From: Lytechinus pictus
Taxonomy: Eukaryota
NCBI RefSeq assembly: GCF_037042905.1
Contig: NC_087251.1
Span: forward strand, 14,634,001 to 14,698,000
Direction of reading: 5' to 3'
Length of the DNA stretch: 64,000 nucleotides
Positions 1 through 64,000 of this stretch are shown here, piece by piece. The first letter of the stretch is position 1; each line of letters opens with the position of its first letter. A program made the position numbers and the translations under genes. The notes under the pieces are model-generated. The model was not told where the DNA came from. It did no database searches and saw only the letters and a list, made by a program, of their open reading frames with translations.

Positions 1-276
1 TGTTGGATGATGTCTGAATTGAAAAGCTGCAAAACGAGCAGAAATAATCATGATGGGTCAATACAGAACATGATTCTTTTGTCTGTGTCAATAGAGATGA
101 AAATCCATTCAAATCAAGCCCCTGCTTCTGTAGTGATGGAACTGTGAGACCATGGTTTGAGTCGTGGTTTGAAATACCCATGCATGTTTGTTTGTTATGT
201 TTTTGCTTGTGCAGAGGTTTGTTTGATTCCACGTTAATGTTGATGTTAAGGTGCATGGAAACAATTAAAAGAAACC

Positions 277-750
277 GCTGAGAAACTCATTCATCACCAC
301 TGAAAAAAGAACAGTGACTTTCAATATTGTGTCATTTTGCAACTTTTGAATATCGACCTTGCCCCACATTTTAAGGCACTGCACCTCCATGTGAACGATA
401 ATCATATCATGTAGGGTATTATTTTAATGAAAATTAAATGATCTTTTCATTGATATTAATTACACATTGATATTTACTAAAACCGATGAGGAATTATCGA
501 TCAAAGTAAAAAAAAAAACGATGAGAAACTCACTCATCACCAAGGAAAAAAGAACAGTGACTTTCAATACTGTGTCATTTTGCAACTTTTGAATTTTGAC
601 CTTGCCCCACATTTCAAGGCACTGCACCTCTATGTGAACCATAGTCATATCATGTAGGGTATAATTTTAAAGAAAATTAAATGTTCTATTCGTTGCTTTT
701 AATTACACATTGATATTTACTAAAACCGAGGAGGAATTATAGATCAAAGT
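277..750. repeat. Two diverged tandem copies of a ~243-bp unit
   Basis: GAGAAACTCA.TCATCACCA...GAACAGTGACTTTCAATA.TGTGTCATTTTGCAAC at ~279 and ~522. Confidence 0.9.
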
Positions 751-1006
751 CAGATTTCCAAACTTTTTTTGAGGAGTTTATATATATTATATATACATAC
801 ATATATATATATATATATGTATAATTTACATGTAAATAATAAGTGCTGTAGTGAAAACTCAAAATGACTGCCACAGGCCCCTAGCAATATCATGTACAAT
901 TTGAATGGGGACCATTAATATTCACAAAATTACGCTTTGCATAACCATGGAAAGCTAGTTTGTAACATAATCTGTAATTTCTTATGGTATAATGTTAGTA
1001 GTTTAA

Positions 1007-1585
1007 AGGGTTCTCCAGGCTGACAAATTTTTTACATCCAAATAAATAGAGTAAGATTCACAAAGCAAAATGCTGAAAATTTCATCAAACGCTGTTAACA
1101 AATAACGAATTTATTGAATTTTAAAGTTTAGCAAGATTTTTTTAAAACATTTATATGCACATTTTCATGAATATTCATTAGGTAGGTTGATGATGTCACA
1201 TCCCCTCTTTCCTTTTCCTTATGTAATTACATGAAATCATAATTGTTTCATTTTCATACATGTGCGAAAGATATAGGCTCCCTTAAAGTGAAATAAGTTG
1301 CAGCAATAAATATCTAATGCAATAAATCAGTTGTCAATCAAAGTTGTTTGGTTCTTGAGGGGAGAATTGAATAAATAATAATTTCATAGAATAAAATAAA
1401 AAAAAGAACAAATGGGGATATGACATCATCAGTTTGTTCATTGAATATTCACGAAGACATGCCCAGAACTGTTTGACTGAAATAATGCAAATCTTTCAAA
1501 AGTCATAACTTTGTTATTCCTTGTCCGATTTTAATCAAATTTTCAGTGTTTCGTTTGTCTGATTTTTCTTTATCTGTTCAAAACA
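1007..1585. mobile_element. TTAA-AGG-type MITE, right end truncated; related fragments at ~4710-5031 and ~37300-37700
   Basis: Starts TTAA|AGGG; internal inverted motifs TGATGATGTCACATCCCC / GGGGATATGACATCATCA; the related fragment ends TTTCCCT|TTAA near 5031. Confidence 0.55.
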
Positions 1586-1839
1586 TATAATAACTGTATT
1601 ATATACAATATGCATGTTGGAACAGAAATTTGATATGGTATATATGTTGTTTTATTTTTTCATATTCAGCAAACAATAAGGTAGGGGCCAAAGAAAGCCA
1701 ATAATAATTCCGAAAAAATATTACCATACCAAATCTAAACTTTTATCATAATTCATGTTTTCAGACACCATTTCACTAATATTTCGTGGTAAAGAAATGC
1801 AATTTTTTGTCGAAGGTCCACATTCACGTTGTACATAAT

Positions 1840-2817
1840 ATTGTTAGGGCTATGGAGGCCATTTTGGATTGCAAAATACAACAATTGTAGCCTACATAGC
1901 AGATTAATTTATATAATTCATTAGAAATCACATTTCCAGGCAATATTTTCTCACAGATCAAAATTAAATGCATTTTATGCTTTTTACTTTTGTGAAAATT
2001 TATTTAAAAAACATGCATTTTATGGTCAAACAGTGCATCGCTAGGAGCAGCCGTTTTGAATATAAAAATACAGCATTATCACCTGCATGTCACGAGATAT
2101 GATATATTTCGTTAGAAATCATGTTTTCAGGCAAAGTTTTTCCACAGATCAGAATTAAACGCATTTTATCCTTCTCACTATTGTAAAAATTAGTTTCCCC
2201 ATTTGCATTGTACATAATAAAGTTAGGGCCTACGGCGAACATTTTGAACTTTAAAATGCAGCATTTATCACCAACATGACAAACGAAATGATATATCTTG
2301 TTGGAAATCATCTTTTCAGATAGTATTTCACTCATAAATCACAATTATAGGCATTTTATGGTCAAGGATAGTGTAGTTTAGAATTACATTCATTTGAGTG
2401 CTCACTCTTTTGAAAATTGTATCTCTCTGCATTCAGACTGTACATGGGTGAGTATACAGCGGTCTATGGCGGCTATTTTGGATATCAAGAAAAATATAGA
2501 TTTTAAAAGAAAGTCATCTTATAATATTTCACTCATGCGTCACAATGACATGTATTTTATGGTTAATGCATGACTTGCATGTGTTATTTTGTGACTACCA
2601 TGGGTAATTTGCATATTTTGGAGGTCATTTTGCATTTCGCTAATTTGCAGAAAATGCTCAAGGTTACACAAGTGGCATCATTCAGATCGGAATCAGTACC
2701 ATCGAATTGACAAGATCTCATAAAAATATTTTGTGTATATACTGCATATACCCATATATATATATATATATACAAGGTCATGTCACCTCTAGCCTGGTCT
2801 CTAGCCTGCATGGACTA
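1840..2817. repeat. Diverged ~190-bp repeat array, probably the subterminal region of a DNA transposon ending ...GGACTA
   Basis: Recurrent GCCATTTTG / AGAAATCA / CACAGATCA.AATTAAA.GCATTTTAT blocks at ~1858, 2050, 2240, 2470. Confidence 0.55.
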
Positions 2818-3267
2818 TCGTAGGTCATGCAACTTCTTTTTGTATGCGTGCACGCACGCGCGTGAGTGTCTGTGTGTATTTGAATAACAACTTAGACTCT
2901 TTTTAACTTTTCATCAACCACCAATTATATTCAGCCAAATTCTTACTTCTTGTGAATAATTATTATATGCCGAATTTGATAACCAGAAGATGACATAACA
3001 ATTTCAGAGTTTTTATGAATTTTTGTGAGTTCTTTTTAAAATCATTTTTATGCACATTTTTATCTACATATTAATATGTATGGTACGAAATAAAGCAGTC
3101 AAAATGTCTATTAAAAGCGCTTGGCTCTGAAATGTATTCAAATAGATTTTCCAAATGAGAAAAATTACAATATCAACAAATGCACGACATTCAAGGTATA
3201 CATAGTCCGTGGATAGATGGCGCTAGACAGCAATTGTTTACCAATACGGAGACAATATAGTCACTAA

Positions 3268-3479
3268 TACCTAGTTCACATTGTCACGATTCGTGCCCCG
3301 ATTGAAACGGAGATCTTAAACGTAAAGTAATCGTAATGATTTTATCAGATCGCATTAGATCAGTCGAGGCGATCGTACTGATCGTAGAAAAAATCGAATG
3401 GCGAACAAATTTTAACGATCAGTTACGAAAGGCCGATCGTGACGTTCGTAGCGGATCGCACGACAGTGTGAACGAAGTA
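3268..3479. mobile_element. PIF/Harbinger-like MITE, 212 bp
   Basis: Imperfect TIR TACCTAGTTCACATTGTC / GACAGTGTGAACGAAGTA; TAA on both flanks; internal GATCG repeats. Confidence 0.75.
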
Positions 3480-4256
3480 TAACCTTTTTTCTCACTTCAT
3501 GGTTTAGTAAATTTAAAGTCCTTTTTGTATTTACAGTCCTTTGTGTGTTTATGAAGTGGAAATGATTGCTTATTCTGCAACTGTATTTTCTTTATTATTA
3601 TTTATTCTTTATCTCTAAAATTATAATATTTTTCTCTAAACCCCCTTCTATCTATCAATAATGTTTATGCCCCTTTCATTTCCTTTAATTTTAAGAGTTA
3701 GCACTTAGTCACAAACGTTTGTTTTAAATGCACTTTCCAGAATCTTCAAATTACACAATTTGTTTTGGAATGACGGCCCCGATAAAGCACAGGCCCGTCA
3801 ATGAAAAAAAAACAAATCGCAAATGTATCATGAAGCATTTCATCCAGGAATAATATGCTGTAAAGCGCTTTGGGCCATTATGGGAAAGGCGTTATATAAA
3901 AAAATAGCTAAAATAGCTATTAATATCGTTTCGTGTATATTGGACACCATTATCAAAAGACACGGAATATGTAAGTCATAACGTTGTTCTTAGCAAACGT
4001 TGGCAGTGAAATTGTAAACAAAAATTGACACCAAGTTGAAAGAAGCAATTGTTCTTTTTGATCCATTTGGAACTCTGCAGACATAAGAATACTTTCGTCA
4101 ATTGGCGCCTTATTCAACCTTTCCCGATCATTCACAGCATTGCTACTGGCTACCGCAAAGTAGGTCACTCACTTATCATCCCCATTACCTTCCTGCGCCT
4201 TGCCCCCCCCCCCCCATTCTCTCTCTTTCCCCCTCTATCTCTACCCCTCTCTCCAC

Positions 4257-4288
<32 letters not shown>

Positions 4289-7137
4289 TTCCCGCCACAA
4301 GAAGTATTGTCAGCCGGATGTGCGAACGTCAACCAATGTCACGTGACAGAATGAATGATCATGTGTTCCTTAACAGATAAGGTGAATTGGTGACCTTCAC
4401 CATCCATCACCCAGAAAAACACTCTTCTCTAGGCTCACACCATTTATATCCAGCATTACCTTTGAATGGTCTATTCTTGATGACTCATCATACTTTGGAC
4501 GAACCAGGTCAACTCATTTCCGATTTCGTATTTGGGAAGTCAACTGTCAACCGACTAATGTGCATATTTCAGTGGATAATTTCTGTTTTTTGTTTTGATA
4601 ACAATTACATTTCATAGGAGGTAAAAAGCATATCCGGGCAACAATATCGTTTCTCAACAAGCTCGTTCTTAGGGTAAAATATTGGTGAAAGTTTGATGAA
4701 AGACAATCAAAGAATAAGAGAGTTATGAATTTCTCAAAAATTTCATTTGTAACGTCATATGCGATCAAGCTTCCGCTTACATGTAATATTAATTCCATAA
4801 ATTCATTTTTTACGAAACGTGAAGAACAAAAATATTTCTTTGTAGAAGGGGATATGAAATGACGTGTCTTAATATGATAAATGGAGGAATTCTTATCTAT
4901 GATGTCACAAAGTCAAACTTTTAAAATTCAATAACTCAGTTATTCTTCCACGGATTTCCATCAAACATTTACTTTTTTCTTTTTCTGCTTGTATAAAACC
5001 CAATTTTTGCTAGGGTGTACTTTCCCTTTAAGGCATTGAGCAAAAATCAATAGGATCCGTCAGATCTATAAAATCAAGTGTATTCAAGATAATATTAAGT
5101 GTTTACACATGGAATTTTAATGCATATGTTTATAAAGAGACTTTAATCATGTTAACATTTTACCTGTACATAACAAATCCTAAAAGGCAACGAAGTCAAC
5201 TAAGATTTCCTTTGGAACTCAAATCATGACTATTAAAATCCAATATCCAACAAGAACAAACGATAACTTTCGGTAACAGAAATATGTATGTCGCATATAA
5301 GAACATATTAATGAAATACCTTAGGCTATGCATTTCGAGTGTTGGCTGGAGCATGGATGCTCGATGCGGATATTCATTTTTCTCCAGGGCACACACCACT
5401 AACTATTTCCCCATAGACTCATGTGTTAAAAATGAGATTTGAAAAAATCGCCAAAAATTAGTCTTAGAAATGACATCATCCACACCTTTATCATTTGGTA
5501 GTGTATCCAATATCCTTCAAATGCTAAAGATATGAAAAGGTGTTTTTCAATATTTTTTCGCGCTACATGGGCTCAAACCAAGACTACGTGCAAACTTGGT
5601 TGCAGTCACAGTGCTCACTGGGTTTCTTGGGCAACTAATTAAGTTCCCATAAAACCCAGCATTGACCAATTACTGCTCTCCCATGGGACTGAACAGATCC
5701 AGTAGTAATCCCTCTCTATGCCCATATGAAAAAAATTGTTCAGATATGCACCGTTGATTTTATATGAATATTTTTCCAACCATTACATCATTTTAGGTAC
5801 GGGTCTAAAGGGGATTCCCGAAATTGCCGGATCCTATTAGTGGTGTGCGCCCTCCAGCCTGAAATCTCCCTTGGCAAGTTCTCTCACTGCCTGTTCGTGA
5901 ACAGGTGAGAGCGCCATCCCAATCAAATTCTTCCTTATTTTGAGCCAGAGTGAAGAAGTTAGAGAATCACCGAACATTGCTGACGAAAAGTGAAGCGTTC
6001 CCTTTTTCAATTCTGATGAGGGCTTCCGTGTGATTACAAAACATACCTTTGAAGTGATGTGAACCTTTTGTTTGTGTGGGGGTTTCTGTGTTTGCCTTTG
6101 GGGGTATATATGCAGTTGGAATATGAAATAATTATCTTGGTTTTATGTAATACGAATTGTTGATTCATTCATATTAGAATTGCAAATTATGTAATCCATC
6201 CCCTAGCTTACATGGTACTTAGCATCTGTACTTAGTATATACGAAATTAATTAATTGTCAGTAGTCTACAAGTTCTTTCCGATAAAGTAGGAGCGATTAG
6301 AGAAAAATATCTATGAATGTTAAAAGATTATGAACCAAAAAATGATATAGCTATATGCCCACACACCTACATGCTTCACATATATCTCCACCCTCACATA
6401 TACTCTATCTCACTCAGACACTCACACACACCACCACTCAAATGCACCAATACCTTTCCAAAATCCACACGACTCATACAATCATATTCAGACCCCAATC
6501 CACACCCACACATCTTATCAAATCCTCAATCACACAATCCCATACTCGCACACAACCTTGTCCTTACACATGCTACACATCTCACTCATATTATCCATAC
6601 CGTCATATTTTAGGAAATTTCCAAAACGTTCAAATACTCAGATACACCCTCGCCCACACCACCACGCGTTTCACACACCTCCACACTCTCCCATCATATC
6701 AAAATTTCTATCACACTAAAAAACTTGCACACATACTCACACCTGTGAAGACACATTAGCTTTACACATCCACACGTTTTGCACGATCTCACACCCTCAC
6801 ATCCGCACTCACATACTCCCACACATCATTGAACTTTTCACTTAACCACACAAAATATACATCTACAAGCCTCACACATATCCACAACTTCGTAACTCAT
6901 CAAATCTTCTAGTCCGCGCACTCACATCCTATCCATCACACTCACATAATTACAAACACAACCTTGCACCAACACATGCCACATTATTAACCTCACTTTC
7001 ATATTTTTTTATCAGATCCCCCATCACGTTCATGTACTCAGTGTCAGACACACCCGCACCCACATCACCACATGACTCACACACACACCCAACCCTATTG
7101 CATCCTATCAAATCCTCTGTTACACGCGCACACACAC

Positions 7138-7399
7138 TAATAGCGTAATGATACAAAAATCTTAAGGGGTCAGACATCGCATATGAGGCAAAATTTCTAA
7201 AGAAGGTGGGAATGAGCGAAGCGAGCGAGCAAACATTTTGACACAAAAATCAAATTTCATGATAGATTTTGATATGTTATTCAGAAAATAATACCATATT
7301 TTGCCCTTTTTCCTCCTTTACTTTTCTTTCTTTTCCTGTTTAATAGTCATGAAAATGTTGGGGGTCCATGGCCCTCCCGCCACCGCTTGTGCGCCAGTG
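7138..7399. mobile_element. Degenerate hAT-like MITE
   Basis: Ends TAATAGCGTA / TGCGCCAGTG flanked by ACACACAC on both sides; internal GAGCGAAGCGAGC motif shared with the 12258 element. Confidence 0.5.
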
Positions 7400-7499
7400 A
7401 CACACACACATACCGTCGCATTCCAATTGTAACAAACATGCCCACTTTCTCCCGATTATCTCTCACTTACCAGATTAGACAATCTCTATTATTACCTAT

Positions 7500-8130
7500 A
7501 CAAGGTATTTAAGCAGATAAATAAAAGTCATATTTCGCCCGCTACTTTCAAGCCGAGACCGACGAGGTAAACATTTGCCATGTTGCCCTTAGCCCATAGG
7601 AATCCTGTACAAAACAGAGGGCAATATTGGCCATATTTCTGCTAGTGCGCTTGCGCAGTAGGAGCCGATTTTGATCGCTAGTTTCAGTATTTGAGAAATC
7701 TGGCTGGAACCAGTTTATGAACAAACGCATAATGCGCGGCGCGGCCAGTGCATACACAAACGTAACCCAAGCGCAAGATTTGTACCCGTTGAGTGTATGT
7801 GCGCGCCATGCATGATGCGCGACTGAAATGTAACAATTACGTCACAATCGCTTATTAAGGATTACTTCGCTATATAAGGTCGTGAATAACCTGAAATCAG
7901 AAATAGTGATGAGCAAACAGGCATATAAAGTGTTTCAAATAGTAGCTTGAATTACACATTGTACAGCCTTAAGTAATAATAACAATATTGACTGGCTCTT
8001 CTTTCGGGAAACATCAAATATGTCGCCCTAAAAAAAAACATATTGCCCTCGTCTAAAGACTCGGGCCAATATGATTCTGTTGCGGGTGACATATTTGATG
8101 TTCCCCTCAAGGACAGTCAATATTATATAA
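7500..8130. mobile_element. Non-autonomous element with long subterminal hairpin (Crypton- or Helitron-like; class uncertain)
   Basis: Nested inverted repeat 7984-8124 (AATATTGACTG/CAGTCAATATT; AACATCAAATATGTC/GACATATTTGATGTT); left boundary approximate. Confidence 0.5.
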
Positions 8131-11006
8131 ATACAATAGTTCAATAGTTCTGAAAAATTAATTAAGAGATAGTGAGAAAAGGGTAGGAGAAAAACAAATT
8201 AGAAAAGAAAATATTCCAGTTATTTTTACCTTAAAAGATAAAACCAAAAAAAATCTTAACATCTTAAATTTCAATACAAGAAAGGGATTTTAAAATAGAA
8301 ATCTATGACGAAAAGAAATTTAGTAATTTCCTTTAAGAAAAACGAAAGAAAATGTATTTCAATGACGTCATAAATCTCCCATCTGCCTAAAAAATCACTA
8401 TATCACTAAAACCAATAGACAGTACAACACAAGAGAAAATATCATTAACTTTGCCATATTGTATTGTAGTTAGTTTATTTGTTTTACTGTTTTATTTTTC
8501 TTGTTATATTCCAATCAATTTGCAGGTGAAGTATCGATTTGATTACAATTAGTCTTGTAGATTATCACATCCCCACTTCCCGTTTTGAGAAGCATTACAT
8601 GTCTTATAAACTGATATTTATCAACTTTGCCTTATTCCTTTACGATCCCACTGTAGATATCCTTGTCATATTACGATTTATCCGGAAGACGCTCAATATC
8701 AGGTCTACTTCTATTATTATACCTCCTCCCTCCCTGGGGCGAAATAAAGAAAAATTGCGGCTTAAACAAAAAGGAGAAATCTTTCTGTCTTTATATCCGT
8801 ATCTGAACTTTTACTCGCTCGTTTAATATAGTTCCAATCTAATCTATTTCACCTCTTTCCCTCTCTCTGACTGCATTCTCTCCCACCCCCGTCGACATAC
8901 TTTCCCTCTCTTTTTCCCTTTGTCTGTCTCTCAACCACTATCTATCACGTCCCCTCACGTAGTCCCCTACTCATCCCCTTCTCTCCCCTTTCTCTCTTTC
9001 TCTCTTTCTCTCTCTCTTCTCTCTCCCTCCTTTCTCTTCCTATTTGTTTTCTACCTCTAAACTATATATCTTTATCCATATTTATCTCTATATCTTTTTC
9101 CAGCTCCCACTCTGCTGTAATCCTTTTTCTGCTAGAATGCACTCTCCATGTTCTTCGATGGGTATGTGGGTGACACACAATGAACTTAAAGTCTCTTCCG
9201 CATCAGTTCATAAACCTTGAGCTACAATTGCATTTGGTCAGGGTTGGCGCCACATGGAGCAGGAGCCGAACGCATCCCACCTCCCGGGATTTTGCAAACA
9301 ATTTTACTATTTTATATGAAGAAAGAGGGGAAACAGGACATTGATTTAAAAAATCTAACAAAAGATAATCACTGAAAAGAGATGATTCGTCGGGGGACTA
9401 CTTTCTTTACTATTTTGGTTTTTATAAAGGAAAACATACATGTACATCACATTTATTTGCATTGCAAACAAAGTCAAAATGCACTGGCGTCGCCCTTTTT
9501 TATATCCCTTTTTCAGTAAATCAGCCATAGTGATTCCCCGAAAAGGGGTTTTCACGGTTACGGTTTTGACAACCACCGGACATGCCGGAGAGCGGCTTTG
9601 ATTTTTAAATTGATATTTTGTTCGGGCGGTAATTGTTCCTTCCTCGTCATGAAAATCATATTTTGGTCAAACGCATTACTCTTTACCCTAAAAAAGCATG
9701 TATATCTGTCTCTCACATACATCTTTTCCTGCCCTGTTTCTATAACACATCCTCAGACATACGCACACCCCACACACGTTATCCCTCCCCCCCCCCCCTC
9801 TCCCTCTCTCTTCTCTCTTTCCCTCCCTCTCTTTCTCTCTGTCTCCTCTAGCACTTTCAGTCTCACTCTACTTAGTTTCATTATTTAACCCTTAAGCTGC
9901 TCTGTCAGATCATTATCATCTCATATGATCACCGATCTCCTGTTCTTCGCCCACCGATGACCGATGTTACAGCGAGTGAAACTTACCCAAATTTCGTCTT
10001 TATCTCATGGTGACGAAAATACAGACGAGAGTATTCCAGCTAAGCAACCCTTTTTTTCCAACGTACCACATTTTACGCTATTAAGGTGTTCGTAATCTGC
10101 AGTAGAAATTGTACGGAAGGTAAGCATAAATTATCTATGGTAACATGGTAATATTCCCTTTTTCTTGAATTAACAGTAGTCAATTTCTGCAATTGCAATG
10201 ATAATTATTTGTTTCATTTATAGTTAATTAATTTGTTCGAGACTTTAAAAGGGTTTTCAAGAAAGTAATGTCTAGATGTTAACATGTACATAATTATCTG
10301 CCAAGTCCACATCAGGGGCTGATCGGCAAACCGTAGAAAGTAGATTTTTAAATCACTTTTCCAGCTTAACCAGTTCAATGTTTAGAAAAGAAGGTAGACA
10401 TAATATGGATTAAAGTATATATGGAGAGAAAAAAAACAGATATGTGAATATATAGACAGATTGGAAGATAGATAAAGATAGATGTAGTATTTCAGCAATA
10501 AGAAGTAAAACTAAAGGGTATCTAAGCTAGATTAGATTACGTTAGACAGGAAGCAATGTCATCTTTACTGTTAGTTGCAACTTTAAAGACACCTTAATTT
10601 CTATCGGCCGTTCGATTGATGGCTGATTTGTCCTCAGTTGTAATATTGTTTAACTGGATAATCTTAATAATCTTATTTCAATGCTGATTATCACTTAAAT
10701 ATATAAATGTATATTTATCATTTGTAGGTTATGGCTATGATAAAACGAGGAATTATATTGTTTATTTTGTAAGGGTCCCTATACGAAACACTCAAAATTG
10801 CTTAGTCATGTAGTTTTCTGTGAATATTGAAGATACGGTTTCGGATGTTATTTCCGTAAAATTGATAGATCGTATATGGATAAGCTATAACCATGATAAC
10901 AGCACCCCAGCTACGCGTAGCGGTTTCATGTCGGTAATATTCCAATTTTTCCAGAAGAAAAATTAATCTACCATATTCAGATAGCAGTTTTTTCTCCTAT
11001 TTGTAA

Positions 11007-12181
11007 AGGCCTGGTCACACCGCCCGAGCGTTGTTGGAGCGGTCGTGGAGCGGAGAGAAAAAATCATCACCGCTCGCTACCGTTAACCACCGTTTAACCA
11101 AAGTTGGCCTCCGTTAAGGCAACGCCGAATACGCTCGGCCACCGCTGATGCTCCCTCCTACCGCTCCGAAAGTTTTGAGCTGCTCAAAATATTGCGAGCG
11201 TTGAGGAGCGGGCAATATTCCGCTCCAGCAAAGTTGACTACCGCTCTAACAACGCCCAGTCAAAGTTTGGCACCTCTAGACGAAAGTTCGTGAACGCTTG
11301 GGTCCGCTAGGCCAACGCAGAAATCTTGAAGGCTGGACAACCGCTGCTTCGCCAGCGTTGCCCGGCCGGTGATTAAACGGTTCACAAACTTTGGTGAAGC
11401 GGTTGTAAGCGTTTTCCGAGCGGACACGGGATTGCTGGAACGGTGCTGGGCGTTAAAGTAGCGATCCATTGCGGTGATGAACCTTGGTTAAGCGTTGGTA
11501 AGGAGGTGTCGGAGCGGTACCAGAATTTGGCTATAAATACGGGGAGAAATGAATAAGGAGCTCATTTGGAATCAAGCTGCAGATTAAAGTATTTTTTTAA
11601 TCTAATGATCATTTTGATGCCATAAAATTATTTTCAGGATCTCATACACACTTTTTAGGCATGTGAGAAGCATAAACCAACATTCAGTCTGATCAATCTT
11701 AAAGTAACACATAACACAAAGTTTATATACTTCACATTGTTTAGCGTAATTTTTCTTTTCACAGATAGGTTTTAAGCAGCCAATCAAAATTTGGTATCAA
11801 AGTGACGTCATATGGGCTTTAAATTATGTTCAGTCGATTCTACGCCCAAAATTACCCTTAATCTACATGTTAAAGTAAAAATATAACACGGAAAATAATT
11901 TTGGCGCACTTTCAACTCATTCTGGCCCACTGTACGACGCCCGCATGCGCAGAACTCCGCTCTATCAACGCTCGAGTCACCGCTAAACCAACGCTCGCCA
12001 CCGTTAAACCAACGCTAAAGCTACGCTGGCTTCAGCGGTGCACCGCTAAGGCAACGCCCATGTTTTCGATTTTGTTCCCCAATTTTGTGAGCGGTGACGA
12101 GCGAGCGTTGTCGAAATTCGACCCTCTCTCCCTACCGCTCCACGACCGCTCGAACAACGCTCGGGCGGTGTGACCAGGCCT
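11007..12181. mobile_element. PIF/Harbinger-like non-autonomous element, ~1.17 kb
   Basis: TIR AGGCCTGGTCACACCGCCCGAGCGTTGTT... with reverse complement at the right end; TAA TSD on both sides; GC-rich subterminal repeats. Confidence 0.88.
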
Positions 12182-12257
12182 TAAAGTAAGGTGGATCTCT
12201 TTGTTATTTCAGAAGATAAAAATAAAAGTGATCATGTACCTGTTGTAAGTATATGAA

Positions 12258-12983
12258 CGGTGGAGTATTTACAGGGGGCACGTGCCCCCCCCCCCCCCCC
12301 CCCCCGCCATCGGCTGGCCAAAAGAAAAAAACGGGGGAAAGGGAGAAAAAAGAGAAACGTAGTGGGCGAAGAAACAATTATTGTATGTTATATTAGGTTA
12401 TATTATATATATATATATATATGTGTGAGGGTGTATGTGTGTGGGTGGGAGTGTGTGTGTAGTGTGTAAATGCCCCTCTTCAGGTCTGTATTTGAAAAAA
12501 ATTGAGCTCACGCTTCGCGCTCGTAATATTTGACGAGTGAGAAACGTATTATGTTCATGATTTCATTGACTACAAAAAGTGCTTCATGTGTTTACGTGTA
12601 ATTGTAACGAAATCAGCAAGCGCTTGGCGATCGCTTTAGAGACTATTGTGGGATATGTATGCTCTTCATGAATTCCTAAAAAATAGTGTTTAAAAAATCC
12701 CTGTTTGGATATATAAATATACAAAATTCAGATCCCCAAAAAGAACATGATAATATATTTTTTTGGGGGGTCTGAATATCCAAAATTTTCAGCTCGCCCT
12801 TCGCGCACGCATTATTTGATCAGTGAGACACATGTCCTTTCAAAGGCACAGTCCTTAAAATGTCTCTTATTAGGTTAGTATACCTGGCAATTAAGCGCGC
12901 TTTGCGCGCCAAATAAGTGACTAAAATTTTGTTGCTGGTGACCCCCCCCCCCCCCCCCCATTGTGACCCACGGTACGCCACTG
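12258..12983. mobile_element. hAT-like MITE, 726 bp
   Basis: Ends CGGTGGAGTA.../...TACGCCACTG; perfect 8-bp TSD TATATGAA (12250-12257, 12984-12991); poly-C tracts. Confidence 0.85.
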
Positions 12984-13712
12984 TATATGAATATGACTAT
13001 AATTCACCACAGTCAATAAGTAAGACAGGTAAAACATATAAACGTACTGAATGGTATTCAACATTATAACAGGCTTATTTCTTTGCCATATCACTACTAG
13101 TTACTCCCCAATAACTACAGTACGGATAAAGTAAAACCATGGATCTACTACATGTTTTGAGCCTCCACTCCTCATTTTTAAATTTGTTTTGCACCTGTTT
13201 TATTTCTAGTGAAAGTGCATTCAAATTGCTTGTTGCAGATTATCGTGATATTTGCATGAAGCAAGGTCTAATCCCGCACCCTTACCCATTTTAGAAGAAA
13301 ACGTTATTGTAAAATACCTCTGCGTCTCTGCCAACGACCCTCACACGAGTAAAAGTTTTTGCTTTTGTGGCAACAACCCAGCCAACTTTCACCAATTATG
13401 CTGTGGACTTATAATGGTATTCTTTTTCAAGGTTGATTCGCAGCATGTGATGGAAAAGAATCTCTTACAGATAAAACTAAAGAAAATATTCAAAAATATA
13501 TTAAATGAGAAATAAAATCAAATTAGTAATAAAATATTGACTAATAAGCATGAAGAAATATGAAAAAATATTGCACTTTGGGAAAATGATTATAATAATA
13601 ATAATACTGACATTTTCAACAGAATATTTCAAATAATTAACCTGAATTAACTTGATTGTAGTTGATTGCAGAAGTTTCTATATTTGTTTAATAAAAAAAA
13701 TGGCGGATGGAA

Positions 13713-16311
13713 AGAAATTGTGATATAAATAATATAAATTGCAATATAATATAAATAGCACTACATGCCCTATTCACATTTAGCTTTTGGAAATCAACAA
13801 CCATGTTGAATGTTGCTGCATGTGGAGTGCTAATCGCGTGCTACTGGAAAAAACATATTTTCCCAAATCTTCCTCTTCTTTTTTACCACTTCTTTGCCTA
13901 TTTCCTTATTTTTTTTATTCTATGTCATGCGGGGGCCTTTGGAAGACAAAAATGCCCCCCCCCCCTTCCTGCTTCCGGTGCATGTGGTTGCACACATGCT
14001 ACACAAATCATTCGTTATCTCTTTATGAGCAATCTTGAAGAAATGCAACGTCATTGTGGTTTCTGACTAGAATGACTTTGCCTCTTAAAAGTCTTAAGGA
14101 TACTGACCTCCACCATGTCCAAGTCTATGATTAAATTCCAGTTAATACAAAAGATGAAATATCCAGAAAAATCAAATTACTTCCTAACATATTTCTGTAA
14201 TGATTGTAATCAATCAATCTTCAATTTCGTGGATTTCTGAATATTGCAGGGACATCGGGATGAATGAAGAGTTTGGCTTAGTCAGACATCGGTTACATTG
14301 ATACAGTCACACCCATGAAGTCGACTCCAAACCAATCGATGGTATGGCATTCGAAACAATGTAATAGTTTTGATCGATCTGGAGTCGGTGTGGGAGTGTG
14401 GCTGTGGCATTTCTTCTATTGTCATTGGGATCTTTTCAACTCTTTACATCATTTATCGGCAATAAATTCAACCTCATCTCACGCATCAATTGAATCCTTG
14501 ATACATTCATCTTCCTTTCCGATAGTTATTTTCTATCCTCGCTCTGAGTCCATATTTGCTCTATATCCACCCGTTTCGCTTTCCCTCCCCTCTCTCTCTT
14601 TCATTATTTCTTTCATCATCTCTTTGTCCATTTCGGTATCACTTTTTTCTATCTATCTTCCAACATCTCTCTGCTTATCTCTCTTTGGCTCTTTTTTTTT
14701 ACCGTGTTCGTCTCTCTAACATGTTGCTTGTTTGTTTAAGTTGTTTCTCTCTTTTCTTTCTGTTAATGGCTCCTTTTTCGTTTTTAGACTGTCTTAACGT
14801 CTGGAGCATCTGAAGTGTTCGCACATCTACCCATCTCGTTCATTTAAAAGTATACTTCTTCTTTTTTGCCCACGCGAACTACAATGGGAATTTATTTATG
14901 GTCGGCAGACGTGAGCAGTTACGCAATAGTCGGGTCAAGATCAAACACCAAATACATGGACAATTTACACAGTATCTGTTTGATTTGCAATGACGTAAAG
15001 ACGTGACAACGATACAACAGTTCACAAAGCCTAGGTTGGCTGTTCAAATCCCAAATACGTGGAATCCCTCTCTTCTATAAGCACCGGAAGTAGAAAGTGT
15101 TCCACGTTGAATAGTTATTGAAACGCTTTCTCTATTTTGATATATTTTTTTCAATTGTGTACTTCAAAGACCAAACAAGCGTTTGTATGTTATAGTCACC
15201 CCCCCCCCCCCGATTCACCATGATACTTCACCGATATTGAGATGAAATTATTTAGGGACTGGATTGGACTCGTGTGGAGCAGTGGTATGACATAAAAAGA
15301 TCATTAGGTGGACTTGTTTGGTATGATGTAGATTCATGTACACAGTGAAATGATAGAATTAATAGAAATTCTTTATATCCATTTGATAATTGATGGTTGA
15401 ACATTCATAACGAGAAAATACAATGAAAAATAGATTGCGGGAATAGCGTTCACACAAATAAAAACCCAAACAAGACCTCAAAAGGATTTGGTAAAAAGAA
15501 AGATCTGAAATTCGCAATATCCTTATCATTATGAGATGATGAAGATGTGCTGTATATTTTAAGTTGCCTTATTTTGTGAAACGTATAATTTAAAGTAAAT
15601 ACTATTAACATCTTATCTAATCTTGGATCATTTCATATATATATTGTATTGTCCATGAATTTCTATCACTCATACTGTGTTATAGCTCAATGGTAGTAAG
15701 TGGATTTATGTTATCTCAAATTTGACGTTTCAGATATTATTTCACGATAATTTATAGTTATACAATATATTTCGCATATATTCTTGCGTGTTATTTGAAC
15801 AAGTATGATATGATGATTGTTAATTATCTGATTAGAGATTTTATGTTTTTTAATTTGTATAGATTTTATATTCTCCATGTTTTTGTGTGATCTGCGGTTC
15901 ATTAATGTTCTTTATATTTATTGATTGTTGAGGGACTATTGCTTGTTTTAGGTTCCAAATTGTTTAAATCATGATGGCGATAAACTAATTTCATTCATTT
16001 AAGTTCTGAAGTGCCGGGATTTACTTTCATTATAATTATAAATCTGTAGCTTTACAAAATACAGCTGTAGGCTATATGAATAAGAAGTAAAAATTGCAAG
16101 TATACTGCTTCAAATCATCTGGTAGTTTTAATCCTGGATTTAAAAAAAAAGTTTCAGCTAAAATTCAGCCATTCAAAAGATGAGGATTATTTTCAATCTC
16201 TTAAACTGAGTTTTTAATTGATGAAGGAAAACGTGATGAAATGATTTGTTTGCATTTTATCTCATCGTCCGAGGGTGATTGTAGAATGTGGTAAGAATGA
16301 GCAAACATGAC
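13713..16311. repeat. Tandem duplication, copy 1 (2599 bp)
   Basis: Sequence repeated at offset 2599 (before the MITE) and 3478 (after it); duplicated ORFs 13787/16386, 14315/17793, 15711/19189. Confidence 0.97.
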
Positions 16312-19300
16312 AGAAATTGTGATATAAATAATATAAATTGCAATATAATATAAATAGCACTACATGCCCTATTCACATTTAGCTTTTGGAAATCAACAAC
16401 CATGTTGAATGTTGCTGCATGTGGAGTGCTAATCGCGTGCTACTGGAAAAAACATATTTTCCCAAATCTTCCTCTTCTTTTTTACCACTTCTTTGCCTAT
16501 TTCCTTATTTTTTTTATTCTATGTCATGCGGGGGCCTTTGGAAGACAAAAATGCCCCCCCCCCCTTCCTGCTTCCGGTGCATGTGGTTGCACACATGCTA
16601 CACAAATCATTCGTTATCTGTTTATGAGCAATCTTGAAGAAATGCAACGTCATTGTGGTTTCTGACTAGAATGACTTTGCCTCTTAAAAGTCTTAAGAGG
16701 GCCGTCTGCACCATCCCGAAGTTTCAAATTAGCGCGCTATTTCTGATCCGGCAAATTATCCCGATCTGAAAAATCTCGAGATAGTTGGCGGTGCAGACGC
16801 AATTATCGCGCTAGTTCGTAGGATTAATCTCGAGATTGCAATCCCAAGTCAACTCGGGTTTATTTGCAAAATAGCGCGCTATTTTACGAATTATCCCGCT
16901 AATTCGTCGGTGCAGACGCACTCGAGATTGGACTCGGGGTAATTTATTCATGACGTCAGTCCATAATGCAATTCGCGTTCCACTTCCGCCTTGGTCAAAA
17001 CATAAACACGTGCGGAAGTCAACTTTATACATGCGAATAGCGTTCATAAGCAACGATGGTGTCCCACCAGTGAATGGATTTTGGGAGAGACCAGACCGAA
17101 GGGGGAGGCGCTCATCGACGATGGTCATATTCAATAACAACACTGACAGCAGTGTTGTCTTATTCCTTCGCAAAATGTGAGCAAATAGCATTTCTTTCCT
17201 CCTTCTCTCCCTCTCTCTCTCTCTGTCGTTGCCTCCTACTCCGCCATCATATTTAACGAAGAATACATCACTTCTTCACTCGCTGAGCTGAGAGGATTGT
17301 TGCATAACACCGGTTGAATTCGGCGAAAGTGCTAGTGAAAGGAGTACATTGCTTGCATATCGCGGGAAGTTATTCAAAAGCGCGGGCCGTTGAAACTCCA
17401 AGATCCGAAAGTGCGCATGCTCGTAATATCGGGCTTGTTGCCTCGCTCGAGCAGGAATCGCTGTCGTGGAATGGTGCAGACGGGGTTTCTTGAATCTCGA
17501 GATTAATCGCGAAGAGGGCTGATCGGGCTAAAATCTCGAGATTGAGCAAACTCGGGATGGTGCAGCACCGCCTAAGGATACTGACCTCCACCATGTCCAA
17601 GTCTATGATTAAATTCCAGTTAATACAAAAGATGAAATATCCAGAAAAATCAAATTACTTCCTAACATATTTCTGTAATGATTGTAATCAATCAATCTTC
17701 AATTTCGTGGATTTCTGAATATTGCAGGGACATCGGGATGAATGAAGAGTTTGGCTTAGTCAGACATCGGTTACATTGATACAGTCACACCCATGAAGTC
17801 GACTCCAAACCAATCGATGGTATGGCATTCGAAACAATGTAATAGTTTTGATCGATCTGGAGTCGGTGTGGGAGTGTGGCTGTGGCATTTCTTCTATTGT
17901 CATTGGGATCTTTTCAACTCTTTACATCATTTATCGGCAATAAATTCAACCTCATCTCACGCATCAATTGAATCCTTGATACATTCATCTTCCTTTCCGA
18001 TAGTTATTTTCTATCCTCGCTCTGAGTCCATATTTGCTCTATATCCACCCGTTTCGCTTTCCCTCCCCTCTCTCTCTTTCATTATTTCTTTCATCATCTC
18101 TTTGTCCATTTCGGTATCACTTTTTTCTATCTATCTTCCAACATCTCTCTGCTTATCTCTCTTTGGCTCTTTTTTTTTACCGTGTTCGTCTCTCTAACAT
18201 GTTGCTTGTTTGTTTAAGTTGTTTCTCTCTTTTCTTTCTGTTAATGGCTCCTTTTTCGTTTTTAGACTGTCTTAACGTCTGGAGCATCTGAAGTGTTCGC
18301 ACATCTACCCATCTCGTTCATTTAAAAGTATACTTCTTCTTTTTTGCCCACGCGAACTACAATGGGAATTTATTTATGGTCGGCAGACGTGAGCAGTTAC
18401 GCAATAGTCGGGTCAAGATCAAACACCAAATACATGGACAATTTACACAGTATCTGTTTGATTTGCAATGACGTAAAGACGTGACAACGATACAACAGTT
18501 CACAAAGCCTAGGTTGGCTGTTCAAATCCCAAATACGTGGAATCCCTCTCTTCTATAAGCACCGGAAGTAGAAAGTGTTCCACGTTGAATAGTTATTGAA
18601 ACGCTTTCTCTATTTTGATATATTTTTTTCAATTGTGTACTTCAAAGACCAAACAAGCGTTTGTATGTTATAGTCACCCCCCCCCCCCCGATTCACCATG
18701 ATACTTCACCGATATTGAGATGAAATTATTTAGGGACTGGATTGGACTCGTGTGGAGCAGTGGTATGACATAAAAAGATCATTAGGTGGACTTGTTTGGT
18801 ATGATGTAGATTCATGTACACAGTGAAATGATAGAATTAATTGAAATTCTTTATATCCATTTGATAATTGATGGTTGAACATTCATAACGAGAAAATACA
18901 ATGAAAAATAGATTGCGGGAATAGCGTTCACACAAATAAAAACCCAAACAAGACCTCAAAAGGATTTGGTAAAAAGAAAGATCTGAAATTCGCAATATCC
19001 TTATCATTATGAGATGATGAAGATGTGCTGTATATTTTAAGTTGCCTTATTTTGTGAAACGTATAATTTAAAGTAAATACTATTAACATCTTATCTAATC
19101 TTGGATCATTTCATATATATATTGTATTGTCCATGAATTTCTATCACTCATACTGTGTTATAGCTCAATGGTAGTAAGTGGATTTATGTTATCTCAAATT
19201 TGACGTTTCAGATATTATTTCACGATAATTTATAGTTATACAATATATTTCGCATATATTCTTGCGTGTTATTTGAACAAGTATGATATGATGATTGTTA

Positions 19301-19789
19301 ATTATCTGATTAGAGATTTTATGTTTTTTAATTTGTATAGATTTTATATTCTCCATGTTTTTGTGTGATCTGCGGTTCATTAATGTTCTTTATATTTATT
19401 GATTGTTGAGGGACTATTGCTTGTTTTAGGTTCCAAATTGTTTAAATCATGATGGCGATAAACTAATTTCATTCATTTAAGTTCTGAAGTGCCGGGATTT
19501 ACTTTCATTATAATTATAAATCTGTAGCTTTACAAAATACAGCTGTAGGCTATATGAATAAGAAGTAAAAATTGCAAGTATACTGCTTCAAATCATCTGG
19601 TAGTTTTAATCCTGGATTTAAAAAAAAAGTTTCAGCTAAAATTCAGCCATTCAAAAGATGAGGATTATTTTCAATCTCTTAAACTGAGTTTTTAATTGAT
19701 GAAGGAAAACGTGATGAAATGATTTGTTTGCATTTTATCTCATCGTCCGAGGGTGATTGTAGAATGTGGTAAGAATGAGCAAACATGAC
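16312..19789. repeat. Tandem duplication, copy 2 (contains extra MITE)
   Basis: Directly abuts copy 1; only two substitutions seen by eye (14021C/16620G, 15364A/18842T) plus the 879-bp insertion. Confidence 0.97.
16697..17572. mobile_element. PIF/Harbinger-like MITE, 876 bp
   Basis: TAA TSD (16694-16696, 17573-17575); empty site gtctTAAggatact in copy 1 at 14095-14097; imperfect TIR with core CTGCACCATCCCGA. Confidence 0.9.
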
Positions 19790-22056
19790 AAACCGATTTT
19801 TTTTTTAGGCGGCAGTCTCAGAGGACGTGAACAGTTAATCATCAACAACTTGGTTACGCATTGTTTCCATTGGTTTCCGTTCCTCTCATCCTTCTCAAAT
19901 ACTGACAGTGTCATCATTTTCCCTGAAAATTTCATTGGATTGTCCCATCTAGACTGAATTAGCTGCTCTCATGCTGCTGGTATGCTTGACACGGAAGAAC
20001 GCAGACACGTCACATCGTCGCCCGATTATCATTCAGTTTCGTCACCGGGCGACACGTGAAAAGGCACCGCGTAGGTACTCCACTTCATTCTATCTACTTT
20101 GATCTAGAAACACAAAGAGATCCTCAGTCAACATATAGAGACAAATATATTGGTGCATTGTTTCTCAGCAGCTCATATCTGTTTTGACATGGACAGTTGA
20201 TTTTATTCGGACAGTTACATTGTACATTGTGTCATTAAGGTTTAATGATCACGTCGGTATTTTTTAATGAACGTTAATTCATTTGCATCGAAGGTGGCGT
20301 CTACTTTTTAACGCCAGGTCGTGTAAGGTCAACTGTGTCCGGTAATGTGCCTAGATATCACAAGGGAGCACAAGAGTTAAGCTTTCTACAAATTTAGTTC
20401 GGCCAATGATTGATTAGATTTTCTACGCTGTCATTCAGCCGATTTGCAAAGCAGTTCCCTGTTACAGATGTGCCTTATCGAATCATTGTTCATTCCGCAA
20501 AGGTGACATTCGTCAAAGGTAGGGAAGAATTACTGGTTATTATGCACCTTAAGATTTAGGAGTTATGGGGCTCCTCTTTAGTTCTTGCATTCTTGCATGT
20601 CAATGTTTCAATATACCAATTAATACAGTGGCGGATTTAATATAAGAAACTGCATGACTGTGTTGTAGTAAAACAGATCATAAAAGGTTGTGTCTTTCAA
20701 AGCATTTCATATTTCAATGGTCAGATGTGGAATACGAGCTTTCCATCGAACATAATTTATAGCGATCAAAATGGTTTCATCATTGAATCAGATGTAAGCT
20801 TTTAAAACACAAATTACTTTCTATCGAAAAGCCAACGATTAAAATTTCATTTTTAAATAATTTTTCGTTATCTCAAAATGTTAAAGCTCTGTAATTCCAG
20901 TTTGTAAGAAAAGATATCTCAAATACCTATTAGAACATATTTTTTGTAGTTATTATCATAATTTCGTAAAATGATTTATTGATGTGTATCACCAATTGCG
21001 TTCATATTTGTCAAAAATTGATTTTCATTACAAGCATTGAAATTTGGTAAATTGGCCATCTCGTAGCCGTTATCACATAATTCCATTGATCAATATTTCT
21101 AGGAGTAGGGTAATTGCGTCATTTGAGTTCCGGATTACCTTCATTCATGCATGGTTCGTGTGTGAGATTACAGCTACCATTCCATCATCGTGGTATGGTG
21201 GTCTTGAATATTATTATTTTCAATAAATTGCGCCATTTCCCTTCCCATAAATAATTAGTTTCCAGATTGGTACACATGTCCAAAACATGTATCCATCATC
21301 GTTCATGTTTGTAAATTTCTTATTGAATTGCGAAATTTGATTTTATCTTTACCATAAATCTCGAATATAATGGCTCCATATCAGATCTCGAGTACTGATT
21401 TGATCACGAATGTCTGTCCATGGAGCTAACAAATGGTCTGTCTGTGGTTATATCTCTACCGTAATGCGATTCCCTGCCAGTAGCAAGCATATTTGCATTT
21501 GGACTCTTCAGATGGTGGTTTAGATTTTCTCATGTTATAATGAACTTCATCAGGAGTACAATGTATTGAACCCTATTTGATTTTGTAAGTCTATACTGGA
21601 TCAGATGTGCTTTATCATCTGCTCATTAAGACATAATGTGAGTTCAGTAAATTGTAGGTTGCTAAATATTTATATTTGATATACATTTCACGACGATGTC
21701 TGATTTTTTAAATCTGTAAGATTTATGGGACATCAATGTTCGTTTTGGTGACTCTCTATGCATTATACAAGCTAAGTAATTCAAGTGTAATCATTTTAGT
21801 TCGCGGTTGCATTAAGTTCAATCAAATTGATGGAATACTTCGTGGACGCATTTTGTAAAGAAAGGAAAATCTGAATGCAAATGAATAAAAATTCAGGTTT
21901 ATGAATATCTTTCTTTCTTTCTTGACCATATACACGACTGTTATTTTGTATTGCGATTAAATGTATTTTATTACCAATCAAGTACACAGTGTTTCCTCTT
22001 AATCTTCGCACAGCCTCAGATCTTCGAAATCAACTCCTGAATCTTCCTCCTTCAAC

Positions 22057-22257
22057 ATGGTGTCCACCATTCAAACTTTAACCACTGCCACGATGCTAGT
22101 TGTCATGACGTCACATCTTGCCACTGCCAACTTCGACCCTGCGACTGCCATTGATTGCTACGTACACACCGGAATGAAACATGTGGCGGAAAAAACCGGC
22201 TGCGACTCAAGCGTCATCAACGTCCGGGGTTGCTGGGGTAGATGTGACAGTTACCAG
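22057..22257 (+). CDS. GPB5: GPB5-like coding exon 1 (67 codons)
   Basis: ATG at 22057, donor CAG|GTACTT at 22257/22258. An upstream pyrimidine-rich acceptor (ttcctcttaatcttcgcacag, ending 22013) implies an upstream non-coding exon. Confidence 0.92.
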
Positions 22258-25200
22258 GTACTTATCTCGATAAAAAAAATATACGACTTTCATTTTGTAC
22301 TGCCAATTGTACCGCAAAGACTCATGCCCATTAATTTCCACCCTTCTCTCTTGAATACTCCATTTAACTTCTAATATCAACCTAAATCATGCATGCGACT
22401 TTGTACTCAACTACAATATACATTATTGGTTAAAATAAAAGATGATTACACACTTTGTATATTCGGGGTTTTTAAGATCATTATTTACGATTTGTCTCTA
22501 TTTTCTTGTTCCTGACCATAGGTTCCTCTGATTGTTTTTTCGAATAATACAAGATCTCTAAACTAGTAACGCGCATTATCTTGCTAATGGTTATATAGGT
22601 AAATATATGTATAGACGACCCCAATAGAACAATGAGGTTCACAAAAAGTTTATTACTGATTATCAAGTAAAATTTTATGCTGACGATGATGGCACCAGCT
22701 GTTTGTTGGGTGAATCAGAACACAAACCGCGTCTAATGGTAGTAGATTTCAGGGTCCATTAGTAGAGTTACTTAAAAGCAATTTGATTTACTAGTAGCTG
22801 AAGCTGTATGATTTTTGACCAGTATATTGAGGTATGCATTAAGACTATCAATAGACAATAGGCATCCCTAAATGTATTAGCACTGCCACTGATGATTCTA
22901 AAACAAATTAGCCCCAAATTAGCCCATATAACCAAAAAATACCAGCGGCGCAACTACGCTTTTCCTGTATTCTCGTTTCATTGTGTCTGTTCGATTCTAC
23001 ATCCTGAATCTTCCAGAACCTTGTATTCAATCTCTTATCACACTTAGAATAGTGTTAGAATCTTCCCCATTATCGCGCTTAGTTAAATCCGTATCACTTT
23101 TCATTGGGAAAAGGAGGTGGTTGTGCGTTTGGGTATTGGAAGGTGTAAATGGTGGTGATTAAACACAATAAGATAATTGAGAGGCTAACCGGTTTAATAC
23201 TCAGAACTTTGGTTCTCCAGCATCATGGTCGTGTAAACCATTGTCTTTTTCTGGCCTTGGCTTCCCCGGTAAAAACTCGTATGTTCTGTATATTTGGAGT
23301 AGCAACCATCACAAGAGTAAGAATTGTGTTGACAAAAATCCTGTAAGAAATATCGATATTTACCGCATTATTAAATAAAACGACTTGTTCCAAGATGATC
23401 CCAACGGTCCCCAGATAAATTCAAAGGATGTGTTCCTATTTGTTTTGCAATCCTAAGTCGATTTCCGTCAAAAAACATCTAGAAAATGTACGTCCGTCAT
23501 AGCCGACCGTAGTTTAAAAAAAAAGCCATAATTTTTACTCCATGACCAAAAAAATGTATGGGCGCCAACGATGACTTACAGCACAGATTTTCAAAAGGAG
23601 ACCGGTTGTATGATTTTGACGTTTGATTTTTATTAAAATTCGAAATAAAGTTTTGGTGCACACCATTTCCTGTTGGAGTGGTGTGCGTACCTAACCGCTA
23701 TAGTTGAAATAGGTAATTCAAAATAAATAGGCGAAACCGCTTTCCTTTCTTTGAAAGCTAAGCAACATTTTCCATGGTCATGAATATGAAAAGTTTACAT
23801 GGATCCAGCTCACTCTTTTCTCAAAGAATATTTAAGAATTAGTCGAATCCACGTCCTTTGCTTCATAGTATGGTAAAAGCTACACTCTAAATTACAGGGA
23901 TTTAAAATAAGTCCAGATGGACTGTAGCTAGGGACCAATCGATTTCTGAATTTAGTTTTAATCCTAACGACTTAAATTTAAATCTCAAATGATTTAAATT
24001 TAAATCTTTCGAGATTTAAAAATGAATCTTAAGGATTCAAACTAAATCCGGAATTCGATTGGTCCCTAACTACAGTCCATGTGGACTTGTTTTAAATCCC
24101 TGTAATTTAGAGTGTACTTAAATATAGACCTTACACATTGCCGTAATGGGGCCGTAATCGCTCTGCCATAGAGGCTGAATCCATTGCTTGCATGCGTTGG
24201 TGATCTCCAGCTAGCGCATCTCTGACTTCATATATCACTTATGGGAGGGCGCTATGAGATTATGCCGTCATGTTCAAAAGGTCTATTTTCTCTTGACTGA
24301 ATTATTTCAAGTGAGATTGATTTTGTCGTAAAAATTCAGCATTTTTTTTAAAATATTCATTCAGGTTTTCTGCCTTCTCTAAAACCTATAAGATCAGTAA
24401 TGCATATTATATAAGTTCTCCTTTGTCTTGTTTGTCATTGGAAAAAAGTTTATGCAGAAAAAAAGCAAGACTTAAGATTGAAAAAAAAACTTGAGGAAAA
24501 GGGAAAATTGAGATGCGTAAAATAACCTGGGGACACTACTTTCATAATATGCAAAATATTAAGATATGCGGATTTCAGAGAGAAGAATTCGATCCCTTTT
24601 CCCAAGTAACAGGCTCCGTGGAACCGGAGAAAGTACCAACTGTCATTTCTTCTTGGTCAGTCCCGCCCCCCCCCCCCCACTTTCAAAATCGTTCCACGGC
24701 CCCTAAGCAAAAGAAAAAGTAATCCTGTGTCGACAACATAATTGAAACTGACGATGGATTGATGAGGGCCATTTAAAAGTTATCTTTACCTTTTGTAATG
24801 TAGATATTGGAATAGTAAATTTAATCAAATAACCGCTCGATCTCCTCATCCCAGGGAGATTAAGTCTTTTTAATTCATTTAGATGCACATAATACATGAT
24901 CATTGGTCTGATATTTAATTCTTTAAAGTGGTTTTCGCTTAACTCGCCAAAGCTTTGATAATATTAAAAATAATAAATTGGACTTGTACCGCGCTAAATC
25001 TACCATGTAGAGTGCTTAAAACACTTTGATGATACATTCCTTGTTTATTATATTAAAAGCACTAGCGTACCTACGGGGGGGGCAGAGGGGCAGTCTGCCC
25101 CCCTGACGAGCCATCACCCATGCATGTATCCCTGCCCCCCCTGACGAGCTTGAAAGACCTTTTTGCCCCCCCCCCCCCCTGACGAAAATCCTGGAAAATC

Positions 25201-25507
25201 CTAGGTACGCCACTGGTTAAAAGTAAAAACAATCATGACAATGTGACTACGGGAAGTAGAATGTTGTAAATTATTTCATCTCTTGATTTATTTTTACCAG
25301 GTGCCATCGCTTCTTACCAAACTCTTTGATGTCAGTCATCCTGTCTGTACACCGGTTAGCTACAAGAACATCACGATAACTCTGGATAACTGCGCTCCTG
25401 GCATTGACCCGACCTTCTCTTACGTAGAAGCCACCACATGCGGTTGCAGGAAGGTCAGGGGTGGGGCCGTCCACTACGGCTACAGACCAGACTACTTTCT
25501 TCCTTGA
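22057..25507 (+). CDS. GPB5: Glycoprotein hormone beta-5-like (thyrostimulin beta) subunit; spliced CDS join(22057..22257,25301..25507), 135 aa
   Basis: Spliced protein MVSTIQTLTTATMLVVMTSHLATANFDPATAIDCYVHTGMKHVAEKTGCDSSVINVRGCWGRCDSYQ|VPSLLTKLFDVSHPVCTPVSYKNITITLDNCAPGIDPTFSYVEATTCGCRKVRGGAVHYGYRPDYFLP. It has a signal-peptide-like N-terminus and the GPB5 hallmarks CWGRC, HPVC, L.NC.PG.DP...Y..A..C.C. The phase-0 GT-AG intron (22258-25300) follows CWGRCxxxx, the conserved GPB5 intron position. Confidence 0.93.
22600..23100 (-). pseudogene. Possible highly decayed Penelope RT remnant in the GPB5 intron
   Basis: Degenerate WYFL, RIISGS and GAIIVS pieces occur in the order expected for FYxLPK / RPIISG / ILVSxD; frames are broken. 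Confidence 0.3.
23883..24114. mobile_element. Fold-back (palindromic) MITE in the GPB5 intron
   Basis: Near-perfect inverted arms of ~85+ bp (CACTCTAAATTACAGGGATTTAAAA...); TA flanks. Confidence 0.88.
25060..25215. mobile_element. hAT-like MITE in the GPB5 intron, 85 nt before exon 2
   Basis: Ends CACTAGCGTACCTA / TAGGTACGCCACTG; 8-bp TSD ATTAAAAG / GTTAAAAG. Confidence 0.8.
25301..25507 (+). CDS. GPB5: GPB5-like coding exon 2 (68 aa + TGA)
   Basis: Acceptor tttatttttaccag ends at 25300; frame continues from exon 1; stop TGA at 25505-25507. Confidence 0.92.
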   Translation: MPSLLTKLFDVSHPVCTPVSYKNITITLDNCAPGIDPTFSYVEATTCGCRKVRGGAVHYGYRPDYFLP

Positions 25508-28500
25508 GAGTTAGATTGATTTCAATTTATAAGTTTCCTTTGCTACTGAAATGTCTGAATGTGTCGTTGCCTGAAGTCACCACAATGCAAAAGAAACATT
25601 GATGGTTGAAACATGTCCCTGTTTCTTTGCACTTTAGTTGATAGAAGAAAGGGAAAAGTGCCGGTGCATTCTCTAGTTTAGGTTTATTTTCCATGATTTC
25701 CATCTTTTCAACGATTTAATTGTCATTATGGTTTCCGTAGTCGTCATCAGCATCACCCATATCGTTCTCACGAGTATTTATTTTAAGTAAAAGGTGCAAT
25801 TGAATGATACTAAACAATGTATGGTTGGTATTCTGACAGCGTCCATATTAGATGCAATTTGCCACAGACACATTGGACTGCTCCAGTTGTAGTCCAGAAC
25901 TACTCGAACAATTCCCGCTTCCTTAACCAGTATGCAACATTTTGACCATGTAGTGGTAGAACATACAGCCACTTTAATTTACCCAATTCTATTTTTTGCC
26001 ACGTTTACACTAGAAATATGTTACCGTTGAACTATAAAACAGCGCAACGCCTTCGAGCATTCCTGCTTTCCCCAAAAAGACAAAATGAACATAATAATTA
26101 AAATTTCAGTTTAAAAAAGAGTTTGTTAAAAGGTATATGTATCAAAGCTGTTCTACCCTTCATTTGTGTGCAGCTTACTGTCCTGGAGAATAGTCTACTT
26201 TTCAGTTAATCCCAAATTATTTTGGATGCGCGATAATGGATTGCTAGTGCTTTCATCAAGTACAAGAATATTGAATAAGAATTTAAAAAGTGTGGAATGA
26301 AAGCTAGATTTATTCTGAACTTAAAACCAGGTTAATTTACGGATATGCCACCTTGTATAACTACTAAATGTTTAACGAAATATAATCTTGTTCATGAAAT
26401 GGCGTTTTCTGACATTCCACTGGTTATTATGTAAAGTAATAATGCAATATAATATTTATGGTCATGTTATTGAGGATATAGATTTAGTTATTTCCTTAAA
26501 AATATCGTTTTTTAATAAATCACGTTCCTTCATTATTTTTTGGCCCCCTTTTGTTTTATATTATTTATTTTATTAGAAAATAAAAGGTTTACAGCTTACA
26601 CACCTTTCATTTATAACCAGTGTTCTTTTTACTAATATGTTCTTATTATCGTAGTTTTCACAAAACATTTAATTATCCCATCATTACGCTCATTGGTAAT
26701 GTTATTTTCGTTAATACTCGTTTAGATATAGTTATGAAATTTAGTTATGAAGGCTTGATAGTAAAAAGATATTCGAATTTTCATAACTGATTTTTAAGAA
26801 AAATCTTTAAACACTGCTATCTATTCTAATATTTGCATATGAAACTATACAGGAGAAATTTTAGTAGAACGCAGTCTATCATGTGTTTAATATACTTCAT
26901 GTACGAAGATCATGTTAACTGGCAATTGCCAGCTTACGTTTCCATTATTGTATGACAGCGATTAATGACATGAACAACCTTTTGTCCGAGTTGTATCTGG
27001 CAGTTGGTGTATAATGTGGCAGACGATTGTTCATCACTTGTTTTAATAATGGATGTTCTAAAAATTATCAGTACTATCGAATGCATGTAAGTTTTTTTTT
27101 TTTTTCTTATTACCGGTGATGTCACTCACATCATATCTCATTCTAAATCTTGAAGAGAGAGAAATATAGTATTCTGGGGTGTTACGAACGACCAAAACTT
27201 GTATTTCCACTGAATCAAGTTCCCAATCATTTCAAGTGTCATAGGCCAAAGTGGAAAGGTGATTTTAGAATAAAACCCATTGTTAACCAATACTTGAAAA
27301 CAAGTTTCTAAGCTTGATAAGGGTTGCATGAAATACAAATCCACTGACATAGCATGAAAACATTTCCCAGTCTTTCGCACAGTCATGCGTAACTTTGCGA
27401 ACACTTTCATGACACAACCAGAAATGTTATATCACATTATCGTCTTAAAGATGGAAGACTCCGTACTCTCTTTCTCTTTTATTTAATTTTCCTGACGCCC
27501 TCGACGAATAAAGATTTATATTTATTTGTAATTCATGGAAGTTTTAGTTTTTTATGTAACTATAACTGATTAACTGTACCAATATTTGCGGTTTGTTCTT
27601 GCCAATTCGAAGTATGAAGAGAGCCTGAATATCGATTTAAAAATTGTACTCGTTATCATTTCAGAGATATTGCAGATAAATCATTAAGATAAGTTTACCT
27701 TTCTCCGGCCAACAGGCAACAAGCGTAGATTCGAGCAGCAAATTATCCAGGGGGAAGTTGGTATTTGGGGTTACCGTCCGACACCAACCCACCACCCACA
27801 CACACACCCTCACACATATCTACATACAGACACGATTTAATGGTGGAAATCGAGGACATATTTTTCGGAAAATTATGTCATTGAATAATCAAGGAATTGT
27901 GTGTCAGTAGGTCTCTCATACACAAAATGTTATCATAAAATAAAAAATAAAAATATTGGAGTTGAGGACATTTCAACCATACTCCCCATACGATAGAACA
28001 CTTAATTTGGGAAAGTGTGCAATGTATCTGTGTACCGAGGGTGTCATCGTTGTGAAGTGTGGTATCGGTGTGTGTCCTCGTTTTCCAGCATGTGTTAGTG
28101 TACATACCCACCCATACACACACACATTTATAAAGCGTGGCGTCACATATGACTGCCTGTTCTACGGTCAAATGTATGTGGGTTTTTTTTTTTATAGAAG
28201 GACATGATGAGTAATAAATTCTTATAACACATTTTTTTCTGATAATCATTAGTCTGGATGGAATTCATTCTACCCGATCAGTTGTTATTTATGTCGGCTC
28301 TCTAATTTACTTGTAAGTTTATTAGAAGATCAGTGATAATAACATAACTATACAAAGTCTTTTTGTTTATGAAAAAAATTACCTATCTGAACATCTATCG
28401 ATAGTTTAAAAAAAAATCAATATTAGAAGCGTTGAAATTGTTGTTAATGCTCCATTGCAACGTTTATTTGAAAATAATATATATATATATATATTAAAGA

Positions 28501-28654
28501 AAAGTAATGTAGAGGAAATACATGAAAGGAAATTAATTGATTTAAAATGTATGAAATAAATTGTTTTATTGGTTCATCGATTGACTAATTCATTCATTAA
28601 TAGATATATTTTCTATATGGTTTAATTTACATTTTGATTGAGAGATTGACTGAT

Positions 28655-28825
28655 CAGTTGGTCGGTCGGTCGGTCGGTTGGTCGGTCGGTCTGTTGGTTG
28701 GTCGGTTGGTCGGTCGGTCGGTTTGTTGGTCGGTCGGTCGGTCGGTTGGTCGGTCGGTCGGTCGGTCTGTTGGTTGGTCGGTCGGTTGGTCGGTTGATTG
28801 CTTGGTTGGTCGATTGCTTGATTGG

Positions 28826-28852
<27 letters not shown>
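28655..28852. repeat. Compound tetranucleotide microsatellite (GGTC/GGTT)n(GATT)n
   Basis: Direct reading. Confidence 0.95.
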
Positions 28853-28857
<5 letters not shown>

Positions 28858-28900
28858 ATTAAAGAATTATTGGTTAATTGGTGACTTAATCGATTACCCG

Positions 28901-29039
28901 TGCCTCGTTGTATAAAAGTTACCAATGTGGTAACTTTAACATCCAATGATAAATATCAAGAATCCTTGATTTTGATTGGCTGTTCAGCATCGTGGCTATG
29001 ATAGTTACCATAATAGTAACTTTTATGCAACCGCGCCCC
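28901..29039. mobile_element. Small inverted-repeat MITE
   Basis: CGTTGTATAAAAGTTAC ... GTAACTTTTATGCAACCG inverted ends. Confidence 0.6.
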
Positions 29040-29391
29040 GGCCCGTTGAATTTAAGAAGTGATAATTTGAACTATTGATTGATTTGTCTGATTGATTGGT
29101 TTGATTTATTGATTGTGTGTATAAAATGATTAATGGTTTTGATGGATGTTTTTTAGGTAAAATAATCTGGTAGTCTTTCATTTATCGGTTGACTAATAGT
29201 TGGTTAGGTTAGTGAAGATAGTGAAAGTTGGGTTCAGCGGATCGGCTGTTTGACTTCCTGATTCAATTGATTGATTGATTTTAATGCGACACATGATGAT
29301 TGTTAGCAGAAACATTCATTTTTAGATGACAGATTCTGGGAAAGTAACAAGTTATGGAATTAAACTTTGCTTGGTTTGGACTTTCGATTAA

Positions 29392-29769
29392 AGGTATTGT
29401 TTAACTTTGTGAGCAGCCGATTTAAAAAAATCTCAAACCAAGATGAAACATGTGTACAAGTGCATGTATTAGAACTAATAAACCCTGAAAACAACCATTA
29501 TTGAGAATGAAAAGCTAAAACTACAAGGCAAACCCCGATTTTGTAAATAGGCGTCTTAAAGACGCCTAAATAGTACACATAAGTGTATGGGATGAAATTA
29601 AGATGGTGTTTTCGGTCACTTTATATTTCAATTTTTGAAGCACTAAATAATTATTTTCGAACACAATTTTTTCTGGGCTTCATTTTTGTAACATATCACA
29701 GACACAGGTGACAAGTGTGACCTTCTAGCTCAGATTTTAAAAAAGTCAAACCAATGTTAACCAATCACT
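29392..29769. mobile_element. TTAA-flanked (Kolobok-like) MITE
   Basis: TTAA on both sides (29388-29391, 29770-29773); imperfect TIR AGGTATTGTTTAAC / GTTAACCAATCACT. Confidence 0.65.
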
Positions 29770-29869
29770 TTAACTGAACATGAAGTTCATGCTCAATATT
29801 TCAATTTCCGTTTCAATTTTCAGATTGGGATATAAATCATTTAAATATGTTGGTGTTGATGGCTTATTC

Positions 29870-30220
29870 GAAAGCTTTTGATGATATTTATCAAATTTTC
29901 ATCTACTTATTGGTGTACTCATCAGATATATGTCTTTCTATTACATATACAGTGTACTTTAATAAAATGATTGATGTTTTCACATTATGCGAAAGCTTTT
30001 GATGAACTTATTAAATTTTCATTTACTTATTGGTGTACACAATAGATATATGTCTTTATATTACATATACAGTGTACTTTAATAAAATGATTGATGTTTT
30101 CACATTATGCGAAAGCTTTTGATGAAACTTATTGAAATTTCATTTACTTATTGGTGTACACAATAGATATATGTCTTTCTAATATATACAGCGTACTTTA
30201 AAAAATGATTCATGTTTTCT
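29870..30220. repeat. Minisatellite, ~120-bp unit x3
   Basis: Units start GAAAGCTTTTGATGA at 29870, 29991, 30111. Confidence 0.92.
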
Positions 30221-33008
30221 TATTAATAAAATATCAAAAACTTTCCAATATCTCATATCGAATGTAATTTCTTTTTATCATGTTCTTATCATATCGGAGG
30301 AGGTCTAAAAGATGATGAAATAGTTTGTATTGCCTGCTTTTATGTATTACAAATATCGATGAGGATATATGGGGTGCCTCTGATTTTATTTGATATGTTT
30401 AGCTCGTTCCTATGTTACCTTCTCTCACGATGAGATTTGCTTACATATTTAGTTAGTTAATTGGTATTATATCAGGTTATGTAGGCATGTAGTTTTTGAG
30501 GGTGTGCGTAAGGGTGTGTGACGTGGGGTCAGGATTCAGATCGGAATATGGGATACGTCCCCAAACTTTACTGGTGGGAGAGTAATGGACAAACATCCCC
30601 CATGTTTTAAGGTGGAAAAATAATGTATACAAGTCATGTATACATCATGCAGTTGACCGGTTTGGAATCATTACCCCTCCCCAAAGTAAAAGAGACATTG
30701 TCTATGCCACTGTTTAGGTATATTTGAGAATTGATGAATGAGTGTGGACAGTGTGCGTATGTGCGTGTGTTGAGCAAGGGACTTTGATTTAAATCTTTAG
30801 ATTATATGTATGTTCTTGATGGTGATAATATATGGTTCTTGATTGCCTCTTTTGACTAGTATTTATGAGATTAACGCTCTACCTCTTTATGATAATGATG
30901 ATAATCAATAAATGGACAAAAATGCGGCAAATTAATAAATTAATGAATATTTGATTAACAATAAATAATGATAAATGATAGTACATTTTCATTATACTTT
31001 TTTTTTCATTTTAATCACATTTTATAAATTATTTTGGCCTTGTGTGTCTTCAATCAAACATTTTGTTACATTGAGCTAATTTCGGGAAGCTTTAATAAAA
31101 ACTAATGAAATGATTTAAATATTTTCCCCTTTTACAGTGATATTTCGGTATTGTATTGATATAACATTGCATTTTTAAAATTGCAAATCAAAGTCCCCAC
31201 GACTCGTAACTATTCTATTTTTTTAAGTCGAGCAAATCACAATCCACTGTATATTTAACTGTCCGGATATACTGAATCTAAGTGTTTAACAGTCTTCAAT
31301 TACCGAGCTATTGTTCTCTTGAATTAAGGTTTGGCTACATCACCTAGGTTATCAGCAGCATTCCTTACATTGTGGCTCACTCTTTATGGTACAGATCAAC
31401 TTCACCTTTGTTTGTTATGACGTAACACCTCTAAACTATTAAGAGCAGTGATATGAAAGGTCTCCTTGGCCCCGTGAACCCATCAAGAAAAGGAAAAGCG
31501 CCTTCATTGATGAAAAATATGCTAAACCAATAATTACGAAGGATGATGATGTTTTTATTTTGTATATTTTTTTTAATTTTCGCAAATGTTTACACCTGCA
31601 CTTTTCATTTGTAAATTTCTGGACTGTTATAAAAGCTTTTGCGCTTTACTCGATTTTGGACATCCTTTAAAATGAATTTGCGGATTCCCAGTATCGCTAT
31701 CTAGTATCTAATACTTCTTATTTGGGATTGGAGTGTTTTCGAAAAACAAATTAAAAATCAAAAGGTGGACCCAATGTTCTAGCCTTTCTATCCTGGTAAA
31801 TATTGAGTTGAAAACAGGTGAACAAGTCATATCAGTTGACGTCATCCCGTGGACACGCCCAAAATCATACGTCATAGATTTATGGCCAAAGAAAGTTCCT
31901 GTCTCAAACGCCCACTTTCACTCATCATGAAAGTCGGAACTTTTCAAAGGTCAAGTGAAAAGCCCCTTCTATTATCTTTTCTCTCCTCCCCCTCTCTCTC
32001 CCCCTCTCTCTCCCTCCCTCCTCTCTTCCCCCTCACTTTCTCTCTCTCTTTGTCACTCTCTTCTCTCTCTATCTCTCTCCCTTATTAGCTCTCTCTGTAT
32101 ATTGCACACCCTTTTCTATTCAATCTCTTAACTTTACTCACTCTCCCTCCCTTCTCTTCATCCACCTTAAGATTGCTACTCCTTATGGAAAGAAGGAAAC
32201 TTTTTACTTAGCGATATACTGAAAGATATACGCAAAATCAGTTTCATGGGAAAATCAACTCCATTCAAATGCTTTATTTAAGATCGGCCTACTTTATAAT
32301 TTCTATACCTATTGTTTTTTCAAGAATTATAAACTATACTGACATAAACCTTTGATTAAAAACTTACTTACCACGTTGCTACTTTAATTTTTTTTCATAA
32401 AGTTATCACCCTGAATGATTTTCAGCATAGGATTAAAAGAAAATACTCATCTAACTGGACTGTGGTAAAACGGAGGAGACATTGGTCCATTTATTTTTTT
32501 TTTATTGTGAAAAAGTTGTTCTAATCTGGCAGCATTTCTTTGATTTAATCATTTAGAATGTTAATGATATTACCTTCAATGTAACCAATTCCGATTTTTA
32601 TTCTTGTTATTGAAATATAATATTTGTATCTGCATATTTAATAATAATCTCTCCAATATTGTTCAATTTAAATCCTTTGTTAAGAAAAAAAGTTGAATAT
32701 TTATAAGCAAAGAAGAATCACATTTTATCCGCCCATTTTAGGAAATGGCGTTTTAACCCTCCCTTTTGTATCCCTATACCATTTCTCAAATGCCACTTGA
32801 ATATTTATGTCGGTTTTGCTTTCAAATACTTCCTTATTTACTTCGAATTTTAATTCTGGTCTTTCAGCAGCGATCCTCATAAGATTCCATGTCTTCGTTT
32901 TTATATACTATGTGTCTCAATAAGGTCGTTCCCGAACAATTGTTATTTTGCCATGTTTTTTTTATTCTGCCACCCCCTTTATATTATTGTGGTTGTTATT
33001 CTTCTATA

Positions 33009-33762
33009 CAGTGCGTCCCAGAAAAAACGAAACCGAGATTTAGCGATGTTTTATCATAACTTTAATCATAAATAAAATAGACGCATGATTGAGGAAAAAC
33101 AATTCGAAGAAAGGATGCCAAAGACTCATTTGGCGGGGGGTATCTGAATTTCAAAAAGAACATCACATGACTAAAAAGTTCAATATCTTATCTTTTCTTT
33201 GATACCTAAATCACAGAAAATGGTCAAGTAGTAAAAAAGTTATGATCCCTCGAAACAATGCTTGTATTTCCATAATTTCATTAAATTAACGTGTTTTCAC
33301 CGGTTTCCAACTGAAGCTATCGCACGGTAACAAAAGACTTAATGCATGGCTGATCGTCAACAAAACGGAGTGTCAAGTGAGTTTGAACGCTAGCCTGTAA
33401 AACCTCTTCATTTTATGAAATTATTGAAATTCAAGCCTTAATTCAAATAACCAGAACTTTGTTATTTCTTGATCATTTTCTGTAATTGAGGTATCAAATT
33501 AAAGAGCAGATATCGAACTTTTTAAAAATGTGGTTTTCTTTTTAAAACCCAGATACGGCCCGCAAAGTGACTTTTTGGTATCCCCTTTTCAAATTGTTTT
33601 TGCTCACTCATGCGTGAATGAGAAATAATCTAAGTAATTTCAGATGAAAGAGGAGATTCTATGCTTTAAAATGGTAGGTCATTAATTTTGTCTATTGTAT
33701 TTGCGATTAAGTTATGATAAATCATCGATAAATCTCGGTTTCATTTTTTGTGGGACGCACTG
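33009..33762. mobile_element. Tc1/mariner-like MITE, 754 bp
   Basis: TIR CAGTGCGTCCCAGAAAAAACGAAACCGAGATTT with reverse complement at the right end; TA TSD. Confidence 0.88.
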
Positions 33763-34441
33763 TATATATCTCTGTTTCCAATCATGGAACACTTTTAGAT
33801 ATTGTGATTGTTTTGAGATTGGTTTTGTTCACTAAAAAAAACACAAATGTAGAAAAAATTACCACGTTACATGGAAATCATGGTATTAAATGGTAGATAA
33901 TTTAGATTATTAGATAACAATATATTAACCTTGGAAAAGAGAATGATGCCGAACTGGTAGAATGAACGATATATGTTCAAAAGCATTTCCTTTTCTATTC
34001 TGTATTGAATGAAAATAATATGTCAATGTGCGCGGGAGTGTGTGTACATTTTGTGTTGGATTACGTTGATGTGAGATATTTCCAGATGGGTTGATGTGAT
34101 ATTTTCATTTCTCATTTCCACATTCTCCACAAATCTCTCTCCCCCTTACTATCTCTATCTTTCCCTCTCTTTCTCCCAGTTTCCGTTGCATACACAACGA
34201 AGTATACACATAAACACCTTTTTTTTTTACACAAGCATACTTTTAACCACGCGCAAAAGCATCCCCTACACACACACCCCGACACTTATAACACAAAACA
34301 CAAACACGCACTCTTACAATTCCTTCCACATGCCTATGAAATACTCACATACACCCGCACACGTAACTCATTCTGAACGTTTAAGCGACAATTAAAAGAC
34401 AAAATTGAAGAAAAAAATACGAGAGACAATAATTTATATAA

Positions 34442-34447
34442 TTTATT
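34442..34447 (-). terminator. Candidate polyadenylation signal of GPA2-like gene (would give a ~2.6-kb 3'UTR)
   Basis: AATAAA on the minus strand, with an upstream TGTA and a downstream GT/T-rich tract; other AATAAA hexamers exist in the interval. Confidence 0.35.
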
Positions 34448-37026
34448 TCAAATTATTTGTACATTTCATAATACAATTTTTGTGAGAGAAAGGTTGTAAT
34501 GGCAGTATATTCAATATCCATCATTGCCAGTATCCGTAAATAAAGTAAATTTCAACTGAAGAAAAGGCAATGAAAAAAATAAATCCTGAAAAGTCATAAA
34601 CATGTATTGACAGGTTGCTTGCAATGATATGAAATTACTGTGTTGAAGTTTGTTACAGAGTTATTGTAGTGATGTAGTTAAGATGTAGAATCTTCATCCC
34701 AACAGTTTAGAACAAATGTATTCACATATCGCCCTGCCCTGTAGGTTTAACATTTGAGCTTTGTCACTTTGGACTACAATAATTCATTTTTGATTGCTGA
34801 ACCATGGCTGAACTAGTCGTGGTGATTCATATTGTCATCCATATTAAAGGAGAAAAACAGTATCTGATTTTGATTATACTCGTTTTAATTGATAATGGTC
34901 ATTTGGCCGTCAATTAACAGACAGTTCATTGAAATTGCCCCTGAAGTCTCCATCATTTCCAAAAACACGAACCATACTGTCCTTGACCATGTTTGAAGCG
35001 CAGACGAGACGGACAGATTGCCGCCAAAATAAGAACGCCTTTATCATATATCGTCTGCCACCATCATGGCTATTGTCTGGTAACCTTGTTGATATGTTTG
35101 ACAAATAAAAGGAACAACATACTGTCACTTCAAATAATCTATCAAGAATTTATCCCATATAAGTGATGAAATATGGAATTGTGGAACGGTGTCACGTGGA
35201 TAGTTTTCTGCATTTGAGTGAGCTTTTATTTTCGCCCAAAATGACTTCAAATCGAAAGAAAAATACAAACTCTTTGAACTGTAAAAGGGTTTTATTTTTA
35301 TTTATTTTGTCTTATCCAATCTCATATACCTGCTATTACATAATAAAAGAGACACTTTTTTTCTTATTTTACCAATGTAGACGCCTTTAGAAACCCCAAA
35401 AATATTATTTGCTCGTTGCCTCCAGGTTATCACTGTACTAAAGTTTCAAGAGTTGCATGAATCGGTACTCAATTGCTTAATTTCTTTGAAAGCGTTTCTA
35501 CATAATACGAATATTCTATATTAAGATAACAAATCCCTTCCCCTGACCAACAGTAATCTTCACCATATTTTGTGTATATACTTGTATAAACAACTGTAAC
35601 AAGCGATTCCCTTGTAAATTATGAGAAATAAAACATCTTCAAAAGGTTCTTTGTTCATGAAAGTTGTCAGCAATGAATTAATGTATAAATTCTGTAAATT
35701 TCAATGAATCCTGTATTTAAGCGGTAATATTTGACTCGTATGAAAGTAAATGTATGACACTTTCCATTAGCTGTGGCAACCTTTAAGAAACCGAAGGGCT
35801 ACAAACAGCTGCACCTTAATAATTGAACGAGATCCGGGTACATTATATCATGACAAATTTCATGTATCCGTATTTTCTTCAACATAATCACGAAGTAACA
35901 TTTATTTTCATCAACGCAATTTCGCAAGACAAGAATAAAATTAAGTTCACAACTAAAATTATTTTATTCGACATGTTCATGTATTTAATTTAAAATGGAA
36001 CATAACTATACATCAACGTTGCAATAAATACAGATTCATAAATACTATCTACATTTAACACAACATGTTTACGTTTTGTGTATACTAGAAAGCTATAATA
36101 GTACTTTTTCAGTTTTGTTTAGGAGAGAAAATGTACCTATAAAGCAAAAAAAAAATTGAAGTGATCTTTGAAATAAATGATCACTTAAGATTACTACATG
36201 TATTTCTAAAATGATTAGGAATGAAACTGAACGAAAATGTATGATACGTTAAGGAAGAGGTGATAGCCCTGAAACTCATACAGTGATGAGCACAATGAAA
36301 TTCAGCTAGAAAATATTCGATAATCACTATGAATTATTTAAGTTAATGGAATTTCATTGCGCTCAGGGAATGATAACGTAATGAAGAATTTCTTGTTGCG
36401 TCAGATGATATGAAATAGATATATAAAAATCCTTTAAGTGAATGCAGGAAGTGTCTATGATTTTACGTTATCTTTATCAATCTTTAAGAGATTAGAAAAA
36501 AATGCAATATATGCATCAGATGATACGTGTTTTGATCAGAATTCTCTCATATTTTATACTTCTACAGAATATGTTATATTTAGATAGAATAGATTAGAAC
36601 AAAATTACAAATATCGCTGGGCTGCAATCAAATCTGAATAAAATTACAGAACGGAAGTATTATTTAATCAAATAATCAAAAACCTTAATGTAACAATCCA
36701 AGAATCTCTTCATGTTGTTTGAAGTACAATAGTTTTAGGTCCACGTTAGACTTTTTGAATAAGATATTACATCTAATTCAGAATGATTGACATAATAAAA
36801 CATGGCTTCCGAGAGCGGACTATAGTACATTTTGATATAAAGGTAGGCATATAAGCCGAATAAAGTAAACAATATATGATTTATTTCCTTTGCATCAAAC
36901 CAAATGGGAAAAATAATGATAATAAAATGGGGGAAATAAAAAAAAATCTACTTGGATATCAACAGAAGTCGTATTGATAAAGCATATGGCGTCTACAGAG
37001 AGGAGGGGGTTACATAATCAGTGACG

Positions 37027-37125
37027 TCAGTCGCCTATTACACAAAGGGAACACTCACAGGACGCCGCTGATTTAAAGGTATCTACATATTCATAATTAT
37101 CCAAGCACTGTAACCGGATATTAAC
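37027..37125 (-). CDS. GPA2: GPA2-like coding exon 3 (32 aa + TGA)
   Basis: Acceptor ttttctcattcgcag; translates VNIRLQCLDNYEYVDTFKSAASCECSLCVIGD*. Confidence 0.92.
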   Translation of the reverse strand, partial: VNIRLQCLDNYEYVDTFKSAASCECSLCVIGD

Positions 37126-40100
37126 CTGCGAATGAGAAAAAGATAAAAGAAAACGAAAGCGTGATAAAAGAGTTGTATCTATGATATTAAGGCATCCATC
37201 AATACTTTATTGGCAGGGGACGGTTAGGAAATTAACATTTTTCTAGTGTCATACCATTCCGATTGAATGTGAGAGTCCATCTTGCCTCTCATTTATACGC
37301 CGTGTTTTAAGTTGGTTTTAGAAAAAGCAAAAAAATCAGATAAACATCATAACAAAAGTTTTGCGAAAATCGAAGAATAAATGAGTTGTGTGACGCCACA
37401 AGCAAGAAGCCAATTTTAAGTAATCGGAATTTCATGCGCTCTTGTTTTTAATAGTTCGTGATTGTTTTATCACACGTCTTTCCAAAGCAGTGTGTATAAA
37501 ATCATGTATATTGAAACACAAGTACAATTATTCCAGATTTTCTAAAAAATAGCAATACGATCTATTTTACATCACATAATGAAGAAGCCGATTGCATGTG
37601 ATATCACCAGGTGTAAACTTTAGAAACTCATACCGCTCTTATGGGTTTTTTTTCAAATATTTCTCTTATTTTGCCGTCTTTATAAAAAACAGCTTAACAA
37701 TGAGGTAGAATAATGTCTACATATTCTTTAAAAAAAAAACAATACCTGCTAGTTAACATATGTATTTGAGTTCGAATTTCTCTCATGAGTGCTGTTACTG
37801 AATCAATCTTTGGCTGCGAACTAACATGTTTATTACGCATTGAAAGTTAACTTTCCCTCCAAAAATGTGGCTAGTAAGTCATGAGGTGGCGCTCACTCAA
37901 GTTAAGTTTCTTGTAAACTTGCAGATAGTCAAGGAAACTATGCAGTGATTGATGATTTTAATACTTCCAAATAATAACTAAAATGGTTTTCAGATAATTA
38001 AAGGCTATTTGAGGATCAGAAAGGAAAATATAAGAACATTAAGATATTGTTAGATTTGTGACAGATCTTGACTTTTTCTTGGTTTGCTATCTTGTTTCAG
38101 AGATTCGTCATTTAACATAGATACGTTAGTTGTAATAACTTGATTGGTATTTTACCCAATGTTCGATAAAAATGGACATGTGTTTTATTTTTTAAGTATT
38201 AGGTATCAATTCGGTCATAATGAAAAAAGATAACAATATCGACATGGGATAAACAATACAGAAAATGGGGGACGGGGGATCTAGAATTAAAGAGTCTTCC
38301 TGGTTACCCTATTTCGACTGAACGTAAAATATGAAATATAATTTATTTCTAAATTAATCCATTTATAAACCTTACAAATTCCATACACTGTAAAAAAAAA
38401 TTGTTAAATTTAACCAGAACGAGTGTAATTATGTTTCCAACCAATTTTGGGCAGTATTTTACCCAATTCGGGAAGCATATTGTCCAGTAAGGTTTAAAAA
38501 TGAGCAGCAATTACTTTAGAATGGGCCAAATTTTCATCACACTGGATAAATAAAAAGGCCCAAAAGAAATGCCAATTGTTGGTTGGACACATGTTTACCC
38601 TCATGGAGCATTTTTACCCAATATTTTTTAGAGTGTAGTGAGCATAAATTGATGACTGACTCATCAAAATAAAAATAGAAGATAGAATAGATTGCTGCAG
38701 CTAAAATTTTTGATACAGAGAAATATATTTCGAAATCCAGTAATAAACCTGTAAATACTAATTTGCGAAAATTTGACTACAATCTGACTGCATTGTATAA
38801 CTGTCCATTTTACGTGAAAATAACATTGTCTTACTATTTTTCTATCTACAGTGAAATGAGCATTTATTAAGAAATAATACTTACATCGTGTGTTGTGGCA
38901 ATGGAACAACATGAGCCATGTGTTGTAAAGATTTGTGTATAGTCGCTGTTTTCAAGTGTAGCCAGGTTTGATGGATATGAATAAGACTGGCAGAAACCGC
39001 GGCATGCATTCATTTGAACTTTAGTTTCCCTACAACCGGGTATCCGAACCTTCTTTGTGTAACCTGCAGAATAAAAGGAATAAAAATGAAACGACATGAT
39101 ATAAGGTATGGAAATAAATGCAGTTTCAGAGCTCATCATTCTAAGTGGTATACTTGCAAGGCCGTTTGTTACGGTCATTTCATTCTTTCAAGAAAATGTA
39201 TTTTTTATCAATTCGGTCTTTATAAGAGAGGATGATTGATGTTACTCAGGATTTGACAAGAAAAAAAATGCACTTGATGCCATTTATTTTGTAAATCGTT
39301 TAGAATATTTTTGCATTCCATGCAATTTATTATGAATATTTTATGATTTTTGTATGAAATAAAAAAAATGAAAATAATGGGACCATTGACGACGAACGAT
39401 CACAACGAGGAAACCACTTTCCAAATTATATTGATACCAAAATATTTAACATCTAACTTTCGTATGGAACTTTTATCCAAATTACAAAGGATTTCTTTTA
39501 AATATTTTCAGAAATCGAATGACCTTTACACATCATTGGTATCTCTAGAAAAAAATTCGATGCCTTAAACAGCAGTTTCACCACTTTCGACTTTTACTAT
39601 TATTCATACACAGGCATTTGAGTACACTATGAGTGGGCAGTGTTGGAGATGAAATGAAAGGTAAATAGTATGTTCTCTACATTAAATTAGAGGTTCTTAA
39701 ATGTCCCTTGAGTGCATTAAGCTAATCGTTAAACCAAATATAAAACTCCAGAGCGATTCTGAATTCATACTTTCTGTCTCTTCAAATGTCATATGTATTT
39801 ACTTAACACATTTAGAAGTCTTGATTCAATCATTTGATTAGACAAAAGCATGGGAGAATGAACAAAAATATTTTTGTTTTCTTGTTTTCTTATAGTCAGT
39901 TATAACAAGTCTGTATAAGAGTTTACGCATTATTAGGACAATATGATGTAAAAACCGTGGACATGTGTTTATGACTACTATATTCTATTCTAGAGCGATG
40001 TTTCAGGTGACAGTCTAATGACGCTATTGGCAAGCCAAACAACTCCTATGCCGCCAAGTCCAGCTTTAAAAGATGAGCGAGAGGTTTCGCGTCCCAGTGG

Positions 40101-43100
40101 GAAATTACTTTTGTACATATTATTTTTTTATTATTATTATATTGCAGTCACAATAGTTGGAGTAAATATGGAATATGTAATACAAGTATGATAGTTATTT
40201 TACGGTTCTTTTTTTAAGAATGTGACATTTGCCAAGAAATACGCATGTATCAGACCTGAGGGTGTCCTTTATATTTGTCCTCCATTTTGTCGATTATAAA
40301 TCTAAAACTGGTTCGTATTGAAAGACGTGTATTACGCTTCAACTAACCTATCAAACTCCCCACTAATGACCTTACACCATCTTTAATTCCACCCTAGCGG
40401 TATACGTTTATCTCAAACGGACTTCCAATTATTAAGACATCATTTCTCACCGACTCAAAGAGTGTAAGGAAAAATGGAGGGAAATTATTTCAGAAGCATG
40501 TTTGACCTTTCCTCAAGCTAGATTAATTATTCTATAGACATGTAAGAGCATCATTCAGGCCCAGTGTTTTTATTTCAGTGCCAGAGATGCGGACGAAAAA
40601 GGGGTAAGCCGATTTTTTCTGGTGGAATTGGCTTTCAGTTTCTGCTATCGGCATTGAATTTGAAATGTCTGCCGTATGTTTTATTCATTGTTGATCTGCG
40701 TAAGTACTTCTCTATTCGCATGAATAAGCACGCCGATATTATACCTTGACATAATTGTTATTCAACTTCTGTTAATTCCATCACTTTCTCTTAATATATG
40801 ATCTACATTCCGTAAATGCATTATACAACCCCCATCATCAATTCTATATACTCTCAGAAACAAGACTTTTTCTCAGATACAGTGTAAGTGCATATAGGCA
40901 TAGGGAATATTTAACTTTAAGCCCCGATAAAATATTAGCGTGCATCAAAGTCTAGGTTCAAGGGTGTAAAAGGTGAAAAAGCAGCATTTGTTTTTTGTTT
41001 CGGTTTTCTTTAATTTTACTGTTATATTTGTAAACGCAAAACTTCATCTTGGTCTACGTACCATGCGTACGTATGCGAAAGAATTATCGCTTCGAAGATA
41101 TGGATATGACGAGAAAAAATGCAAAGATCATAATAAAACTTCATCGTAGAAGCCATTGACTAATTTTACGATTAAATACAGAATATGAAATAATATACAA
41201 GGTTTTGAAAAAATGTAGCTGGGGGTGATGAATTATTCACTGATGCTGGATCGCCGCGGCGATTACAATTTTCTTCCGATAGACGAAGCCCGGAGGAAAA
41301 TAGCAATATTGCCTGTCCAACCGAGGGTGAATAATCCCAGCCAATACTTTTGTCAGAAAAGTCTGGATAATTTGTTTGATATCCCTTCATCTAAACGATA
41401 GATCTCGGTAACTTTGCCCTAGCTGGTCCGTACCCCCATTCTGGACCAAATTCGGTAACCAACTGCAGCTCTGTGGAATCAGTGTCTGCACAGTTACTTC
41501 ACCAGGTCGTTCGGCTGAGATAACTGGCTTTTCGGTGTCCAAGACTCGAACAGAACTCGGTAGAACTACGCATGTTAAATATTTAACTGAGCATGCGCAG
41601 TCCTGTCCAGGGAAAATAATTTTCAAAAAGTCATACGAACAGAAATTTAACGAAGCTAAATATTACTGAGCTGAGTTCAGGATACAAAATTACAACGGAC
41701 GGCCTTTGTGAAAATGCAAAGCTTGTCTAAAAAGCGAGCACTAAAACTTAGTTTCATACGTAAACTCGTTCTATTCCATAAATTCTGGTTGGAATAATGA
41801 TTTAGAGATATATACACTATACAGGTAACATATATTTACCAATATAAGAATTTGAAGTTTATAAGTCAAAAGATAAAATATAATTACAGAGAGGTGAGGG
41901 GACGGCACAAATGACGTTGAGAGAAGGTGCAGTCGCAAATCATTAACCATTCTTTACCATTTATTTATTATTATTGTTGTTGCATAAGTTGCCGTTGTTA
42001 TTATCATTATCATCGTTATTTCTATTGTTTTCCTATTAACATAGCATGATAAGCGTGAATGGTAGAGCAATTGTTTTTGTTTCATTTTTTTTTTAATTCA
42101 ATCTCTTTCCCCTTGTTTCGCTCGAATGTAATGCAAATTATATGCAGTCCCATCAGAATCCATTCTTTCTTCTCTGTGATCATGTGGTTTTTAAAATGGG
42201 AATAAGCCCAGGTTCGGAAGATGAAACCGATAAGAAAGTACGAGGAAACGCGATTAGCCTCAACTGAAGTCAGATACATCACCATACTCTTCCATTAGAA
42301 AATACAAGTTTGTTTATTTCTGCGATATATCTTATGGAAAATTATATGTCTTCCATAATTTTCTCAACTGCTGAGACGGTACAAAGTCTTTGGTCGTAAA
42401 ACTCGTGCAGAAAGGAGAAGAGTGCTGGGGTAGAATGGAAATATATCCAAAACGTCATGAATCCTTTGCCGGCGCTCTATTCATTCAATTTGGTGTAATT
42501 GCTAATGTATATCTTATCAAGTCATGTCATCAAAATAATTCGCGAGGAGCGTGGATCAACAAGGCCAGGAGACCTATACTCTAATGAGAAAACTGGGAAA
42601 GGGACAAAATAGATTGACAAAAAATAATTGCAAGGCAGGATCGAAAAAAGGCGTTACACGTCATCGAACTACAAAGTCACTCCGGGGACCAGAGGTGAAT
42701 AAATAATACCGACCAGGGATTGGTGATTATTTGCAGCGTACTCACTAAGAACGTGTTTGCTCGTTAAACATCAAGATGGGAATCGGGAAAAGATGAGACG
42801 GGGAAGAGCCCAGATGGGAACTAAGATGAACAAAACAATGTAACAATTTGTGAGTAGAAGAAGATATATTTAGAAGCATGCGGACAGAAGGCGCTCAATG
42901 AAGTGAATTAAATCATATTGTTTGTTTTAAAACCAAGCTCTGATTTATGTCTGTTTTTGCTGATATCCGATACATTCCATCATTCATGTCTGTTTTCATT
43001 GATATATGATATAGCTTAGATCAATTGTTACTAATGAATCAAAATTGCTAGTTGAATATTATGGTTTGGGTTGTTACTGATTATCAATACATGAATTTAT

Positions 43101-44731
43101 CTAAAATGATTTTCTACGGAGTAGTTAGTACTTACTAAAGTTAACTAAAGTATTATCCATTATGCTTTACATTGATATACCATACTGCTCATATCACTGA
43201 TGGTCAATTAAGGCGTGAGACAAACTACACATTACCAAACAAGGTGTACAGATAAACAAAAGGAAATAAAGTTTAATATTAACATTTTGTTCTTGTCTTT
43301 CTTCTTATATTCTGGTTGATGACGCCAGTCTATTTTACAAGCGTAATCCTTGCTTTAATCAATCAACCTTGAAAAACAGCGTACCTGACGAAAATGAAAA
43401 ACCTTTCTAGAATGCTACAAAATTCATTGCATGTTTTAGAGGGCATTATTCTATTTGTTTCGGGTATTTTATCTGACATTCTCGAGTGTCGGCCAAGGAT
43501 AAAATGTAGGGGAGCGATGAATTCATCCCTTACTTCCCAGGGGATTAAGAACCCTTTACGTGATGCAGAGTGCATGTGAACAGTCCCTTCATTCACAATG
43601 ACGCAAATCGTCTCAGGAAGATATGAATGTAGAATAAAATTCATCGCTTTTAACTTTACTGTTACTGTCTCACATACATGTATCTTTGATTTTAGATTTT
43701 TAAAAGTTTTTTCAATTTTTTTTTTGCAATTTCACCACTAAGATTTAGCGATACCTTTCGTAGAAATATGTTGTTAATGGATATGGATTTGATTATTGAT
43801 ATTTGATTTCGGCCACAAAAAAACACCGCCCAATTATTGGAACAACAGTGTAAAATCTAACAGTTTATACTGAGGTAATATTTATTGTTCAGAATTAACA
43901 ATGTTTGAAAGAAGAGGTACGAAAAGAAGAAGAAGAAAAATGCAAGAAAGTAGAAGAAGAATTTGAAAAAGAAGGGGAAGAATGACAAACAGAAGATGAA
44001 AGGAAACAGAAGAAAAAGAAACAAGCAGGAGAATAAGAATGAGAAGAAGAACAACGACAAAAACAACACAAAATAAACAAAAAATAAGTGTTAGAAAGAC
44101 AAAAGGAAAACGAAAAGGTAAAAGGAAAAGACTGAGCAAACGAACAAAATGGAATAAGATAAGAAAATGAGAGAAAGAGAAAGAGAATGTAAGTTAAGGG
44201 GAAGATAAACAACAACAATAAGGTAGAGGGAAATCAAGGATGGGAAGGGTACGGAAGGAGGAAAATGTGAAGAAGGAATGGGGCAAAAGATCTTTTGTAG
44301 GAAATAACTTTTAAAAAATAGAAGGAAAACATAATCTGTAGATATGCGGTTAGAGTATCCACGACAAAACTAAAGGCAATCAAATATGGTTGACAAGAAA
44401 TTGACAATGATTTTCATAACAGCATTTTCATTCTTAATAATCTATATGCAAGTTTATTTTTCATCTACAGTATATGGACGTGAATTGCATATGAACATTA
44501 CATTGTCTTTAATGAAATAATGTAGAATTATTTCCAACAGCGACCAAAGGATAAAAAGCAAAAAGATTAACATTGAAATCTAAATTTGATGGGGTAAAAA
44601 AAAATTAAAATCATAGAAAGGATTTATCATTTGATATCGTATGTATATACAATCTGGAACCATCTACTATACACCAACCAAGAACAAGAAGAAAAGAGTT
44701 TTAATTATATCATATCATATATATATATATA

Positions 44732-44792
<61 letters not shown>

Positions 44793-47322
44793 AATACAAT
44801 ACAATTACAATACAATTTTTATAAATAATTTCAAGAATTTCTCATAGGTTTATTATCATTATTATTGCTCTACTCTCCTCCATACATTATTAACAGTTGA
44901 TTTCAAGATTTGGGAGGCCATTGTCACCTCCTTTTATCGAGATTTATTTTCTTGATATATTATAAACCTTTATCCTTTCTATTCTTGCATTTTCATGATT
45001 GTGGTGGCGTCATAATAAGTGATTGTTACGTAACAATGATATCCTCACGCGATAATTTTTACAGCCTGCGCCTCCAATATGCTTTTTTTATTATTATTAT
45101 GATGGTGATGCTGTTTTGTGCGCGGTTCCATGACTACCACAATCATGAATGTTATTATTTCAGTTCTTGTCTCTGTGAGCTTTATTGTATCCCTGAGGAA
45201 GACGTATGTTTAACGTCGAAAATTTGGAATTCAAAATAAACTGTTGGAACTAAGTACAATGCATTACCACTTTGCCTCATTAATATCTTCTATGTCCAAC
45301 ACGCGGAACGTAATATCGTTATATATATATATAACGAGAGAGGCGTGGATATATGTACCAATCGCTTTGATCATTGTTTATAATATATGTGTGAAGAGTA
45401 GAGTAGAATCAAGGATGAAGCAAAGTATACACTATGTTGTAAAGCTTTCGGCCCTGGCCTTCTTCAGTTTTTATTTGCTAAACAAAACAATCGTTATATA
45501 TATATATATATATATATAAATGAAAAATGTATGAAAAATGTTCTATGAGGCGGTCGTAGAGCTTCAAAATTTTACTCCTATATTGGTCAAGCTTTCGATC
45601 CATGCGGGTCTTCATCGGGACGAGTGTGGAGGTCCGGTTGGTCTACATCTGAGATTTTGAGAAGTAACAGTGATTCTTAACGATCTGTGTTAAGTGGCTG
45701 TGGCGTCATATCCGTGTGTGTTTGGTGGTGGGGTGTGAGTGAGGGTGTGCGTGTGTGTATGTGTGTGTATGTGTGTTTTTTATCCTATTCTTTACAATCT
45801 ACTTTGACAAAATATCTGACATTCATTTGTACACGTAGAGGATGGACACGCTTTTTCCATTATACATTTAGTTCGTGTTCAACTAAGTACTGAATCACGA
45901 AATTTTGATTTGTTAATTGCTTTTTTTTTTGCTTTGGAGGATATCCTTCATGAAAAGTGTCCGAAAATGGGGGATTTTTCATCCCCGTTAAAAACATAGG
46001 TAAACTAGTGTAAACCGTTCGGTTTATAATATAATCTCTATTACTTAAGTAGTAGCCTCACAAGATACAGTCGATGAGCATGTTTTATCCGTCTATATCG
46101 ACCGTAATCTATGATCATCCAATAATATGCACTAAATCTATCTGAATATCAAAACTGAGTCTTAAGTTACCTGTGGTTATAGAGTGGGTGTGTGGTAAAC
46201 CAATGACGGGGGAGGGAAGGAAAAACAAACATGCATCACAAAATATAAAAATGTTAGTTCAGTATAAATTCTCAGTCTATCATATCTGCCCTAAATTGAG
46301 GAAAAGTACACCCGAAGATAGACCTTTAAACAGAAAGATTAAATATCATATAAACACAATATTGTACATTATAATATGAATAGTCAAATAACTTTTGCAT
46401 TGCAGGTCAAGATGAGATAAGTTTGCGGATACCCTATGAATCCGCCAGAGTACATAGCTATACAGTTTTGCAACATAAAATAAAACGGCTGTCACATGAA
46501 ATGCGTTTGTTACTATTGTTACTAAACTTTGCCTCAGATTTTTACTATTCAAGAGATAATGCACTTTGAATCATTTACATTTTTCGCTGCCTCTTTCTCA
46601 TATTTCATGTTTTTTCTGCCTCTCTCTCTCTCTCTTATTATCATGTTTCAATCATTTGCAAGTTACTAATTACGACCTAGGACAACCTGAAAATTAAGCT
46701 GAAAAGCACCACTTTATAAGAAAATAATTTAAAAGAATGAAAGGGAGTTCAAAACTTCGTCAAGATTTTCACCTTAGAGTCTAGGACGAAGCTGCTTTTT
46801 TGATTCACTAATTTTCAACAGAGACTTCTTGGTTGCTCTTTGTCATGAGAAAACTGACTGATACCGAAAACGATTTCCTCCAAATAGAGATAAATAATAA
46901 TTAGAACATTTCTATTCTCCGACAATACTTTCAACGAGTAAATGTTTGATCCTGGAAATTTGTTAAATCTGAAATAATGGAGTATATATTCACAGCTTGT
47001 TCTTTGTCATTAAGGGTGTTTCACAGATCATTTTTTCCGTACGTTGTGGAGTGATAAGACCCTATTGACTTAAAAAAAAAGACTAAACTCAGTCTTCTTC
47101 AACGAATACTCTTGAATTGTAATTAATAGCACATAGATACATTTTTTAGATTAGTCATGGTTTTTTAAAGAACCTTGGGATTCATAATATCAGATGGAGA
47201 ATGTACCTACCGACAAGATGACATCCGGGACTTTCCCAGTAATGTGCATGTGTTAGCATAGGAAGCCATAAGCCCAGTAGCACCACGAGTACACAGGCCA
47301 ACATATACGAAGACAACTTCAT
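37027..47322 (-). CDS. GPA2: Glycoprotein hormone alpha-2-like (thyrostimulin alpha) subunit; complement(join(37027..37125,38885..39063,47211..47322)), 129 aa
   Basis: Spliced protein MKLSSYMLACVLVVLLGLWLPMLTHAHYWESPGCHLV|GYTKKVRIPGCRETKVQMNACRGFCQSYSYPSNLATLENSDYTQIFTTHGSCCSIATTHD|VNIRLQCLDNYEYVDTFKSAASCECSLCVIGD. It has a hydrophobic signal peptide and 10 mature Cys with GPA2 motifs PGCHL, NACRGFC.S...PS, CC, V.I.LQC, SA..C.C..C. Phase-1 and phase-0 GT-AG introns join in frame. Confidence 0.94.
38386..38635. mobile_element. CAC-ended MITE in GPA2 intron 2
   Basis: Ends CACTGTAAAAAA / TTTTTTAGAGTG, TA flanks. Confidence 0.65.
38885..39063 (-). CDS. GPA2: GPA2-like coding exon 2
   Basis: Acceptor ttccttttattctgcag; donor GAT|GTAAGT; lies within ORF 38867..39178. 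Confidence 0.93.
43910..44290. repeat. Purine-rich low-complexity tract
   Basis: GAA/AAAG-rich; generates spurious F/L/S-rich ORFs on the minus strand. Confidence 0.85.
44735..44790. repeat. (TA)n microsatellite
   Basis: Direct reading. Confidence 0.95.
45190..45621. mobile_element. Penelope-like retroelement terminal remnants with three minimal hammerhead-like cores
   Basis: CTGAGGA-A-GACGT..ACGTC-GAAA (+, 45193-45225); CTGAAGA-A-GGCC..GGCC-GAAAGCTT (-, 45467-45442); CCGATGA-A-GACCC..GGATC-GAAAGCTT (-, 45618-45589). Confidence 0.6.
47211..47322 (-). CDS. GPA2: GPA2-like coding exon 1 (signal peptide to PGCHLV)
   Basis: Hand translation of the minus strand; donor G|GTAGGT at 47211/47210; acceptor ttttttccag (AG at 47354-47353) lies 30 nt before the ATG. 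Confidence 0.9.
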
Positions 47323-49199
47323 TATTAGCAGTCACACAAAGTGAGAAGTAATCTGGAAAAAAAATCACATAAAATACAAATTTAGAGAGACGATCTTCAA
47401 ATTAATAAAAGCAATCATTAACAGACGCTATAGCGTAAACAAATTAAAGATGAATCAGTTTTTCTCAAACTATGCACAAATTATGAAAAAAATTATATAA
47501 ATTTTAATTGTTATGTTTTTATTTTTCTGATCTTCATGATCAGTGTGGACTCTCAAGATTATATAATCTCACTTAAAACTCTACATTAAAAAAAAATATC
47601 ATATTTACCTCTCTACGGTTGAAAGGAATAATTTATAAATTAAGAAGCTCACAGACGTACATTGAAAGACAATTTGCGTTAAAAACATAGGCACTGGGAT
47701 GAAAGCTATTCTCATGTGAGCTCTATACGACTATGTGCACCAACTGACTCTACATTTATGAGGTCTATGCCATTACTTTAATGGAACGGATGTTCATTCA
47801 TATTCTGGGGAAAGCAGAGCATTACTCATCTATGAAATGGTTCTTTTTATGAAATATAAAGTATTTTTCCCTTGCGATCAAAGCCAATGCGGAAGAAATT
47901 TTCGTGGAAATAAAATGAAAAAGGGTTATAACCTCTATTCAAATGGAAAAAGGGTGATGGTCGGTGATGGTAATTTTAATAAGCGTTTTTCGGAAGAACC
48001 TTCAAAGAAACCGGAAATTCGATGTACCCGATTTAGAGGAAACGGTTTATTTTTAGCCTGTCTCTTATTCAATTTGTAATACAAAAGTAAACGCTACGTC
48101 ACTCAGCTATCCAATATAACAATATCAGCTTATGCGCCTCCGCAAAAAGGGGCAATATAACCGCGAACAACAATTTATTGGTTTAATATCGCATTCATGA
48201 AAATATGACATATGCAAAACAAGGCCGACTCCTGTCAACCGTATCCGTGGTCATCGCTAACTCCAGGAACAGATGGATTTTGCAGAAAGAATATCATTTC
48301 CCGGAAGAGTCCTTTTACGATTGAAACAAATTTGAGATGAGTAAAAAATGATAGATTGATTTAGTACAACGTACTCAGTACAGTTAGTCTGCTGTAAGAG
48401 CGGGAGGAAGCGGCGTTCTTCTAAAGGAATGCCGACACAGCGATGAAGTGCATTATCAGATGTAGATATGGATCATGTATATTGGCGGTAACAAGCCTCG
48501 AAGTGTGTTCGTTATTATTTATTGTCGCTGATTGTTGGCTATTCGTTTTTCATTATATTGTTAACTCTATTCTGAACACGCACAAAACGAAACGTGACCA
48601 CCGGTGAAAGTTAAAAAGGCTGCAATATGATGATAAACCACTCAAATTGATTTGTATTTGCAGTATTACGGTGACATTAATTTCAACATCGATTATCCTC
48701 TGTATATTTCAGTCTCATTCTGTTGGATCCATAGATCAGGGAATATCGCAATTATGACCTTGTTTCGGGTCTAATTTATTCCATTAGCAGATTTAGTAGT
48801 AGGCAAATAACTAATCAATGCAGATATATATGACTTAACACTGGATTGTGCAAAAGCGTCCGAAGTAGTTAGGTGGTATTATTGATAAACATATACATGT
48901 ATACATAAGATATAATTATTCGTTATACGGACTCTTGATTATTCACACGAATATAATTGGGTGACAATTTCTACCTTACAGTTACACGTGATTGTAAGAA
49001 CTGTAGCGCTTTTACATTTCTCTCCTTTTTCCACTCTGTTTTGCAATTTTAAAAGTGAAACCCAATGCCATACTTATTAGTAGGAGTACCTTCACAGGTG
49101 TGAGTTTGCTCCCTTAGCAATGCCACATTGGGATCACATTTTTGGTTCTGGGTGTATTTTTGTACCTTCAGACCAAAAAGGTGCAAAACGGCGCCTATA

Positions 49200-50170
49200 C
49201 GGTGCTTATCAATAAAAAGTTTACACTTTGAAAAAGTCCTGGGGATTGAATAAATACCACCCGAGGATAATGATTTTCATATATATCCTTGGATTTGGGT
49301 CTCATCTATCAAATAAAAATAAAAATTTTGACAGAATGTTAAACTTGAGTGAGCACTGTTCATTCTGGTAAAGCTCGCAAAAACGGTTTGCGCAGAAATG
49401 CTCATCTTTCACGCTGTGTCAATAAAAGACGGCGAAAACAAACTGACCATGTGATTAATTTCTCTTATTTCATTTTGCATTTTCATGCATATGAAAAAAG
49501 AGATACATTTGAACATTATGTAACAAATTTGGCGCCGACATTGACCGTTCAACTCGAGGTAAGCACAACTGTTACCTTTTTTGTGTGTGTCAGCTGGATT
49601 TGAGGACATAAGAGAATGTAAACAAAAGTTAATTTGAGCATTTCCAGCATTGTTTTACCATTTTTATCATTTAAAATGGGTTTACATTTCAATTTCATTT
49701 TCATACTTGTTTCCCCACACATTTCCCAAGCTTGACAATGATTAACAGAAAGAAAATCAAGCCTTAGCCATTTCGTGTGAATCACAGATCTGTGCAAATC
49801 AAATATCACGATGGTCTCGGTGTGTGGGGATGGGGGTGCATTGGCGTTCGATTAAGTATTTTGGGCAAGGAAACAAGTTAAAAATGTAAAATATACCTTC
49901 AAATCATTCTTCTTTGCCAAAGTTCATGTGCTCTTCATGACTAGTGTTTACTTTTATCCAAATAACTTTTTCCGATTTCTGTGTAAATCATTTTTCACAA
50001 ACTTGTCAAAAGTGAGTGGTGCTCACTCAAGCGGAAATATTTTTCAACAGTTATATCGTCCTTCGAATAAAGAGACCTGTACCAATTTATAAATGTAGAA
50101 AGCTTTAGGATATTAAAAATGCATTGTATCATAGGATTAATTCTAAGTGTAAACTTTTTTATACGCATTG
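49200..50170. mobile_element. Tc1/mariner-like MITE, ~970 bp, upstream of GPA2
   Basis: Ends CGGTGCTTATCAATAAAAAGTTTACACTT / AAGTGTAAACTTTTTTATACGCATTG; TA flanks. Confidence 0.75.
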
Positions 50171-51849
50171 TACAATGTAGGTGCTCCTAATTTAGCTTTG
50201 CTAAAGATGCAAAGTTCAAATATTCTCTGAATCAGCTGAATTCATAGCCCTCAAAATGATTTTTATTTACTTTCTTTCATCTACTTTCATACTTCAAAAT
50301 GTCTAAATGATAAAACAGGTGGCAGCTAAGGAAGTTTGGGCCTGATGAGCAAGGTCTTACAAAACAGACACAAAAGTGAACCAACGCAAACTTATTGTAT
50401 TTTTTTGCAAAGAACTTACATACAATATTAACCTTATGCTGAAACAATAAACAAAATAAAAACATAACAACACATAACACAACACAAAGCGTTTGACCTT
50501 CGTGTCGTTTGTATATTCTTAGAATACATTTTTTTAAAATATTCAGTAAAAAGTTTGCTCTTTTTGAAAAAAAAAGAATTTTTTATTACCTCATTTTAAT
50601 CTCATGCAGATATGAACTTGGTGAATAGGAATTACAACAATATAGCAACTCATTGTGTCATAACAATGGTTTAATCAACAATTAGTAACCTGCCACAAAC
50701 GAATATTTCATTCAGTAAATGAATGGAATATTGAACTGAAAATGCCAGTTGGATTCAGTCATAAGAAATACTTAAACGTGGTTGAAGCTTAAAGGTAACT
50801 GAAAATGTGGGCAATAAAAGTTAGACATGTACAATCAATATTGTTTCAAATCGGGCTAAATTAGGGTAATCCCATTGGGTGTGAAAGAGAGAGCATTACA
50901 ATCCAGCCTTGCGACGCATGTAGGAGCCGGGTTACCAGCATTGGGAGCCGTGAACTAGTTCAATGGGATCTGATCAGACAGATAACCAGCTCAAAAACCA
51001 GCCGCGACAGTGCTACCAAGATTAATGTCATTCAACATCTCTTGTTCTTGTAGTTCTCACTCAGGGCGGGGGCAGAAGGAATAATAATTGCTGTCGAACT
51101 CATCTTGGTTTTATTGCAGTATGGCAAAGTAATGGCACGTGGGCGGAAACCATGGGCATGAATGCGATGCAGGGGTCCCGATGCGACCCCTTCCGTTGGG
51201 CTATAAATTCCTTTAACAATACAGAATATATGAAAATGGTTATTATGTCAATCATTAAACAACTTTAGTTTTATTGATTTTTTATCAGTATGTCATTCCA
51301 TTTTCATTTAAAGGCGTCGTCTATTATTTTTTCTTTTCTTAACAAAAATATCAACATTTAATTTAAAATCAATTAGTTTTAAAATGTAATTCATTTCTGC
51401 TTGAACATCCATTATGCACCTAGAATTGTATTATTTGTTTTGTCATTGCCAGTTCGAGAAAATCCAAAATTAATCATTAAGATACAACTACCTTATCTGA
51501 GTAAATTCATGGATTTGATCATCAACACGAAACCAATTAGCTGACAAAACAAATATTATTTCAGATAGAATTAAGTAGTCTTTGCCAAAAATAAACTGGT
51601 TGCCTTTCAAAATAAAACGTACAATTTACACAAGCTCCAATCTAGACCACACAAGCAAATATCCTAAAATCAAATGACAGGAAAAATGCTAATGCAAAAT
51701 AATTAATCAAGTACTTATTCTGATGGTTGCTTTCGTATTTCGTATTGTCTATCTTAAAAACAAATCGTTGTTCCTATATTATTGCCTTCCAACATCAGAA
51801 TGTCCAAATGGGACTCCATTATTTTTTTACTCATAAAAAATCTTTATTT

Positions 51850-52762
51850 ATATGACACCTAGATAGATCCTTGTGATTTGATTGGTTGTTTGATATCGTT
51901 CATTCAGCCCATTTCGCAATGACGTCATCAACCGTGCAATTTTGGATCCATTCATCGTGCAATTTTGGATCCATACGATTTTTACCGTGTTTACACTTAA
52001 TCGGCAATTGGTTCTGAACCAAATGCCGATGCAGAATCGGCATTTGGATTGCGTTTACACGTTGTTACAGCTCGCGGTTCAGAATCGCGAGCCGATGCAA
52101 AAACCTGAAATGATACGCATACCAACAATATACGTCATAATAAAGACAACGCTGGATCAGTGCGCTTACAATTACGTCACAATGGTAAAGTAATTGAAAT
52201 GCGCACAAATTGCCGGTGCAGAATTGGCTTTCTGTTTACACGTAGTAAAAAAAGCCGATTCTGCATCGGCTCGCGGTTCAGAACCTACTACTTTGGTGGT
52301 GCAAATTGCCGGTTCTGAACCGCGAGCCGATTCAAGTTGCTCGCGTTTACATGCTATGAAAAAGCCGATGCTGAATCGGCTCGCGGTTCAGAACCGCGAG
52401 CCGATTCAAATGCCGATTAAGTGTAAACACGGTATTTGTCCATAATTGCACTCGCGCACCGAGACTGCAGCCTCATGCACCAGAAGTGCGCATGTTGTAA
52501 TGACGTAACAATCAACAGACCGAACTCGCACTGCATGTGCATGTTTTGCATCGAAATTCATGAATTTCATATGATTTTTAGGTGTCATATAAACCAAATA
52601 ATGAATGTTTTTTCATTCGTGCAATGGACAGAATACTTCATTCGGTGAAAGATAAAATAATGATCCATTCAACTCGGCTACGCCTCGTTGAATGGATCAT
52701 TTCATCTTTCACCTCATGAAATTCTGTCCATTGCACTCATTAACATTCATTATTTGTATAAT
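51850..52762. mobile_element. Non-autonomous element with long subterminal hairpin, interrupted by a MITE
   Basis: Hairpin 52619-52736 (GTGCAATGGACAGAAT/ATTCTGTCCATTGCAC; ATGATCCATTCAAC/GTTGAATGGATCAT); GATTGG and TGACGTCA near the left end. Confidence 0.55.
51983..52434. mobile_element. PIF/Harbinger-like MITE nested in a hairpin-ended element
   Basis: TIR TACCGTGTTTACACTTAATCGGCA / TGCCGATTAAGTGTAAACACGGTA; TTT on both flanks; internal GGTTCAGAACC repeats. Confidence 0.82.
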
Positions 52763-55700
52763 ATTACGACCATATAGTATATGTTTGCTAGATGTTTTTT
52801 CTCCCATGGTCATATTATTTCTGGAGCAAAATATTCCAACTATATATGAACCTTAAATATTTCTTAAAAGCCCATTTTTACGTATGCCCTATACTAACAA
52901 TAAATATTGAATTCGGACGTCGATGCATCTCTTCAAAGATTTACAAGAAAAGCCCACTTCTCATAAGTACCTTTAACCTAATACCATATATATTTCCAAA
53001 TGCAATTGTCATGAAATCAATGAATAAAAATTGCCCTCTGCCTCCTTGGAGATGATTTGGTAAAAGTGGGTATGGATCGATGACGTCCCTAAAGAAAAGT
53101 GGATATCACATTGACGAATAGGTATCCTGTCAAAGATCATCAGTAATGTATCTTTCGAGATGTCCAGTTTGTAAATGCTATTCTCAGTCTAGTCTAAAAC
53201 GAGACACAATTTCTTGCATTTTCACCTGCTTTACCGAAAGGCAATGTTTCCTTTTTAATAAAGAATAAGCCATAGTAAATGGATTATATGATTAAATGCT
53301 TGTAGGATCTTTACAACAGATTTCCAGAACAGGTGCTTGGAAACTAATAACATATGTTCACTTTAATACTACTTGAAAACTTTACACTATTCACCAATAT
53401 CAGGGATTTGTAGCATTCATTACCACACTCTGTTTCCTGTCATTTCAACTGCAACTTAACTTTTACGATCAGCTTCATATTATCAAAACCACACTGGCTT
53501 GTATATCATTAGAGGATTATCTGCAGGAATATATTGGGAATTGCGCATTTCGAGAAAATTTACATAGGGAAACATCGATTTATATCACAAACTTGGAAGA
53601 AGAAAAAAAACATTCTCATCTTCACTGAGATAAATGAATCTTTGAACATGTTTTGATGTTCTAGAATCATTTTAACGCGAATACGGCGAAATATACACAT
53701 CATGGTCATTTGGCACTAGATTGATGTTTTGAAATCTGAGCCGACTGAGACTATTTCATCTTTATCATATTTCCTTCTTTTCCATGACGATGTTCTCTAG
53801 TCTGGCAGACCTTCAGTCAGTATCTCTTTCCTATCGGGTTCTTTCTTTCAATTTGGCAGACATCCAATATGATTGTGCTCGTCCGTAAATTCGACTGCCG
53901 AAGAGTCGTTGACTCGTCTTTAGCTGAAGAAGAATCTGTCCCAAGTGAATTAATATATCATATGCATATCATCGTAGTGTCGGTGAACAATGTAATACGA
54001 TTTTAGGACGTGCAAGATATATCTTGTCACAGTATTCTCCATGCTCATGTAAGAGAACAGTAAAATCATGTCATAGGGAAGATTACGAGATTTCGTTGAA
54101 ATACTGCTTACAAAATCATATGCTTGTCCACATTCTTTAATATGACTGATGACGGGTCACATCCTACCAAAATACAAGTACAGAAGAACTAACATGTTAT
54201 TATCAATTATTTGATAAAACGTATCAAAAAATTAATTGGTTTGACCACATTTTTATATATTTTTGCTCGGACACATATTCACCAAAGCATTTGGGTCATT
54301 CTGTTCAATCTTTATAATAGTGATAACTTTTTTAATAACAATAGTCCAAGGGGGTAGCTAGATACACATGTGAATTAAAGCTTTGTGGATGGAGAAATCA
54401 TCCCTCTACTTTCCCTCACAATTGCTATGAGTGTAATAGTGTTAAGAAGAGCTTAGAAGGAGTGCGTAAAAATGTGGGTGACGGGGGTCGATGGATAAAA
54501 CAAGGGGTGTGCTTCAAGGGTGCAAACGAAAACAAACTTGGGGACATGATGGATAAAAGCCGGAAAGACAACGGAAAGTAAAAGGGAAAACACTGGAAAT
54601 GAACGGTGACATGAAAAAAAATGCATAGGGGAAAATAGTCAAGGCTTGGTAACGTGGATACCTATATCCCAACATAATTATACTCGCAAGTATAAAAATA
54701 AAACCCTTCTAACCCCAAGACAAAAATGTTTTCTTATTTGTACAATATTTCAATCGACATGTAATATCATCTATATATTTCGGAGCCCATATTCATTACT
54801 TTTGATTGTAACTCTAGATGTAAGTAATACGAGGCAAAGCAAAAATTTGTTTAATCAAATTTAATAATTTGCAGAAGGAAGGTAGCATATTACATGGACC
54901 ATCGGCCATCATGATCCTCAAAATTTCCCTCTGGCTGAAACCGTCTAGTCCAGCTTCTTTACTCACCAACCAGGATAAATGGTGAACGTTGTGACATGTT
55001 TGTTTCACATATTATCTTGAAACAAACTTGTTGTTTTGTATTCCAAGGCATTAACCCTAAATTATGATACTATATCGATATCATAATTTAGGGTTTATGC
55101 CCTTGCCGTAAAAAAGTAACGCTTCAGTATCAATCACTAAACAAACTTTTGTTTAAATCTAACTAAAAACAAATAAAATTCAATCTCTTTTTTAAAGAGT
55201 TTTGTTTGATTAAGTTTCATCGGTAAAATATAATGGAGAGTTTGTGTCGTTGCCAAGGTTATAGCGCCGGTATGAATAAAGAATCTCACATTGTAACTTT
55301 GTACAGTCTTGTAATGTTCAGTAAAGAGATTTTACCTCAAAATAAATTATGTCACCTTTACCGCGATCATTGATATCTGGTACCGGAAAGAGTGTGTGAC
55401 GAGAGAAAGAAAAATCGAAATGCAGAAAAAAGGGGAAACATAATAATAGAGGGAACATGAAAGCAATACAAAAAGGTTTGTTCTATAAATCGTCACATTC
55501 ATTTTCATCATCAAAATTATCAATATACTGCTCCATTTTAAAAGCAGCCATTACAACTTTAACAAGATATTGTTTTAGATTTTTATCAAGATTGTATGAT
55601 TCATTAAAACCTCATGGTCAAAAAGTTAATATGAATAAGATGAATAAAGAAGCAGTCGTTGAGTGTCTTTATGAGTAAAATCATATGAAATTAAATTCAA

Positions 55701-57059
55701 AGTTCTCTCGAGTTTGTTTCTATGTGGTCTCAAAATTGCAAATATGGGGCTTACTTACAAAGAAAGAATAAAAGAAATGTTTATGTTTTGGATTCCATCT
55801 TCTTAAACCTCAAACAATCTAATGATCTGATAATAGACTTGAAAGCGATGACACTGACTTAAAACAGAAAGAAGCCCCAAGTTTATCCAACTCAAACGGT
55901 TAATGGAGGGCTGAAGAGGCAGATCTAATTTAGTCTAAAAGCAGTGATTGAGAAAATGAAGTAAATGAGATTGATCACTGGGAATGTTTATTACGAGGGA
56001 CGGTGCGGAAATTGTGAATCCCAAATGTGATGCTTAGGGGTTTATTAACAACCTAATAAAGGTGTCGAAGATTGACATGCTTTTTAAAGGCAAAGTATTG
56101 GATGTTGTAAAATCATTTGTTTCCATACTTAAATTCTTGTCGGAATGTGGCACAAATCGAAAAAAAATATACCCTGTTTTAAATGAAAGTCAGAGTATGA
56201 AAATTAAGAACAAGTATAAAACTTTAATTATTATGACATATTTCGAGTTATGACAGGTATGAGGGATGATAAATTTGACATAATTAGGTGATCTAAATAA
56301 CAAATTGCCCTTGTAACAAACTTGGGGAAAACATTCCACTGGAAACTGAAGACCAGCATGGAATGAGAGCATCTTGTTAAGATAATTAGGGAAACTGATC
56401 AAATTTGACATGATATGGTTTATTACGAGCTATCAGGAATAACAAATTTGTCCAAACTGGGTGTTCTAAATAACGAACAAATACAAATAGATCAAATACT
56501 TGAACTATGTCGCTATATGTATACGGTTTACACTGTCTGTTGAAAATACAATTTTAAATGAAACATTAAAAAAATGTTTCTAAATAGTACATTTCACTTC
56601 CAGTATCAAACAGATATGTTGTTCAAACCCCCTTTTTTGGCTAAAAATTGCTCACACGTTATAAGTTTTCACAATGTAATAGCAGGTATCGGTTAGTGAG
56701 CTACGATGAGATAAGGTTTTAACATCATTATCCGATCTCTCAAAATCGATAGAAGGCGGGGCGATTATATCACATTACCTTTCCTGCAGTTTTCTAGCAA
56801 TTTAAAACACAGAATCGGATTAACGATTCCTCGATCTACACGTTTTACATGTCAAGATCCAATTTAAAAAAAACATGATTGCTTTTCATTCATTCTTAAG
56901 ATAATGGATACTTCAAATGATGATTGGCTACTCTATCGTCTTAAACAGTGAACAATGCTTTCTTTCATTCCCTAATTATGTTTTGATATTATGTTCACGT
57001 GATACAAAACGGTGATTTTATCCATGTAGTTTTGCCGATGAAGGACTTTAATTTGAAAG

Positions 57060-57250
57060 AGATTTTCTCGTCCCTATTTGAGCGCTCTTTAAAGTACTTC
57101 AGATTAAGCCTTATAACATCCTTACGTTGTCCATTAACTTTGATAAGTGTAGGTACTGGACTAGCAGAAGATGAGAATTTATGATCTAAGATAGCATGGA
57201 CCCACTCCCAGGGAATGCAATTATTAAAAAGTGTTTTCTACTATCATAAT
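57060..57250 (-). pseudogene. Possible decayed LINE reverse-transcriptase fragment
   Basis: Minus-strand translation ...CIPWEWVHAIL...LIKVNGQ resembles the RT segment D.V.W.F...L...VKVNG. Confidence 0.3.
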
Positions 57251-59337
57251 TATGTTCTGTTGATCATATACATAATTATCAGTGAATTGTCACTATTCAG
57301 TTCAATGAAGTATACTGTTCTATGAAACTTATCCTTCGCTATAACATTATGTAGGCGCAAGTGCTTCGATTTGATATTTTAAATTCAAACTTCATAATTT
57401 TTATTTTTAAGCACGATTTTGTAATTATGAACAGGGTGCGTGAGTCAGACAAAATAATGAAAGCCCGATGTGCGAGCAAAATTTTCTTTCATATTGACAT
57501 GAAAACGGCATATTTGAAGCGCCATTTTATCGTCGTGAATGGAATATGTATCTCATTACAAAACGATCATTGCTAGCAGGAAAATGGACCGAGAAATTGA
57601 TATAGCCCAATAATGACCTCAAAGTTTATCCTTTTCCTCATTATTCCACTTTCCTTAACTTAGACACCTTTTCTTCCGCCTATGCAATCAGCTCCCAACG
57701 ATCTGCCTATAAACATCACCCCACCATTTTTCTCCTCTGTTCTCAATTTCTTGACTTTTTTATTTTATCACTCTTTTAATTTATTTGCTTATCACTTACC
57801 ACCTTTGTTTGCTCTTTTATTCTTTTTTTTTAGATCTAAAAAGGTCCTGATTCTCGAGTATAAATTGAATTTACCAAAGCTTTAGCCAGCCGGGTTGTAA
57901 GAAAATATTCGTGTTCATGAATAGGGTAATAATGATTATAACGTGTAAAAGTAAAAAGAAAAAAGTATAAAGATCACCATCACCTTCATCATCATTACTC
58001 AACATTTTTTAAAGATCATTCGAAAAAAATGTTTTCTCGCTTCCAAAGGAGCTTGTCTAAGACGATACATAATGCATTCATATTTTGAATTCCCTGTACT
58101 AGGATAATTATCTTATGTTTGTCAAAATTTTCCCAGAAATTATCCTTGTTTTTTTCATTTAAAAATTTAACTATAGCTCGTAAGTAATGTAAAGTAATTT
58201 AAACAAAATGCAATTTCTCTTAAAATGCAACAATGATAAAGGACGCCATTATAAAATTTGAATTAAATGTTTGACAAAAACTTCAGAGAGAAATTAGCTC
58301 TCAACGTTGAAATTGTAATGCTTTTTCAATTTACTCATTATTTCTAATTCGTATAACGTCAGAATATAAGTGCCATTAACATTGTTCCAGGAATACATAC
58401 CGATCGTCTAAAAATGAATTTATTTTAAGAATCTTCATTTCATTCAGTAATTATCCATTTATTTTTTGTTAGACTTCTCCGAAAAAAAGTTGTCCCGTGC
58501 TTATTAGATCTATTTTACATTAAACAATCATAGGTTAATCACCACTTTTGGCATTTTATTTCACACACTCCCCGGATTATCATTACCTCTAGAATGTCAA
58601 GCACTCTCTTGCTTGAGTAATTTTAAGTGGAAGTATTTTATAATAGAAAAAACAAGGATGATACGACGCTCGTCTTGTCTAGATGCAATTACCTCTTTTT
58701 TTCAAGTATTTTCATTATTTTAGGCTTTAATTCTCTTTACTGAAGGGTCAGTTGTTCATTTTTTAAATGAATTTAGTTACAAAAGTTATTGACTTTAAAT
58801 CCATTAGAAAGGCTGTTGTATATGAATCATTTTTATTTTATAATTCTGATTAAAACCATCATTATCGTCAATATTATCATCATCGTATTTGCTATCATTA
58901 TGAGCATTACCATCGGTATCAATGATCATTAGTGATCATAAGTGATCAACTATTATCAATATAATCATTATTTTCATTAATTTTTCCCTTTTTCTATTCA
59001 CTATTTAAGTTTTATTATCATTTTTACATTTTTTATTACCATTTCGACAGCACTGATATAATCATGACTACGATTGTTGGTGTTATCTATTCATTGTTCT
59101 TTCTCAATGACTTCTTTATAACTTTAAAAAATGTCCAACAGTCCATCTCAGCTCTATACAATTAGATTGAAAATCAAGAGACAAATGATAAACAAATCGA
59201 GTGAGAGAATTAGGTAATATGTGTGAATACATAATGAGTCATATTCATCGTTAACACTTATGTAACGAGTTCGTATAACGAGAGATATCAATCGTGAAAA
59301 AAATGAAGATACTTGAAATTTCTTTAATGAATAATAA

Positions 59338-59412
59338 GTAGTAGAAGAAGAAGAAGTAGAATAAGAAGGAGAAGAAGAAGAAGAGGAGGAGGAAGAAGAT
59401 GAAGAAGAGGAA
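59338..59412. repeat. (GAA/GAG)n low-complexity tract
   Basis: Direct reading. Confidence 0.85.
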
Positions 59413-60944
59413 TAAAAAGGAAGACAGCAGGAGGGAGGGGAGAAAAGCATGAAGATGAAGAAAATTATTAAGAAGAATGAGCTGTAAACAAATCGATGAG
59501 AGGAAAACGGTTTGAGTTTTAACTTCCATTCTATCAGTTTTATCACTTTGAGAGCGTCATCATCATGAACAACATTCAAACGCCAACTCTGTGGTTATTT
59601 TCATTAATATACCACTAATCTGATTTATATGGTAGAGAATAGATACAGCAGGTGTATTGTATTTTTACTTAAGATTTTCCCTTGTAAAATCTAAATTCAT
59701 TCTCGTATAGAAATAAAATATTTGCAAAGCCTAAAGCTTTTTTTTTAGGCTCTCGAAACAAAAGAGGAAGATCTTGGAGATATATTTATTTCCTTTAACA
59801 TTCAACACAAAGTGTAAAAAAGAAACGCATATACTAAAGGGATACCAGTAATAAATGATATGTCATATACACTGAATCTCAAAGTTATTTTCTATCGATA
59901 AAAGTGTGATCATGTTTGTAAATACCATTACATTTTGTAGATTATATCAATGAAAGTGTCTTTGAATTTAATATCCATGCAATCGAATTACGATACAGAT
60001 ATCACACTTTAAAGAAGACATTTCATACTCTTTGTATTTGAACGATATTAGTATATTAACTGCGTTTGTTTATTTCATATTTGAACTTCGATTAAAACTC
60101 TCCTGTTCTGACATCTGAAATAGTTTAAAACTTATATTCGTGATAAAGTACATGTACATGCATGAAAAAAAAAATGATTTTTCAATATTATAGAAAGCTT
60201 CATTAGAATTTCCCTCTCCTTTTTCCGCAGTGTAAGATGACGTTCTATCACATTGTCACTGGAATTTAAAACAAGGTTATAGGCACGAACAGACCTATGG
60301 AACATACTCTAAAGGCACACACGCGCTCGCGCGCACACCTTCACGCACACACGCTTTCACATAAATCCATACACACACATAAGCGTATTTTACAAGTTAA
60401 TATATTAAGTCTATTCGTAAAAATCCAAAGAAAATAAGGAACAAAAGATGTGAATCAATTTCGCTTTATTCACACAACCACTCACACGCACAAACGCACT
60501 CGTGCTTGATTATCTTTTACTTGTGTTTTGAACGCATCCGTTTCTCCAACTTGAACCACATATCACAGAGACAAACGTATATTACAGCATTAACAGTTTA
60601 TATTCTTTTTTACTTTTTTCCTGTTTTTTCGTTTGTAATTTTCGTTTTGGTTTATTCTCAATACCTCTCTTCTTTATGATATCTGTTTCTCTCTTCCGTC
60701 TCTCCCATTTTTTTTTTCTCTCTCTCTCAACTTGTGTGTGTGTGTCGTGTCGCACCTCTTTCAAACGGAATAAGAGTCGTATTTTATTCGAATTGTTATT
60801 CCTATGGAGTTCAACTACGCTATTTTCTAGCGTTGTTTGCCTGTTTCCCACTCAGGTTATCCGTCTTTAAAAGTTGATGTCGGGTTAAGAGTAATGAGAA
60901 CAAATCCCAATTATGTTACACGTGTTAGCATCCAATGGATTTAA

Positions 60945-61810
60945 AGATCCAGACCGGACCCGAAAATGAAATTGATAAATTATATACCAATCGAAAGCTT
61001 ATAAGCTACTAAATACAGCAAGGTATGCTTTATGCATTTTCACCGCTTCCCAGCTGAGTATTTTGCTTGTGAATATTCCAATTATCGGGCTTCGAACCCC
61101 GCTTAGAAAATAGGCTTTATTGTGCTTTCCACCTGCCTCGAGACCGTGACGTCACGTTGTGTAAGAAGCGTCGTGATTCCATAGGTTTGTACACAGAAAA
61201 ACTGGGTGATTTTTTGCTTTCCAGATAACGCATTCTATTCTCTTCACTTCTATCACAGAGGGATATCACATATATTTTTACCCACAAGCTTGAATTTATG
61301 AAATCTACAGTTTTGAACTAGTTTTTGCCATATTTTATTTCCTGCTTATTTGGCGCAGATTTCAATTCTATCTGCATTTAGATTATGTATTACAACTTTT
61401 CCTGACATAGCAATTTAGGCCCAATAAGAGCCAAACAAAGAAATCACAAAAAAGGTAGTGAATAGTTGTAGGTTTACAACAATTTGAACAGTGAATAATT
61501 TTGAGTGCCATTTTCATCTGAAAACGAAAAAAAAATATGGATTCATAACATGGAAATGGAAGAAAATACCCAATGCTTTTGTACACAAACCTATGGAATC
61601 ACAACCCTCCTGACACAACGTGACGTCATCATTTCCAGGCGACGCGGGGGTGCTCAATCGAAGCGTACTTTGGAGGAGCAGTTTCTTTGATTTTTATTTA
61701 ATATTTGTCAGAAATGGAAGGAGATATATGTAATATTTTTGGTATATTTGTATTGTATGAATCATTACCTTTATTTTGATATATGACTGTTTTTACACCG
61801 GTCAGGGTCT
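60945..61810. mobile_element. TTAA-flanked (Kolobok-like) MITE, 866 bp
   Basis: TTAA TSD; TIR AGATCCAGACCGG / CCGGTCAGGGTCT; internal ~50-bp inverted repeat (61146-61200 vs 61577-61628). Confidence 0.8.
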
Positions 61811-62099
61811 TTAATGAATCGGAACCTCTGAGTCTGATGGAAAATGCGATAGGAACTTAAACTATAGTATCGAGTTTCTTGACTAGACAGATAGCAAAAG
61901 TGTCAAGCTGTAAACACGCTCCCCCACCCTTATCTAGTCAGTCACCCTCGCCGCCCCTCACCCTCACCCCCGCCTCCTCCCTCTCTCTCTCTCTCTCTCC
62001 CACTCTTACTTTCTATTTCTCTCTTCTTCTCCTTTCTTTTTTCTATTTCCCTCTCTCACTTTCTATCCCCCACTCTCTCAACTCATCGTTGGGGGAAAG

Positions 62100-62345
62100 A
62101 GATTGACCTATTTCGTGCTGACATGTCCTCTACAGGGTGTTTGTCTGTTAATAAAATATGAATGTTCATGTCTCCTTTGACAATATCGATGTGGATATCA
62201 CAGGAAGGAGGAGCTTGATAACAAACTGCTAATTTATATCCATCAATCATTATCTCATCCACTTCGTCATAGAGATATGTAACAATTGTAAGCTCCATTT
62301 TTTATTGTGTCATGTGCTCTTAATTTTGGACCATGTCTCTTTCAA
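62100..62345 (-). pseudogene. Decayed LINE (CR1/L2-like) APE endonuclease fragment
   Basis: ETW..., IDGYKL, AVCYQAPP, IVKGDMNIHILL resemble the ETW / IxGY / YRPP / GDFNI motifs in the expected order, with deletions. Confidence 0.5.
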
Positions 62346-63414
62346 CTTTGTGAGTCCAGCATGTCCGCAATTCAATTAATTCTTATTTTATTAATCCTCT
62401 TAATCTAAATCCATTGTCTGATGGGCATGCAATTAAAAGACATCTATATGAAACTTTCAACATCGGTTGGCGGCATGACTCATTGATTGAACGCATATTG
62501 CATAAACACCACTAAGCATTGTGGTTGGACTAGTTGGAATTCATAATTTTGAAGATACAAAGTAGCTGTGAAGGGGGACTGTGCAAAACTTCTTATTTTT
62601 TTATCAAGAATGTGTTAGCTCTTTAACAACCGATCATAAAGTGTGTCCTTACCATGACGTCATTAATAAAAGTGCAAGGAGTGAGATCGTGATGTCATCC
62701 CTAGGATGAGGGCAAAGCTTCATTTCCTCGGAGGATCTCTGAAGTGGAACTACCCCCACCTCCTCTTCCACACACATACATGCACTCACACACCCTTTTC
62801 CCATTCTCCATCAACATCTGTTAAACTTGTTCCTTCGTTTAAATGTGTTAGATTTGGTTCGTTCAAGATCTATACCGTGTTTACCCATATCACGCATATG
62901 CCTGAAAAGTTCCACAAATATCTGATACTGTTATTCTGGTTGCATACAGAATGGGATGACATCATTTATGTCAGAATCATTACTTATTCATCATGCAATT
63001 ATTATATTGGCAGAGATATCAAAATGAACTCCTATGACTCCGGCCTGTCACAAAACTGCAGACTATATTACAGCTGGTAATCCACCCGGACCATACCGCC
63101 CCCATGTTTTGAAAGTAATTTTCATTAAAAATGCAAATGCTCGTTGTGTAGAGGTGAGATACAGCTGAATGAATGACACAAGAAAATATATTTCTTATCC
63201 ATTCATATTTTGGATGATCACTTTTAAAATTCCAGAGTACTTATTGATAATGACAATGAAAGTGATATTGAAAAAAAAACGTAATCGATTAAGTTACACT
63301 GATCTAACAACATACCCTACATAAAATATTGTTATCATTATCTGCCTCCAATCTAAATAGTGAGTATTTCATGGTTAGAGCTGGATAACATACATTCCCG
63401 TAGTTATCAGTCTG

Positions 63415-63452
63415 TGGTATGACTTGCGCGAGGATCGAACCCACGACCTTCC
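63415..63452 (-). mobile_element. tRNA-derived SINE head fragment
   Basis: Minus strand GGAAGGTCGTGGGTTCGATCCTCGCGCAAGTCATACCA contains a B-box (GGTTCGATCC); no cloverleaf. Confidence 0.55.
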
Positions 63453-64000
63453 TGATAATCAATACATGCATATTAAGATCTATCTTTCCCTTTATCTCTC
63501 TATCTTGTTATCAACAATGTAGTTACAATTAGCATTTAAGAAAAGTCATATTTCAACTACCGAAAAAGCGAAGGGCTCTTTTCTCGACGGGATAGGTGAA
63601 CCATATTCTAAGAATAGCACTTCACCCCGTAAAATGCATTCACCTAGGTTATATCGGGGTTTTTTTCCAACAACTCTCTTGGGACTCCATGGGGAAACTT
63701 TAAGAATGGGGCAATGGGGTACAAGTTTTAGTCAAATATCTGTTCATCGGTCGAAATCAAGGGCTAGAATTGCATCAAGTGATCTTCATCTTGGTAACCT
63801 TCATTTGTTTCCTCTTGTAGAAACCAAGGCATCCTTTTTGATTCATCGATGTCGATCTCTTTTTCAATGGCCTTGCTCTATTTCAGAAGATATCTTCCTA
63901 GTAAATAGAATGAACTTAATCGTAATTGAATGTACCCATCTCTTTCTCCAGTATTGTAAAAATCAGTGTTTTAAAAACATTTCTACAATTCACTTACATC

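Follow-up and report, generated by a model that had tools for sequence, protein, structure and literature searches.

An annotated, convergent GPA2/GPB5 gene pair in the sea urchin Lytechinus pictus, with a conserved aromatic tail in place of the last disulfide of beta

Two cystine-knot genes face each other tail-to-tail in a 64,000-nt stretch of Lytechinus pictus DNA (contig NC_087251.1, here referred to as the window), which raises the question of whether they encode the two chains of one thyrostimulin-type hormone, GPA2 and GPB5, and whether these chains work together. A first-pass annotation had described a hidden hormone locus at 22057-47322. In fact, the locus is already known and typical of invertebrates, both genes being annotated in RefSeq, and it is larger than described, as the GPB5 5' exon ends at 10119. 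The only oddity of the pair is that the last disulfide of beta is swapped for a conserved aromatic tail.

GPB5 lies on the plus strand in two coding exons (135 aa) and GPA2 on the minus strand in three (129 aa). The two genes are convergent, with a stop-to-stop gap of 11,519 nt, and their spliced products are identical to the L. pictus RefSeq proteins P0007 (XP_063958072-75) and P0003 (XP_063958076.1), respectively, whose accessions are consecutive. The gene models and the RefSeq identity thus confirm the convergent spliced cystine-knot pair with stops about 11.5 kb apart. The features are as follows.

9710-10119, plus strand: GPB5 5' non-coding exon; end firm, start probable; donor GTAAGC at 10120
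22014-22257, plus strand: GPB5 first coding exon; ATG at 22057; signal peptide; knot Cys 34, 49, 59 and 63
22258-25300, plus strand: GPB5 phase-0 intron; 3,043 nt, GT..AG; skipped in an X1 contig and one X19 read
25301-25507, plus strand: GPB5 last coding exon; Cys 83, 98, 114 and 116; sequon N90; stop at 25505-25507 (TGA)
25448-25504, plus strand: cysteine-free tail of GPB5, 19 residues, with the YGYRPDYF motif
25508-28447, plus strand: probable GPB5 3' UTR; to 26542 on a spliced contig, 26687-28447 assigned tentatively
34566-37026, minus strand: probable GPA2 3' UTR; 36983-37026 on a spliced contig, the remainder assigned tentatively
37027-37125, minus strand: GPA2 last coding exon; Cys 104, 120, 122 and 125; stop
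38885-39063, minus strand: GPA2 middle coding exon; Cys 48, 58, 62, 89 and 90
47211-47352, minus strand: GPA2 first coding exon; ATG at 47322; signal peptide; Cys 34; coding part 47322-47211

Both GPA2 introns are GT..AG; the first, of 8,147 nt, is in phase 1 and the second, of 1,759 nt, in phase 0. The junction contexts given in the first-pass annotation were found at all three coding joints: WGRCDSYQ/VP in GPB5, and PGCHLV/G and THD/VNIRLQC in GPA2 (the slash marks the joint). The last coding exon of GPB5 alone matches Pfam Cys_knot (E 4.2e-5).

None of the runs covering the window is recorded as RNA. Run X1 was treated as RNA on the grounds that its contigs precisely omit the two introns of 3,043 nt (GT..AG) and 1,759 nt (CT..AC on the plus strand). 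Among the splice joints listed (15 of 52), raw X19 reads cross the 3,043-nt joint of GPB5 (one read) and the 1,759-nt joint of GPA2 (two reads) on the expected strands, and neither joint was seen in runs X21 and X5; the joints beyond those listed may include splices between the two genes. RNA was thus found for two of the three predicted coding joints, the GPA2 exon 1-2 joint lying outside the stretch tested. Both spliced mRNAs occur in one bulk RNA sample (X1) at similar contig depth (29 and 40), though finding both in bulk RNA does not show that the same cells express them.

The same contigs define the untranslated parts. The start of the GPB5 5' exon, which contains four short upstream ORFs, is placed solely by X1 contig 1, with 408 nt upstream of 22012. 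Joining 10119 to 22014 recreates the YGSLR junction of L. variegatus isoform X1 (P0008). The N-terminal extension of that isoform corresponds to 10007-10117 in L. pictus; two stops lie there, and the 187-aa extended GPB5 of L. variegatus is therefore not encodable in the window. For GPA2, an acceptor AG directly above 47352 argues for one or more further 5' UTR exons upstream; X1 contig 6 holds 781 nt past GPA2 exon 2, compared with 142 nt for the first coding exon. The probable 3' UTR of GPB5 is based on X1 contigs 1 and 2 (depth 29 and 30), the second piece being tentative because contigs are unstranded, and that of GPA2 on X1 contigs 4, 5 and 6 (depth 52, 34 and 40). These UTR-like contigs end 6.1 kb apart (28447 and 34566), and no sign of a 3' UTR overlap with antisense pairing was seen.

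The space between the stops had been described as free of genes, which was borne out by ORF, Pfam, Rfam and tRNA analyses. The longest ATG ORF there has 123 aa, compared with a mean of 81 and a maximum of 133 in 50 shuffles. Eight ORFs reach at least 80 aa, and the one that passes the Pfam cutoff, a PT-repeat match, was rejected as a translated GGTC microsatellite. Rfam and tRNA searches gave no match between the stops. Moreover, tblastn with the retrieved proteins below 300 aa found no extra cystine-knot exon in the window, its matches being the five coding exons and the 5' exon only. The L. pictus genes are thus adjacent with no recognisable intervening gene, and such linkage is the invertebrate norm (PMC8522476).

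The alpha chain begins with a signal peptide and a short pro-region, as judged by hydropathy, which peaks at 3.6 within the first 20 residues. It has 10 mature Cys (34, 48, 58, 62, 89, 90, 104, 120, 122 and 125), with an adjacent CC pair and an L1-L3 bridge, and no N-glycosylation sequon. These Cys map one to one on Cys 8, 22, 32, 36, 55, 56, 70, 85, 87 and 90 of C. elegans alpha2. In our tree the only alphas are three from sea urchins, named alpha-2 at source, on a long branch that carries a long-branch warning.

The beta chain has eight Cys and one sequon (N90) and lacks the fifth, C-terminal disulfide of canonical 10-Cys GPB5; Val119 and Tyr126 occupy the positions of the two missing Cys. 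The eight that remain correspond in order, one to one, to those of C. elegans beta5. The count of eight went unremarked in the first-pass annotation. By sequence, beta is the GPB5.1 subtype, with eight Cys and the last two lost, a type already reported in echinoderms. In the tree it nests among the GPB5s, where S. purpuratus GPB5 falls beside it and GPB5.2 is separate: its clade with Strongylocentrotus, Diadema, Apostichopus and Glandiceps and the GPB5.2 clade each have support of 95/93, the enclosing beta clade having only 82/75. Without the tail, the GPB5.1-type clade stands at 86/86 and the GPB5.2 clade at 91/92. We add, as a small point, that a hemichordate protein groups with the GPB5.1 type, with support of 95/93 when the tail is included and 86/86 when it is left out.

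The single coding intron of beta lies just after the CxGxC motif. Five predicted proteins (P0018, P0023, P0025, P0103 and P0104) diverge or carry an insertion at this point, and these protein breakpoints suggest that they may share the intron site; the vertebrate GPHB5 intron presumably follows the CxGxC motif as well. In a single-sequence search, the best solved-structure matches of beta were C. elegans alpha2 and gremlins rather than beta5, and a beta profile matched 8enb_B at E 9.8e-6. The best structural matches of the beta monomer model are hCG and TSH beta (hCG beta: Z 9.1, rmsd 3.9, 93 aligned). The ESM Atlas returned generic glycoprotein-hormone clusters only.

We consider it quite probable that the locus is the ancestral GPA2/GPB5 pair of the sea urchin, of thyrostimulin type, whose secreted cystine-knot chains pair non-covalently and labilely and act locally on a type-A LGR, the tail doing the job of the lost loop. 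First, both chains would be secreted after signal-peptide cleavage and adopt the cystine-knot fold. Second, alpha and beta would pair head-to-tail, held together by beta-sheet hydrogen bonds rather than an interchain disulfide, like C. elegans alpha2/beta5; the even Cys counts (10 and 8) fit this absence. Third, a labile dimer with local action is to be expected because there is no seat-belt latch, and it would act in a neurosecretory or paracrine way on the single echinoderm type-A LGR and raise cAMP. The aromatic tail would most likely pack on the alpha chain or the receptor, replacing what the lost loop did. In C. elegans, alpha2 (10 Cys) and beta5 (8 Cys) form a heterodimer and are monomers when alone (PMC9910494), and they are ligands of its type-A LGR (PMC11004728); most echinoderms have one ortholog of the GPA2/GPB5 receptor (bioRxiv 2021.04.15.440029), which in L. 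pictus lies outside the window. By analogy with that pair and its 8-Cys beta, a non-covalent heterodimer on a single type-A LGR is likely, and the earlier view of the two as cognate partners is reasonable.

GPA2/GPB5 dimers are labile, and separate roles of the subunits have been argued in amphioxus and C. elegans. This speaks for a rival reading, which we hold to be improbable, in which the genes are linked by ancestry and each chain acts on its own, as a monomer or homodimer and in different cells, perhaps in the manner of BMP/TGF-beta-type modulators, with the 8-Cys beta as a specialised subunit. Both chains have Pfam DAN matches (E 1.7e-8 and 2.4e-7), and the subunits occupy non-overlapping cells in C. 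elegans (PMC11004728). The linked amphioxus genes have distinct expression (Dos Santos 2009, as cited in PMC9910494). Furthermore, the convergent layout excludes a shared promoter. It places the 5' ends of the two genes far from one another (about 9.7 kb and above 47.35 kb, a distance of 37 kb or more), which, with the amphioxus precedent, leaves the proposed shared regulation without direct support. However, the 8-Cys beta5 of C. elegans does heterodimerise and is monomeric when alone (PMC9910494), GPA, GPB and the receptor have been lost jointly across invertebrates (PMC8522476), and one L. pictus sample contains both mRNAs.

It is doubtful, rather more so, that the main partner of the linked alpha is an unlinked 10-Cys GPB5.2, or that of beta another alpha paralog, so that linkage would be no marker of the working pair. 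In starfish, brittle stars and sea cucumbers there are 10-Cys GPB5.2 chains as well, which form a separate echinoderm clade (95/93) and could be the preferred partner; starfish have two GPA2 and three GPB5, yet one receptor. The suggestion that the L. pictus pair is one of several fits these starfish numbers, but in sea urchins no second GPB5 and no GPB5.2 is named among nine beta-profile matches or 10 named clusters, in searches of limited sensitivity, and for S. purpuratus Zandawala et al. list one GPB5. Lastly, that the chains are bursicon subunits or DAN/gremlin-type BMP antagonists deserves hardly any credence and is largely refuted: DAN is the best Pfam family for alpha and the top solved-structure match of both chains bears the molecule name 'Bursicon', but we rejected this label, since that chain, 8enb_A, is the alpha2 of the C. 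elegans alpha2/beta5 structure, and bursicon has 11 Cys with an interchain link vs 10 and 8 mature Cys here, DAN/gremlin proteins have a long N-terminal extension before the knot whereas the first knot Cys is residue 34 in both urchin chains, and beta is placed among the GPB5s in the tree.

We further focused on the tail, which in the preferred heterodimer reading would do the work of the lost loop. A conserved Y-x-[YF]-R-P-D-Y stands in place of the lost disulfide. Among seven GPB5.1-type tails, four of them from sea urchins, all have Tyr at the last-Cys position and six have R-P-D-Y after it. The beta monomer model has pLDDT below 50 for residues 122-135, and its structural matches end near residue 121, so that it gives no information about the tail. 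RPDY aligned with the seat belt of lamprey gonadotropin beta across a 3-residue gap, with Phe133 at the lamprey latch Cys; the match is weak, since it involves four residues offset by three, is limited to one vertebrate lineage and came from a search favouring such a match, and the motif possibly recurs there by chance. As displayed, the alignments of the beta profile to hCG and LH end before this region. It is a long shot that the beta gene beside GPA2 in sea urchins belongs to an ambulacrarian-wide GPB5.1 lineage (echinoderms and hemichordates) which traded its last disulfide for an aromatic Y-x-Y-R-P-D-Y tail, and that this tail wraps around loop 2 of alpha like a seat belt without a latch and shares ancestry with the lamprey R-P-D-Y-C seat belt. 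If so, the seat-belt sequence would predate both its disulfide latch and vertebrates, and sea urchins would offer a testable intermediate from thyrostimulin to the stable pituitary hormones.

The analysis gives precise gene structures for a laboratory sea urchin and confirms a known linkage rule, and it usefully identifies the linked paralog as the 8-Cys GPB5.1. Nothing on GPA2/GPB5 function in echinoderms was reported in the literature searched, and the available parts of that literature hold no discussion of the tail or of a hemichordate 8-Cys form. Should the tail stabilise the dimer or set the receptor contact, it would bear on how labile thyrostimulin-type dimers gave rise to stable circulating hormones.

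Compared with known systems, the closest pair is that of S. purpuratus, with 127 of 129 residues identical in GPA2 (NP_001268682, CAR94703.1) and 118 of 135 in GPB5 (XP_011670839), like Cys pattern and tail, and only species-level substitutions. The orthologs of both genes lie on contigs of equal size in S. purpuratus (45,225,044) and in Diadema (52,426,318). A. rubens GPB5-1 and O. victoriae GPB5.1, whose orthology we take from the published description, have eight Cys with the last two lost, like L. pictus beta (135 vs 136 residues); the available parts of these descriptions mention neither the tail nor a hemichordate member. C. elegans alpha2/beta5 (GPLA-1/GPLB-1; PDB 8ENB; acting on FSHR-1) shares the 10 plus 8 Cys, the missing beta bridge and little or no glycosylation (urchin beta has one sequon), but identity is low and the bridge was probably lost independently. 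The Aedes aegypti genes lie on opposite strands as in the urchin, less than 9.9 kb apart (PMC3896475), and the beta has 10 Cys. Vertebrate thyrostimulin (GPHA2/GPHB5) and amphioxus GPA2/GPB5 likewise combine cystine-knot alpha and beta chains without a seat-belt latch, and the linkage recurs in amphioxus and teleosts. However, vertebrate GPA2 has two sequons and urchin alpha none, and the stretch that follows the knot is 13-14 residues long in canonical GPB5, with its 10 Cys, but 19 in the 8-Cys urchin beta. The vertebrate LH/FSH/TSH/CG betas have 12 Cys and a seat belt latched by Cys III-XII, in contrast to eight and no latch in the urchin, yet the best structural matches of the urchin beta model come from this group of pituitary hormone betas, to which lamprey gonadotropin beta also belongs.

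Canonical GT..AG joints connect the coding exons of the two genes as listed here.

22057-22257 and 25301-25507, + strand: GPB5 (beta chain) coding exons, 135 aa
47322-47211, 39063-38885 and 37125-37027, - strand: GPA2 (alpha chain) coding exons, 129 aa
9710-10119, + strand: GPB5 5' exon (start estimated), non-coding in L. pictus
26687-28447, 34566-35226 and 35597-36668: further contigs of run X1 at similar depth, probably long 3' UTRs

In a six-frame motif scan, two CxGxC motifs, at 22231 (+) and 39004 (-), stood in a cystine-knot context, and PGCHL appeared at 47229 (-); the remaining matches were low-complexity sequence. The introns measure 3,043 nt in GPB5 and 8,147 and 1,759 nt in GPA2, and the stops lie 11,519 nt apart. 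Letter for letter, both products match RefSeq L. pictus entries with consecutive accessions on one contig, XP_063958072-75 ("glycoprotein hormone beta-5-like") and XP_063958076.1 ("thyrostimulin alpha-2 subunit-like"), so the locus is already annotated; since RefSeq models are partly predictions, this support is not fully independent. The first-pass annotation had recognized a real, expressed pair, ordinary for its kind, and described it and its exon-junction contexts correctly.

Four of 21 sequencing runs were compared with 21300-41200, and 15 of 52 splice joints were listed. Both predicted joints in this interval, that of GPB5 and GPA2 exon 2-3, proved to be spliced. In run X1, which consists of contigs, a 1,897-nt contig without differences skips the 3,043-nt GPB5 intron (depth 29) and a 1,104-nt contig skips the 1,759-nt GPA2 intron (depth 40); both mRNAs are present in this one sample. 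The raw reads of X19 (1,315 million letters) gave one read over the GPB5 joint and two over the GPA2 joint, and the strands of their first mates agree with + and - transcripts. X21 gave zero reads across either tested joint, and X5 covered the first GPB5 coding exon only. With so few joint reads, expression is very low in the two raw-read runs. The GPA2 exon 1-2 joint lies outside 21300-41200; the 1,104-nt X1 contig extends 781 nt further, matching one base into the intron, an end compatible with the predicted joint that lends it weak support.

The pair had been placed at 22057..47322, which is too narrow: a further, 5' exon of GPB5 lies about 11.9 kb before the acceptor at 22012-22013. This follows from the 408 nt that precede this acceptor in the X1 contig, from the N-terminal extension of L. 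variegatus GPB5 isoform X1, which maps to 10007-10117, and from the donor at 10120, which joined to 22014 recreates the YGSLR junction of that isoform. The extension has 52 aa in the L. variegatus annotation, but two stops interrupt its L. pictus counterpart. Four upstream AUGs in the exon open short ORFs (11, 18, 43 and 25 codons) and could reduce translation. For GPA2, some 640 nt or more of 5' UTR must come from one or more exons upstream of 47352. The proposed shared regulation does not extend to a promoter, because at least 37 kb separate the 5' ends of the two genes; a common enhancer is possible.

Near-perfect duplicated blocks occupy part of the GPB5 5' intron (13710-14098 = 16309-16697, 99.5%; 14095-16312 = 17573-19790, 99.96%, 2.2 kb); the region was either duplicated very recently or misassembled. 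The segment 11006-12182 looks like a non-autonomous DNA transposon: a GC-richer stretch lies between terminal inverted repeats of 48 nt (98%) that stand 1,081 nt apart. Inverted-repeat pairs at 61147-61628 (78 nt, 81%) and 1060-1558 (about 195 nt, 70%) are probably old transposon remnants.

No gene was found between the stops, as had been stated. The longest ATG ORF there has 123 aa (50 shuffles: mean 81, maximum 133), and Rfam and ARAGORN gave no matches across the window. One of eight ORFs of at least 80 aa exceeded the Pfam cutoff, as a PT repeat; this is a translated GGTC microsatellite. The 6.1-kb gap between the UTR-like contigs contains mainly multi-copy repeats.

28657-28853: GGTC/TTGA microsatellite, mimicking the Pfam PT repeat on translation
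29864-30219: 120-nt unit, three copies at 92%
33005-33766 and 29388-29773: multi-copy repeats that reads and contigs cover very deeply on both strands

The repeat at 33005-33766 is MITE-like, with 78-nt inverted ends (90%).

The beta chain has eight cysteines, six of the knot plus the L1-L3 pair, and the last two of canonical GPB5 are missing. A phmmer search over 1.84 billion representatives yielded 67 matches at E up to 0.001, ten of which were identified by name; long, partial and mis-spliced ones were left out of a 46-row tree with some guessed group labels. Here the beta chain forms a clade (95/93) with Lytechinus variegatus, Strongylocentrotus, Diadema, Apostichopus PIK58116 (one extra cysteine) and the hemichordate Glandiceps XP_078001197; this is the eight-cysteine GPB5.1 type. 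Starfish, brittle stars and one sea cucumber form a separate ten-cysteine clade (GPB5.2; 95/93), and the clade enclosing both reaches only 82/75. Without the cysteine-free C-terminal tail (28 rows) the clade of the beta chain stays (86/86, unstarred). Since a single hemichordate sequence falls in the GPB5.1 clade, the divergence of GPB5.1 from GPB5.2 is probably older than that of echinoderms and hemichordates. The nine matches of a beta-profile search included no sea urchin GPB5.2, a weak indication that sea urchins lack it. The monomer model (pLDDT 72.8, built on 14 sequences) has the cystine-knot strands and leaves the tail unresolved; its best structural matches are hCG beta and TSH beta, less than 1 Z unit from norrin. 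The trees, which contained no named bursicon, uphold the family assignment of the beta chain, within the GPB5.1-type clade; the only GPA2 rows are from sea urchins and do not place the alpha chain, whose branch (length 3.7) drew a long-branch warning.

The GPB5 tail is the one lead of this locus worth following. Seven GPB5.1-type tails were compared (four sea urchins, one sea cucumber, one hemichordate, one partial sequence). All seven have Tyr exactly where ten-cysteine chains have their last Cys, and in six it is followed by x-[YF]-R-P-D-Y (YFRV in the hemichordate). These tails run 19-21 residues beyond the knot, versus 13-14 in ten-cysteine echinoderm, amphioxus and vertebrate-type rows. 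Two arthropod-type rows (label guessed) reach 29, so that GPB5.1 is not alone in having a long tail. Among all proteins fetched, RPD[YF] was restricted to the GPB5.1-type clade and lamprey gonadotropin beta, where RPDYC closes the seat belt and BLASTP aligns the GPB5 RPDY across a three-residue gap. The likeness comprises four residues in a single vertebrate lineage and comes from a search that rewards such matches, which makes common ancestry less likely than chance or convergence.

The GPA2/GPB5 finding itself is already known, and the data suggest that the two genes share a chromosome in S. purpuratus and in Diadema. Dos Santos et al. 2009, reportedly the source of S. purpuratus CAR94703.1, may already show this gene arrangement. 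In the accessible portions of the literature, with few subscription papers, we found no description of the linked copy as GPB5.1, of the hemichordate relative or of the conserved tail, which the alignments in Figure S5 (bioRxiv 129783) and Figure 19 (PMC4772807) may display. The literature covered further includes PMC8522476, PMC3280201, PMC6586643, PMC4341566, PMC4079206, PMC12691860, PMC11521371, PMC4200219, PMC3896475 and, as a reference only, PMC13407887.

The alpha chain has a strongly hydrophobic N-terminus and ten mature cysteines, ordered as in C. elegans alpha2, and shares 127 of 129 residues with S. purpuratus GPA2. Pfam ranked DAN (1.7e-8) over Cys_knot (4.8e-7). Vertebrate GPA2 has two N-glycosylation sequons, whereas all three sea urchin alpha chains have none; unglycosylated alpha2/beta5 hormones are described (PMC9910494).

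The main rival reading is that the two chains act separately, and distinct expression of the subunits is reported in amphioxus (cited in PMC9910494) and C. elegans (PMC11004728). Under the preferred reading, both chains would be secreted and form a non-covalent head-to-tail dimer acting on the single type-A LGR that echinoderms are described as having (bioRxiv 2021.04.15.440029); the hormone would be short-ranged, because the seat-belt latch is absent. Such a dimer would resemble C. elegans alpha2/beta5, whose beta5 likewise lacks the bridge missing from GPB5.1, yet dimerises with alpha2 (PMC9910494) and signals with it through FSHR-1 (PMC11004728).

Follow-up and report, generated by a model that had tools for sequence, protein, structure and literature searches.

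Eight-cysteine beta subunits of the GPB5 type are already known from echinoderms. Semmens et al. 2016 (PMC4772807) gave eight cysteines for ArGPB5-1 and ten for ArGPB5-2 and -3, and Zandawala et al. 2017 (PMC5627052) described eight, with the final two lost, in O. victoriae GPB5.1, A. rubens GPB5.1, and S. purpuratus GPB5, stating that the structural effect of the loss is hard to predict. The eight-cysteine state of GPB5.1 is real and has been in print since 2016-2017, and the protein likely still serves as an ordinary subunit. A sea cucumber GPB5 with nine cysteines was reported by Chen et al. 2019 (PMC6586643). According to the survey of Veenstra (PMC8286064), most echinoderms have one ortholog of the GPA2/GPB5 receptor.

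The loop closed by cysteines X and XI of gonadotropin beta chains is known as the determinant loop. In the account given in PMC4341566, the X-XI bridge is termed the tensor, and GPB5 is without only cysteines III and XII. The accepted origin of GPH-beta is a vertebrate duplication (PMC9910494).

The closest system of solved structure is C. elegans beta5 (GPLB-1; PDB 8ENB chain B), which Gong et al. (PMC9910494) describe as having four disulfides and being without the same C-terminal linkage. Together with alpha2 it forms a heterodimer in solution and in the crystal, in which 2,895 square angstroms are buried and reciprocal strands at the knots hold the dimer (PMC9910494), and this heterodimer activates its LGR (PMC10319355, PMC12753827). 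C. elegans beta5 has the four disulfides that are predicted for GPB5.1 and is like it in missing the same C-terminal bridge, and unlike it in that the heterodimer has been solved, the receptor has been tested, and the C-terminus is a helix. The bridge was likely lost independently in the two.

A GPB5.1 gene in Lytechinus pictus

We analysed a stretch of 64,000 nucleotides from Lytechinus pictus (hereafter, the window). It contains a GPB5.1 gene in which two coding exons on the forward strand, 22057-22257 and 25301-25507, encode a protein of 135 residues. Its features are as follows.

22057..22257, + strand: coding exon 1, with a hydrophobic N-terminus and Cys1-Cys4, including the C-x-G-x-C motif
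22258..25300, + strand: intron, phase 0, GT..AG, at the same protein position as the intron of the 10-Cys paralog
25301..25507, + strand: last coding exon, with Cys5-Cys8, the sequon N90-I-T, the tail, and the TGA stop
25439..25447, + strand: Cys7-Gly-Cys8 (residues 114-116)
25454..25456, + strand: Val119 at the Cys9 position; the GT of this codon is a donor-like site, whose use was not seen
25475..25498, + strand: conserved tail motif YGYRPDYF; Tyr126 is at the Cys10 position
25508..26542, + strand: 3' untranslated region, following exon 2 without interruption in one transcript contig, with AATAAA at 26514

Cysteines occupy residues 34, 49, 59, 63, 83, 98, 114, and 116, with none past 116, and window 25439-25507 translates as CGCRKVRGGAVHYGYRPDYFLP followed by the stop. 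The top database match was 'glycoprotein hormone beta-5-like [Lytechinus pictus]' at 99% identity, and exon 2 matched the Pfam Cys_knot family with an E-value of 4.2e-05. An earlier note on this DNA had claimed eight cysteines, the last pair lost and none following C7-G-C8, in an open frame that keeps the knot cysteines and a further pair. The two-exon translation agrees with this, as does database protein P0006, which is consistent with the translation and 100% identical across exon 2. Cys1-Cys8 are all present, namely the six knot cysteines with C-x-G-x-C and C-x-C and the L1-L3 pair, their bonds being assigned from homologs. The predicted model has an N-terminal hydrophobic helix at residues 3-22, and the hydrophobic N-terminus of exon 1 is likely a signal peptide. 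The Cys-Cys doublet found before loop 3 in GPA2 is absent; here the sequence is H-P-V-C, with a single cysteine.

The protein is like the echinoderm GPB5.1 subunits (ArGPB5-1 KT601723, O. victoriae GPB5.1, and S. purpuratus GPB5) in its eight cysteines with the last two lost, in the H-T-x-M-K-H that follows Cys1, and in the tail end Y-x-Y-R-P-D-[YF], and differs from them only in species-level substitutions. XP_011670839.1 appears to be the S. purpuratus GPB5 of PMC5627052. What the earlier note had presented as a structurally distinct subunit is a member of GPB5.1, a published and very old paralog class. The canonical 10-Cys GPB5 (echinoderm GPB5.2, amphioxus, vertebrate GPHB5) shares the Cys1-Cys8 spacing, the intron position, and the linkage to GPA2. 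However, the C-x2-C9-x6-C10 pattern of this type is absent after the knot of the L. pictus protein, which has Val119 and Tyr126 instead, and the deuterostome 10-Cys tails compared are mostly 13-14 residues long, versus 19 in L. pictus GPB5.1.

Transcripts and the donor-like site

The RNA sample consisted of five contig runs and three raw-read runs, with 21 runs listed. In run X1, a 1897-base contig joins exon 1 to exon 2 over a GT..AG skip and from there matches the window without differences up to 26542. The 3043-base intron skip itself was seen in two sequences, an X1 contig and an X19 read. The same exon 1-exon 2 join was found in runs X5, X9, X12 (organism B), and X15, where the exon-1 letters stand as loose ends (4/4). 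Contigs from the same organism had no base difference at the tail codons. Raw reads were sparse, with one spliced read in X19 and none in X20 or X21, about 6% of each run having been read. None of the listed database holders of the stretch was an RNA record, which is uninformative on expression; the contigs are spliced.

The donor-like AAG|GTCAGG to which the earlier note had pointed near 25453 does exist (25451-3|25454-9). Used as a donor, it might lead to an alternative last exon restoring Cys9 and Cys10 in the main isoform, and transcript contigs, which drop rare isoforms, would be compatible with a rare one. However, all five contig runs (five studies, two organisms) read through 25453 and the stop codon, with neither a joint nor a loose end at that site, so the rescuing exon was not seen. 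Moreover, the corresponding codon of S. purpuratus and Diadema is Ile, which cannot start with GT, and the part that is conserved is the read-through tail. Among 495 AG sites in 25501-37000, three give C-x5-7-C in their first codons; canonical spacing would require Cys right at the start, and no site offers this. We consider such an exon in a main isoform extremely unlikely.

At the 5' end, one transcript contig has 408 extra letters that fall outside window 21000-22011, and thus an upstream exon is likely. Just beyond the 3' untranslated region, a second X1 contig, unspliced, of 1776 bases and similar depth, covers 26687-28447 and is perhaps a longer 3' untranslated region. Within the intron, several short repeats at 23883-25215 pull in reads from elsewhere; these include an inverted-repeat element at about 23900-24110 and a poly-C/poly-G element at about 25060-25215.

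Conservation and age of the loss

The proteins of all four named echinoid species, L. pictus, L. variegatus, S. purpuratus (87% identity to the L. pictus protein), and Diadema setosum (63%), have eight cysteines and the same tail. Orthologs sharing the state, together with the transcript contigs that agree at these codons, show that it is not a sequence error. The A. japonicus protein P0076 also lacks Cys9 and Cys10 and ends in Y-D-Y-R-P-D-Y-Y-I-V. As given in the published supplements, the C-terminus is Y-S-Y-R-P-D-Y-F in starfish GPB5.1 (Fig. S20) and Y-S-Y-R-P-D-F-Y in two brittle star GPB5.1 proteins. Since echinoid, holothurian, starfish, and brittle star proteins agree, the loss is old and shared.

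Exon 2 differs from that of organism B by five synonymous changes over 53 sites and two conservative non-synonymous changes over 151 sites (I91V, R117K). This corresponds to a dN/dS of about 0.13 (Fisher p 0.014), from a small sample of just seven changes. Judged by these substitutions, exon 2 is under purifying selection. The missing pair could also reflect local decay, polymorphism, or assembly error, and the low depth in the three raw RNA runs would fit such an origin. Yet echinoids, a holothurian, asteroids, and ophiuroids all share the state, which, together with the open frame, the dN/dS value, and the spliced transcripts, leaves this explanation with a negligible likelihood. The loss was, as the earlier note had supposed, concerted and not a matter of decay, and it was selected. 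None of the three outcomes that the note had named against its reading was found, these being a splice restoring the cysteines, orthologs retaining them, and a lack of expression.

Some database records call for separate mention. P0076 of A. japonicus has an extra cysteine (H-P-C-C, i.e., C-C where GPA2 has its doublet), giving an odd cysteine number, and the RefSeq model P0012 of this species ends before Cys8, while P0076 carries the full tail. P0004, a 161-residue form running past the stop, proved to be the S. purpuratus tail plus a Trp at the stop position and was dropped; its extension presumably results from a gene caller taking TGA for Trp.

A tree was built from the Cys1-Cys8 region only, leaving out the tail (40 rows, 93 columns). 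It included 30 of 66 search matches, nine other proteins, and the 10-Cys paralog of L. pictus; long, fragmentary, and redundant rows were omitted, and the starfish and brittle star GPB5.1 sequences from the literature were compared by eye, outside the tree. The seven rows without Cys9 and Cys10 formed one clade (96/94), which includes P0011 (XP_078001197.1), an unchecked gene model from the database for the hemichordate Glandiceps talaboti. The 10-Cys paralog grouped with echinoderm GPB5.2 (98/93). P0022 is a partial, unnamed protein. An echinoderm-only duplication, i.e., a clade without the hemichordate, was rejected with a p-AU of 0.032, for a group named after the tree had been seen and over 93 columns. 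We infer from these sequences that a single duplication probably preceded the split of echinoderms and hemichordates, and the loss would likewise date from before this split because P0011 is itself a member of the clade. P0011 is a hemichordate eight-cysteine GPB5 whose tail departs from the motif at F-R-V-S, possibly where the gene model runs into an intron.

A cluster of GPA2 and GPB5 genes

A search of the L. pictus genome itself returned at least two GPB5 and at least two GPA2 genes, with all four of the GPA2/GPB5 genes below lying on C7 within about 145 kb. The GPA2.1 and GPA2.2 labels were assigned by eye against the published starfish and brittle star supplements.

C7:14536552-14538709, - strand: 10-Cys GPB5 (GPB5.2), a separate locus about 120 kb from GPB5.1
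C7 14618.2-14626.0 kb, + strand: GPA2.1-like gene, about 30 kb upstream of GPB5.1
Window 22057-25507, + strand: GPB5.1
Window 37027-47322, - strand: GPA2.2-like gene, convergent, 11.5 kb downstream of GPB5.1 and its nearest candidate partner
Window 37027..37125, - strand: last exon of the GPA2.2-like gene, matching P0009 (S. purpuratus GPA2) at 32/32 residues
Window 38885..39061, - strand: its middle exon, ends approximate
Window 47209..47322, - strand: its first coding exon, 97% to residues 1-38 of P0009

The order GPB5.2 / GPA2.1 / GPB5.1 / GPA2.2 looks like a duplicated alpha-beta pair, and the intron position is common to both GPB5 genes. Since a separate 10-Cys GPB5 lies in the same cluster, this animal also retains the canonical subunit. 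Two further genomic matches to exon 2, L003 and L004 (E 0.16 and 0.76), had no knot pattern and were dropped. Elsewhere in the window, 14095-16312 and 17573-19790 are near-identical direct duplicates (99.96% over 2218 bases), as are 13710-14098 and 16309-16697 (99.5% over 389 bases). These duplications are either a very recent tandem duplication or an assembly artefact.

The tail and the lost last disulfide

The lost pair is the equivalent of the gonadotropin beta loop cysteines, as the earlier note had held, and corresponds to the X-XI bridge (PMC4341566). Alignment of the tails indicates that the pair was replaced in register, with a hydrophobic residue taking the place of Cys9 and Tyr that of Cys10. 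Position Cys8+3 is Val, Ile, Met, or Pro among GPB5.1 proteins: Val119 here, Ile in most of the orthologs compared, Pro in the hemichordate, and Met in brittle stars. Cys8+10 is Tyr in 5/5 divergent GPB5.1 rows, and Cys8+8 is Thr in four of these five and Ser or Thr in 29/39 ten-Cys tails. Conservation differs along the exon, with identity to four divergent orthologs of 0.62 in the tail motif (residues 126-133), 0.42 in the non-Cys core of exon 2, and 0.11 in the linker. The motif Y-x-[YF]-R-P-D-[YF] is kept in four echinoderm classes, and such a conserved new motif suggests that GPB5.1 has a role beyond that of the 10-Cys copy. A literature search covering few subscription journals did not find the in-register replacement, the tail motif, the hemichordate member, or the four-gene cluster.

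In a more far-reaching reading, the deuterostome ancestor would have duplicated a GPA2/GPB5 pair, of which GPB5.1 would be the surviving copy, and the GPB5.1 tail of 19-23 residues, ending in R-P-D-Y, would be a seat belt without a latch, homologous to the strap of vertebrate gonadotropin beta chains. Among the proteins collected, RPD[YF] is confined to GPB5.1 tails and to lamprey GpH-beta, in which it stands just before the latch cysteine; human FSH-beta has P-S-Y before its latch cysteine. The search itself selected the lamprey match for having a similar tail, and the lamprey R-P-D-Y is out of register with the GPB5.1 motif, three residues further from the knot. When a GPB5.1 profile was run on human beta chains, the best stretches ended at positions 122-129, not reaching the seat belts, and a tree test of GPH-beta as sister to GPB5.1 was uninformative (p-AU 0.42). 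Tail length is weak evidence for a seat belt because 16/39 ten-Cys tails have at least 25 residues, and many protostome-type GPB5 proteins have long tails. Vertebrate seat-belt beta chains (lamprey GpH-beta, FSH-beta, hCG-beta) share the fold of GPB5.1, whereas their total of 12 cysteines, with the latch III-XII and the tensor X-XI, is absent from GPB5.1, including all four of these cysteines. Homology also runs counter to the accepted origin of GPH-beta in a vertebrate duplication, and we regard it as very doubtful. If true, the seat belt would predate vertebrates, and echinoderms would be a living intermediate in which the alpha chain is wrapped without disulfides.

Fold, partner and receptor

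The predicted monomer has a mean pLDDT of 81, with a confident knot and a poorly resolved tail (64 and 48 in the last two blocks). The model folds as a cystine knot, and its structural matches include alpha2/beta5, hCG, TSH, and FSH chains, with the highest query TM-scores (0.56-0.63) to the hCG, TSH, and FSH beta chains. Our literature search found no measurement of pairing or receptor activation for any echinoderm GPB5. The earlier note had inferred altered dimerisation or receptor specificity, for which we found no support: the loss does not in itself imply altered dimerisation because C. elegans beta5 pairs and activates its receptor without the same disulfide, and most echinoderms have a single receptor.

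We estimate a probability of roughly three in four that this is an intact, transcribed GPB5.1, an ancient eight-cysteine duplicate of thyrostimulin beta, which likely pairs with GPA2, with the ordinary GPA2/GPB5 receptor as its likely route of signalling. The C. elegans precedent and the single receptor ortholog of most echinoderms lead us to propose a four-disulfide beta subunit that pairs with GPA2. This subunit would be secreted and would contain three knot disulfides and one L1-L3 disulfide. Its knot strands would bind GPA2 non-covalently, in the manner of C. elegans alpha2/beta5, and the dimer would act on the ordinary GPA2/GPB5 receptor. The aromatic tail may serve as a binding surface, for the alpha chain or the receptor, in place of the small disulfide loop.

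Alternatively, GPB5.1 might be specialised, its new tail altering the choice of partner (pairing with just one of the GPA2 subunits, or with itself as a homodimer) or making it act at the shared receptor as a biased ligand or an antagonist. Conservation of the motif, and not of the linker, over four echinoderm classes would fit this, as would the retention of the gene in a genome that also has two GPA2 genes and a normal 10-Cys paralog; subunit-independent roles are allowed for in reviews (e.g., PMC4341566). Nevertheless, the bridge is dispensable in C. elegans, there is one receptor ortholog in most echinoderms, and the proposal overlaps with the reading set out above, the difference being one of degree. 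We therefore judge specialisation unlikely.

Implications

As found, L. pictus GPB5.1 is the rediscovery of a published paralog and in itself matters little. For a single receptor, echinoderms seem to have two alpha subunits and either two or three beta subunits, and the hemichordate member would push the duplication back to the ambulacrarian ancestor. The conserved tail provides a concrete target for pairing and activity tests. If this tail wraps the alpha chain, it would bear on the origin of the vertebrate seat belt.
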